In this document: positions 1 through 64,000 of the stretch, piece by piece
Position numbering within the stretch: the first letter of the stretch is position 1
Layout of the letters: every line of letters begins with the position of its first letter
Source of the DNA: Tricharina praecox
Lineage: Eukaryota
Reading direction: 5' to 3'
NCBI RefSeq assembly: GCF_024521635.1
Contig: NW_026250432.1
Location: 248,001 to 312,000, forward strand
Length of the DNA stretch: 64,000 bases
The notes under the pieces: model-generated
Told to the model about the DNA's origin: nothing
The model's database searches: none
Seen by the model: the letters and a program-made list of their open reading frames with translations, nothing else
Program-made: the position numbers and the translations under genes

Positions 1-892
1 CGCAAGCGCTGGGGATGACGGTAGAGATGGTTGAGAAGCGGGGGCCGGTATTTCCCGAGCCTTTGCGGCACCCGAGTGATTGCGAGAAGCTCCGGAAGGA
101 GGTGGATGTGACGAAGGAGCTGGGCTACGTCTTTGAGGCGATTAAGGAGACCAGACGGAAGCTCGACGGAAGGGTCCCGCTGTTCGGCTTCGTCGGCGCC
201 CCCTGGACCCTCATGGCTTACATGATCGAGGGGGGTGGCAGCAAGATGTTCACAGAGATCAAGCGCTGGATCTTTGCCTGGCCCGAGGAGTCCAAGGCGC
301 TGCTGCAGCAGATCACAGATGTCGTGATTGAATTCCTCGCGCGGCAGGTTGAGGCCGGCGCACAGGTACCTCCCGCCCCGCTCACAGCCCCACTCCGCGC
401 TGACACACCACTTAGATCGTACAAGTCTTCGACTCCTGGGCAGGCGAGCTGGCACCGCACGACTTCGCGGTCTTCTCGCTGCCCTACCTGCGGCAGATAT
501 CGTCGCGGCTGCCCGCGCGGCTCGCCGAGCTCGGCCTCGACCGCGTGCCCATGACCGTCTTTGCCAAGGGCGCGTGGTACGCGCTCGATGACCTGTGCGA
601 CTCCGGCTACGACTGTGTTGGCCTCGACTGGACGCATGATCCTGCCGAGGCGTGCAGAATCGCCCGCGGCAGAGTCACCCTCCAAGGGAATCTCGATCCG
701 AATACTCTGTATGGTGGACGCGAGGCGATTACGAAGGGCGTGGAGAGGATGGTTGGAGGGTTTAAGGAAGCCAAGGGAAGGTATATTGTTAACCTCGGAC
801 ATGGAATCACCCCTGGGGTCAACCCGGACGATCTTAAGTGGTTCTTTGAGGAGGTCGTTAGAGTCGGCACTGAGGTTTATAAGGAGTTTTAA
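1..892 (+). CDS. HEM12: Uroporphyrinogen decarboxylase, 5'-truncated by the window edge; intron 366-415
   Basis: URO-D motifs [40 protein letters not shown] and YIVNLGHGI. Intron GTACC...GCTGAC...TTAG joins AGAQ to IVQVFDSW in frame. Confidence 0.95.
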
Positions 893-1244
893 ACCACCAG
901 GGCTGCGCTGTGTGGAAGTGATGGGAGATGTCATGTACTCTAGATGACGAATCGATGAACGTGGTTGACAGGAAACGTTTGATTGCTGATGCTGAATCGG
1001 ATAGGTATACTGATGCTTCGGATTCGGTATTCAAGGCAATGGTGTGCAATCATCCATCTAGAGGCTGGGTTACAACTTGCAAGTTCTAGAATTCCCCAAA
1101 TACTCTATGATCACTCGCTGCCCGACCTTGATCGGGTATTGGAAAGTATGACCGAATATTGTATTGAGAAAGTCTGCAGGCCTCGATAGAAGACGGGAAA
1201 GAGGGGTGGTATGTAGCATAGGCGAGCCGTCATGACTGAGTAAC

Positions 1245-1567
1245 CGACTACGCAACAAACGACTACGCAATGAACGACTATGGAACGGACGACTACATAA
1301 GGAATAGACGACTACATAAGGAACGAACGACTATGGAGAGAACGACTATGGAGTGACCGCCTATGGAGCGAACGACTAAGGAACGGACGACTATGGAACG
1401 GACGACTAAGGAACGGACGCCTATGGAACGACCGCCTATGGAACGACCGCCTACGGAGCGACCGCCTATGGCGACTACGCAACGAACGACTACGCAACGG
1501 ACGACTAAGGAGCGACTGCATAAGGAACGAACGACTAAGGAACGACCGCCTATGGAGCGAACGACTC
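1245..1567. repeat. Degenerate minisatellite with ~15-bp period (GGAACGAACGACTAT / GGAACGACCGCCTAT variants)
   Basis: Roughly 20 imperfect tandem units visible; they produce the pentapeptide-repeat ORFs (ERTTM/ERTTK/ERPPM) in the track. Confidence 0.9.
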
Positions 1568-2901
1568 GATCTCGGTATTACAACATCGGGTATACCTACT
1601 GGAATAGACTCTCATCTAGTACATAGGTGGGTAGATGTAGGGTGGATTTAATCGAGTGAGAGGGGGGGGTGGGGTGGGGGGGGGGGGAGCTGTCATACTA
1701 CATTCCCTTACTCTAAACAAACCTCCACTATCCCTCCCTGAAGGAAGAGGGGGCTTCCACCACCGCCAGACTTCGGTCGAATGAGATTTTCCGCTGCCCG
1801 ATGCTGCTACTTCCCGTTGACGCCGAGTGACCGCACCGGACCGGACCTGTCAACGCCACATTGTACATCGTACCTGCACTGGTTACATGTGGCATTCGGT
1901 AGGTGGGTTACAGTCTACTGAGTCCACTGAGTCCAGCGTACATGGTCGAGTACGATACATACGGTGCATACTCGAGTACGGTACGGGATTCGGTATGGAT
2001 GTATGGATGTAACCCACCCGGGGAAGGAAGAAATCCTGCAGACTGGGCTGGACTTGTACATAGGTATGGGGTAACGGATTGTGTCGGATCTGGGCTTGTA
2101 GATACCAGGTAGGTACGGTAGGTACGGTGATCCCCGCCTTCACCACCCATCTGCTCCCCCAACTACTGGTATGCTCGTGATTCGGTACTCTAGACCTATT
2201 TGGCTCGATTGCACCACCAGCACTCGGCTGGTTCGTTGTCTTTTTTTTTTGTTTGATCATTGATTGTATACGACCTCTTTAGATTATGGAAATATCCGCC
2301 CATTCACACGGTTGATCCGTTTTCCGCGGGGTGCTGTGGGGTGGTCGTCCAGTGTCGTGTGATATTGTATGATCGACGCACCAAACGATAGCCGACCAAA
2401 CGATAGCCGATCAAACGGCTAACGTTGCTGGAAGCTTCTAGATTCCCGAGCGTCGTGATGGGTATGTGGATAATATGAGCTAGAAGTCGGAAGCTGACTG
2501 ATGTACATACTGGGGAGGATCGAGTGGGTTGGGGTGATCAAGGAGATTGAATGGAGGACGCACAGCCCATCACGATTCATCAGTGGTCAACTAGAAGCTA
2601 CATGCATCTATTCCGTCTACAAACCGTCTACAATAACTCTCCATACAATCAATCAAAAAGCCAAAAAAGATCAAGCACAAAGCACAGTCATCCATTACAA
2701 AGAAATTGCAAGACCACCACACTGTAGAATTCGCACAAAAAGATTAGAGAGCAAACAGATCTTGAAGCATGCACAAAACCCAATTCCAGAGAACAAACAC
2801 ACAAGCAACTTGGGTGGTATAAAACCCCCCACGTTAACCCTCCAACACTCCCCCCGTGTCTGAAAACTGCAAAGGATCGGCGCCTTGGACGACGGCACAG
2901 C

Positions 2902-3525
2902 CTACACCCTCCAATAGCAGCGCTGACAGACCTGCTGAGCGCCCGCCTGCGCACCACAGCCGATACAGCGGTACTCCTGGAGCAGCGGGGCAGCGTACTC
3001 AGCGTGCTGCATATCGGCAGCGACCTTGCGATCGACGGCCTCGACGCGCCACTGTTCCTCCTGCAGAACCTGCCTCCTCAGGCGCACACGCTCGTCCTCC
3101 TGACGCTGGAAGTCAAGAGTCGCCAGAACATCGCGCTGCTTCTCGAGCTCCTGAGCCCATCCGCCCTGGAATCCCACTTGGTTATTGTTATTGCGGAGCC
3201 TCTCAGCGGCCAGGAAGTTCTCGCCGCCGTAGACCTTGCCGAGATCGCGGGCGCGAGCGTCGTCGTTGAACACGCGGGTGATCGCCGCGATGTTGGGGTC
3301 CGCATATTTGTAGGGGACAGGGGCGGCGTACTGGTACGGGGCTGGGGCGGCGTAGGCAGGCGGCGCGGGATCGGCGTACCGGGAGGCCGCCGCGGCGGGG
3401 GGGCCGTACTGGTAGGCGGGCGGCTGCGCGGGTGCGGCGTAACGGTTTCCGGCAGGGGCGGCGTTGTAGTACTGCGCAGCGTAGCCATACGGGTAGTACT
3501 GGTTTCCGTAGTTGTAGTTGGCCAT
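2902..3525 (-). CDS. Hypothetical 207-aa protein: Y/A/P/N/Q-rich N-terminus, coiled-coil-like middle, C-terminal CxxC-x9-CxxC
   Basis: Single ATG-started ORF with GC-rich coding-like codons, preceded by a CAA/CAC-rich leader; ends CIGCGAQAGAQQVCQRCYWRV. Confidence 0.7.
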   Translation of the reverse strand: MANYNYGNQYYPYGYAAQYYNAAPAGNRYAAPAQPPAYQYGPPAAAASRYADPAPPAYAAPAPYQYAAPVPYKYADPNIAAITRVFNDDARARDLGKVYGGENFLAAERLRNNNNQVGFQGGWAQELEKQRDVLATLDFQRQEDERVRLRRQVLQEEQWRVEAVDRKVAADMQHAEYAAPLLQEYRCIGCGAQAGAQQVCQRCYWRV

Positions 3526-5621
3526 GTTGTTGTTTTTTGTTGGGGCGTGGTAGTTATAGTTGCGTCGTTGGTGTCGTAGGGGATGGAGTGTTGTGGTTGT
3601 TGTTTTTGAAGTTGTAGGCGGGGGCGTGGGATGGCGGAGTGATGGGCTGTGTATAAAGGTATTCGGAGGGCTAGGGCTTCGGAAGTCGTTTGAATATCGT
3701 GCGGAGGAATTCTTGGATCTGAGCGGTGAAGAGAAAAGAGAAAGAGGGAAGGAGAAGGAAAATGAGACGCCGCTTTGTCCGTGCTTCGACTATTCAAAGG
3801 ATCACGGTGATTGCCTGCTCAGCCTTGCCACTCGGCTTCATTGAAAGATTTGCTTCCTGAAGGATTTGCTTTCCTTTGAAGGAGAAGACGGAGCAAAACT
3901 GGGGTCTATCTAGAAAATTACGACGTTTGTCTTGCAGCTTTGAAGGCGTAAGGTATCTACACGAGGAATTACTTGCTATGCATCAAACGCAGAACACTGC
4001 TACACGCTTGCGTCTTCATCCGTATCTGGGTTTCCCATAGAGACCTGCAATATTCGTAGGGTCTGAATCAATATTCTTCAGACACAAAGATGCCGATGTT
4101 ATCGTTTATTTTCCGCGCGGAAGTTACTAGCTCCACATCCTTACCGCGCAGAAAAATATCTCGCGTTTCTGGTCCAGCCTGGAAGATTCAGCCAAGGACT
4201 CTCCATCTCCCTGCAAGCCTAGGTCCATCTCGATACCGCAATTCTGGTTTGCTCGGACGTTTCACTGCTCGAGGCTTCGACTGTGATTCTAGGCACTTCT
4301 ACAAACAAAGACGAACATCCTTCAGAAAAGCCACCATGTTGTCTGCCCCTCAGCCTTACTGCGTTTGACCGAGTTCGCGGTATGCAGCCCTCCGTAGAAT
4401 GTTCTGCTCCAAATCCTGCTTCTACTGTAGGTAATAAGACTCGTAAAGGGTTGGCTGACTAAGCGATGGAAAGAGGTGACGAGTTTTTATGCACGCCTGA
4501 CAGCGATGCAGCGCAGCAGGGCCGAGTAAGCGTGGTTGGTCCTTGCGAAAATCGCTCAGGGCTTCACGAGTTCAGGCGACTTATGCACGTTTACTGCTTT
4601 TTCGTCGATTTCTCTGTCAGGCTCAACGGATATAAAGTGCATCCTGTTTTTAGCAGTGACCGTTTCTGTAGGTTACTTGTTCAGCATCGTCGTCATTTTT
4701 AGAAGGCCCATCGCATGACAAACCCTGTCATCGCAAACGCCTGGTCGCTGATGCCCATAGTCCGAGGTCGCGATGGAATAGAAACATCAGAGTCAAAGAG
4801 GAACCGTCTACTCTATTATACGTCTCGAGTCTCGGACCGGCAGGTCGAGAAGGGAGACAGCCCGTATATACCAACCATGATATGTAGCAATGCTTCGCAG
4901 CCGGCAAATTTCCATTCGCCGCACTCCATAGTACCCATACTATTGCCTGCACTACCTAATCAATGCCAGGTAGCTACCCCACTTTTCTGGGCCTATGTGC
5001 TGCCTGCCTACCTGCTTGCATCAAATCATCATCACCAACACCACCCACTACTCCACCTCCGCTTCCACCGGATCTCTTGTCTCCGCTCCCGGTACATCCG
5101 GAGGAAGAACTTGTTTACTCAGCAACGGCAGGCCGGCAGCAGCAGCATACATTCGTCCGAAGAACAGCAGTCGCGAAGAAAAGATTGAGTGTCGCTGGTT
5201 GAGAAGTGCAACCCTCGGACACTCCTACTACTACATACCACTCCTCCTCCGCTGCTACCACAACCAGCTGACTTTCCAGTCAGTCCGCGACTCCGCGCCC
5301 TTCGCCGATCACCACCATCATCTTCCTCTTCTCCGTCAAATTTACCTGCAACACACCTCGGTCCTAGGTATTCGACTATCTAACACTCAACCCACCACTC
5401 GCTCTGATTGCAACAGCGGCCACTAACCGGCCCACAAATCTACCCACCCTCCGGTTGTCGCTACCACCCTTGAGTTTGAAACCACGCGAGACCCCGGTGG
5501 CCTCGAGCTCCCCACAGCCACCATCATCGTTCCCATCCTACCTCCCTACCTACCCGTCCACAAATACCTCCCTCGTCCCAACTATCTTACCGCCCCACCA
5601 ACATCCCACTGTCCCGCAACC

Positions 5622-6830
5622 ATGTCCTCCGAAATCCCGCGGCATTCACGCGCCCTCTACTCCCCTGCCGATCACTCCTCTCCACCGCTCGAGCCACGAT
5701 GGTCGCGTCCCCCGAGGGCAGCTTCGGTTGCGTCGTCACGACGCTCTCGCCGTAGTCGCATCAGCAAACTCAAATCCCGCGCCCGAAAGCTATTCCGATG
5801 GGCCCGGAAACGAGTTCGCTCGATGACGCTCGCCCAGCAGATAATCTTCAGCCTGCTATTCATTACCTCCGCCACTATCGGAATACTCACATTGGTGTTC
5901 CACACGCAGATCTTGGCCGCTATGCTGCCCATCTCGGAAAAGTTGCGTTCCTCGCGTGTGGGCTGGCTCGCCATCTTCGCACTATGCTTCATTTCCGCGT
6001 TTCCCCCAATGATAGGCTACAGCACCTCTGTGACCCTTGCCGGCTTCGTCTACGGCTTCCCCAAAGGCTGGTTCGTCGTCGCCTCCGGCACCCTCCTCGG
6101 AAGCACCACCGCGTTTCTCTGCTGCAGATACATGTTCCGCGACTTTGCGCGCCGCCTCGTCGCTACCGATAAACGCTTTGCCGCACTCAGTCTTACATTG
6201 AAGCACGACGGCGTCAAGCTTCTGTGCATGATCCGTCTGTGTCCGCTCCCCTACTCGATCTCCAATGGCGCCATGTCGACGTTCCCCACCGTCACCCCGT
6301 GGGCGTTCGCCTTCGCCACTGCCATCGCCACGCCGAAGCTACTCCTACACATCTGGATCGGTGCGAGACTGGCAGTGCTCGCAGCCGCAGAGCAGAAGAT
6401 GGATGCGCGTACGAAGGCGGCGAATTACGGCGGTATTGCGGGCGGGCTCGTGCTCGGCGGTATCACGGGATGGGTCATCTACACGCGGACATTGAAGCGG
6501 GCCCGCCAGCTGGAGATTGAGGAGCGGGCGGAGCAGAGGGAGGGGTTGTTGGCGCACGACGATGAAGAGGATGAGGATCTGAGGAACGAGGCGATTCAGG
6601 ATCTGGGGATTCTCGTCGGCGACGAGTCGGACGACGACGAGGAGGACGGTGGCAGTCTCATCGAGGATGATGATGATCTTGAGGTGGGCTTGCTTGGACG
6701 GAAGAGGGGGAGGAGTATTGGACTCAAAGATCAGCCACAGGATGACGTTACCAAGAAGGGAACCACCACCACCACCGCTCCTCCATCGCTACCCCCACCG
6801 CCGCCGGCGCACACCGAGTCACTGGTATAG
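5622..6830 (+). CDS. TVP38: TVP38/TMEM64 (SNARE-associated Golgi protein, DedA/VTT domain) membrane protein
   Basis: Motifs SAFPPMIGYS, GFVYGFPKGW, MIRLCPLPYSISN, PKLLLHIWIG; several hydrophobic segments and an acidic tail. Confidence 0.88.
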   Translation: MSSEIPRHSRALYSPADHSSPPLEPRWSRPPRAASVASSRRSRRSRISKLKSRARKLFRWARKRVRSMTLAQQIIFSLLFITSATIGILTLVFHTQILAAMLPISEKLRSSRVGWLAIFALCFISAFPPMIGYSTSVTLAGFVYGFPKGWFVVASGTLLGSTTAFLCCRYMFRDFARRLVATDKRFAALSLTLKHDGVKLLCMIRLCPLPYSISNGAMSTFPTVTPWAFAFATAIATPKLLLHIWIGARLAVLAAAEQKMDARTKAANYGGIAGGLVLGGITGWVIYTRTLKRARQLEIEERAEQREGLLAHDDEEDEDLRNEAIQDLGILVGDESDDDEEDGGSLIEDDDDLEVGLLGRKRGRSIGLKDQPQDDVTKKGTTTTTAPPSLPPPPPAHTESLV

Positions 6831-7306
6831 ACAAGGGGGGCTTTGGATGGGTCAGTTGTTGAGATCCCCGATTGGAGGCTGTATGTATTACCCCTACATA
6901 CGCGCCGCCGTTACCCTACCAGATAGATCAACTCTCACATTAAGAAAGATGATACATTTTTTATGGTTTTCTTTTGGACCGAACCTAGGCTACACCTTTT
7001 CTTTTTCCTTCGGGGGGTTTGGTTTTCCGGGACTTTTTTTCTTTTTCCTATCGTTATGCTTGAACGGCTGGGCAATGATTCTGCTGGTATTTGTGTATAC
7101 CATCTCCGCTGTAGAGCACTAGGTAGAAGGAGAAATCCGGAATTCATTTGTGGTAGCTCAACTAAGCACACGATATCACCCGCCTCCAATCTCCAAAGAC
7201 AATAAGTAAAAGGTAAAACGAGATGAAAAGAAGAAGAAAACACCGATTAAATCCGTCATCCCTCATATCCTCCCCGCTCCCCGCTCCTCCTCCTTCCGTC
7301 TGGTTC

Positions 7307-8672
7307 TTACCCAGCATGCAGAGCCGTAAACGACGCTTCCACCAGACTCCTACTCCCCTTAGCATCCCCCGTTGCTGTCCAATAAAACACCCCGCCGAGT
7401 CCCTGATCCTTAACATACGCCGCCTTCTGTCTCACGGTCTGTGCATTATCATAGCTCACGAACCCGCCGTCGCCCCCGCAGCAGTACGCAGCGCCCAGGC
7501 CCATATCCACATGCTCGCTCGCGCCGGGCCTCGGCAGGTCCTTATACTCGAAAGTGCCCTCATCATCACCGCCATGCACCGCACATCTCTGTCCCACATC
7601 ACTGCACCCCAGAAAACTGCGGCCATACGCCGGAATACCCAGGATGATCTTGTGCGCGGGGACGCCCATGGCGCGGACATACGTGACGGAGGACGCGCAC
7701 GACGTAGCGGCCGCGTCGTTGTGCGGGCTGCGCGGCGCATACAGCTGCGCGTGGTGACCGCTGGCATCCGTCCATGGCCCGGAGAAGTCATACGTCATCA
7801 AGTTGATAAAATCGAGATACCTTGCCGCGTCCGCCAGCGCGATGTGCTGCAGCGCCCACTCCCCCGCGGGCAGCGCGCTCGTAAGGATATATGGCGCGGG
7901 CAGGTACCGCCGCAGGGCTTCGAGCAGCAGCACGAAGTTGTGGCCCTGCCGCCCGTCCGCCGGGTGCTCCCAGTCTACGTCGATCCCGTCGAGCGAGTAC
8001 GACAGGCACAGCTCGCGAGAGGAGTGCGCGAACATCTCGCGGGCTTGGGGGTTGGCGGCTACCGCCGCGAATGGCTCGCTGCCTTTGCCGCCGCCGCCGA
8101 TCGAGAGGATTAGTTTTAGGTGCGGGAACTGAGATTTGAGCGCCGCGAAGGACCGAAGGCACCCGGGCGACCCGTCCACTTCCATCTGTGAGTCCGCCCA
8201 TTCGTCAGAGAGGTAAACGGTCCCGTCGGTGCGCACCCACGCGAACGCGTAGTAGACGTGCGAGATCAGGTTGAGCGGCAGCGAACTAGGCGTCTCCTGC
8301 TTGTAGATTCGCCAGTTGGGGTAGTAGGCTCCATTCACGCTGGGAGCGATTAGCGCTAAAAAAGAAAAGCGTGCTAGAGACGGCAGAGCGGGATGGATGC
8401 TAGATAGAGACGGGAGAATGGGATCGCTGGGACGGGACTTACTACACGCGCGCCGGCTCGGGACGGGATCCTAACGGCGGCGGAGGCGGCGGCGGCGGGC
8501 TCTGGCCGAGTGGCGGCGGACTGTGCCCGGGACTGCTGCGCCCGATGTGGCGCTTCAGGAAGTTGTAGCGCGGATGGGAGTACCACGGCACCGGCGGAGG
8601 ACTGCCGCTGTTGCTGCTGTGGTCATGGTACAGAGGCGGGGTAGGCCCGGGCCGAGGGCTAGGTCGTGACAT
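7307..8672 (-). CDS. GH18 chitinase; exons 8672-8443 and 8339-7307 (intron 8442-8340)
   Basis: SIGG, intact catalytic DGIDVDWE, NLMTYDF, LGIPAYGRSF, GLGGVFYW. GTAAGT donor, GCTAAT branch and CAG acceptor join the Pro-rich exon to YVNGAYYPNW in frame. Confidence 0.93.
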
Positions 8673-8677
8673 CTCTG

Positions 8678-8708
<31 letters not shown>

Positions 8709-9802
8709 CCCGTGGGGGTGGGGGGGAAAGGAAGTTGTCTCCTTCGGAGCGAAACGTGCGCGTGAGGATTATGATGATGTTGCGGGGCGTGAGTCAGTCG
8801 TGGGTGTGTATGTGTGTGTGTGGGGTGGGGAGGGTGTCGTGTTGGGGCCGATGGGGATGGACTGGGTATGAAAGACCGCAGTCGATTCTCTGATGTTCTA
8901 TGTATGATGTATGATGTATGATTTCTGTTTCGTTCGTTCTTGTGCTTCACAGGCTACGTACAGACAGCCAACTACCCCGCCCGGCGGTAGGCGCAGCAGC
9001 AGCAGCTTGCGGAATTTTGTTTGGACGGGTTTATTATTTTTCCTTTTTGTTTATCGCACACACCCATGTGTCTTGCGTCTTGCTAGATGCAGTATCGCTC
9101 TTGCCTTGTTGGTGGGCTGCATATGCGGGTTTTAGGAATGGGCGGACAGGGCTGCGGGCGGATACGTGACTGGACGGGATGGACGGACGGTGGCGGAACG
9201 GCGGACGAACGCGTGTTGGGCTGCTATTTCGGGTACCTACCATGAGTGCCGTAGCTGGCTGGTGAAACGCAACGGTTGCAGGGAAGAGATCTGCCAGCCG
9301 GCCGAGGCCGGGACGAGTGCGTGCTTATGATGATATTGGAGGACTCGGAGCGAGAGGATGCATGTGGTCGAGTGAGCATGCATGCGGATCTTCGTGCAAG
9401 TCCATCATCTCATTGTGCGTGCGAGTGGTTTCCGTGCCGACGACTCCTTCCCAAAGCGAGCCTATACCTGAATGCGGCACCTACGGTGGAGGAACTGCCG
9501 GAATCTCAATTTCTCAAAGACGGCGGGGCACGGCGGGGAATGGATGGATGGATGTGCATATCGTCCCATCATCCATCCTTCATGTTCCCAACCGCCGGTC
9601 GGTCGCACATCGAGAACGCTCAACGGCGTAATTGCGCATGCGGTTACCCACTAGGAAAGGCAGGCATCGCGGACCATTGCCGGCTCGGGAGTCAGCGGGG
9701 CAGAGGCGTGAGACGGCAGTTCGCTCTGGCTCATATTCCTATTTCTTTTCCCGCCTACTGCCCAGTGGCGAGTATTGAGCAATCCGAAGAGTTCGGAGGC
9801 TC

Positions 9803-9896
9803 GAGTGTCTACCCGTTATACCGAATAAGTCGGAGCTGGAGTATCTACCCGTTATACCGAAGAGGTTGGGACTGGAGTATTTACCCGTTATATACC
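9803..9896. repeat. Three tandem copies, 36-bp period, core GAGTRTYTACCCGTTATA
   Basis: Units start at about 9803, 9839 and 9875. Confidence 0.85.
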
Positions 9897-12800
9897 GGTA
9901 CACATCTCACCGAAGCCCTCTCTCTCACACACTCTCTCGATGGGATTGGATGGATTTTCGACCTACTTCACTATATAGTTGAGTTTCAAGAACGTACCGT
10001 GGAATTGAAAACCAACGGTCTCGCATACCTAATCCCCAATGAGGACTATCTTGTTTTGCCTTGCCTTTTATACCCATTGCCCAGCGCATCCCCCCAGCGC
10101 ACCCACAAGCTCAGTCGTGCGCGCTGTGGTATTCGTCCCGATGGAATGAAGCCAAATTCCAATGAAGATCCTCCCTCCATCTCTCTCACAATTCTAGCAC
10201 TTCTTGGCCCCGAGGAACTAGGGCTAGTGCTCGGGCCGAATTCAGTTGTTGAGAGCTCGAGAATCGATTTGCTGGGAGATGATGGATCAGCGATCTGGTC
10301 CGATCTAGGTATTCCGTCTCTAGAGACGGACGGAACCTTATGTTTGCCATGTGTGTTATGTGTGCTAGGTATGTTTGCTAACTAGGAGGACACGGGGGAC
10401 ACGGGTGAGGCGTCGGTATCTTGTTCTTGCCTATCACTATCATAGTCGGTAAATGTTGGCCCCCACCGTCACAGACGCCGCATTTCGTGAAGATACTGCT
10501 ATTATTTTTCATACCTCATACTGCTAATCGTACAGCCGTACATAACATGCCACGGCGACAGTGTACGGACCGGCATGTAGTTCACCTGGCTTCCAGCTTC
10601 CCGCCGCGATGGATGGATGGGGCCCGCGCAGACCCACACACGGACGTTTTCTCACGGCCATTTTCTCACGGGCCCGAACCACGGAACCATTCCGAACCGG
10701 TGACGTCCTCCGGCTGGTGCTCGTGCTGGTGGCCGCCGGCGCCGGGAAGGAGATGAGGCCCGAGGGGGTCTTTTAGCGCTCTAGCGCTTCTCTAGGTACT
10801 CGATATGTATATGTGTGTAGAAACGTGGTTTGCGCTCGGTGTTTTGCTCTTGGTAACTTGGTAAGGGGTTTGCCGTCTGTTTATACGTACCTAGTGCAAA
10901 CATCCGTTTGAAGTCGATCGGTAGTCATGACCCGGTGCCTACACGGTAGGCACTGCATCCATTAGAATTGGTGGTGGACCGTGGTGGGATGGAAGGAATT
11001 TTGTTCTTTTGGACTTTTCGAGTTATGAGTTATGGAATTATACGAATAAAGTTCTGTACGAGTACCAGGTAGGTATCGGACACCAGCCGACAGCGTTCGA
11101 GCTTCGAGGGTTCATGAAGATCCCAGTTTCACTCCCATGTTCTGGAAACAAATTCCCCCCGGTAGACCGGTAGATCGATACCAAAGCAGGGACTTGGAGT
11201 TTTGGACGCACCGGTACCGGTACTCTATGCACCCAGCATCGCACGACTCCCCTCTTCGTACACAAAATCCATCCGGAGGCTCCTCCGCGCTCGGCGGCGG
11301 CGGCGGCGGACTCGGAAAATTACAGGCTCGCCGCGGCCGCCAATCGCGCGGCTAACAGTGCCCCAGCCACACCCGCCTGCCAGGGGGCCATGTTTCCCCT
11401 GCGGATTGTTAGTTGTGTACCGGTAGTACATGGCAGTACATGGCGAGGGAGGGAGGCGTCGTTTTGCGGACTGAGTACATGCATGCCCAACGATGGTCAA
11501 CTACCATGTACGGTGCGATGCGATGGCAATTGCTGGCGCCACCTCCTCCTCCCGGAGCAGCTTGACAAGATGGAAGAGAGAGAGAGAGGAGGAGGAGGGA
11601 GAGACAGATAGAGGAATCTGTTTCCTTTCTACGTGCGCCGCGCGGAATGGGAGCGTGCGCTGGTCCGCTTGGACGGTCTGTTCACAACCGCGCATAACCA
11701 CTCTCTCCTCCTCGGCGCCGGGCGCTGGGCGTTCGCATCGGAAGTAACTCTACACATGAAGGCTGCCTATCTACTCTACATATCGATTCCCGGCGCTCTC
11801 TTCTGTCGACGATCGCACGCACGCAATTAAGTCCGAAAGTGCTTGTCAAGACCCTTAATTGCGTTGCGAAGCTAACTTAAATTGCTCCCTGCCTCCCTCC
11901 CTGTGACAGACGTAGGAGAGCGCGGAAGCCTGAAGGGCCCTGGCTGGAGAGTGTGTGCCTAGAAATTGCGAAACCTCCCCAATCAGATGTCAGAACGACA
12001 AAGAAATAGGTGGAGAAGGGAGGATGGGCATAGCGACCCCAAGTAGAGTACACAACAAGCGGCGGGAAAGAGCTGAATTCTATTCCGCGTGGCTCAATTG
12101 TATTGCGAAGAGCACATATTCCTCGGCTGCCTACTCGGCGTGTAAATGATGGGACGAAGGCGACGAAGGGCACGAAGTGAGAATTCTAAGCGAACAAAGA
12201 AGCCTAAGGAGAAGGGGGCCGCCGACACCCGCGGAGTCGGGGTGCATACATGCATCCAACGCGCATCGTGAGGTTTCTCGTCTTTCAGCTCTTTTTTTCG
12301 CACTCCTCCCTCTCGCTCTCTCTCTCTTCGCCTCCTCATCCGGCGAACAAGTGGTTTAGTGCCTGCATCTCGCCCCCGACCCCTGGCATTCACCTGGCAA
12401 CCACCTCCACCATCACCACCACCACTACCACCTCCTTGCTTTCAACCCACACCAAAGTCCCCCCTCCCCCACTCCCTCCCCCAGACCAACAACAAGCTCC
12501 CACAAAGTCTAGGTACTCCACAGCCCCATTACGATAGTCACTTCCTACCTCTTCCTCTCCTCAGTCAGCGCGATCCCGATCTCACCTGGAGTCGCTATCT
12601 ATTCTCAGACGAACGGCGCTGGAACGTCATTGGCTTCCCCTACTTCGATGCTCACATCTTGCTGTCAGCTGTCTGCTTTCTCATCCTTCCAACTCGAAAC
12701 CCAACTCCAACTCCAACACGGTCGCTGCCAACACAATAGCTGCCCTTCGCTCCACTCGTCCTCCGTCGTCGCCGCCACTCCTTCACTACCCCTTCATACC

Positions 12801-13027
12801 TCAACAGTAGCATGCGCTTCTATTGACCCAACTAGTCTACCCACCTTTCCGGACACGATAGAGCATCCGTCCAGCTTCTGCCCGTCGTCCCGTTCCTTCG
12901 TTTCCGTTTCCGCCGCCGACTCCCTTACCGCGTTCCCGACGCGCCTACCGTCGATATACACACCACCCCACTCGCTCATTATACACCACTCTTGCAGTTT
13001 GGAGAACCGTGGACATAATCGTTAAAC

Positions 13028-15828
13028 ATGCAAACTCGGCCTCAGCAGATGCCGCAGCCCGAGAGGGCCCATACCGCGGGCACTGTCGGATCCTTCCGAC
13101 ACGAGCATGGGCCCGGCGAATTCACCCCCGAGGTGTCTCCACTGGGTCAGCTCATCTACCGTGGGAGGATGCTCAAGAAGGAGCTGCAGCACACTACCGA
13201 GCGTGATGTACCGTCACACTCCCAATTCAAAGAGCCACACTCCGGGAGACCAGATTATCCCACCCCGATAGACGAAGAGCAGGGCTTCCGTCTACGCAGC
13301 GATTCCTCGGTTAGTGAGCGGACGGAAGTACCACCGACGCCACGACCGGAGCCCGTCGAGATGCGCATGCCTCGGTTCAGTACTCTCACCAACGATAGTA
13401 GTGATGACCGCGATAGCATGTACTCGAATGACCGGGACTCCTCGATCATGGGCTCGTTTTCTTTTGGGTTCGGTGGTGCTCACACTGTAGGGCCACCTGA
13501 CATCCAGAGTGCTCCCAAAGCCGTCAGACAAGAGTTCAACGAAGGGAGGGACTCGGTCAGGCCTACGATCGGACACTCGCAATTAGAGGAAGAGTTGCAG
13601 CAGGCGCCGCAACCACAGACGGCTAGAGCTGAATTCTTTCCTACCCGCGAATCTGTCAAGCTCGTCTTGGCGTCCGTCGACGACTTGGAGGACGACGAGG
13701 AGGAGGTCAGCCCAACAGGGACCAGAAGTCATTTTCCTGCACAAGGTGTCCCGGGCATGGATGAACGCATGCGGGAGGGCCACAGAGCAGAGAGGTCGGG
13801 AGGAAAACCGTATGTGTCCGGAGGAAGGCCTGCAATGGGAGGACCGGGATTCATACCAGGAGGAAGGCCAGGACCACCGAACATGATGCCAGGAGGAGGA
13901 GACAGGAGGGTTAGTCCGGGTCCTTCGGGACACCCCGGGTTCAACAGGACGCAGTCACAACCTGGATTGCGCGCTCAACGGGCACCACCAAATCGGCAAC
14001 CTTCGGGCGACGATTACCGACAGGCTCCGGCGGCGCAACCGGCTCTGTACGCGCCTAAACAGTACCAACCGTACCGGCAAGATACAACCAGTCCGGTTGG
14101 TTATGGTCCACCTCCCAGAGTTAGTTCTGCCGAAAACGGCAGATTCCTACCTCCACTCCGGACCGGCTCCGGGAACTCGGACCGGTTGATACCAGTGCGG
14201 ACCGATTCCAGGAACTCGGAGCGATTGATACCGGTCCGGACCGATTCCAGGGGGTCGGATTCACACTTTGGACCTCCGAGTCGGCAGAACTCGAACGAGT
14301 CCGAGAAGGCGAGATATGCGCCCTATCGGCAAGGGTCGGCAGGTTCACTACCGGCCAGGCAGAATTCGCTGGAGACCAGTGGTGATCGTGGCTACCCACG
14401 GAATTCACCGTCACCCCAGCCGCCGTCGATTCTCCCGATGATATCCGATGAACGGTGTGCAACTCCTGATTCACAGAATACCATTCAACCGGGCATAACT
14501 TCGCCCATCTATTCACCCAATCCGTGGAAGATGGAGCGCAGTGCGTCAGCGGCGTCGGATGTCAACTCCATCTACACCATCGGTGGAACGCGGAAACCAC
14601 CACTCAACTTTTCCCGGCCACTCGGTGGTAGACCGTCGATGGACTCACAGCATAGGCCTTCCATCGATACTACGAATATGGGATATGATCATGACCCTTT
14701 GCTTCACGGGGAACCAGGGGATACCGTACAGGACGGACCAGCACCCACTTACCTGTATACCAAGTTTGATCTCCCCAGGGGACGTCGTTTGGGACGTGAT
14801 TCTGTGATATTCCAGGATTCTCATCCCGGCGCCGAGGGCCAGCAGCAGCAGCGGCGGCAGCACCAACAGCAACCACAGCAGCAAAACCGCGGACCACGCC
14901 CTCAGGGTCCCCATCCTCAGGGTCCCCATCCTGGCCCCTCAATGTCTCCTTCGCCACCCAAGGGCAGCATGCTTTCACCACCGCCACGGCTCCTTCCTGC
15001 CCCTACTTCACCACGTTTGGACAATCGAGGGCCCGGATCTACGACGCCTACCGTGCAACCCCCAAGGTCGCCGCGGTTGCCACCTGCTCCGTCCGCAGTG
15101 TTGACGGCGGACGAGCACCTGTCCAAGGGCATCGATCTGCACGAGAAAGGAGCACTCCAGGAATCGACCTACCATCTCCGGTGCGCAGCGCATGGTGGAC
15201 ACCCCACCGGTATGTTGCTTTACGCACTCGCCTGCCGCCACGGTTGGGGCATGCGGCCGAACCAGAGGGAGGGAGTCGAGTGGTTGAAGAAGGTCACACA
15301 ACTTGCTAGTAGCGAAGTTGCGGACGACGAGAAAGGGGTTGTCAATGTACCTTTTATCGAAAAACAGGGCAGGCGTGCTCAGTTTGCGTTAAGCATATAT
15401 GAATTGGGCGTCAGTCACTTGAACGGATGGGGAACCGAGATGGATAAGGGGCTGGCGCTTAACTGCTTCGAGATTGCAGGCAGTAAGTTTTCTCTCACCT
15501 GCTATCCCGGTTGTTTTTGTTTCGTTGATCGCTAACCATTGGTTGTATAGAATGGGGAGACCCGGATGCACTCTCGGAGGCTGGCTTCTGCTGGGCTAAC
15601 GGAGTCGGATGCAAGAAAGACATGAAGAAGGCGGCCAAGTTTTATCGTATGGCGGAGGGCAAAGGCGTCAGCATGGTTGGAAATAGCTGGATCTGGAAAG
15701 ACAAGTACCTTGACGACGAGGGTAGGGCCCTCAAACTCAAGAAAGAGGGTGGTGCTGGTGCTGCTGGTGGGGCGAAAAAGGAGAAGGAGGGAGGACTCTT
15801 TTCAAGAAAGAAGAGTCTTCCTATGTGA
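13028..15828 (+). CDS. Sel1-like repeat protein of the DSF2/Nif1 type with a long disordered N-terminus; intron 15483-15550
   Basis: C-terminal domain EHLSKGIDLHEKG..ESTYHLRCAA..GMLLYALACRHGWG..YELGVSHLNGWG..KWGDPDAL..GVGCKKDMKKAAKFYRMAE..GNSWIWKDKY. The GTAAGT...GCTAAC...TAG intron joins the two ORFs in frame. Confidence 0.85.
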
Positions 15829-16293
15829 GTGGACGCTTGGGTTACGAGCATTTCCCTATGTTTTTTCCTCCCCGTTTTCTTTTTCCTTTCCGTTTGCTTT
15901 GTTTTTCATGTCTTACTAGGGGTTCTTTCTTGCTTGTATTCTTCATTGATCTTGTACTTATACCACTTGTCCGTCATCTAACCATTCTAACATTCAAGTC
16001 CATACTTTTTTTATTTACTTCTAGTCTGATTCGTTTTTGTTTCCTTCACCTTTCCCTTCCATTTGTTTGTTGTTCTCTTCTTTCGAGTTGGATATCCCTC
16101 CCGCGTGGCTACTACACTGACTGGCCGCCGACCCGGGGTTCTCATGTTGAGCAGGCTTAATGTTGATTTCTTCATGGGCTCTCTTTTTTTTTTTGTGTGT
16201 GTGTATTGTACTGTAGTTACCCTTCCACTCGTTTGTTATCTCTTCTTTTTTCTTCTCTATTTCTTTTTTTCTTCTCTATTCTCTATTCTGTCG

Positions 16294-16416
16294 TCATTTT
16301 TTTTCTTTCGCTTCATTTTTTCTTTCGCTTCATTTTTTCTTTCGCTTCATTTTTTCTTTCGCTTCATTTTTTCTTTCGCTTCATTTTTTCTTTCGCTTCA
16401 TTTTTTCTTTCGCTTC
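16294..16416. repeat. ~17-bp tandem repeat (TTCATTTTTTCTTTCGC), about 7 copies
   Basis: Directly visible array downstream of the Sel1-repeat gene. Confidence 0.9.
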
Positions 16417-18355
16417 TGTTTTATCTTCTACATAGGGTTTTCTTTCTTTGTCTCTGTTTTGTTGCTATAGATTTTTTGATTCAATTTGTTGGTTCTGTTT
16501 TATGGGGATGGAGATGGCGATGGGGTAGGAGGGGTAGGAGGGAGGAGGGAGGGATGTAGTAGTTATAGCATGCCGATACCTATCAATTTAAGCTGAGGAC
16601 AGTTTGTTGACTCTGAGTCTCTGATGTGGGCGTTGGTTTGGCTTGAACCTAGGTGGGCACCAGACAAGGTGTTTCTCTCTGTTGCAACTTTGCAAAAGTG
16701 TAGTGGGCTGTAGGCAGACGACAGTAACTGTCGCCTCTCGAGATATCACTCGCCTCCAGGCTTCAGGCACCAGGCCAGGCGGACAATAGACGTTCCCGAG
16801 TAGGACTGTTCGGTACCGGGCGGTCAGGAGTCTGGGCATACTCATATCAGTATATACAGCCAACGGTACCGTTCCCTTCCGGCTCTGCCGACCGCCGGTC
16901 CGCCGGTACCGGACGGTCTGGTTATACTCTTATAGTAGGAGGTAGATGTTTCATCCAGCTTGTCCGGGTGAAAATTGTTGATTGGAACGGTAATCAGTGA
17001 TACATCACACCGCTGGGTACTGCATCATACTTGGGTAGTGACTCCTGAACTGATATCCTGGATTGTTTACTTCTCTTCGTAACCGGTTTTGAGTCTTGAA
17101 CGCAGCCTCCCAACCGATTTCAACCGCTCCGCAGGTTCTAATTCTCGAAAGGTGTGGTCTGGCACTGTGGCACATCGGTACCGGTCAGCACCAAGCGGTA
17201 CCGACGACGACGCTAATTCATCTCATCCCGTCTCCGTACTCTACATATATTTCAACACTTCACATATGAAGCATGTACACAGGGGGTAATTGCTCATCTG
17301 GTGTCTTTTTGATGAGATATTTTTGGCTTCCGGTGGTAAAAGTTGGAAACTCTCCAGCAAGTAATACATACTTGAAGCGAACCAACTATCCATCAACGGT
17401 ATCGTTCACATGTATCTACGACATGTTAGATTGTCTTAAGAGTATGATAGGGGCATTACGGATAGTACATCTGTAACCTTGACCACAGCCTAGGTATCTT
17501 CGTGGGGCATATAGACGTATGTAGCTGTGGGTTATCTGCCAATCCTCCAAACATAAGACCTGTGACCGGTGAAAATGAGTTAGGTTACATTCGGGATAGA
17601 TATGAATGTGTCTGTGCCGCCCGGTACGGCAAGTTACTGTTACGGCATCCAGCAAAGGCTGTAATGAATAATGGTTAGGTAGCAGCGGCAGAATCAGCTG
17701 CGAGATGACGGCGGCTGTTAATCTAGCACTAACGTCGAGTCGGTGATTACCCACCCGCGTGATGTGAGGTCACTAACACCACAAACACTGAGGAACAAAA
17801 CCTCAACTAAGTAAGAAGGTACAATGAGAGTGACAGACGGAAGCTGAGGAAAAAGAAAAAAATCAATGGAAGGGGAAAAAACTACGGTACCAGGGATTCC
17901 CGCATGGTCACCCACTGCAGTACTAACCTGGCGATACCATGCTTAACTAGGGCTGAGCGGACGGGAAGCCGTGTGTTCATGGTTCTATGACCGTAGCTGA
18001 AAGAGTTCACATGTCAAGTCTTATACACTGCGTAGAGAGGAAGTGTTGGCGCAGCTCCCAGACGTAATATGATAGCGAATTGTCACCCCGTAGGTGTCCA
18101 GAACGATCAGTTTTAGTCAGTCCACCAAAGAACCGCAGGCTCTTGGTTCTCATCATCGGCGCTACAATTCCGATTGTCCAGGGAATGGGATCCGGCGCCG
18201 TGTATGTACTCCCTTCCCAAATATCACTCGCGCACGCGGTACCAGTTCATCAACAGGTGACACTACCTGACACCACGTGACACCACGCCACAAATTTCCG
18301 CACCAGATTTTATCACGCGGGGACCGCCGCGACGCCGCCCTCCCCAACCGCCACG

Positions 18356-19042
18356 ATGCCCCCCTCGCCCGCGCACACGACCAAATCCAGCCCGACGCTG
18401 CACTACCCCCTGCAGCACCTTCTGCAGCACGCGCCGCTGGTACTGCACCAGAACTCTTCGGCAGGCAGCACGACCGGCAGCACGCTGTGGACGTCGTCGC
18501 AAGTGCTGACGGCGTTCCTGCCGACGCTGGGGCTTTCGGCGGGGCGGGCCCTGGAGCTGGGCGCCGGGATCGGGCTCGCGTCGCTGGCGCTTGCGGCCGC
18601 GGGCTGGGACGTTACCGCTACCGATGTCGGCGACGCTATGCTGCTGCTGAGGAGAAATGTCGCGGAGAATGCCCCGGGCATGCTGGGAAAAGTGGGTGTG
18701 CGCGAGCTGGATTGGTTCACGGGCGAGGAGGACGTAAGGGAACACTGGGATCTGGTAATCACCGCGGATACTCTGTATGTGCTGGAATTGGTCGCGCCGT
18801 TGATGAGGACTATTGTGGCTGCGGCGGCGGGACGGGGTGCGAGCAAGCCTGCCGTGGTCTACATGGCCGTCGAGGTCAGGGATACGGCGCTTGTGGAGGT
18901 TGCGCAGAGGGAGGCCGCGTGCGTGGGGTTGAGGATCAGGACGGTGCCGAGGACGAGGGTGAGGAAAGCGGTCAAGGCGGCGCTTGGATGGGAAGAGGAA
19001 CAGTGGGCTGGGGTGGAGGTTTGGAGGTTGGTTAAGATGTAG
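18356..19042 (+). CDS. Putative protein-lysine methyltransferase (METTL21 / Methyltransf_16 family)
   Basis: TGSTLWTSS, motif I ALELGAGIGL, TDV, LDW and the DxxY motif ADTLY. Confidence 0.88.
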   Translation: MPPSPAHTTKSSPTLHYPLQHLLQHAPLVLHQNSSAGSTTGSTLWTSSQVLTAFLPTLGLSAGRALELGAGIGLASLALAAAGWDVTATDVGDAMLLLRRNVAENAPGMLGKVGVRELDWFTGEEDVREHWDLVITADTLYVLELVAPLMRTIVAAAAGRGASKPAVVYMAVEVRDTALVEVAQREAACVGLRIRTVPRTRVRKAVKAALGWEEEQWAGVEVWRLVKM

Positions 19043-20514
19043 GATTATAGTGGTAAAAGAGACAAATACCATCAATATGCAAAAGACCATCATCCGGAAT
19101 ATCTAAAAGCGCTGAGAATACTTCTCATAAGCTTTCCTTCTTGGGGCCTGGGCCATACTAAAATGATGTCCAGTCATTGGAGTCAAAATGTATAAGATTC
19201 ACAGACGAGCTGCAAAAGTCAGTTACTGCTCTGTTGCATGCAGCATGTAGGATTAAAGGACTGTGTACCACGAGGAGGAGGAGGAGGACCATCGGCAGAT
19301 ACCGTAGATGGGTGGTGGCTGGTTGACAGTTTTGAGCCAATCGATCATTGGATGATGAGCGGTGACCCAAACGGATAGGTACCCAAGCGAGTTGCAGGAA
19401 CGGTCCCAAAAGCGACTTTCAGGGGGTGATACTTGCTAAGCTGGGCTGGTCCCGAGGAATAAGTGCGTATGGAAGTATATTCATGAATTCATAAATGCCC
19501 AGGGACAATCTTCCGGTAGAATAGATACGGATTCGCGGAGTGCGAGCAGCAGCTAGTTCATCTCCAGCAATATCTATTCCGAGAGACTGCGCTCCTGTGG
19601 ATGAATACCGAACGATCACGTACATACCTAGGTCCTCCCTGAACGCCAGCGGTTGCGATTCAGCTGAAGCCTTGGGGTTTCCGGGCCATATGGACGTAGC
19701 CATTTCGGAGTTTTGGCGTGAAGCCTGGATCCGTCGACTGCTTCTTCCTTTCTTTTTTCCTAGTGGGAGTATCCAGCACGCACTCCAGGTCGCCGCCTTC
19801 AACAATAACGAATGGAGTTTGTTATTCTGTGTGACATCACTCGCTTCGTGCATGCGATCTCACTCGTGTTTCAAGTTTAGAGTCCAGAACAAAAAACAAT
19901 CATCTAGTGAGGGGAGCCGAGGTCACTCCCGGAGTTCTTCCCATCACCCCCCTCTTCATGGTATCTCATGATGAAGAGGCTGAGAGCGAGGCGGAGTGAG
20001 GTGCAGAGTTTTGGGCCGTATCCTATGTGGTGCTATCTTCTTGGTGTGCTCTGCATGTATCGCTGGGACAGGCCAGGGCGGAGTGAATTGGGGAAGCAAG
20101 ATTGAGCCGCTTGACGAAAGTCGCGTTCGGCAGTAGAAGTGGAAGTGGAGAGAGAGTGTGTGTGTTGCCATAATCTGGACAAGTCGCAAGCAGATGTACA
20201 CACTGGACGAAGAAGCAAACGACTCGAGGAAACACACTGCAGCACGCCATCGTGCACGCTTTCATCGCGACATGGACTCAACAACCCACCAACGTAGACG
20301 AGTCACGGGACTTTCATCGGTGGGAAGGTTGAAATAAGGTTTGAATGGTGCTAGTTGATTGGTTGGTTGGTAGCTTAGCGGTCTCGGCGTCTCGCCGCCA
20401 CTAAGAGAAGAGTGCTGAGCAAGGATGTAGTTACCGTGGAACGATGGAGCGAACATCATCTCTTCCTAGGGTTGTGTCTTTGGTGCGCTCACATTGTCGG
20501 TAAAGGCTAGGGCA

Positions 20515-21307
20515 GAGGGTAGGGAAAGCCACATCGGGCTGCTCGATGAAAGTTGAACATTGGCATGGAAACGGGGGGTGCACGGGTAGGTATTGCCATG
20601 ATCTAGACATGTAGGTCGCATGCAATCAGTAAATAAGCAAAAAAAAGCCGAACTGTTACCTTATTGCCATGATCTACCTAGGTCGCAAGCAATTACTGAT
20701 GAAACTAAAAAAAAGCCGAACCGTAGTTTGAACCAAAAACCTTCACCACCCCCGGTGGGTGGCTTGGAAACCCCGATAGATGGACTGCTGTCCATGCTAA
20801 CTCCGCCGGGTGCGTGACCGCTAGGCCACGCGTGTTTTTTTCCGTGACAGAGGAATCGTACCGCAGCTTATAAACTGGTGGTGACGACAGCGGGCACATA
20901 CGGCCTTACTAGAATAGACTATGGCGACCACCAACTTCCCAACCTTTCCTACCAATAGAGAGAAAGCTCTACCACCATGGTCCGTTCCTGCGCTGGCGAC
21001 CGCTACCTACCAACAAATTTTACAAAGTAAAAAACATGATCACACTCATTGATTGTTGAGACCCTCCACAAAAGCAATGCCTACCCTGCCGGCGGGTACA
21101 CTTGTTCAACTCCAGAGGCGCCGCTCTCCCGGTCTCCTCTCTCGTTAGGATTTTCTTCCGCCACGTCCGTTCGTCGTTCTTAAGTATCATACGCCAGCAC
21201 AGCTCATCTGCAAACACGTGACAGGTCTGCAATGCACAATTTCTTCCTCTTTTCCTTCCCCTTCCACTCACCTTCAATCTGATCTTCTCCCACAGCGCTC
21301 TCTGTTG
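20515..21307. repeat. Long direct repeat, copy 1 (homologous to 24655-25323); has an internal ~70-bp tandem duplication at about 20591-20722
   Basis: Collinear shared blocks: GCTCGATGAAAGTTG, CACCACCCCCGGTGGGTGGCTTGGAAACCCCGATAGATGGAC, CGGGCACATACGGCCTTACTAGA, AGAGAGAAAGCTCTACCACCA, CTTCTCCCACAGCGCTCTCTGTTG. Confidence 0.9.
20707..20846 (-). ncRNA. Candidate Pol III tRNA-derived ncRNA / SINE-like unit, copy A
   Basis: Minus strand: TTTATAA (20874-20868), A box TGGCCTAGCGG (20828-20818), hairpin ATGGAC/GTCCAT, conserved GGGGTTTCCAAGCCACCC..GGGGGTGGTGAAGGTTTTT, B-box-like GGTTCAAAC, then a long T run. Confidence 0.5.
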
Positions 21308-22509
21308 CACTAGTCGTCGTCTCGCTGCTTGATCTGCTTCGCCCCCCAATTGATTTTTTCCTGTTTAATCAGTAATTGCTTGCGACCCAAGCAGATCAGG
21401 ACAATATATATCATACCCAGGCTCAACGTGACCCGATCTCCTCTCCGGGACGTTGGGGATATACACGTGCTCAACAAGGCCATCAAACACTCCACGAATC
21501 TGTTTACACCCTCCCACCCCCACCACTATAAATTTGTTTATGCCCAGTAGCTACACGTGCTCGGCAAGAGAATATAACCGTACCCAGCCGTAATGGTAGC
21601 ACGCAAGGCCGCCGGGAATAACATCTATCCGATGTGTTTCAGACTTCCCGGTAGAGGAACCGATATATAGTAGCTCATCGCCCAGCTGTTAAGCCGGGCG
21701 GGATTGACCGCAGTATCATCCTCTCTCGCCTCGGTGTGTCTCTTTAGGTTGGCTGCTGTTACAGCATCAAACTGCACACGCCTGCTCGTGGGAGGGCTTC
21801 ATATGAAAAAGTCACAAACTTGGTCGCCACCATCTCACGTTTATTGGAGCCCGAATGACTGAGTGTGATGTTAAACACGTGTCGACACCTTGGAACGTAG
21901 CGGTGTTTGCTAAAAGGCAAACTTTTGAGTCGCGGCTAGTGCGCTAGAAGCGAGTGCTTGGAATCCACCCACTTCATCTATTAAACCCTCCTTTCCTCCC
22001 AACTCTTCCTCCCTTTCTCCTCTCTCATCCATTCATTAACTTCTTCTCCTTCTTTCCCGTCCGGCACTAATTTGTGATTCATGCTACTGACTTAGATTAG
22101 TTTAATTAGTTTCCACGGTCCGATACCGACGATGGGAATACTGGCAGTAATGCTACCTCCCTTCCTTCATTCCCCCTCCCCTTCCTTCCTTCCTTCCTTC
22201 CACCTGAGCTCGAGCTCAAACCTCGAGGTAAGTCCCTCTCCCCCCACTTTTTACTTCCAGGATAATCTTACAGAGCTGTCCTGCTCAGCCGTAGCAGCGA
22301 GGAACTGAGGGATTCGTGCAACCGGTTTACAAAGTAAACTGTTGCAGTAAGAGACGGATCCAACCCTCGAGGCTGAGCAGAAAAAATCCAAGGACGGGGT
22401 TTTCTCTTCTGCTGCCGGCACAAGTTCTTTCCCCCTTCCTCCGGGGGTCCAAGTCGGTCAAGACTTGACTTGCCGACTTGCTCCCGTTAGATGGCCCCTG
22501 ACGGGGAAG

Positions 22510-22850
22510 AAAAAAATAAGAAGTATAACTTGGTTTACTATCCCCCCAAGTTATATGCGGAGGTTTTCTTCCTTTGCTGTGAGAGAGCAAAGGTCTTTCC
22601 TCCTGGCCATGTGTGTGTGAGAGACATGCATGGCCTTGGCCACCTCTCCAAAACCGGGGGACAGATGGTTTCGGACGAGCAAATAAAAAAAACCAAAGAA
22701 GTATAACTTGGGCTCCTGTCTCCCCCTAAGTTATACGCGTATAGCCTGGTTTACTACCCCCCCCTCCCCCCCGCAGGTTATACGCGGAGGTTTTCTTCCT
22801 TTTAAAGGTCTTTCCTCCGGCCATGCATGTGAGGCATGCATGGACATTGG
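22510..22850. repeat. Two diverged direct copies of a ~120-160 bp unit containing a TATAACTT..AAGTTATA inverted repeat
   Basis: AAGAAGTATAACTTGG, GCGGAGGTTTTCTTCCTTT, AAAGGTCTTTCCTCC and CATGCATGG each occur twice in the same order. Confidence 0.8.
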
Positions 22851-24654
22851 CTAAATGTTGTTGCTCTGGCCGCTGCGCGAAACAACGATATTTGACCCGC
22901 TTGTTGATTAGGCCGTAAGATCGACTGCAGCGAGTGATTATACGTGAAGTTGCGTTGCATTCTCCTCGTTAGACTGATCTCTCGTCTACCTTCCGTGTCG
23001 TGTAACGTTCCCGACAAATCCGATCATGCGCGGGAATCGAATATGAGCTGTAACACCCGCACCAATGGTGCAGTCCCCTCACAACCACCATCACCACCGG
23101 AAATCCACACATAAGCACGCAGCTCTGAGCTCTCCGCCACGCCTCCAACGTTGCGTTCGGATTTTCACTTCGTGTTCCGCCCATACTTCGAATATGCAAT
23201 CATGGTGAAACCGGCGGTCTGGCTACAGCGGCATCAGGACTTATCGCCGAACTCGATTCGGCAGCACGCTCAGACTCTGTGATGTAGTATACACATCACA
23301 TCTTTCCTTACCATCCTCACATAGCACACCGGCTCGCGCTCCTTCGAAACCTCGAAGCTTTATCCTGCACCGAACACGCAATTACCAGACGTCACGTGAC
23401 GGCACACCTCACTCACCAACAAGATGTGATCCTGCGGAACGGTGAAACAGATATGGGCACGAACTCCGTTCTCGGATGCAGCGTATAGTGGTGGCGAGTG
23501 CATGGCGGCGGAGGAGGAGTGTGGGGGCCATTGGGGTTGATATCAGCGTGGATACCGGCTTGCTCTCATCGGAATAGTTGATGATTAATTCCCCTCATCC
23601 ACTGCGGACCTGCGGTGGCAACATGATACTCGATGCATCGCCCGCCGTGTGCACCCCTCAGTCGACGCCTCGCACCAGCACTTACACAGCAGCGTTTTGC
23701 CGGCTTCTTAGCGATGACTAAAACGCAACTCGAATTCCTGCAGGCCTACAATACTATACAGTACATTCAAGAACGACTACCTACCTGGTGGAGTTGATCT
23801 CGTTTGGCGTCCGGGGGGATGGTATGAAACCTCCAACGCAAGAGTGATCATACGGTGACTGTGTGGCTGGCTCGGGAAGAGCCGCAATCCCTACGCGGAG
23901 GTCGTTGTTTGTGCACGTTACGAAGTAATCAATGGAGTTAGCGATCTCTTAGTCTGGCTGGCTGCCAGCGCGACCGAGTTTCCTCTCTGAGAATTTTAGG
24001 ATCTCTCGATCATGTCGTAGATGATGGGCATCGCGGGCTCCATGATCATCGCACCATACGCAACAAAATGAATCGACCTGTAAGTGCTCGGGCTCATTGC
24101 TTCCGAGTTTTTGAGGTATGTACAGCTACTCGATAGGAGCCACCCAAGCAACTTTCCTCGTCATCTCGTGTAGCAGCCAGAGAAGCAATAAAAAAATAGG
24201 GGATCCAGTCAGAACATCTGCAGCTGAGCGCCTAGACCCTAATTCCAAAAAGTAAGCAAACATTACCTGACCAACACATAGAGATACTCTCATCCCCAAT
24301 CGACCCGCCGTGACTCGGTGAATCGCAGAGGAATCGAAATGAGTGATGACCTGATATGTGTGTTGACCTAGTATGTTCGCAGATGATAAGGAGAAAGGAG
24401 AGAGTGGGGGAGGGGAGGGAGGGTTTTATAGGTGGGGATTCTTGAAATCGAGATTTCGCCGCTGCATGGTCGGTCACTCGGCGTCGCTAGCCCTAAGCAC
24501 TAGTGTCACAGGCGGCAACACTAGAAAACACCTAGAAGCGGGGGCTGAGGCAAGAGGGGGAGGAGGGTACTAAGGTTGAGGAGCCGGAATCACTCTCGGT
24601 ATTCCTCCCCACTCCTTCTTTCGTGACATCTCCTGTTGAAGAGGCAGGAGGCGA

Positions 24655-25323
24655 GGCGGGGTAGGGGAAGCTGCACCGGGCCGCTCGATGAAAGTTGGGT
24701 TGGATAGTGTCGTGGAAACTGGGGTGCACGGGTAGATATTGTCATGATCTAACTAGGTTGCCTGTAGTTAATGAAAAAAAAAAGCTGGGCCGTGGTCTGA
24801 ACCAAAAACCATCACCACCCCCGGTGGGTGGCTTGGAAACCCCGATAGATGGACCGCTGTCCATGCTAACTCCGCCGGGTGCGCGACAGGCCACGCGGGT
24901 TTTTCCGTGACAGAAGAATCGTTACGCAGATTACAAACTGGTGACGACGACGGGCACATACGGCCTTACTAGACTATACTATGGCAACCACCAACTTGGG
25001 CCCGACCTTTCCTGCCAGTAGAGAGAAAGCTCTACCACCACAGCCCCTCGTTGCTGCGCTGCTGCCTACTACCAACAAGTTTTACAAAGGAAAAACAAGA
25101 CCTCCACATCCTCCTCCACAGACGCAACACCTACCCTGCCGGGCACTCCTGTTCGGCTCCCCTCCTCGACCGGGCTGGCCTCTTCTATCGTGGGGATTTT
25201 CTTCCCCACGTCCGAGCAGTGCTCATCTACAAACAGGGCTGCAATGCTCCATTTGCTCTTTTTCTTTCCAGTCTCCTTTCATTTCTGGTCTCTTTGATTC
25301 TTCTCCCACAGCGCTCTCTGTTG
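24655..25323. repeat. Long direct repeat, copy 2 (homologous to 20515-21307)
   Basis: Same collinear blocks as copy 1. Confidence 0.9.
24774..24909 (-). ncRNA. Candidate Pol III tRNA-derived ncRNA / SINE-like unit, copy B (A box partly deleted)
   Basis: Nearly identical to copy A in the core; A-box region reads TGGCCTGTCG; downstream GGTTCAGACC followed by T10. Confidence 0.45.
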
Positions 25324-28300
25324 AAACTTGAGCTCGCTCGCCACCTGTTAACATGCAGTTCTTGAACAAGTGTTGGGCCCTTGTCCGATGCTTGGACTTG
25401 CTGCATTACCATCACTGGTCATTGTCTCGCTGCTCATTGGAGAGCTCCTCCCGATACCATTACCCAGCACTCCTCCGGATACCGAGTGATACCGCATGGT
25501 ACCATGGAGCTTTACCTTTTTTCCATGTAACTGGTGCCTGGAGGCTCGACACGGAAGATGCTCCCTTTATGATTTATGGAATCTCTGACTCTCTGCGAGT
25601 GCATCTGTAACTCCAAGCCTTGACGACAACCTCCCTCCCTACCTCCCTCCCTCCCTCCCTACCTCCCTACCTACTGCTGCCTACATCCTACCATTTCCAG
25701 CCTCCAGCCTACCGGCAAAGCCGCAAGATCGAGGACTCGTCCCGTCCCAGACCGTCTTTCATCACCATCACTCGGAATGCAAGCCGGATCGCCCCTTGGA
25801 GGCTGGACTGTATCGCGGTTGTCCGTACGGCGTGCGGCCTGCGGCCTGCGGCGTACCTATCGATTGGCACAGCAGCGGTCCGAGGTTTCGGTTGATAGGT
25901 TTATATGTACATAAATAATACATTCAAGGTTCCTGACGGGGTACTCAGTGTGTAGTGTGTAGTGTGCAGGGTGAATACGACGTATGATACCTACCAGGTT
26001 CGTACCTAGGCGCAACTCCCAGCTATCGAGAATCGCCGCTCGCGAGGCCGCATGCTACATACATACATAACCGTGCCGGCTAACTAACTAGGCCACATGC
26101 TATACAAGTAGTTAACTGGGCCGCGCCGGCTATGCCGCAGAAGTTCATTTATGTATAGTACATACGCCAGTGGTCGCCGCAACTCTGGGCCCTCGGGGTA
26201 AGGGGGGCGGACCCCAAAGCAGTGGGATCGCGAGATCGCAACGGGGTTCTTCTCCTTCTTCTTCTCTTTGGGGCATAGGAAGCTATGTGTCGAGACAGAG
26301 GGAGAGATGTGGCGTTTACTAGGTACCTGTACCTAGTGGCCTGTAGGTGCAGTATGTACATAACAGTGGGACGGGGGACGTAGGGGGGGCGACGGGCGAC
26401 GGGAAGATGTCCTGACATGCGAATGGGGGCTACATACTATAGTTGTATGTACATACTGTACATGTGTTGCACCCGCCTGCGCGTCTATACGAGTATACTT
26501 CGATGGGTGGATGGATCATGGGTGGATGGATCATGAGTGGATGGATCATGGGTGGATGGGTGGGTTTGCGGACATGAAATCGGACAGTCTACAGATGCTA
26601 CGTAAGTAATTTGCTGTGAGGTATTATAGGGAGTATTATCCTCCAGCGTCCAGCGAGGTGATCCAGCGAGGTGATGCCGAGTATACCGTAGTTGACAGTT
26701 GAAGCTCACCGGAAACTCGTCGGCCGGCCGGTTGGCCGGTTGCGGAGTTGCCGCCACGGGGCGTTGGTACCGGTATTAGCTAGCTAGAACCGTCCAGCCG
26801 GTCGCCGGATGATGTTGCATCATGAGCGATCGCTCGACCAGCGCTCTTGTGGTTTTTTTCTTTTTCCATTCGAGAATGGAGAATAACTACAGTACCCGAG
26901 CCACACGCGTGGGAATATTGGGCAAGTTGGTTAGCCACTGCCACTTCGCCCCCATGTATGAGGCATGTACGGATATCCGCTCGTCGATGGCGACGATGGA
27001 TGCACGCACTCCAGCTCCAGGCGGGGTAGTTAGAATCAGGCGACTACTAGCAACTACAAGGGCCCATGGGGCCATCTAATTTGCGCTCACGGCATAGGCG
27101 GCGGACTGCAACAGCAACAGCAACAGTGGCATCACAAGACTGCTCTGTGAACTGCTCCTCTGTGCTCTGCGCCGCACGGTAATCGTTCGCGGGGCTGGGC
27201 GGGGCCAGTGAAGTGAGGGGCAGAACCGAAAATGGCGCGGGGAGGGGGAAGACGAGCGAAACAATGGATGGATGAACGCTGAATGAATGATTATGGGGCA
27301 GCAGTTCGGTCGGCAGAAAGAACGCGCGCGGCGGGGTAGTTGGACGTGTGTGGGAAGGGCTGCTAGTAGGTACTAGTAGGTAGCATGCCTCATGCACCTG
27401 TGAAGGCTGGGGCTGCAGTGCTAGTTAGTAGAGTACTAGTTAGTAGAGTACTAGTTAGTAGAGTACTAGTAGTTGAAGCGGAGTTGCGACCCATGTGTTA
27501 CCAGGGCAACAGCCGTACATAGGCGCCGGGTGTGGTGCGGGCGGGAGGGGAAGTTGGGGAAGGCTGTGGTTCAATGACCGTTTGAAAGCCCCGCCTTCCC
27601 CCAACTACATACCCCACGGGTTCGAACGGACATTTGAAATCCCCACGATATATTCGTGTCATGATCACGATTCAGCGTCGACAACCCAGACGAGGAAAGA
27701 AATTTTTCTTTCATTTTTTTCTTCGCGGTTGCGCCGTCCGGCAATTCCAGGTGCGCATGCAAGATTGAGTGCTCGATCTTGATGACGACGGTTGGACTGC
27801 TCCTGCTCAGCATATTTCTGTTTTTCTGTCTGTCATCCTTCCCTTCTCTCGTCCGGCTAAACCGATTCGGCTGCGGGCCTGCGGCGAGACAAGAGCCGCC
27901 TGCGCGCGATCGTGCGATGCGACTGAGACTGCGGAAGAAGATGAAGAAGAAGTAGGCAGATGTTTGTTGCGCGATCCATCCATCCATCCCGGGATTCAAT
28001 CGATCAAAGCGGCATGAGTAGAGTACTCGACAGAGCAAGTCGTTACCATCACCATCGCAGAGACATGTATGTACTATATGTGCTGCTTATGTACTATACA
28101 CAGCCAGCCATCTAACCAACTACGGTGCACCGCCAACTACGGCAGCGGCTCGATGTGGGTGTTGCCGACGGCACAATCTAATCTGATCGCTGCGATGTGC
28201 AAGCAGCCTGCAAGAGGGGCACCGTCAGACGCAGCCGGCCCGATTGGCTGCTGGCCGTGGGCGTCCTGCCAGCCCTCACGAGTCACAGTACGCTTCGGTC

Positions 28301-29290
28301 CAGTCCTGACAGTGGTTCGGCCCAACCCCAACCCAATCCCCAACCCCCAATCCCCAATCCTCATCGACCCGATATACCCCACGGGCTTCCTGCTGCTCTT
28401 CCGACCGTTGTCCAACGACTGTTCTCAGGCCTCGTCGCATTCCCACCCGTCGCATGTGTTGCTGTTGCTGGGGACGGCGTCAACTCGCCGACAGCATCAG
28501 CATCAGCATGTGCATGTGCAGCCTTTTAAAGGGCCTAGGAGCTGGCTATTTCCTCACAATCGGCCGCCATGGCCAGGATCGAAACTCAGGTTTAGGGTTG
28601 CTTCTTCCACCGTCCACCCCTCCAATGTCCACCCCTCAAACCCCTCCCATCCCCCCCCTCCACCACTCCACCACTCCACTGCTCTGCACCGTCCGCGCAC
28701 GGTGTCGTGTCACTATGTCAACGGGGAGCTTTCGCCCTTCTTCAGGAACCGGTCACCGCTCACGTATGGCCACTGCTCGCCGCTGGGTGGCCGTGCATGG
28801 GTGTCGTGCAAATTGATTGATTGCGTCGGTCTGTCTGTCGGTTCGGTGCGGTAGGAAAGTCACGATCCCCCGATCAGGAATGACGACAACAACGTGTGCG
28901 CTGCAGAGAGGTTTTTAACTATCGCGGATCGCTGGTTGGTGGCCGCGGTGACGCAGCGCCATGCTTCCCCCCACCACCAAAACTTGACTGGCGCGATCGA
29001 GAGTTAATACTTCTCGTCTGTCTGCCTGCCCCGTACATAGGTAGACTAGCTCCTCGTCAACCCCTCGGAAAAACCGCCAGTATCGCTGGGAAGAAGATTC
29101 ACACTTCGATCTGATCCGCCCGCCGTCTCGGAAACGTCAAAAGTCAAGGATAGCCCCCCCCTCGGTTGAATCCCTACAGCTCGAAGCCACTCCTACATAC
29201 ATACCCACCACCACCTCCACCTCCACCACCATCACCGTCGCCTAAACTTAGTTGTTGAACCCTGGATCCCACCCCCCCTAAGAATCGACA

Positions 29291-30657
29291 ATGACGACGG
29301 AGGCTCCTCGCTTCGTGTTTGCCTTCGGGCCAACTCAGGACAGTTACTTCATCGGTTGTGGCGAGGAGATGGAATGGTGAGACACGCCTGCTCCACACTC
29401 TCTCACTCGCCCAAACTCATGGTTTACGCAGGAACAACCTGCCCTCCGACCTCGAATCCGTCCTCATCAATCGAGCATCTTCCGTCATCACCATATCCCT
29501 CGGTGAGGATGACGCGTTCTACTGCCGTTACATCTCACGACGAGATGATTGCGCATATACAGGTTCGTCCATCACCGGCTCGCTTCCTCCATCTGCTCAC
29601 CACTTGCATTGATACTGACACCTTCTCCTCTATAGCTACCGGGAACCTACCATCGAACCTCTCCTTCCTTCTTTCAAGTTGGTTCGCCGATCCCCAAGAA
29701 CTACCTCATATCGCCTTCGGACCTGGTGGCTCCTTCTTCTTCCAGTCATCAGCACTGGCAGCCTGGGAACACCTCCCGCGACACCTCGACACTCTGCTGA
29801 ACGAGTTACGGGAGTCCCGAGGTATCGCGATACCAGCTCGGTCGTTATCCATCGGAGAGAACGGAAGCTTCGTGTTCCTCACCGGTGCCGACGGAGAAAT
29901 CCCTGTGTGGAACGACATCGATGCCGAGCTCGCACACCGCCTCAGCGGGGATGAAGAGAGGATCACTGTCGAGGTGAATATCCCCCCTCCCCCTCCCGCA
30001 TACTATGGAGTCAAGCAATAGAATACTGACTTGTAGCCGATTGATTAGAGCACAGCATTATCGTTGGCAACACGAGAAGACTATCTCATCGTTTTCTCCG
30101 ACGGCTCGATATTCTACTCTGTGCCCGACGACCTAGTACCCGTCGTCCAACGCTTCGTGCGGACCTACCACCTCGCCCTACAAGAACACGAGCACCTGAT
30201 GGCGTGCCTCAACATGTCGCGACCCGCCAGTCCGCGAGCGGAGATGGCCGCCACGATGGCGGCCATGGCAACCAAATGCGCCACGCAGATGGACCATCCG
30301 TTCAGTCTCGAGTTGCCGGACGGCATACTCGGCTGGGACGAGGAAGTCATCACGCGGTTCATCGAAGAGGCCGTGGGTGTAAGCCGGAGTGAAAATACCA
30401 CACCGACGAGTTCCTCGCAGGAGCGAGATATGATACGGCATACCCCACAGACCCCAGTGTATCCATCGTATCCGTACTCGGGGGGCAGACGAGCAATCGG
30501 CAGTCCCCTGGCCAAAAAGCCGCTCGACGCGCCAATAGCCATGCGCGGCCGCGGCTCGGGAACGGATTATGCCGCGAACTGGGTCGAGAGCCAGGGGATG
30601 CATATGTACGATCCGTTGGGAATGCAGTTGACTCATGGAATGGTGATTGAGCTGTGA
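29291..30657 (+). CDS. Hypothetical 4-exon protein with about 5 degenerate internal repeats; introns 29377-29431, 29563-29635, 29974-30048
   Basis: Three GT-AG introns join MTTEAPRFVFAFGP to the 30064-30657 ORF in one continuous frame; recurring hydrophobic-G-x3-aromatic...W-x2-LP-x2-L motif. Confidence 0.8.
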
Positions 30658-31842
30658 TTGTGATAATGTGTTTTTTCTTTGTGCTTCTACCTGGAGTTTT
30701 TCGTGTCTTTGCAAAGCGGGTTGCTTATTTGGGGTGTATCAAAATCCTTAGATGATTTGGTCTGGTCTGGTCGGGTCGGGTCTGTTTTTTTTCGTCTTCC
30801 TTTTTTTTCTTTCTTTCTCGGATGGGGGGCCTAACGACCGTCATGATTGATTATGAATGTGTGCGTTTGCGCCGCAGCATGTGCTTTGGCTTCTTCTGCT
30901 TCCCGTGCCTTACTTCCTTCCTTTCTTGCGTGCGTAGTTACTGCGGATAGGATGGATGGAAAAAATGAACGAGCGTTGAGTACCGTACCGTACACGATAC
31001 CTACAATACCTCCTAACTCACCTCCGGGGAAACCGAACCGCAACAGCCGCCAAAAAAAGTGCGAAAAAGCGTAAATCTGTCCCTTCAGGGAAGAATCCGA
31101 TCCCACCTGCGATCCAGATGGGTGCAATCACAGTCGTAGAGCGATCTGGGGGTTTTCCCTGCATCAACAAACGGACGGCAACGGGAAAGTCTGAGGCATC
31201 AGCTGGTTAGTAGCATAGTTAGTACCATAGTTATAGCAGTAGCGGGAAGAGATGACGGAGCTCGCAGGATGCTGGTGCACGCAGGGAGCACAGCACGCAG
31301 GGACCAACGGGAACGGGAACGGGAGCGGCCCGCTCCGCTGTCGCTGCCGAGGGTGGGGTGGAGTGTGGGGGTGGGGCGGTGGGTGTGGGAGGGGGTAAGT
31401 GTGGTAGGGGGGTGCGGGAGAGGGGGGGGGGGAGACGGGACCGATCGCATCGGAATGGACGGTGCTCTAGACTGGGTCTTTTCGGGCACGTGGCCTCGGG
31501 GGGAAGGGGCGCGAGTCATGGGGTGTGATAGGGTGATGGGGCGTGAGCGAGTCATGGGTAGTGAGTTCACGGACCTGGTTACCTGGTCACCTGGGTGGTG
31601 GGCGCACAAAGTAAGAAGTACCTATTATCTGCCTGCTTTGCACTGCTGCGGTTTCCCGTTGTACTGAGTGTTCATTCCATTTCATGTTTTGTAGATATCA
31701 TTACATATGCTGCCTTGCTTGCGTGCAGCCCAGCCCAGTTCATCCCACTCCAGCCCACTCCAGTCCACCAGCCTCGTGTCCCAGCCTCGCTTCCCCCCCC
31801 TCCCCCCAAAGACTATCTCAATCCACCACCCCCACCCCAGAC

Positions 31843-32145
31843 CTAAGGTTTAACAGAACAATACGCCCTCCCATCATACTCCTTACAGTACTGGTGGTAT
31901 GGACAGCACAGCGCCGACAGGTACGCGATGCAGCAGTACTTCTGCGTCCACGTGCCGCCGCAGCCGCCAAAGCACGTGGGTGCTGGTGCCGGGGGTGCTG
32001 GAGGTGCTACGGGTGCGGGCACTGGTGCCGCTGCGGGCTCTGCTGCGGGCGCTGGTGCAGGCGCTAGTGCGGGGCCTGGTGCGGCGGCGGGAGATGCGGC
32101 AGCGAGCGCTAGGAAGAGTGTGAGCGTGAGGACGAGGGGCTTCAT
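31843..32145 (-). CDS. Small secreted cysteine-rich protein (100 aa)
   Basis: Signal-peptide-like MKPLVLTLTLFLALAAA, Ala/Pro linker, C-terminal domain with 8 Cys; TATAAA on the minus strand about 65 bp upstream. Confidence 0.85.
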   Translation of the reverse strand: MKPLVLTLTLFLALAAASPAAAPGPALAPAPAPAAEPAAAPVPAPVAPPAPPAPAPTCFGGCGGTWTQKYCCIAYLSALCCPYHQYCKEYDGRAYCSVKP

Positions 32146-32973
32146 CTTTGCTTGAGGATGAGGAGTAGGAGCCTGAGGGAGGAGGTGGATGAGGGTGGAG
32201 GAGCGGACTTTATACCGATTGCCAGCTACCTACGTACCTACTCGCACATGTCGGCGATGATTGCGCTCACGATTCACGAACCGCGGGTTCTGGACTGCAA
32301 ATGCGGGCTACCGGGGCTCCGGTTACAGTATATAACGGTACGAACCTACAGCCTACAGGCTGGTGCTCTCGTCGCGACTCGCTTGTCTTAACTGCATTTG
32401 GATTTGGATCTGGTAGTTACAGGTATGGGTACAGGTGCACGTCGGGGTCCGCCGTGGCAACTGGCGAGGGACTCGCGACTCGCGAGGGGAGGGGAGGGGA
32501 GCTGTAGATGAGCACAGGTGTACCGTCAAGAACGTGGCGGAGTGATACCGGTTTCGCTAGACTCTGGAAGTATGTACTCGCCGTTCTACCACCTCGTCGT
32601 ACTGGTACCGGTAGTGGGCATATAAATGGTAGGGCTGCACGTGTATCACTCGAAACTCGAGAGTCGAGCCGGTAGTGTGCTACCGGTACCGACACCGACA
32701 GCCGCAAGAGGATATTTATTCCCCACCCCCAACTGTAAACGGTAAATGGTAAACGGTACAACCCGTCGTACTGTGACTTTGTAGTACTTTGGTATTCTGC
32801 ATCATGCACCCCATGACCGTGACCCGTCAATACGGTAGAATCTAGTAGACTCAACCGTCCGGTAGACTCAAGCTACCGAAATCGCTTTTGCCCTCAAATT
32901 TTAATTCTCTCCCACTGCCGGACGAATTCTGCACGGGTGATTGTAGTATTCGGATAGTCTCATGAGCTGACAC

Positions 32974-34274
32974 TCATATCAAGTCCTTACTCGGGCCCGT
33001 AGATTCTCCCACCGACCCTCTCCGCGGCCCGTGTCCGTCTGGACTCCGTATTTCGTTTCCACGGCGTTGCCGGCGAAAAATCTCCATAATGGTCCCCTGG
33101 AGACCCACAGGTACCATGTCTGCATCAACTTCCCACCCACCACAACCAACGCATTGCGAACGATGGTGTAGCGGGCGGATGCAAGTTTGCTTTTCTTCCC
33201 TACTGCTGGACTCGCGGTACTCTAGTTTAGTTATATTCTCTGACCGGCCCTTCGGGTACGTGATCCCGTTTCTTTTTTTCCTGTCTTCCAGCGGCCTGCA
33301 TTCGTCCGAAACACTCCCCCCCCCCCCCCTCCCCCCCCCAGTGCCCCTACGCACTTCCCACGGTCCTGTTCCGAAGAACGGCCGCAAATTAGTTGTTACT
33401 GACTGCTGGTCGAGAAGGAGTGGTTGATGCATGAAGATCATTTTGATCGCTGGTCGGTCAGTTAATAGCCTGGAATGAACTGATTCTTCCGTCGGGCTGC
33501 CGCTGGAGTCGCGGTGGTCGGATTTTCTGACCGGTCTTGAGGGTACGTGTCCCCCATTTTTGGTTTCCTGCCTGGATGCGTCCGCAATCAAGTTCCCATT
33601 CCTCCCCACTGGAGCTCTAAAAGACTGAATTGAAATTGCCGCAGATGATAGATTGAGATGTAGATGGTTAATGTCCTCGGATGATGTTGAGCGGTTGGTT
33701 AGTTTTCTTGCCGATATGTAGAGCGGATGCCCAGTCCACTTTGTGCCCCATAGTTTCCAACAGTCCGTGTGATATAACCACATGTCTGCATCAGCTTCGC
33801 ACCCGTCACAACCACAACCACAGCATTGAGAGCTGTGGTGCAGCGGGTGGATGCAAGTTTGATCTTCTTCCACTCTTGAGTCATGCTGGACTCGCGATAG
33901 TTGGATTTCTGACCGGCCCTTGAAGGGAATGCAGCTGATTTGCTGTTGTAGCTGTTGCCGCCAAATGGCAGACATGCTGTTGCTGATATTGTTATTTTCG
34001 CTGTTGATTCTGATTTGATATTGTGGCTATTACCGCCGATATGCTGACCTGTTGTTGCTGCTGTTTTTATTGTCGCTGATGCTGTTGATTTGCTGGTTTG
34101 CTGATATGCCTTTGCTGCTGTTTTTATTGTCGCTGATGCTGCTGATTTGCTATTGTAGCTGTTACCGCCAGATTTCTGACCTGCTATCGCTGCTATTGCT
34201 GTTATAGCTATTACTGCTGCCGCCGCCGTTGCCGTTTCATTAATTGGTTTCCAACCCGTAGGTGTATCTGGCAT
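32974..34274 (-). pseudogene. Possible decayed orphan gene with low-complexity repeats and an internal ~150-bp duplication
   Basis: Segments 33110-33255 and 33780-33922 are homologous (CIxPLHHxSQC..C..DADM) and differ by a frame-shifting indel. Confidence 0.35.
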
Positions 34275-36358
34275 AGCCCTCCACGTTTTCCCTTTCCGTT
34301 GATGCGAAGACAAAACTAAAGTTGCCCTCGCTGTTGTTGATTAGAGTAAAAAACCCGCGAAGAAGGAAGCAGTTGTTGTCTGTGGTTGCCGTGTTAGTGT
34401 GAGAAAGTTGTAGTTAGTGGCACCTGTTGTGAAGGAGCTTGTTATTGTTGGTGAAGGTCGTAGTGTTGGGAGGAAGTTGTAGTTGTTATGTTGTAGGGAG
34501 GAAGGTGGGAGGAGAAAGGTGGAAGGAAAAAGTGGGATGTGTAGGAGTGGGAGAAGAGGAGGAGGAGGAGGGGTGAAAAGAAAGCTCCTGTCCTTTTTGT
34601 GTGAGTTAGGGCTACACCCTTATTTACTAGTGGGGTCGATGCACATCTGATAAGCCCGCTAACCACAAGATTCTGTCGTGTTAGATTGGATGGGTAGTTC
34701 GAGTGAGAAGGAGAACACTAGTTTATTTCGCGATGGGTGCGAGTGATGTGAGGATATGGCGATTACTCATCCGTTTCGCGAGCCACCCGAGTCCCGGCGC
34801 CTACCTCGCCACAACTTCGCACATGCTAATCCAGTCTAGCTGCCTCAGCCGCCATAGACCACACCAAGACGCAGGGAATTCTGGGACTGTAGTCCCGTCC
34901 CGTCCCGTCCCGTCCCGGCCAGACTTTCCAGAGGACTGATCCATTCCGTCCGGAGGATGAAATGCCCGGATACTCGACAGGTACCTATAGGTACCTGATA
35001 GCATTAGCGTGCTGTGCCGACTACTAGGTTGCGGAGTAGCGGGGTTGCTACCAACAGAATTTTCAGCCTTGAGCAGAATTCTCAGTCGTCAAACGCTCAG
35101 GGGATAGACATTGCTGGAAGTAGGAACAGGGATGGTGTGAAAGTTCTATACCGTGAGAGACACTGCGAAATAGAGCTGCACAGCCACACATCCGCACACC
35201 GGCGCCACTGTGTGGTGCCACGCCGCAGGCAGTGTACTAGTGTCCCAATCAATTCCGCGCCCTGTAGGGTATCCGTCCTCATTTCTCCAGCCCGGAAGAC
35301 TGTAGTCCTTGGTCTCCTTAGCCCGACTAACTCCGTCCCGGGCCGGGCAACCTCGAAGACGGACGGGACGGACGGTTGACAGCCCTGCTGTAACGGGATT
35401 GGCGAATTTGCGCCTCGCCGCCTCCCGAGTCCATTTTTGGTTTTTGATTATTCATTGCTCGCATGTAGTCTGACTAGGGATGTACAAATCATATGCATTA
35501 TTCTCTTACTGTCGGGAAGTACGGTAAAAACATCTGTGGAGCCCTCGGATCTACTACTACATGAGAGGACGCCCGGTCCGATCTCAGGAGATGGGGTTGT
35601 GTGCCTCTCCGTTCGTTTGTTCCGACATCACCCCCCGGACGTCACATCTGATTCGGTAGTTGATGGACAATACCTTCTCCTCGAACTACCTATATGTATC
35701 TCTCCTCGGTGACTGGTCCATCCCGTCGACGTTTCCCTAATCCCGAGGAGATTACATTCGATCTATGGCTGAGATACACGAAAGATCATTCTATGGGTTC
35801 AAGGATCGGCGTGGCTTTTTTTGAGGTAGGTTCCGGCGACGCTGTTGAAGGCCGAGTGATCGGCAGTGGAGCGCCGGGGGGGCGGCGGAGGATAGAAGAA
35901 CCTAGATGTGGATTCGACATCAAGAGCCCAAGTTGATGTGGACTCCGCACAAAGAACCTAGTTTTGTCGGTTTCTACGTTGCTTCACTGTCTACATAACA
36001 GACTGTCCCTTCCATAGTATCAAACGATATTCACACTCGCATCAACAGCGTTGTCCAGCCATAGATCAACTCTAATCAAATATATGCGGGTCCTTTAATT
36101 ATACGGTATACTTAGAGCTCTCAGCTCTCAAAATCGCCTTCAAAGATAAAATTAAGTATTTCATATCCCAGAGTATTGAGAAGACGGCAGACTACTAAGA
36201 TCAAAGAAACAAGTCCCGGAATCCAATCCTTAACCCATCGCATGTTACTCCAATATATACAAGGCAAATAAGGTATTAGTGCAGCGGCGTCAACCTTTCT
36301 CCATCGACGACCGAAACATCGGCCCCAGAGTCGATCAGCAGCTGTGCAATCCCCCGTG

Positions 36359-39300
36359 CTAGGCTAGGTGTAGCGGCGTCGACCCATCATTATCGGCGGC
36401 AGAGACGTCAGCTCCCCGATCGACCAGCAGCCTAGCCACTGCCTCGTGCCCCTGGCGCAATGCTATGTGTAGCGGCGTCGACCCATATTTATCGGCGGCA
36501 GAGACGTCAGCTCCCCGATCGACCAGCAGCCTAGCCACTGCCTCGTGCCCTCCATACGAGGCTTCGTGCAGCGGCGTCGACCCATCATTATCGGCGGCAG
36601 AGACGTCAGCTCCCCGATCGACCAGCAGCCTAGCCACTGCCTCGTGCCCCTGGCGCAATGCTATGTGTAGCGGCGTCGACCCATATTTATCGGCGGCAGA
36701 GACGTCAGCTCCCCGATCGACCAGCAGCCTAGCCACTGCCTCGTGCCCCTGGCGCAATGCTATGTGTAGCGGCGTCGACCCATATTTATCGGCGGCAGAG
36801 ACGTCAGCTCCCCGATCGACCAGCAGCCTAGCCACTGCCTCGTTCTCCTCGCGCAATGCTATGTGTAGCGGCGTCGACCCATCATTGCCGGCGGCAGAGA
36901 CGTCAGCTCCCCGATCGACCAGCAGCCTAGCCACTGCCTCGTGCCCCTGGCGCAATGCTATGTGTAGCGGCGTCGACCCATATTTATCGGCGGCAGAGAC
37001 GTCAGCTCCCCGATCGACCAGCAGCCTAGCCACTGCCTCGTGCCCTCCATACGAGGCTTCGTGCAGCGGCGTCGACCCATCATTATCGGCGGCAGAGACG
37101 TCAGCTCCCCGATCGACCAGCAGCCTAGCCACTGCCTCGTTCTCCTCGCGCAATGCTAGGTGTAGCGGCGTCGACCCATCATTATCGGCGGCAGAGACGT
37201 CAGCTCCCCGATCGACCAGCAGCCTAGCCACTGCCTCGTTCTCCTCGCGCAATGCTAGGTGTAGCGGCGTCGACCCATCATTATCGGCGGCAGAGACGTC
37301 AGCTCCCCGATCGACCAGCAGCCTAGCCACTGCCTCGTTCTCCTCGCGCAATGCTAGGTGTAGCGGCGTCGACCCATCATTATCGGCGGCAGAGACGTCA
37401 GCTCCCCGATCGACCAGCAGCCTAGCCACTGCCTCGTTCTCCTCGCGCAATGCTAGGTGTAGCGGCGTCGACCCATATTTATCGGCGGCAGAGACGTCAG
37501 CTCCCCGATCGACCAGCAGCCTAGCCACTGCCTCGTTCTCCTCGCGCAATGCTATGTGTAGCGGCGTCGACCCATCATTGCCGGCGGCAGAGACGTCAGC
37601 TCCCCGATCGACCAGCAGCCTAGCCACTGCCTCGTGCCCCTGGCGCAATGCTATGTGTAGCGGCGTCGACCCATATTTATCGGCGGCAGAGACGTCAGCT
37701 CCCCGATCGACCAGCAGCCTAGCCACTGCCTCGTGCCCTCCATACGAGGCTTCGTGCAGCGGCGTCGACCCATCATTATCGGCGGCAGAGACGTCAGCTC
37801 CCCGATCGACCAGCAGCCTAGCCACTGCCTCGTGCCCTCCATACGAGGCTTCGTGCAGCGGCGTCGACCCATAATCATCGGCGGCAGAGACGTCAGCTCC
37901 CCGATCGACCAGCAGCCGAGCAATATCCAGGTCTCCAAAACTGGATGAATTGAGAAGTAGCCTGTCTAGTTGCGCCGTCGGTACGGGGTGTGAGTTAAAT
38001 ACCGTGACCAACTTCTGTCGTAACTCAAATAAACAAACCAAAGAGCAAATATCGCTGATTCGTTCGTTTAGAGCCGCAGATCGTCGCATAAAAGTGTCGT
38101 TGCTGCGGTTTATGTGTATTAAACGAGCCTTGCGATGATAGTCGAGCCATCGCTGGTAGGTGGTTTCTGATACGAATTTACTCCAAAGGGAAGTCATGAT
38201 TAGAGAGCCTTCTGTGTCTTCGCCGCGAGAAAGGTGCCATGGCCAAAACACCGCCGAGTAATTCAGCAGATGGCCATCGCTATGAATCCCAATTGTGTCA
38301 TAATAATCCCAAGCACTCGAATTGCATAGCAGCGAGAGGCAGTCTTTTGCGATTTCGGTATGAGATTTGACCCTTTCCAGTTTGGTCTCCAAGTATTCAT
38401 CGACGGAAAGGTGAGCAAATCGGAACACGTCAAGTCGTTTGTCCAAAACGACTAGATTTTGGCAAGCTTTCAGCAAGTCGTACACTTGTACGGTGACATC
38501 GTAGGAAGATTCCCCCGAGCTACTAATTTCAACGGTAATTGCGTCAAGCAGGATTCGTGTTGGTAATGGTTCGTATGAACACTGGATCCACCGGAATGCA
38601 TTCAGTGCCAGTCGAGGATAGCTGCCCTTTTGGGTAAGAATACGCTCGTATATCTCGCTGTAGGCGTCTGCTAGGGTGTCGGGAAGGGCCCTCAGACTGC
38701 GTCGTACATCCTGTTGAGTAGCCACCTCGCAAAGAAAGGTAATCTGAAGGGCAGCTAGTTGGAACCTAGTATTTGGGCGTCAGTTCCTGCGCTTATCAAT
38801 AACCGGGCGTTGTTTTTAAACTTACATTCCTTTAGATCGCTTGCAAAGGATGTCACATATTTCGTTCTTCAACTCATCGGGTACACTGCCATGAAGCAGT
38901 TGCTTCTTTTCGACAGCGCTCCGGATGTTCGCTTTCACGAATTGGTTTATGTCACTGACATTGTCGTCGGGCTGCAGCTCAATCCTGGGGAACGTTTCGA
39001 ATTGTAGGAGGATGTCGGTGTCCATTCGGGTAGTCGCAAAAATCTTGACTACGTTCTTCGATCTTTCCACGACATTCTTTAGCGCAGTCAGTAATTTCAA
39101 CCTCATTTTGTGGTCGACCTCGTCTAACGCGTCGATGCAGATTGTCGTCTGGGGATATATATCCGTGAGTTGAATGAGGAGCTCTTGGCTTTCGATCAGG
39201 CTTAGCCGCGAAGAAATTTGCCCTTTTTTCTCTCGATCCTGGTAGATATCAACAACTGGCTTTAAGAGCTTGTCCTCTTCGGAAGTCTGAGCGAGCTGTA

Positions 39301-41266
39301 GGATAAGCGTGTTCAATATGCTCTCGGGCTCTCGTCGAATTTCCTCGGCTCGGTTACAGTAGAAGTATGCCAACTTCTCCGGCGTCGCACTTGAAAGGAA
39401 AGAATCGATGACTCTGGAGGCAATGTACGTTTTGCCAGCTCCAGCTATACGGGCTGGTTAGACCAGACGTGACCAGACAACGGAGACATGCGGTACTTAC
39501 GGATTCCCCGTAGCAACAACAACTTCGAAGCGCTCAATGATTTCCAATCGTAATACTCGTTCCTAGCGAATAACCACTCGCCGGTTCCGCCCAAACGATT
39601 CTCGCTGATATGCCTGTGATGGCTGATATACGGGATTGTCGAGATCCAGTTCAGAACGTTGGATTTATTGGATACTTCTCGGAATGGTTAGCGATTCTTT
39701 CCAACGACTATCGATTCGGAGTTCCCAAACCTTGCAGCATGTGATGTATGGCATCAAGCCTAGGTACCACCCTCGATGTTGTGCTGTCCAGTTCGCGCAA
39801 CAAATCTCGAAGCTCTAGTAATAGATCACATTAGCCCCGTCCGTGGACAATGGTAAAGTTACGCCTCGATGTCGTCTTTCGAATCATAACTGCGGGCAAA
39901 CTGGGTGTCGCAATTGGGGGGGCCAACGGCCAATTCCTCGCAGGGCTCATTTACCGTTAAACTTGGAATCCATTTCTTGGTAACCCCGAAACCGGTCTGG
40001 AACAGCATAAGCATCTACCTTGGGGGATACGGGTCTGAGCATTTACTCTGTGCTTCAGCAGCCTGAGCATCTTTTCCGACTGTTTCCTCTAAGACATCGA
40101 TATCGCCAAGATAGTTTGAAAGCTCCTCCGTTGTGAATACTCCACGCACAACATTCTCTAAGGACCTATTAGCCGCACAGCATTGAAGATGACAAGATCT
40201 CTGGGAACTACTCACCTCCCGCACTCTTCATACCCTTCACTAGATACTTCAAGACGGCAGTATAGAGCTTCAGCATGGTACGTTCGAGGTTCTTTGATGC
40301 ATCTGTAAACTCCCCTTTGAGATACAGATTCTCGTACAATTTACACCGGTCGATAACATAGCTAGTCCTTTCGATCCCAACGAGGATTGTATCCAAGGTC
40401 TCCTTTTTACTCAGACAGGCCTGCCAAATGTCACTCTTTCATTCATCCACGGAGTCAGCGATAGAAGGGGAAGTTTTCCGAACCTGTAGAAGGAATCGGA
40501 ATGCCGCCCACGGCAAAGCGGCATGCACGGGATCGTACTGAACCACGATATCTCCGATCGCCTTGAACTTGTCCACCCAGCGCAAAATCTTCCCTACGAT
40601 GTCTCTAAGCTGTAGCTCGTGACCCCTGACTTCTATTTTCCAAGATTGTCTCTCATCCGCGCTCAGGATTCGTGTCATTTCCGCGCCGACACTTTCGGAG
40701 GTTAATATGCCCGTGGAGGTCTGTATCTCGGCTTCGATACCGGATTCTTTGAGGATTGCACGCTCCGCTGAGGATAACTCATTGAGCGCCCTCTTCCATA
40801 AGGACTCGGGTATGCCGATACTGCTGTCGACAGTTGGCTGGGGCACGCTATCCGGTTCCGTGCCGATGTTCCCTTTAGCAGCGGTGCGGCAGCTCCCTTC
40901 CGAAGTGGGCCCGACCTGGACAGTTGCATCCAAGTCTGCCGTGGTGTCTTCGGTCGCGCTCACGACAGCGCCGGGCAATAGTTGAGCATCGGATTCCTCC
41001 CTTGCCCCCTCATCGAGATCGACTCCAGCGGCGGGCTTCTCCGGCGGCGCAGGTATAAAACTCGTAGATAGTCGCGCTGGTAGTGAGGCAGAACTCGGCG
41101 TTGTGAGGCTCGCGGAGATCATTCCGGCGACGAAAATCGCAGAGCCGGCTCGGTCAGGGCCTGTTGATGAGCCTGACAGGCCGGAATTGGGAACGCTGCT
41201 GCTACTCCTTCTGAGGGCCCAGTCGACGAAGCGGCGGGCCGTCGATTTTCCTTTGGGTTTCGACAT
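36359..41266 (-). CDS. Fungal NLR-like protein: disordered N-terminus, helical N-terminal domain, NACHT NTPase, ankyrin repeats; multi-exon
   Basis: VQYDPVHAALPWAAFRFLL N-terminal motif typical of fungal NACHT proteins; GTGEWL; P-loop GIPGAGKT split by intron 39500-39445; YFYC; Walker B ICIDALDE; GMFQLA across intron 38825-38766; FRFAHLSVDEYL; 15 ANK repeats. Other introns 40483-40421, 40215-40158, 40046-39997; small exons at 39.7-40.0 kb are less certain. Confidence 0.93.
36362..37920 (-). repeat. Array of 15 complete plus partial 99-bp ankyrin-coding repeats with very high internal identity
   Basis: The scaffold CGGCGGCAGAGACGTCAGCTCCCCGATCGACCAGCAGCCTAGCCACTGCCTCGT recurs unchanged every 99 bp. 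Confidence 0.98.
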
Positions 41267-42326
41267 ATCGCAAGAGGTAGAATGAAAACAGTGTGGCGGC
41301 AATGGAGATGGTTGGAGCTTGGTGGACGTACTGAATTGACGTTCAGCCGTAACTGGGAAGCGGGGTCAAGTAGAGTCTCGATACAGAACACACCCGGTGT
41401 AACACTGCACGACGCAGCCGATGCCGAATAAGCAAAGGTACAGAATGCCCACCGTGGTGCTAAATCGTTCTCTGATACCCTTCACGTTAGGCAATGCCCT
41501 CACCAGCGCGTTGTGAACAGCGCAGATCAGATGAGTGGAATTTGCGCTCGGAGCATGAAAGCCACTGACTCGCTATTGACACACCTACTAAGGAGGGGTA
41601 AAAATAATGTAGTGCTACCGTACCTTTAAGAAAATGCTGGTGATATCGTATCAGTACGGTTAAAATACATATTTTTTATGGCCTGATACGATATCAATAT
41701 GCGTCCAGGGGGGTATAACGTATTTTTTTACCTCTCCCTTGACTGTACACGGTATCTATATTCTTATGGAAGGAAAAGTGATCTTGAGCCTAGATGTTGC
41801 ACGCAACCTGAGCATCACGGCGATGGCTCGTGGGAAAGAGGTTATCTAATAGGATCTGATAAGATGGTACAAGGCTCAGCCCCACAGTCTCTCTTGAAAC
41901 CAGTAACACTTTTACACGTCCTCTTTTTGGTCGGATGAATGTCAGTTGTTGAGTGCGTTTTCACCTTAGCATGGTCCTCGGTTCACAGAGTTGCGTCTTT
42001 TGAACGCGGGATGACTGGCCTGACTTGTTGGTTTCTCCGCCACATATGCTATTCGAATAGAACGAAGACCGATGATACGGATCAATGGCCACTCACCTAG
42101 GTATTAGGCCGCTAAATTCAAGAAGGAAAGGTGGTGATAGACTTTCTTTGCTGGTGTGAGGAGCGTTGGCTAGAAACGCGAATCCAACCGGCTGCCGAAT
42201 GTTACACGAGTGCCAAGCATCTCTCGTCACGCCCACACCCCCACCACCAATCCCCACCACCAACGTCCAGCTCCAAGCTCTTCATCCTACCGCCCACCAG
42301 CCACCACCCTCCCCAACCTCCACGCG

Positions 42327-43744
42327 ATGGCCGACGACTACACTTCCACTATTACAGGCTCCTTGCGGTCGCTCAAAGCTGTCGCATTCAAATTAGCCGA
42401 TAAGATTGACGAGACAACCGATCAGTGGGTTCTCGGCCGCGATCCTTGATTCCGCCACCACCTGCTAAGATCAGCTACAGTCTCGCTGGTAACATTCGCG
42501 AATCGCTCTCTACCTCAGCCTGGCTTCCTTCATCCGCCCGTCCAACCCCTCCTCCGCCTCCCCCGCCCACACGCGTCCCGACCGCCGGCTTCTCCTCGCG
42601 CCTCTTCAACTGGGCATGGGAAAACCGGCTAGCGGTCGGCCTCGTGACGGCCACCTCTCTCGGTCTCGGCAGTTATATCGTCACACAGCGACGGGCGGCA
42701 CGGTCCAAGAAACGCCGCGCGAAGCGAGCCTCCAATGGCGCTCGTCAGGAGGTTTTGGTACTGGCTGGTAGTCCACACGATGCCATCCTAAAGTCCCTGG
42801 CCTTGGACTTGGAGCGCCGCGGTTTTATCGTATTTGTCGTTGTCAACTCAATGGACGATGAGCAGCTAGTTATCAGCTTGGGAGGCCGTGATATCCGACC
42901 GCTCAACATCGATCTTCTAGACACCGCGGGTGCCGAAGCCTCGATTGCGCGCTTAGAGGCGTACGTCAGTTTTCCCGTATCCGCGTTCCAAGGGGCGCAC
43001 CCGCACCATCTACACTTCGCCGGCATGATCCTACTACCGGATTCCTACTTTCCCACTGGACCAGTCGAAATGATTTCTGCCGACGTCTGGTCGGACGTGC
43101 TGAACCTCCGTTTGCTCTCTCCTTTCATCACGGCAAAACTATTCATCCGCCTCCTCCGCGCGCACCAGTCACGCCTGCTCGTGCTGACACCAACAATTAC
43201 GCATTCACTTTCGCCGCCGTTCCATGCGCCGGAGGCAGTAGCGGTAGCAGCTTTGGACTCGTTCACTGACTCCTTGAGGAGAGAGCTCAAGCCACTGCAC
43301 GTCGACGTCGCACAAATAAAACTTGGCACCTTCGACACATCGACCGTGACCGGACGGCAACACCTACAGGCGGCGAATGGTGCGCGCGCAGACTTAATTT
43401 CATGGCCCACGGGTGTTCGCGGTGCCTACGGCCGGTCATATGCAGCGCAAGGGGGGAAGCGACCCGTCAAGGGGAGTACTCTGCGGGAGCTACACCATGC
43501 CGTGTTCGACGCTCTGACAATAAAGGGAAGGCCCCAGAAACTGGTGCGTGTTGGCAGCGGCAGCGTGGTCTACGACCTCATCGGAAGGTTTGCGCCGGAT
43601 GGAGTGATCGAGTGGATGCTGAACGGGGGAAGAGGATCAATTCCAGCCGATGAGCTGTTGGCGCGAGGCTCGGCGGGCAGCGAGGGAAGCGGGAGTGAAG
43701 GGAGCGTGGAGTGGGAGAAGGTGGATATGAATTCTTCGGCGTGA
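42327..43744 (+). CDS. DUF1776 family protein (fungal SDR-like fold); intron 42425-42480
   Basis: KKRRAKRASNGARQEVLVLAGSP, LALDLERRGFIVFV, LSPPFHAPE, GSTLRELHHAVFDAL, VGSGSVVYDLIG; the intron joins MADDYTS.. in frame. Confidence 0.85.
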
Positions 43745-45055
43745 TCATTGCCATTGGCATTGGCATATGTGGGGGTATTTGTGTGCGTTTGGTGGGGTAT
43801 TCAATATCGGTCCTCGTTGGCTCTCATCTCTTCAGTACTTTTATTTTTCGAACCAGGCAACAGTATTGTACGTATTGACGTTTAATGAGGATTCTCCACT
43901 TTGCATGAGCTTCGTATCATCTCCTCGCCTGAGCACGGGCGGGATTGAAATCATTTTTTTGTCACGGAATACCACGGACAACGGATCGCAGATGCACACT
44001 GATACGAGTGCAACTCCATCATCATAAAATGTGTTCTTGTTGCGGGCGTGGCTTGATGGTCACATTAAACTTACGGCGATCTTCAAGGGGTCGACGCAGA
44101 GTACCTGGATGACGTAGGGTGCGGGGCTCTGTGTACGAAAATTGGCACATGGCTATCACTCGTTGGTACTATAGAAATGAGCACTGTGAGTCCCCTAGAA
44201 ATAAGAGCTGTTACAGTTTTCCACTAACCTTAATTCTAAGGGCTACTTATTCTAAGGTTGGTATGTATGGTAGGCCCTAGGGTTCCATGAAGCTCGACCT
44301 ATAAAAACAACGACAACTACTCTCTCCCCTCCGTTACTTTCACAACTCTCAACATCAACATCAACATCAATATCATCAACCTCAGCCATCTGTGGCCTAT
44401 CCTACTTGATAAACATAATATCAAAACCTCAAATTCCACTACGATTTCCATTCCACGAAGCTGAGATCCCCCTTAACATGCCGCCGGGTTGAAAGCTCCG
44501 TCTCCTTCCCGCCTGCGATTCGCACAGGGAGAAGAAAGTTCCTCTGATCTTTCCGCCGTTTGAAGATCCGAATGCAAACACATTTTTCAACGAAGAAGAT
44601 TTGCGTGTGGGGCGGTGGAGGAGACGAAGTCATTCATCGTCCCCAGGTACACTAGCAGCCAGCGCCACCCGTTCAGTTCGCAAGTCCCACACCCGGAGGA
44701 CACGGCGGATATCGGTGGGGCCCAACTTTGGCGCAGGGATCCGAGTCGCGCATTGATGTCTCTGCCGGACCGAATCACGGAGATAGATATACCATGCCGG
44801 AGTCGACTACAGCAACGGGTACTATTCATCTGTTGTGAACCCCGGCGGCGCATATTTATCTCCAGGAGCGAATTACACAAATCAATATGCCCACGCCGGA
44901 TTGTACTACGGAAGCTGAACCGGCGGCGTCGATAGCGATGACGATCTGTGGCGTCAATGCATCCACTACATATTAGCGGCGAGCTCCCGCCACCTCCCAT
45001 TCCCGTCAAGAACATCTCCATGAAGCACCTGGGTGCTGGGGGCCGCGGGGGTTTA

Positions 45056-45337
45056 TACCCGCCACCTCCAATTCCCCCCAAGAACCCACCTTTTGGTGGC
45101 TCAACTAGTGTGAGTAATTCCCATCACCGGTAGAAGATATCTCAGCTAACAAAAAGTTCAGGCGAGAATAATACACCAAAGACGACGGGCCGACGCCCCT
45201 CGTCCACCTGGGAGCGCGGGAGTCTACCCGCCACCTCCAATTCCCCCCAAGAAACCCACCTTTTGGTGGCTCAACTAGTGTGAGTAACTCCCTTCACCGG
45301 TAGAGGATATCTCAGCTAACAAAAAGTCCAGGCGAGA
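45056..45337 (+). repeat. Tandem duplication (45056-45167 / 45225-45337), each copy holding a complete intron-like sequence
   Basis: GTGAGT...GCTAAC...CAG at 45110-45161 and 45280-45331 with near-identical flanks. Confidence 0.85.
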
Positions 45338-48300
45338 CGGATATTTTCACCGCAATGCCGAATGATCCTTTGGACGACTGTCCACTGCAGAAAGAGTGCT
45401 GCTCCACATTTCACATGTGATGGGGAGGAGATCGGGATGCGATGACATCGGAGAGGACGATCTGTTTTCTTGTTTTTGCTTTCTTCGTTTTTGCTTTCTG
45501 CGATTTTGTTTTCTTCGTTCTTGCTTCCTCTGTGGCTGGAATGTACACTCCATACACATACTACCACCGACTCACTCAATGCAATACACACATCGTGTGC
45601 TTGACAATCAATCACTCTCTCTACATACCATAAGTTCTATGCTTCCTTCCGGTCAGCCTGCGTGGGGCGCTCAGGGAGCCTCCTCAAATCGGTACATACC
45701 TCCTACTCATGTTGAAGAACGCACCATTCCGTGAGCGATCACATAACCACATTAGCCTCACTGTATCTACAGTATCCAGTACATTATAACGAAGGTCATT
45801 AAGGCCGCCGCGCACTCAATCGGTTCACTCCCACTGCAGCTAGACTCCAGTACGTAGTACGTATTTTTAAAAGCTGAAATACCTATGAGAATTTGGTTCC
45901 TCCATATACCTATCACTCGAACCGTCGCACGGTCGCACGTCGATGTTCGGGTCTTCCAGATGTTCCACCCAGTGCACCCACTCACCCACCCATCAGCAAA
46001 TGTGGACTATAGTATAGTAGGTGTTGGGCATCATGGAGCCACACTCGGAAATCCGAAACCATGAGCTACCTACCTGGGGGATAACTTCTTACATCCGAGT
46101 CTCACTGCTCGGCTACAGCAGCACTTTTCAATCCATCATCCATCATCCGTCATCGCCCCTACGTCTGAGGACTGAGGGCTGAGGGCTGAGAGGTTACACT
46201 TCAGTCGTTCACGATATCGTCCTTTCCGCCCCCGGCAATACTTTCGTTGCCGCCGACCGCCGACCGCCGTTCCTTCTCCGCCATCCACCACCACCACCGT
46301 CTACCGATCTAGACCCCCCTTCCCCGCCGGTGGCAGTGTTGCTTGCGTGATACTAAGCGTGAACGAACACCTAGCGGACTCACAAGGCGGTGTTTGATGT
46401 TTGAGAACATTCCCTGGTCGGGGGATCCCAGGTATTTCCACATGTATGGATAGTACTATAGTACTATAGCCACCTTCGCCACGCGCTGGTGGAAAGTTGG
46501 GAGGATTTAGCTCTGAGCTCTCGTGGTTCTTTCGGTTCTTGCCGGTTCGAATCCAATCCAAGCAGCAAGTATATCTCCGGTATATGTATGACATGTGTAC
46601 ATACTTATCATGTAGGTATTCTGGGAGTCCGGGACTGGCCAGGTTTGCAATGACTGTGCTATCTGCCAGGGGCAGGGCAAATAAGGCCTAGACGAGACGA
46701 GACGACGTGAAGATCTAATAAGCAAGGCCCGGCTCACCGGGGGCCTGGACTGCGAGAAAGTGCGGGGTGGCAGGAGATAGGAGATTTGCCGCCCATTCGC
46801 CACCCAAGTCCCCACCGGGTGAGAAGGGGACGGCGGAAGCGGGAGGATCCGAATATTCATTCATCGCGGCAAAAGTTCCGGCACCACCACTGCAGCTTCA
46901 GCTTCAACTTCAACTTCCGCTCGAAGCCACGGCGGGGCCTGTGCTGGCCACTGGCGATTGCTCGTGCATGTCCAGGCAACAAGGCCAGTCCAGTCCGGTG
47001 TTTGATACGTACCGGCTCATGCCGGCGTTCCCTCCGCCAGCTACCGGAAAGGAAGGAAGGCCTGCACGCTGGTATAACTAGTAACCATCGTGACTCGTGT
47101 GGGAAGGATGAACTCCTCGTGGCGGCGGCGGAGCCGCGGAGGGGTATCCCAGCTTGTTCCTGAGTCCTGACTGTCGGTCGTGCGACAGTGGAAGCGGTCA
47201 AGGATGCGGCGTTCGACATTATCCAGGCGATACATACGGATACGGTATGCTAGGTACTTCTAGAGTGGGGTTTCCGGCGAGTTCTTCGTGACAAAGTATG
47301 TAGTTGGTAGTTATCCAGTGATGTTTCTGCCACAGATATTGGCAAGGCAAACATTGCAGGATAGGTACTCTACCATAGGTGGTCAAGGAGCGAATGAAAT
47401 AAAGCAAGCCGAACCTACGGACCATCGTGGGAGGGACAGCCCTGGCGACGATGGAGGACGCGGGAAAAAGCACAGCCCGACCTGCCATCAACTTTGCCTC
47501 GACGCCGGCAGTGGCGTTTAATTACGCACGAATCCCCCAGCGAGCCATCTACTTACTTAGTAGATACGGTTGAGGGGAGGAATGACAAATTACCTTTGGA
47601 GCACACTTGAGAATTCACTTGCCAGCAAGGATTCAGCGAGATATCGGTACTACTAGGTAGGCAGAGCACTCCATTCCGGGATCGTTCCCACTTCCCGAGC
47701 TGAGGTGCTGAGTACATAGGTATGTATTTAGGCGAGGGCACGCGCCAGCATGGAGTTGTGTTCCTCAGGAGCGAGCGCGTGGAACCGTCGTGATTCGTGA
47801 AGACAGTTCGGTAGTGGCCGGCGGTGAAGGGTTTCGGTGGTGGTGATGGCGGTGCATGATAGACGAGGAGGAGGGTCGGGCTGTCATGCGTCCAGGAGCT
47901 CGCTTGCTCCGGTAGGGGGAAGCCGAGTGGGGAGGGGGGACTTCTACTCTATGTCGCCCCCGCTTTGATGCGGTCCAAGAGATTGAAGCGAGACCGACAA
48001 TCGTCGAGATCCTTTCGGTCCTAGCGCCTACTTATTCAAAATCGACTCTCCGGCAAAACTCGCTGTGCAGATGTGGTACTTGGGTAACCCATGTTCTCAG
48101 GGACCCTACGATCCCGCGAGAGTGAAAGGCTAGATTGATCGATTGATCATTGGTTCGGCACCAAGCGAGGGCCACACATCGCCGGCAGCCAGCCGCAGCC
48201 AGGCTGACAGACAGCACTGCGGCCAGCTTGATGGCAAAACGAATTATCCTACGCGGGCGTGCAGGTTGCTTCCGCCGCCACACGCCACAAACACATGCAT

Positions 48301-48431
48301 ATGTACGTCAACGGATGGCTTCGATCCGGCTGAGCCGAAGGAATCAGAGACAGACTCGTACCGGCACGGGAACGACAGTACACAGGTGCAGTTGTTTTTG
48401 GCGAACTTGGCTGATTAAGCAACTACCGGTA

Positions 48432-49479
48432 ACGTAGTAGAGCAGGAAATAAATCAAACCTAGGAGTGAATCAGAGAACGGCTGAATCGCCAGCCTAACC
48501 CCCTTCCATTATGTGCATAACCTCTCTTCGCCTTATCCTTCTTCAACCGTGGAGGTGGATTCTCATAGTCCTCAATCCTTGAGTCCGGGCCCGCTTCCGG
48601 CGCAATGACAAAGAACTCAGCCTTAAGAACTTCCAACACTGATGCCCCAAAGCCACCCCCCAGATTCATGGTTCTAAGAAAAATAGACTCGTGTTTCTCC
48701 GCAGCCTGTTCAGCTTCATAGATTCCACCCATCGGACCTGCAAGCATTGCATCCCCAAAGGCTTTCTTCTGTCGCTTCTCCTCTATGTGCTGGTGCTTCG
48801 GAGTGTTGGCTTCCAGCTTTTCCTCTGCCCTTCTCTTCCGTGAGTGAGCCTCTTCCAAGCTGATAACCCGAGTCCCCTTATTAGTCAACTCAGTCCGACT
48901 GCCCGGCCCTTCCCCATCGACTTTTCCTCTCTTCCAATTGACAGACCGTAAATGTCTGCTGGTTTCAATTTGCAGCGATTCCCTTGCCATTGACATTTTT
49001 CCTGACTTGACCATCTGCTGGACTCGGTCTCGCATGCCTGGCCGCAGTTCTACTCCCTGACACTCCATGAAGTCAAAGTCTTTCAACAGAGCCTCTTTTT
49101 GTTTCTTCAGCCCGATGGCATTATGGGGGGTGGTAGGAGGTGACGGCCGAGACTACCGTGGCTTTGCGGGTGGTGTTCTTGGTACCGGCTCAGCGGCGCC
49201 CTGGGGGGCCTCGACAGCGGGAATGCTCGTCGCCCGGCAGCGTGAATGCTCGGCGCCCGTCCTCGGCGCCCTGGGGGCCTCGACAGCGAAATGCGCAAAT
49301 CTCAGTTCCTATTCCATCATTGTGAGCGATCATAGCAATTAATACCGTATAGCATAGAATTCTCACCTCGACTAAATTTGGTGGTGGTGGTGGTGGTGGT
49401 ATACGAAGGGGGTTAGGCTGGCGATTCAGCCGTTCTCTGATTCACTCCTAGGTTTGATTTATTTCCTGCTCTACTTCGT
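48432..49479 (-). mobile_element. Non-autonomous Tc1/mariner-superfamily (pogo/Fot1-like) element, 1,048 bp, 75-bp TIRs, TA target duplication
   Basis: 48432-48506 is the reverse complement of 49405-49479 with one mismatch; TA at 48430-48431 and 49480-49481; TIR begins ACGTAG; the internal basic ORF (49086-48460) resembles a transposase C-terminal tail and has no DDE core. Confidence 0.88.
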
Positions 49480-51528
49480 TATCCGACTTCTTTCGTGGGC
49501 GTGCGGCCAGTACTCTATTTTATGTGGTGACTGCCTCCCACGAGGATCCTTTCGGCTGTGCTACTTACTTAAAAGTTTACTCTTATTTCTCCATAGATAA
49601 TTTCTCCGGCTCTTGGATCTGCCAGTTGCACCTACCCACTCTATATTCGGTTGTGTTTGTTACTTCCCAGATCTATGTAGGAAGTACCAATTAAGTACTT
49701 GTTACTATAGTTAGCCCCGGACGACATCTCAAGTCTGGACAGTGGATTCTGCAGGCATCAATCATCGCCAACCCAAGGTCGCCAAACCCAAGAGTCCAAG
49801 ACATTCCTTGCCCCTCTTCAGCAGCAGCAGCACCAATCCAATCGGGGGAAACGAAACGAAGGAATATGATCCTTCCGCTTCGCCAGCTTCCCGAGGAGAA
49901 CCATATCTCGATCAGGGAACTGCTCTTACCCTCCCTCTACCCTCCCCATCCCCCCACATGCGCACCATTCGGATGATATCGATCGGGTGGCGACTCGCGA
50001 GATGTGGATGTGGATGTGGATGCGTTTCGGTAACTAACTAGCCGGCATCCGGAGCTCGCAACCGCGCGTGCTCCCCTTTCTTTTTTTTTCTCTCTCTCTT
50101 TCTGTTCCACGTTGCGCGCGATCAGGGACATACATATGTACACACGCACGGCGGGCGCGATGCTTATCTCTCTCTCGCGGCGGCACGGGTGCAGGTCACC
50201 ATGGCAGATCGGGTTCCGCTTTTAGGGGGGGATCAGGACTTCGATCCGTGCTCTCGTATCTTGTTCGGGCTGAAAATAGCTGACTAGTACTACATGCTAG
50301 CAAACTACATGAATACCTAGCAGTGTGGATATTCGCGGCCCCGCAAGGTGAGCCTTGAGGACTAAATACATAATACATAGAGTACTATGTCTATACCTAG
50401 CTATGCTTTAAAGATGCCGCTACTCTTCTGAACAACTACAGGCTATATGTCGTGCGTTGCTCGGCGTCGAGATCTGGTATGTACACAGGTATATAAGAAG
50501 TATGCACTTATGTAATTCCCTGGAAGGAATAGCCTACCTACATACTTCGATACTACTACATACAGATGATAAAGGGGACGTCGCGGCCGGGCTCTCTCCT
50601 TGCATACAAACCTACTATAGTTGGGTTCCCTCCAACTGCCGTAACGTAGGTGAGCTGAGTGCCGTCGTTACAATCTACAGTAGGTAAGTACCGTAGTTAA
50701 CGGAATCTATCTTACGGCAGCATGGTAAGGATCGTGTTCACCTGCCGCTAACTCGGTTACTGGGTTCCTTTCACCAGCAAATAGAAAGGAAGAGAAACGC
50801 GAGTGATGATACGGGAAAGGCTGGATCATGTGGCTGCTGCTGACAGCTGAATTCCCCATGCGGGCGGTCCCGATTCAAAGACGGCATACCTAGTTGCCTA
50901 CCGGGTATAAGTTTGCACAACCCTTTTGTGAATCATCCATCATGCATGTCTCAGTGCGGACTGAACCCCCGGCGGGTGGTCTAAAACTAACCACCTATCC
51001 GAATCGTATGTAGGCAGAAGAAAGAAAGGAAGGAAGGGATTACTACTACTCCTATACATGCTCGCGGGTTTTCGCGAGAAATTCACCCGTCCGAATGCGT
51101 GATACGGGCTCGCAAAAGTTCCCGTTGCCTTAGCGTCAGTGCGAGCTTGAAGAGTCAAGACCGCCACGAGATATCCCCGGCTTGGTCAGTTGCAATGGCA
51201 TATGTTGACGATAGTCTGTAGCAGGACAGGAAGGAGGTTGAAGAAGCGCTGTATCTGTATCACAGTGAGCAATACGGTCTTGATGGCCTCACTACCTAGT
51301 AGCTTGTGACATTTTTCCGTCAACATCATGCGATCATCAGGGTATGCACATATGTATGTATGTAGTAGTAGTGTATGTACTTCCGCCCTCAGCTGGAGAC
51401 AGGCTTATAAGAAGCGGTACATCTCCTTGTTGAATCTCGCCATCCAGCAGCTTCTCCTCGGGACTCGGACATCAGCTTTGGGAATCACACTTCTCAGACA
51501 TATCGCCTGTCATTTACACTCTTTCGAT

Positions 51529-53578
51529 ATGCGTTCGGCAAACACTCTTCTCGGTCTCCTCTCTTTGGGACTTGCACTCATTTCGGAGCATGCTTTGGCC
51601 CATCCTCTCACGGCCACTGAGGTCGTCAGGAGAGGAGATGACGAATGGCTTAGTCCGCAATATACCCTCTTCCGTAGGTGTCCCCCCATAATCCACCACA
51701 TGAACTACTATCCTAAACATCTTCTACTACTACCAGAGGCTCCACTGGCCATCCCTTCGGTGATCAATCCATTGACTACTCACACCAACACCACCTCCGG
51801 AGAGGTCATCGATTTCTTCCAGATTTCGATTCAGGTAACCGACTGAGTTGATGTTCGACTGAAGGTTGAATCCTGGAGACTAATCCCTATTTTTGCTTGT
51901 GGCAGGATTTCACTCAGCAAGTGTATCCCAACAAGCCCGCCACCGCGCTTCAGGGATACAATGGCCAGTTCCCGGGGCCTCTCTTCCGCACCACAGTGGG
52001 ACGCCGCTCTGTAGTCCGCTTCATTAACCAGGTTGCAAATCCCGCATCGATCCAGTAAGTCCTGCCTCTTCTCCGTGTTCTCGACGCTACCAGTGGCTCT
52101 AACGCCGCCGCCTCGGTACTCCCAGTCTCCATGGATCTCCCACCAGGCCTGTCTGGGATGGTTGGGCGGAGGACCTCATCCTTACCAACCAGTACAAAGA
52201 CTACTACTACCCCAACGAGGGTGCGCGCACGCTCTGGTACCACGACCATGCCGTTCACATCACCGCTGTGAATGCCTTCAGGGGACAAGCTGGTGTCTAC
52301 ATCCTCTCGGATCCTGTGCAGGAGGCCGCATTGAATCTCCCCCAGGGGAAATACGATGTTCCGCTTGTGATCACCGACAAGATCTACAACAGCAATGCAC
52401 AGCTGATCACTCCCGAGGGAGAGGAAGACAGTATGCTCCACTATTTTCCCACAGATTCCGCATGAAAACATTGCTGACCGTTCTTTTTTCCTCCAGGCTA
52501 CTACGGCGACGTGATCCACGTCAACGGCATCCCCTGGCCGTTCCTCACCGTGGAGCCGCGCAAGTACCGCTTCCGCCTCCTGGACGCCAGCGTCAGCCGC
52601 TCCTACAAGCTCGATATCCGCCGCAGCAACGGCGCCAAGATCCCGATGGTCGTCGTCGCCACCGACAGCGGCTACATCCAGGGCCCGGTCTCGACCAACA
52701 CACTGATCTTGGCGATCGCCGAGCGCTACGAGATCATTGTCGATTTCTCCGCCTATGCGGGCCAGACCCTTACCATGCGTAACGCCCGTGACTTTTCCAG
52801 GAACGAGGACTACGCCAAGACCAACTATGTCATGCAGTTCAGAGTCGGGACTACCGTCACGAGCACCGCTGGTGAGCGCTTTGTCTCCTCTTCCACTTCC
52901 TCCTATCGATGGGACTGGATCTGATAGAATGGGACGTGTAGGAAACGGACCAATCCCGTCCACCCTTGCCACCATCAACTACCCCACCAAGACTGGTGTC
53001 GACCACGCCTTCGAATTCGAGCGCTCCAACGGCGAATGGCGGGTAAGTCCCCTTTTTTCCCCTCTCTCTCTCTCTGATCCTCGCTGACCCGCGCTCAGAT
53101 CAGCGACATCGGCTTCGCGGACGTGACCAACCGCGTGCTCGCGGCGCCAGCCAAGGGCGGCGTCGAAGTCTGGGACCTAATCAACAACTCCGGGGGGTGG
53201 GCGCACCCGATCCACATCCACCTAGTCGACTTCAAAGTCGTATCGCGGACACGGCGGGGCGTAGAGCCCTACGAGATCGGCTTCAAAGATACGGTGTTCC
53301 TCGACGAGAACGAGCAGGCGCGGGTGATCGCGCGCTTCCATCCGTGGGCGGGTGAGTACATGTTCCACTGCCACAACCTGGTGCATGAGGACCACGACAT
53401 GATGGCGGAATTCGACGTCGGCAATACCAGGGCCGCCCCTGCGTATAGAGATCGCTTCAGTAATCCTATGACGCAGGAGTTCCGTGCTAGCCCGTACACC
53501 ACCACGGATCTCACACAGGTGCAGAATACAGTCCTCCCGTTCTTTTCGGGGCTCGAGGCGTATAACTTCCCCGTTTAG
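51529..53578 (+). CDS. Secreted multicopper oxidase, bilirubin oxidase type; 7 exons (introns 51674-51736, 51835-51905, 52055-52125, 52431-52496, 52872-52941, 53043-53098)
   Basis: Signal peptide; copper-binding motifs HLHG (across an intron), WYHDH, HPIHIH, MFHCHNLVHEDHDMM; also DGWAED and VNGIPWPFLTVEPRKYRFR. Confidence 0.93.
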
Positions 53579-53669
53579 AGGAACACGGCTATAACGCGAC
53601 TTTCTTGCGTTTTTTGCTTCTCTTTTCTTTGCATTGTTGTCTGTTTTGTGCGAGGTACATAATGGCCGG

Positions 53670-53725
53670 AGTTGGGTTGGGTTGGGTTGTTCGGGTTGGG
53701 TTGGGTTGGGTTGGGTTGGGTTGGG
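53670..53725. repeat. (GTTGG)n microsatellite
   Basis: Directly visible downstream of the oxidase gene. Confidence 0.9.
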
Positions 53726-55760
53726 AAGTCCGAAGGCTGCGCTTTGAATGTGTACTAATATTTATCGGCCGCTGTACTGTACGGTACGGCACTGTTGGGG
53801 CGGTGTGACGAATCGTATTAATAGTAAAAATCGGTGGATGTTCATTGGCAGTTACTCAACCCTTCATGTCTCTACTACCTATAAGACTTTCTCAAACTAT
53901 TGGTCGTCGGCTACCTCGGTGGTACGTACTCGGAGTCATACCGGCAGGGAGAAGGAAGTGGAACTTGGTAAGTATGTACACACCGAGAGTGCCGTGTCAA
54001 CCAATCATGTTACATCATTCGTTTTAGGAAATTTGACAAGTGTTGTAATATCTGTCTAGATTAGTCATGGTAGAAGGCACGGGCCTTTACCCCTATTCCC
54101 ATATATCTACTGTTCTCACGAGGCTACAACCATACATTTCAATACTACACTGTTCACCACCATATCTTACCATATCTTACCATATCTTACTCTATATTTC
54201 CAATAAGGTTCAAATTTAATTTTTTGGCTTACTTATTCCTTCATCGATCGGGTGCGACTCCCTACCTGCCTGCCTACCGCAGCCTGCAGGTCGTACGTAA
54301 CGATATATATCGCCCCGAAAATTTCCTATTCTATCTACCACCGCCGCCGTCTCTGAAGCGGGCCAGCTCGTTGCAGGCTTGCAGCAGCCCGATCTCCCCG
54401 GAATCCGAAGTCACATCGGTGCAGAGAAGTAAAATGAAAGGGAGAGAACAAATTCCGCCACGATTTAGATTCGTGAGTCCTCATCTGGGGTGCTTCGCCG
54501 GGCCAGGTACCAAAATGGTTCAGATTATGCGCACATGATAGGTACATGAATAGCGGCTAGAAACCCCAATACAGCCTGGCAGCACCGCCTTTGAAGCGAT
54601 CACCTTGCCCATCCCCTCACTGCCCCCTCCCAGAGGCCCGAGCTCTATCCAAGCCTTTCTGCTGACGCCCAAGCCTGAAATCTCGCCCCCGACAACTCCA
54701 AGTCTCCAAGTTTCCAAGCCGGCGACCGAGTGATGGTGAGTGCACCCAGCAGCAGGGAATAGCACCCGTCAGCGACCTTCAAGAACCACGTCCCGCTGCA
54801 TGACCAGCCTGACTAGCACGTTCCCTCCGTGGGCATCGAACCGAAGCTTAATCGGCGCGCAATCGGCAGCACCCGCAGCCCGCAAGCTGCAACTTACAAG
54901 CCGCCGACCGCAACGACAATAACAGCAATTCTGTACCTTTGCTTGCATGAAATCATCTTACCAGGTACCTAGTACCTAGTACCTGGTTATCTAAATGCCG
55001 GTAAGATCCACACGCCACATGGCAAATATCGATTGATTGGGCACGTATGAAATATCACTCGCTCTGGCCTTGTCGTCCTATGAGGTCGCGGACCGCGAGC
55101 GGGAAAAAATAGTTGGACAGTTGACAGGGAAACGGCGTTTATATAGTATATTTTCGCAATCCAGATGGGCCAGACGAAATCGATGATCAAACAGAAAATA
55201 TTCCTCCTTCAGGGCATCTCCACGAGGCGGAGTGCTGTGCAGACCTGTTCTTCCCTGGCTTCAGCATCTCCACGAGGCGAAGTGATGTGCAAACCTGTTC
55301 TTTCCTGGCTTCATTTCGTTGATGCGCTCAATGTATATCTTCGGCTCTTCTGGAAAATGCTAGGGCGGTGAATAGCGGGAGCTAAGTCGCGCCGCCTGAC
55401 GAATGTCGGGTTTGGGCAGTGGCCACGCAAATGGAGCGTGTATGTTGCCACGTTCTAGCAAGCATTGAATGGTTAGACGAAAAGGCAGCTGGAGGCATTA
55501 CACCATAGAGTTTCCACCGCATGTCCAGAATATGTCGGGCGTGTATAAGGGGATAACCTTTCCATCTCACGATCCGCAGCGCGGTACTCATGTCGTCGAG
55601 ATCTACGGTATTGGATAGGTATCGCAGTTCAAACTTCAAGCTCGTATAAGATCAGGATGGCTCAGCACCTAAGCTAAACTTCGTCGTTTCTCCTGTGCAT
55701 CGCGCGTGCGGGGCACAGCACGCACCCACCACTTTATAAATTTCGACTTCATGTTTCTAG

Positions 55761-55920
55761 CACGGAAAAAACCTCGCGTGGCCTAGTGGTCTGGGCCATG
55801 CAATCGGCGAGGGGAGCTGAGGGAAAGGTTCCGGGTTCAAACCCGCTGAAAGACCTTTGTATTCAGCTCTTGGGGTTTCCAAGCAACCCCCACCGGGGGG
55901 GGCGGTGAAGGTTTTTGTTT
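55761..55920 (+). ncRNA. Candidate Pol III tRNA-derived ncRNA / SINE-like unit, copy C
   Basis: TTTATAAA 55733-55740; A box TGGCCTAGTGG 55779-55789 in a D-arm-like GCCT..GGGC; B box GGTTCAAACCC 55834-55844 in a CGGGT/ACCCG stem; conserved GGGGTTTCCAAGC domain; T5 at 55912-55916. Confidence 0.6.
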
Positions 55921-56908
55921 CTGACGTGACAGGTGGAGCACAGTATATCACTCGGTAATATCCCGTGAAACGCCATACGCTGCCGGCTGTGGAAGCAAGA
56001 ACCCATACGACGAACTTTGTCAGAGATAGGGGGGAGGAAGCGAATCTTACGGCGACGAATCCAGATCCCCTTACACAGGAGGTAAGGCAATATACAGATA
56101 GATCAAGACTAGAAGATGTGGCGGCGGGCTATGCGGTGATCTGGTAGATAAGCAGAAATGGGGATCTCTAGCTAAAGACCAGTTAGGTGCCCGAGGGCAG
56201 GGAGTGGGAAGCTGCTCTAGAGTAGAGCCCGCTCGAATAGGCAAACCGAACAAATTGCAAGTGGAGGTCAATAATCGTGTCAAAGAACTCGGTCATGCGA
56301 ACTGTATCCGGAGATGTTTTCTGCTGGTTGGTCTCGGTCATGAGAACTGTATCCAGAGGAGGAGATGTGTTCTTCTATCTATTCTCGCCGGGGGGTCTAT
56401 ATCCCACTGACAGACATATTCTGTATATATACCTAGAAGGGCACCAGCCCGGAGTAGAAGAAGAAGCAAGCAACAAAAACATCTACATATTCCTATATAT
56501 CCTCCTATCGATCTCAGTATGTATGACAAAATGGAGTTTCATAGGGGCATGGGAGGCAGTCATGTTAGTAAATGCGTACCTCTTAGGTAGTGAATACGTA
56601 TAACGTGCAAGCAATTACCTAAGAGGTAAGTACCTAGCTGCGGTGGTAGTGGTAGTGGTGGTGGTGACAAATGCACCATCATTGTCATAGGATGCTGGCA
56701 ACCGAATTTCGCAGCGCCACTGGATACGTCGCATGTGTATAAAGCAGGCGACAAGTACCGCAGCGTGTCGATAGAAGAATCGTCCAGGCACTCCTCAACT
56801 CAAATCTGACAGGCAGCTCTGCTCCGTCGTTGGTGCTCCTTTCAATCGCGTGTACGAGGCGTACGGTACGTACCCACCACTTTATGATTTTCGAATTCAT
56901 GTTTCCAG

Positions 56909-57064
56909 CACGAAAAAACCCCCGCGTAGCCTAGTGGTCTAGGCCATGCAATCGGCGAGGGGAGCTAAGGGAAAGTTCTGGGTTCAACACAGGCCAAAGA
57001 ACTTTTTATTCAGCTCTTGGGGTTTCCAAGCCACCCGCCGGGGGTGGTGTTGGTTTTTGTTTTT
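56909..57064 (+). ncRNA. Candidate Pol III tRNA-derived ncRNA / SINE-like unit, copy D
   Basis: A box TAGCCTAGTGG 56927-56937 with perfect GCCT/AGGC stem; degenerate B box GGTTCAACAC 56981-56990; conserved 3' domain; T5GT5 end. An internal T5 at 57003-57007 could terminate transcription early. Confidence 0.55.
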
Positions 57065-57344
57065 GTTCACGGGATATCACTCGGTATCAGATGTCATGTG
57101 ACGCTTTTTTTTGTAGAAGTGAAAAAGTATTACTCGTTTGGGAACCCGTAATTAGAGGCATTAAATATGGTAAAGATGCGACTTTATATCCCGCATCTCG
57201 GTGCTATACTCTAACAATCTCTATCTGCAGCTCTATTATGTACCCCAAAATCCGATCGTCCCCGCCCTGATACGCCAGCTCCAACGCCAACACAAGAATG
57301 AAACCGAAACCCGAAATGAAAAGAAAGCAAAAGGTACCGCCATC

Positions 57345-59070
57345 TCACAGTACATACGTGAACCACACGCTGCGATCGCCGTCCCTCGCCAGCTGCTCCT
57401 CCTTCCTGACGAGGAACCCATGTCTCCTGCATCCCTCCTCCTCATCGCCACCGACTCTCTGCCCCTCCTCCGCGTCTTTCTCCATCTCCTCTGTCAGCCT
57501 CGCCTTCTCCGCGTCCCTCTGCCGATTCTCAACGACGTAGCGCCAGTACAACACGACACCGGACACCATTCCCAGCGAGACGAAGCCCAGATTCAACAGA
57601 TGTCCGAGCAAGAACCGTGGCTGATCCTCCTTGCGATAGAAGTTCGCGCCCATGGCGCCCCCGAGCGAGCCGCAGCCGATGTACACGGCCATGGCGAAGC
57701 TGCGCTTCTTTGCCGAGGCGAGGTTGTTGGCGCACCAGGTGAGCGCGCCGGGGAACGCAGGGTACAGTCCGCACGACGCGATGAACACGCCCGCGTACGC
57801 GGCCTTCGGCGCCACCGCTGCGATCAGGAAGCCGATGAACATGACGACGTAGGAGGCGGCGAGGAAGGGCGCGCGGATGCCGATGCGGTCAGAGACGAAG
57901 GCGGTGATCAAAGAGAGGATGCACGCTGAGATGTAGATTGGCACCGTCAGGAAGTTGGCCTCCGTCTTGTTGTATCCCAGTTCCATGATTATCGTGGGAA
58001 GACAGAGGGAGATGCTGTACAGTGGGCAGGTGATCCCTAGGAAGACGAAGATGTGCAGCGGCAGGTGGTAGTCGGTCAGGACTTGCTTGAAAAGCCACGT
58101 CTTAGGGATCTCGGCGTGGATGCGCTCCTGTTCCGCCGGCGTCAACAGCGCTTCCTCTTCGCCGAACTCGTCAACCGACAGCCGGTGCAGCAGCAGCTCC
58201 TTCTCCTCTTCGGAAAGAAAAGTCGTCCTTGCCGGGACGTCGAGTACAAGCCAGAACGCGGCGACAGCCACGACGACGGTGACGAGTCCCTCGACGATCA
58301 TGATCCAGCGCCACCCCTCGAGTCCGCCGAGACCGTCCATCTTGGCAAGGCCGACAGCGAGCAGGCCTGCGAACGCACCCGCCATAGAAGCGGCACAGAA
58401 AAAGAGCGCCTGTCGGAACTGCGCCTCCTTCTTGCGATACCACAGAGTGATGACATATGCGACTCCGGGGAAGAGCCCGCACTCCGTCATGCCGAGGAAC
58501 AGCCGTGCAATGATCAGGCCGTCGCCTGTCTGCGACATCCCCATACCCACCGTGACGATGCCAGATGCTAGGGTCACAAGCGGCAACCACACGTTGGGCC
58601 GCAGGAGCTTGAGTAGCATGTTGCTCGGGATATCGAACGTGCTGTAGGTAAAGAAGAAGACGGTCAATGCCAGCGTGTAGTGTTTATCCGACATATGAAG
58701 GTCTTCCATCAGGTGGTAGGTCTGGAACACGAAATGCACTTCAGCACCAATCCCGGCAGCAAACGATGGTGGAGGAATTTACCTTGGCATTGCCAATGTT
58801 CTGCCGACAAAGGAAGCAGAGCAGGTACAGGAGCGATAGGATTGGAACGAGCCGGATGTCAACACGACGGAGGAGATGTGTGTGGTGCGGATGGTGGGTC
58901 GGTCTAGAGCATATCGACGCCTTTTCGTCGACAACTGATCCTCGGCGATGGAATTTCCTCTGCTCGCCCGTGAAGTTGATGGCAGGTTCCTGCCGTATGT
59001 GCGACACCGTGTCAGCGGGCGACGGGGTCAGCGTGCTGTCCGCCGGCGTGGAATATGTGGATTCGTCCAT
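57345..59070 (-). CDS. MFS transporter, anion:cation symporter (allantoate/nicotinate permease, Dal5/Tna1-like) family; intron 58782-58722
   Basis: LLRRVDIRLVP, NIGNAK, FDIPSNMLLK, RLFLGMTECGLFPG, GLEGWRWIMIVEG, ANFLTVPIY, WCANNL..KRS; many transmembrane segments. Confidence 0.93.
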
Positions 59071-62000
59071 TGCGATCGTAGTTGCGGATGTGACGTTACG
59101 AGGAAGTCGAGGTCTTGGATACGGGCACACAATCGGTAGTTGACTCGCAGTGAAGTTGTGGGGACAATTCGAGTGATGATAATTATGGGAGTTGATCCGA
59201 ATTAGCGCACAATAGCAGTGAGGAATTGACGCTTTATACCTGTGCTCGAATCCGAAAAGCCCTTTGTTGAGCACCAAAGGGCATATCGGCGTACGGCGGC
59301 TCAGCAACACGGCCGCACAGAGCAGAGTGAGAGTGGTTTTTCCAGGCACGCCAGCATCCCGGCGCAGATCCCTACCCAACGCACCTGTCAGGCCATCTCA
59401 TCCCTCTCTCGCTTGTTCCGAGCCAACGAACAAACTTTCGCGATGAAGATCAGGCCATCCACGAGCACACGCATAACCTAGTGAAATCCCGTACCCAATC
59501 CCCAACGTTCGACACATGGCGAACAGGGGAGAATTTCCAAAATCCTTCCTTCGCCGACGTCACCCCCGTCGCCCTTTCGGCGCCGCTCGAAAGCCCCCTC
59601 CCGGAACCACCACCGGAACGGCGCGACGGCGCGAATCCCGCTCCGACGAGTCCCTCGCTTCGCCCTGGTGCCATTGGTGCGATTGCCGCTTGTGCATAAA
59701 AATCCCGAGATTTTCCGCTCACCAAAGAGAAGAGAAGAGAAAACGGGAGAGCTATGAAGGACACGCAAGTCCGCAGACGCCACAGTGTAATCGCCGCCCC
59801 TCTCCCCTCTCCTCCTCCCCCGCCCCACCATTCCGAAGTGCTGCTCCCAGTGGCTGTACATAGCGACGTCAAGTTATCAACCACGCCACAACCAGGACTC
59901 TATCTAACTAACCGGAGCAAGCGAGAATGTTCTCGACCAAGGTTAATCTCGATTCCAACCATGGCCCTGGGTTGACGAACGTTGTGGGGTGCCGTTGTGG
60001 GGTGCCGATGACTGCGAAACCCCCCACGCACGACCCACGTTAGGTAGACGTCTCCCAACCGTTTATCATATCGTCTGGGGCGGCACGTTTCCGGCATGTC
60101 TACTCCCCGGCATTACCCTGAGAGAATCCTTAAGCCGGACAGGCGCAGTATCAAACTCTGCTGATGAACATCGGATTTGTATCATGTCTAGGTAGCATGT
60201 GATCTCCACGGAATATCACTCGCCAACACACACCAAGCTCGATTTTTTTTTCTTTCAATTCCAGCATTGCGTCTTTGGTATTCCAGAACAACCTTGGAGC
60301 TACGGGATTGCCCATAGAATTCATGTTCTTCTATATGAGTTGAGTTCGCATCGACCGTGATGCGAACGTGATCTGCCGGCGGCAATCCGACAACAACCAC
60401 ACAGCCCACAGACTCCCAATGAATCACCGCCTTCGAGTCTTCGACGGATACGCGGAAAGCCTCGGCAAGGCTGTGTCTCTCTAGGGTTGCCGAAGGAAAA
60501 ACCTCTCGCAAAGCCTGCCACAAACCGGTCACGTTGAGTGTCAAAGTTAAAATTCTAGGAGGTGATGGATGAGGTATGTACTTAGAATGGATCTAGGTAC
60601 TGCACGGGAATAGGACTGTATGTAGCAACAATGCCGTCACTATTGCTTTCCATCATCTGGCATTAAAATTCCAAGCCTGGAGGCCATAACTACAACCTGA
60701 AGCACGGCGATTCGAGGAGATGCAATTCAGCGTCTGAAGCTTCTTCGTGGGGCCTCATCCGCATCGGATAGTTTGCCCATCGTTCCTTTCCAAGTGTGAG
60801 GTTAGGAGGTCGAGTATGTTCCAAGATACTATCTAAGGAAAGCTGGTTTCCATGATTGTATGATAGCTTTCGAGAAAGGGGCTTTGCAGTTTGGTACGAT
60901 GCCGTGCTGAAAGCTTGGAAGAAGCACCTACATACACAATGGAATCTTCAAACCATCACAATACCTACCTCATACCTACCTATTTCGAATCCCGTGCTGA
61001 AGAATTCAACCAACATGAAACACCACTGGCAGTTCCATTTCCTCTAATGTACATGCCTGGTTAAGTTCCAGTTCAGTTCTAACGGACGACCGCATCACAA
61101 ATCCACAATCTTCTCACAGCGGACAGGAGATTGGTTATCGATGGTATCCGCCCTCGGCCCGAACCGTATCTTCGACGACGGACGGCGGACGACGGACACT
61201 ATTGATCGCAACATAGCCCCGCCAGCAGCAGCACGTACCTGGTAGTTACATTCCGCGCGGGTTTCTAGGACCCCAAGTCCCCAACTCCAATCTAGACTCC
61301 TCAGGAGTATGTACCTACGTTATCTACCTGATATCTACTCATTCGTAAGCCACAAGCGCCAAGAACTCCGAATACGCTTGCCTCGTGGCTATGGAAGTCC
61401 ACTATCTAACCACTTTAATCGTCGCCATTTCAGCATGATCTCTTGTACTCCACAAAGTACCATATACCTCTACAACCTGATATTCGCCATCTTGCGTGAC
61501 TCTGTCGCCACACTCGCACTATGTACCCGTTGCCACTCATTAGCTCATTAGCTCATTTGGAATTTTTAGCGTTTGTGTCTTGTGAACGAGTAGATACGGT
61601 ACTGAATATGGAACTTGATCGGCTAGGAGATCTGGCGTGAGTATACACCGCTAGGCCGGCCATTTTGAGCTTCGTCTTTGCCCAAATAGGGGATGCGGCT
61701 ACATATCAGATCGGGATTTCACATTTTTCGACCGTTGATCTGTTTGAGCAGTGAGCCCGGCCTAGAGAGGAATTGGCGAAGAGCCCTCGCAAAACAGTCG
61801 TGATCCCCGGTGACCGAAGTCGCCGAATCGAGTGATAGTTCATGATTATCGTCCCCCTCCACCCACCGTGATATCTCGTGAAAGGCGAGAGAAAAACGAG
61901 GGAAAAGCGAGCTCCTCTCTGTGGAGTGATAGAAGCGTATCATTATGAACAGACACCGCCCAGAGTCGCCAGTAATGGTGGCGTATATACTACTGTGGCC

Positions 62001-64000
62001 CGCGGATCCGGTTCGACTCACCTATTCCAGTCGGCTCGGATATCGTACCTATTGTCAGTCGGTAGTTACTTGGCGATGGTATTTTGTATATAAGTAACCA
62101 CCAAGACCGCCGAGACCGTCGGCTACAGAATGGCATAGCTACGGCGTGTGGCTGGCTCCCTTCCCTCAAGCTCCATGGGACTGCAGTATGTACCGGATGC
62201 GGGACGGGGCGGGGCGGTGAGCGATGGTGATCGGCGGTGTGTGATCATTCCCGTGGCAGAACCAACGAAGAAAGGGGAACCTGTGATGTATTTCTTCCTC
62301 AGGCATTACATGGAAGGATGGGGTCCCTTCACCGAAGTTCACTGAAGGTACATCTGTTCTCTAGAACAGTGTGTTTTGTTTGCTTGCAATGGTAGCATTT
62401 TTGATCATGAGAGCCGGCGGTGTTGCAGGGCCGCGTTTTACCCGTCTTCTGATACTTCGAAGTACTCTATGTACTCACGCCTTATCGTAGCCATGTGGTC
62501 AGACAACACAGAAATAAAGCCATCAGGCGGTCGCACAAAATATCCACCTTGGTACATGCGAATCATCATGAGGAACAGACACCGGATCAAAGTATTCGGT
62601 TCGAAGCGAGCGACATCATGCCGGTACCTAGCGAACCAGTCATCGTCCAGCTCCCACCACGTTGTGCTCGTTATGGATGCGGAGGTATCGGTATTAATTG
62701 GCTCTTATGTCTTTACCCAACCACCACCACCCGCCAATATATACCAGCGCGCCTCCAGCGAACACCCGAGTATTTGCCCCTCGCAGACGGCCGCTCCATA
62801 CTTTAGCACGTGCACAGCAATGAGATCTCTGGGGTAGATATGATCATGTATGTATTTACGCATAAATACGGCGAGCTCGGGCCCCCCATGCTGTCTCTCC
62901 GTCCCTGCAGCGCGGTGTGCGGCGGCATACGCGCATGCTGTAGCTCAGCACGTCAGATCTCCACGAAAGAGCGACGGGGGGAGGGGAAGGAGGTGCGGGC
63001 ACCCAATCGGAATCGACGATCCAACACGATGGGGAGTCTGTAGGTCCAGGTTCCTCGCGCCCGACCGTTGTGCCTAGGTATTTTACACAAATGTAAGTAT
63101 GTTGGTTGGTAGACATCGCCGACGTGGTCTGGCGGGCGGGCGTGAAGTGGTGGCTGGAGCCTGGAGCCTGGGGGGAACTCCGATGCGGACAAGGTAGAGA
63201 TCTTCGTTTTTCTATCGTGTTGTTCTTTCTTCTAGAGCACATAACTACGGTGCTAGGTGGCAGTCCTTCTTTGTTGCGTTCTCCAGAGTCCAGTGCGGGT
63301 TCTTTCCCCAGCCCCATTTTCTCGCCGGGGCGATGTCGAATGGTCACAAAATCAGGTTCCATTATTACGCCTTCAAGACGGCTCTTGATTGGCTGCCCAT
63401 CACGTCACCTCTCGCTAGCGGCGGCTCTTTGGCACCCCAAAAACTTCGAATCCATGCTACACCACGCAAAATCACTGCCCACGCAGAATCCGCCGACAGG
63501 ATAACAACAGCAACTCGTCGCAGCGGGACGAGAGCAACGCGAGAAATGCCGCTTAGAAACCAGAATCCCAAAAAGAAGAACCGGGGTTGGCAGCGAGGCA
63601 TCGAGCTCGGCGGAACCAGCATGGAGCTCCGGATCCGATCGAAACTCTACTATATGTGGTTATCCAGAGTGTTCTGCACTAGGATATTAGGTTGGAGTCC
63701 GTGTATCAAAACGGCCGCCCTCCCCCTCTCACCTCATCTTGCCCCATAAATTCACTTTCGATCTTTCCGTTATTCCTTCACTGCACTCGCCTGTCCAACC
63801 GTCCCCTCCCCCGCCCTACCGACCGACCGACCGACTCGTGCCAGCCGTGTTGTCGTGGCCGCAGCAAAAGGAAGCCCTTCTCCCCCAGGACCCATCGACC
63901 GCGGTCGCTACAACTACGGCAGTATGGCCAGTCCTTCGCCCCAATCCCCCAAGAAGTTGGGAACGCAGGTAGGACAAGGTCTCGCCAAAGTCCTCGGAAT

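Follow-up and report, generated by a model that had tools for sequence, protein, structure and literature searches.

The 4.5SH and 4.5SI genes are multi-copy and lineage-restricted and keep their own flanks, and the SNR6 (U6) gene of Saccharomyces cerevisiae combines an upstream TATA box and an internal A box with a B box past the terminator. On the RNA level, vault, Y and 7SK-type RNAs pair their 5' part with their 3' part, vary in the centre and end in a 3' hairpin with UUU-OH behind it, a type of site to which La and LARP7-family proteins bind; vault and Y RNAs additionally possess A and B boxes. Among retroposons, the 3' stem-loop of stringent SINE/LINE pairs is sequence-invariant. Few Pol III small RNAs have been described in filamentous fungi beyond tRNAs, 5S, U6, SRP and RNase P/MRP RNAs, and the Pezizomycetes, to which truffles and many mycorrhizal species belong, are a poorly studied class. 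In the mouse 4.5SH and 4.5SI genes, type 2 internal A and B boxes are accompanied by a TATA-like box at -31/-24 and by further elements of the 5' flank, which increase transcription (PMC7279448). Equally, target-site duplications of 4-14 bp are reported for the AfuSINE2 elements of Aspergillus fumigatus (PMC5063351), and LARP7-like Pof8-related proteins in Pezizomycetes and not in other Pezizomycotina (PMC7928011).

The window, which is the whole stretch of 64,000 nucleotides of Tricharina praecox contig NW_026250432.1 analysed here, contains four units that share features with several of these systems. With moderate confidence the units are interpreted as uncatalogued, lineage-specific small-RNA genes of Pezizomycetes with a Pol III promoter, an RNA of tRNA-derived fold and family growth by DNA duplication. 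Like 4.5SH and 4.5SI, they appear lineage-specific and multi-copy and combine a TATA-like box with A and B boxes. Unlike in 4.5SH and 4.5SI, to which no sequence relation exists, the TATA-like box has the -27 position of the fungal 5S gene, the B box of one subtype lies past the first T-run, a downstream ATCACTYG motif and an invariant 3' hairpin are present, and transcription is predicted.

Layout and promoter signals of the four units

Profile searches of the window (nhmmer) recovered exactly four copies, A to D, whether the profile was built from the whole unit or from either half, with next-best matches at E = 3.1 (whole unit), 1.1 (5' half) and 0.28 (3' half), and these profiles detected no decayed unit fragments. 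The four units described by the first-pass annotation, with their coordinates, blocks and block order, were confirmed in the window sequence, and the search with the 3' domain returned the same four copies. An 18-nt 3' motif is matched exactly in all four units against a chance expectation of 0.13, a count of four being reached in none of 100 shuffles; the A-box block is found in three of them, unit B being a damaged copy. The 5' part common to all units consists of an upstream CCAC..TTTATAA-like box, a CACG(G)A-run, CGCG and an A-box-like TGGCCTAGYGG that is partly deleted in unit B, and is followed by GCA..CGGCG, a central hairpin and GGGGTTTCCAAGC(C/A)ACCC..GGTG..GGTTTTT. Locally the units are paired, A with B (short type) and C with D (long type), as listed here together with a 5S rRNA gene used for comparison.

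17879..18025, minus strand: 5S rRNA comparison gene (5S at 17998-17879) with upstream TATAAGA, first T 27 nt upstream of +1
20707..20734, minus strand: stretch behind the first T5 of unit A; B-box-like GGTTCAAAC at 20734-20726 directly behind the T5, second T-run T8 at 20714-20707
20735..20845, minus strand: unit A, short type, predicted transcript; +1 A at 20845, first T5 at 20739-20735
20866..20872, minus strand: TATA-like box TATAAGC of unit A, first T 27 nt upstream of +1
24774..24803, minus strand: stretch behind the first T5 of unit B; B-box-like GGTTCAGAC at 24803-24795, then T10 at 24783-24774
24804..24908, minus strand: unit B, short type, with part of the A box lost; start A (+1) at 24908, first T5 at 24808-24804
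55735..55741, plus strand: TATA box TATAAAT of unit C, first T at -27
55762..55916, plus strand: unit C, long type; +1 A at 55762, A-box block at 55775-55791, T5 at 55912-55916
55832-55845 and 55872-55889, plus strand: T-arm-like hairpin with the B box, and 3' motif, of unit C
55944..55955, plus strand: conserved motif TATATCACTCGG downstream of unit C, seen in alignments and in X1 paralogues (loose end behind 57065)
56883..56889, plus strand: TATA-like box TATGATT of unit D, first T at -27
56910..57064, plus strand: unit D, long type; +1 A at 56910, A-box block at 56923-56939, 3' motif at 57019-57036
56978-56992 and 57054-57064, plus strand: T-arm-like region of unit D, and its end with T5 at 57054-57058, a G and a second T5 at 57060-57064
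57073..57084, plus strand: conserved motif GATATCACTCGG downstream of unit D, then CATGTGAC and T8 at 57105-57112

A T5 closes all four units; a second T-run follows 1 nt beyond the first in D and 20-25 nt beyond it in A and B, and is missing in C, while other subtypes of the family end with T4-5 and then a second T-run. Units A and B lie in a segmental duplication that exceeds 700 bp and is decaying, with similarity that fades gradually and with indels. An LTR-like reading of the pairs A/B and C/D was rejected upon inspection by eye, as TG..CA ends, primer-binding tracts and polypurine tracts are missing and the A/B similarity decays gradually. A repeated element, GCTTGCGACC..AGATCA, which also forms an inverted repeat, adjoins A and B, and the inverted repeat I5 near unit A is part of a separate repeated element.

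In all four units the first T of the TATA-like box is located at -27, upstream of a pyrimidine-A start. Among the 35 family members with enough upstream sequence, the box is found at -27 in 18, at -26 in three and at -29/-30 in nine, and a recognisable box is missing in five. The 5S gene, the one Pol III gene compared, has the same TATA spacing and equally starts at a pyrimidine-A. With the A and B boxes read by their consensus motifs, the A box starts about 19 nt after +1 within a D-arm-like hairpin, and the B box is held as GGTTC(R)A in an internal T-arm-like hairpin in the long type and lies just behind the first T-run in the short type. Internal A and B boxes are thereby seen at tRNA-like positions, with the A-box block present in three of the four window units. 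The ATCACTYG motif, 25-45 nt past the terminator, is conserved along with the promoter among copies and across species; a palindromic downstream motif, GTGAT(AT)CAC / CACGTGA, looks like a transcription-factor site, and TGTCACTC occurs about 55 nt beyond the terminator of the window 5S gene (one 5S gene examined). The proposal that the units belong to a multi-copy family and have the anatomy of Pol III-type genes is supported.

Judged from these signals, TFIIIB would be positioned, in the manner of the 5S gene of this genome, by the TATA-like box at -27, and TFIIIC by the A box in the D-arm-like hairpin together with a B box that would be offered either by the internal T-arm-like hairpin (C and D) or immediately past the first T-run (A and B). 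Initiation at the pyrimidine-A, which lies about 11 nt ahead of the acceptor-like strand, would correspond to tRNA-gene geometry, and termination at the T5, or at the second T-run a few bases on, would give a Pol III small RNA of about 105-160 nt.

The units are like tRNA genes in their leader of about 11 nt, the D-arm-like A box about 19 nt after +1, the B box within a T-arm-like hairpin, a 7-bp acceptor-like stem and the T-run terminator. Unlike tRNA genes, they are devoid of an anticodon arm, the T-arm-like hairpin stands atop a long extra stem and is absent in the short type, and a conserved hairpin of about 40 nt is found past the acceptor-like stem. The short type and the X1 paralogues, which have the same B box behind the T5 as unit A (loose end behind 57059), have a layout like that of SNR6. 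Unlike in SNR6, the B box directly follows the T5 and has a second T-run behind it, so that it may still be transcribed, and neither U6 sequence motifs nor an Rfam U6 match are present in the units.

The family beyond the window and its probable mode of growth

A scan of metagenomes for the 18-nt motif gave 89 loci, 57 of them with the full family context, and these 57 fungal loci comprise 38 distinct complete units of 69-162 nt and several subtypes. The depth of DNA run X1 is 138-415 over the units versus about 8-9 in neighbouring single-copy DNA, which suggests tens of copies in this one metagenome. Cross-species blastn similarity is confined to -33 to +17; conservation is graded, is highest at particular positions such as the TATA box and further motifs, and fades without sharp edges, and orthologous flanks were not found between the window and the metagenome loci. 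Units C and D align from about -80 up to about 40 nt past the T-run and have nothing in common outside this block, and copy groups of the type-1 fungus have more than 150 nt of further upstream sequence in common. Some copies are truncated at the 5' end (L001/L004, L010, L030, L063), of which L001/L004, L010 and L063 retain the 3' part; L063 and L045 have an upstream transposon end in common, and other transposon ends are close to copies. Tens of copies, subfamilies and some 5'-truncated copies are also expected of a mobile element.

A tRNA-derived SINE or other non-autonomous retroposon, with copies representing masters and recent insertions and the 3' hairpin read by the reverse transcriptase of a partner LINE, is the best surviving alternative and is considered unlikely. 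It would be in line with the tRNA-like head with A and B boxes, the tens of copies in clear subfamilies, the 5'-truncated copies L001/L004, L010 and L063, the location of paralogues inside longer RNA-derived contigs and the sequence-invariant 3' stem-loop. However, the untranscribed -27 TATA region with further upstream sequence and the motif 25-45 nt past the terminator are common to copies and species, and a retroposition that begins at +1 can copy neither of them, which counts against a SINE. The upstream flank said by the first-pass annotation to be common to the copies is indeed kept even between species and likewise argues against retroposition. The target-site duplications that had been looked for did not emerge, as flanking direct repeats were not longer than mismatched controls either at the SINE-type edges (+1 and T-run; n = 35) or at the edges of the whole block (-85/+60; n = 32). 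Furthermore, an A-rich or simple-repeat tail was found neither in the window units nor in the family loci, a LINE-like upstream context was seen by eye in none of the 89 motif matches, and the truncations are explained by other insertions, as with the transposon end upstream of L063 and L045. Like AfuSINE2, the units have a tRNA-related head, an internal Pol III promoter and dispersed copies with subfamilies. Unlike AfuSINE2, they have flanking repeats that do not exceed control, promoter and downstream sequences outside the transcribed part that are common to copies, and no A-rich tail, nor a LINE-like context as judged by eye. The pattern of a SINE, in which only the transcribed part is common between unrelated flanks bordered by target-site duplications, is thus not what the copies display.

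Under the favoured reading of Pol III small-RNA genes, the family would have grown through duplication, at the DNA level, of a block of some 300 bp in which both the promoter and the downstream ATCACTYG element lie, and not by retroposition. It is rather improbable that the block is instead a mobile or duplicative cassette of at least about 300 bp, MITE-like or a passenger of a larger transposon, which carries a Pol III gene by chance. The limited extent of the C/D common block, with nothing similar outside, the longer upstream similarity within copy groups of the type-1 fungus, the repeated element with its inverted repeat adjoining A and B and the transposon ends near other copies would fit such a cassette. 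Against it, no terminal inverted repeats could be seen by eye where the C/D block ends in the alignments, and flanking direct repeats did not exceed control, so that the combination of both at the block ends that marks a MITE or DNA transposon was not observed and the DNA-level mobile unit offered as an alternative in the first pass is not supported. Equally, conservation is graded, with maxima at the TATA box and further motifs, instead of being uniform, A and B belong to an ordinary decaying segmental duplication, and the 13 window ORFs scanned, including the longest ORFs beside the units, have no match to transposon protein families, and neither a transposase nor a reverse transcriptase matched them. 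Should the family be a mobile element nevertheless, it would carry its external promoter along, which would also be unusual.

Known RNA classes, predicted fold and possible function

That the units are not canonical tRNAs, as initially stated, was upheld: ARAGORN predicted no tRNA in the window, the 89 loci or the 38 units even in the relaxed -ps90 mode, by which a canonical or intron-containing tRNA is ruled out, and the Rfam tRNA model had no match in the window (E<=10) or in eight loci of other subtypes (E<=1). With gathering scores applied, the 5S gene (17879-17998) is the one Rfam match of the window. At E<=10 the sense strand of every window unit is without a match, the one weak hit being an antisense SNORA52 match overlapping B (21.5 bits versus a gathering score of 71, E 0.26), and at E<=1 nothing was found on the units of eight loci of other subtypes. 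Known families, namely 5S, U6, SRP, RNase P/MRP, vault, Y, 7SK and snoRNAs, were consequently discarded as the identity of the units, as covariance models match none of them, in agreement with the earlier note as to 5S, U6, SRP and RNase P. A description of the family was not found in the open-access literature, though Repbase-type libraries and supplements of Pezizomycete genome papers could name it as a repeat.

That the units are an RNA of some known Pol III class, such as a vault RNA, a Y RNA, an SRP Alu-like or a 7SK-like RNA, which has diverged too far for the Rfam models, is as improbable as the cassette. The units are like vault, Y and 7SK RNAs in size, paired ends, variable centre and 3' hairpin with U-tail, a resemblance of design only, which for vault and Y RNAs extends to the A and B boxes, and Rfam models are weak on fast-evolving small RNAs. 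Unlike in these RNAs, neither homology nor a class-defining motif was detected in the units, Rfam gave no match on them at the thresholds above, and a high copy number with subfamilies is unusual for the vault, Y, SRP and 7SK classes in fungi.

The RNA is predicted, partly by covariation, to fold into a tRNA-derived three-way junction composed of a closing stem, a D-like hairpin and a variable central arm. The 7-bp acceptor-like closing stem (5' AAACCCC with GGGGUUU) is present in the minimum free energy folds of 31 of the 38 distinct members and the 3' hairpin in 37, which overturns the earlier statement that no acceptor arm can be folded; the closure proposed in its place, between the 5' A-run and the terminal GGUUUUU, occurs in only five of the 38 folds. 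Compared with shuffled sequences, A, C and D fold with z of about -3 and B no better than shuffles (z = -0.05); the T-arm of unit D is weak. Across 34 aligned units, 98.1% of cells pair versus 32-51% with partners slid, and four pairs are changed on both sides (47 cells), a cell count or covariation score reached in none of 500 shuffles. These changes are all located within the two promoter-bearing hairpins and separate subtypes, so that they represent few independent events and covariation is thin; within the long subtype, both-sided changes occur in none of 40 pairs. The 3' hairpin never varies and therefore contributes no structural evidence, its invariance being partly forced by the exact-match search for the 18-nt motif. 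The variable arm and the D-like hairpin keep their helices across subtypes despite different sequences. A K-turn or loop-E motif in the internal loop of the 3' hairpin was considered by eye and did not fit. A genomically encoded CCA after the acceptor-like stem (GGGGUU-U-CCA) is at odds with the A-box numbering and is treated as possibly coincidental.

Least probable, and very unlikely, is that the DNA and not the RNA is functional, as a chromatin boundary or neighbour-gene regulator bound by TFIIIC/TFIIIB with the RNA as by-product, for although conservation peaks at the TATA, A and B boxes and the palindromic GTGAT(AT)CAC / CACGTGA, and the invariant 3' block resembles a B box with one extra base, the helices kept across subtypes with different sequences and, in 31 of 38 units, the complementarity between GGGGUUU and the 5' A-run with CCCC have no rationale at the DNA level.

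Returning to small-RNA genes as the preferred reading, the closing stem, D-like hairpin and variable central arm of the RNA would be followed by the invariant 3' hairpin and a U-tail. These two most likely serve to bind a protein, be it La, a LARP-type or another one, whereas variation would be tolerated in the central arm. A more specific and tentative, on the whole doubtful, proposition is an abundant Pezizomycete-specific Pol III RNP RNA, a counterpart in design of 7SK, vault and Y RNAs, in which the 3' hairpin and U-tail dock a La/LARP7-type protein and the tRNA-like body is processed by RNase P/Z or acts as a tRNA mimic. If so, the central arm would be swappable, and the B box would have two alternative places within one family. 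As a conserved family of tRNA-derived genes, multi-copy and with a promoter of its own, the units would bring a new RNA, and probably a new RNP as well, to this class of fungi. Equally, the units provide a natural experiment in Pol III promoter design, with the B box of the same RNA core placed internally or behind the first terminator, a fixed TATA box at -27 and a conserved downstream motif.

RNA-derived contigs are neutral on the expression of the units, as assembled contigs cannot reveal starts, ends or small RNAs. Those of runs X3 and X4 over the units derive from paralogues, which show 4-14 mismatches and lie within longer contigs, X5 leaves the units without cover, and the paralogue contigs from spliced runs take in the TATA flank or extend more than 170 nt past the T-run. 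That these runs are spliced is seen elsewhere in the window, where X3, X4 and X5 each have a contig that joins 58721 to 58783 on the minus strand with GT..AG ends.

Four units in the window and a wider family

We lean towards reading four units of the window as members of a so far uncatalogued family of Pezizomycete genes for small Pol III RNAs, tRNA-derived and TATA-dependent; the rival is a mobile-element origin of the family. The units were located where the first-pass annotation had placed them, and inspection of the sequence found the blocks it had listed to be common to all four and in the same order, except that B has lost part of the A-box block, which is whole in the other three.

20707-20846, minus strand: unit A, short type
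24774-24909, minus strand: unit B, short type
55761-55920, plus strand: unit C, long type
56909-57064, plus strand: unit D, long type

Over 64 kb there are exactly four occurrences of the 18-nt core of the 3' domain (0.13 expected). Profile HMMs of the wider family, for the whole unit and for its 5' and 3' halves, each retrieve the same four copies, with next-best matches in the window at E = 3.1, 1.1 and 0.28, respectively, and since only these four are retrieved, the window holds four intact copies without decayed fragments. Locally the units are paired: A and B, 4.07 kb apart, both lie within a decaying segmental duplication of >700 bp with indels; C and D, 1.15 kb apart, have in common a block that begins about 80 nt before the start and ends just past a ATATCACTCGGTA motif, some 30-40 nt after the T-run, and their alignment holds no similarity outside this block. 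Next to units lies an MFS-transporter gene (57345-58778, Pfam), the 61-nt GT..AG intron of which (58722-58782, minus strand) is confirmed by spliced contigs of three sequencing runs. For a long ORF of the window, the best named relatives come from Wilcoxina mikolae (54% identity) and, at 44%, Pyronema omphalodes; the window is accordingly assigned to a Pezizomycete fungus.

The 18-nt motif, with one position left free, matched metagenome contigs at 89 loci, 57 with family context and 32 bare chance matches; the search forces the invariance of the motif itself, while the conservation of all other parts of the unit is not forced. A single series of related assemblies supplied almost all the listed family loci, and L057 is from another. 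Complete units could be delimited in 46 cases (38 distinct), 69 to 162 nt long.

Subtypes of the family
Type 1: close to window units C and D
Type 2: two forms, in which the D-like and central arms differ
Short type: window units A and B
L036: single variant
L045: single variant, minimal, 69 nt

As in the window, several metagenome contigs have two or three copies that point the same way, spaced by a few kb. The DNA metagenome run X1 holds the host organism at a depth of ~8-9 and has summed depths of 138, 143 and 415 over unit bins, and therefore tens of copies at ≥85% identity, to which more than one fungus may contribute.

That the units are not canonical tRNAs was borne out by ARAGORN, which reported no tRNA in the window, the 89 related loci or the 38 isolated units, relaxed threshold included. 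Equally, the proposed lack of kinship with known RNAs agrees with Rfam, which returned no sense-strand match on the units, whether in the unit regions at E≤10 or in eight loci of other subtypes at E≤1. At gathering scores, the single match in the window is the 5S rRNA gene at 17879-17998, with none on units; the sole overlap with a unit is a weak antisense match of a snoRNA model on B (21.5 bits vs a gathering score of 71). A description of the family was not found in the open-access papers searched.

Predicted promoter, terminator and fold

Pol III transcription of the units is suggested by signals in their sequence. A TATA-like box stands 5' of all four window units, its first T exactly 27 nt before the pyrimidine-A predicted as start. 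Among 35 family units with enough upstream sequence, this T is at -27 in 18, at -26 in three and at -29/-30 in nine, the latter being type 2, whose start is less certain; a recognisable box is absent from five (L008, L019/L038, L036, L045). The A-box T follows the predicted start by ~19 nt and the acceptor-like strand begins ~11-12 nt after it, distances that match tRNA-gene geometry. The long types have GGTTC(G/A)A within a T-arm-like hairpin. The short type is without an internal B box and carries GGTTCAAAC / GGTTCAGAC immediately 3' of a run of five T (T5), then T8-T10, and six X1 paralogue contigs are laid out likewise, their GGTTCGAGCC being consensus-like. The nearest analogue of the short type is the yeast U6 gene, which has its B box downstream.

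The 5S rRNA gene region of the window (17879-18025, minus strand; Rfam 101.7 bits) has TATAAGA at -27, counted from its first T to the gene's own pyrimidine-A start, a T7 terminator and, ~55 nt downstream, a TGTCACTC motif similar to the (A/G)TCACT(C/T) motif downstream of the units. Judged from this single 5S gene, the TATA and downstream-motif signals may be general for Pol III genes in the host. All window units end in T5, which a second T-run follows after 1 nt in D and after 20-25 nt in A and B, while C has none; read-through from the first to the second is possible, because the 5S gene ends in T7. The nearest design analogues of the family as a whole are the rodent 4.5SH and 4.5SI RNA genes, in which a type 2 promoter is joined by a TATA-like box (-31/-24) and by additional elements upstream (PMC7279448).

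In the RNAalifold prediction from 34 units, 5' CCCC(G) and the (U)GGGG of the 3' domain form a closing stem, and there are three hairpins: D-like, T-arm-like and 3'. The earlier interpretation, largely right on gene anatomy, had to be corrected in structural details of the closing stem: it had denied a foldable acceptor stem, yet GGGGUUU pairs with 5' AAACCCC in 31 of 38 single-sequence MFE folds, and the closure it had proposed between A-run and terminal U-run appears in only five. The 3' hairpin is formed in 37 of the 38. Standard pairs make up 98.1% of alignment cells, vs 32-51% with partners slid by 1-3 columns. Both-sided changes occur in four pairs (47 cells), and none of 500 shuffles attained this cell count or the covariation score of the alignment; as these pairs, located in the D-like and T-arm-like hairpins, distinguish type 2 from the rest, the covariation represents few events. 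Within the long subtype, both-sided changes were found in 0/40 pairs, and the 3' hairpin is uninformative because it is invariant. The central arm differs greatly in sequence among A/B, type 1 together with C/D, type 2, and L036, and folds into a hairpin in each. Against shuffles, the folds of A, C and D are ~3 sd better and that of B is no better. La and LARP7-type proteins bind sites of the 3' hairpin plus U-tail kind, and such a protein might, as a lead only, be considered as partner of the units; Pof8/LARP7-like proteins are reported for Pezizomycetes and absent from other Pezizomycotina (PMC7928011).

Duplication, mobility or retroposition

The upstream flank is shared, as had been claimed, with the untranscribed promoter kept in nearly all copies and cross-species similarity spanning -33 to +17 around the unit. 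A motif (A/G)TCACT(C/T)G, 25-45 nt past the T-run in nearly all subtypes, often lies within a palindrome (GTGATATCAC, GTGATCAC) or has CACGTGA after it. Across 13 type-1 copies, conservation climbs at about -50 and declines gradually downstream, without sharp edges. We conclude that the family probably spreads by DNA duplication of a block including its own regulatory flanks. A SINE and a mobile DNA cassette are kept as rival readings; mobility is favoured by the high copy number, the existence of subfamilies, longer flanks common to groups of type-1 copies, a small number of copies truncated at the 5' end, some of which at least were cut by other insertions, and further repeats close to units. 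Retroposition of the units is made less likely by the kept promoter and cross-species similarity, the recurrent motif beyond the T-run, the gradual decay of conservation, flanking direct repeats (around transcript or whole block) no longer than mismatched controls and the absence of an A-rich tail from the units, which are also without the target-site duplications reported for fungal tRNA-derived SINEs such as AfuSINE2. Spread by duplication of the block with its flanks is hence the reading we retain.

Contigs over the units and other repeats

None of the sequencing runs is recorded as RNA, yet three are spliced, and what covers the units in these is contigs of paralogues. A paralogue of the short type reaches depths of 16 and 49 in two runs vs 6-19 for neighbouring mRNA; the contigs take in the TATA flank or extend >170 nt beyond the T-run, so they are not products of Pol III size.

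Another repeated element, (A)ATCAGTAATTGCTTGCGACC-N5-AGATCATGGCAATA, is present at 20605-20714, 21354-21406, 24745-24765 and 20171-20191 (four window matches vs 0.28 expected). It comes after the T-runs beside A and B, is present as a tandem duplicate 3' of A, makes up the inverted repeat I5, resembles sequence after the unit in L039 and could represent either a MITE end or a binding site. A 77-nt inverted repeat pair (48430-48506 / 49405-49481, 99% complementary, 898 nt between), one arm of which matches the flank of L061, is probably a small DNA transposon. The stretch 54038-54201, with a 10-nt tandem repeat (CATATCTTAC x3), has depths of 80 and 185 in spliced runs and of 110 in the DNA metagenome vs ~8 alongside; being 72.5% identical to the L008 upstream flank, it is another dispersed repeat common to these fungi. 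Between C and D, 56289-56478 is a second high-depth variable repeat with many alternative joints (depth up to 230 in run X4, 48-98 in X1) and weak C/D-box snoRNA-like Rfam matches, SNORD38 (22 bits) and GlsR10 (17.5 bits), far below gathering. Furthermore, sixteen 99-nt tandem repeats at 36253-38037 (minus strand), in a 788-aa ORF, encode 33-residue ankyrin repeats in an unusually homogeneous array, its central 14 copies being 88-97% alike. Of two short tandem-repeat arrays, at 1223-1596 and 16244-16439, one is built of 15-nt units (GAACGRACGACTAWG-like) and the other of T-rich units of 17 nt.
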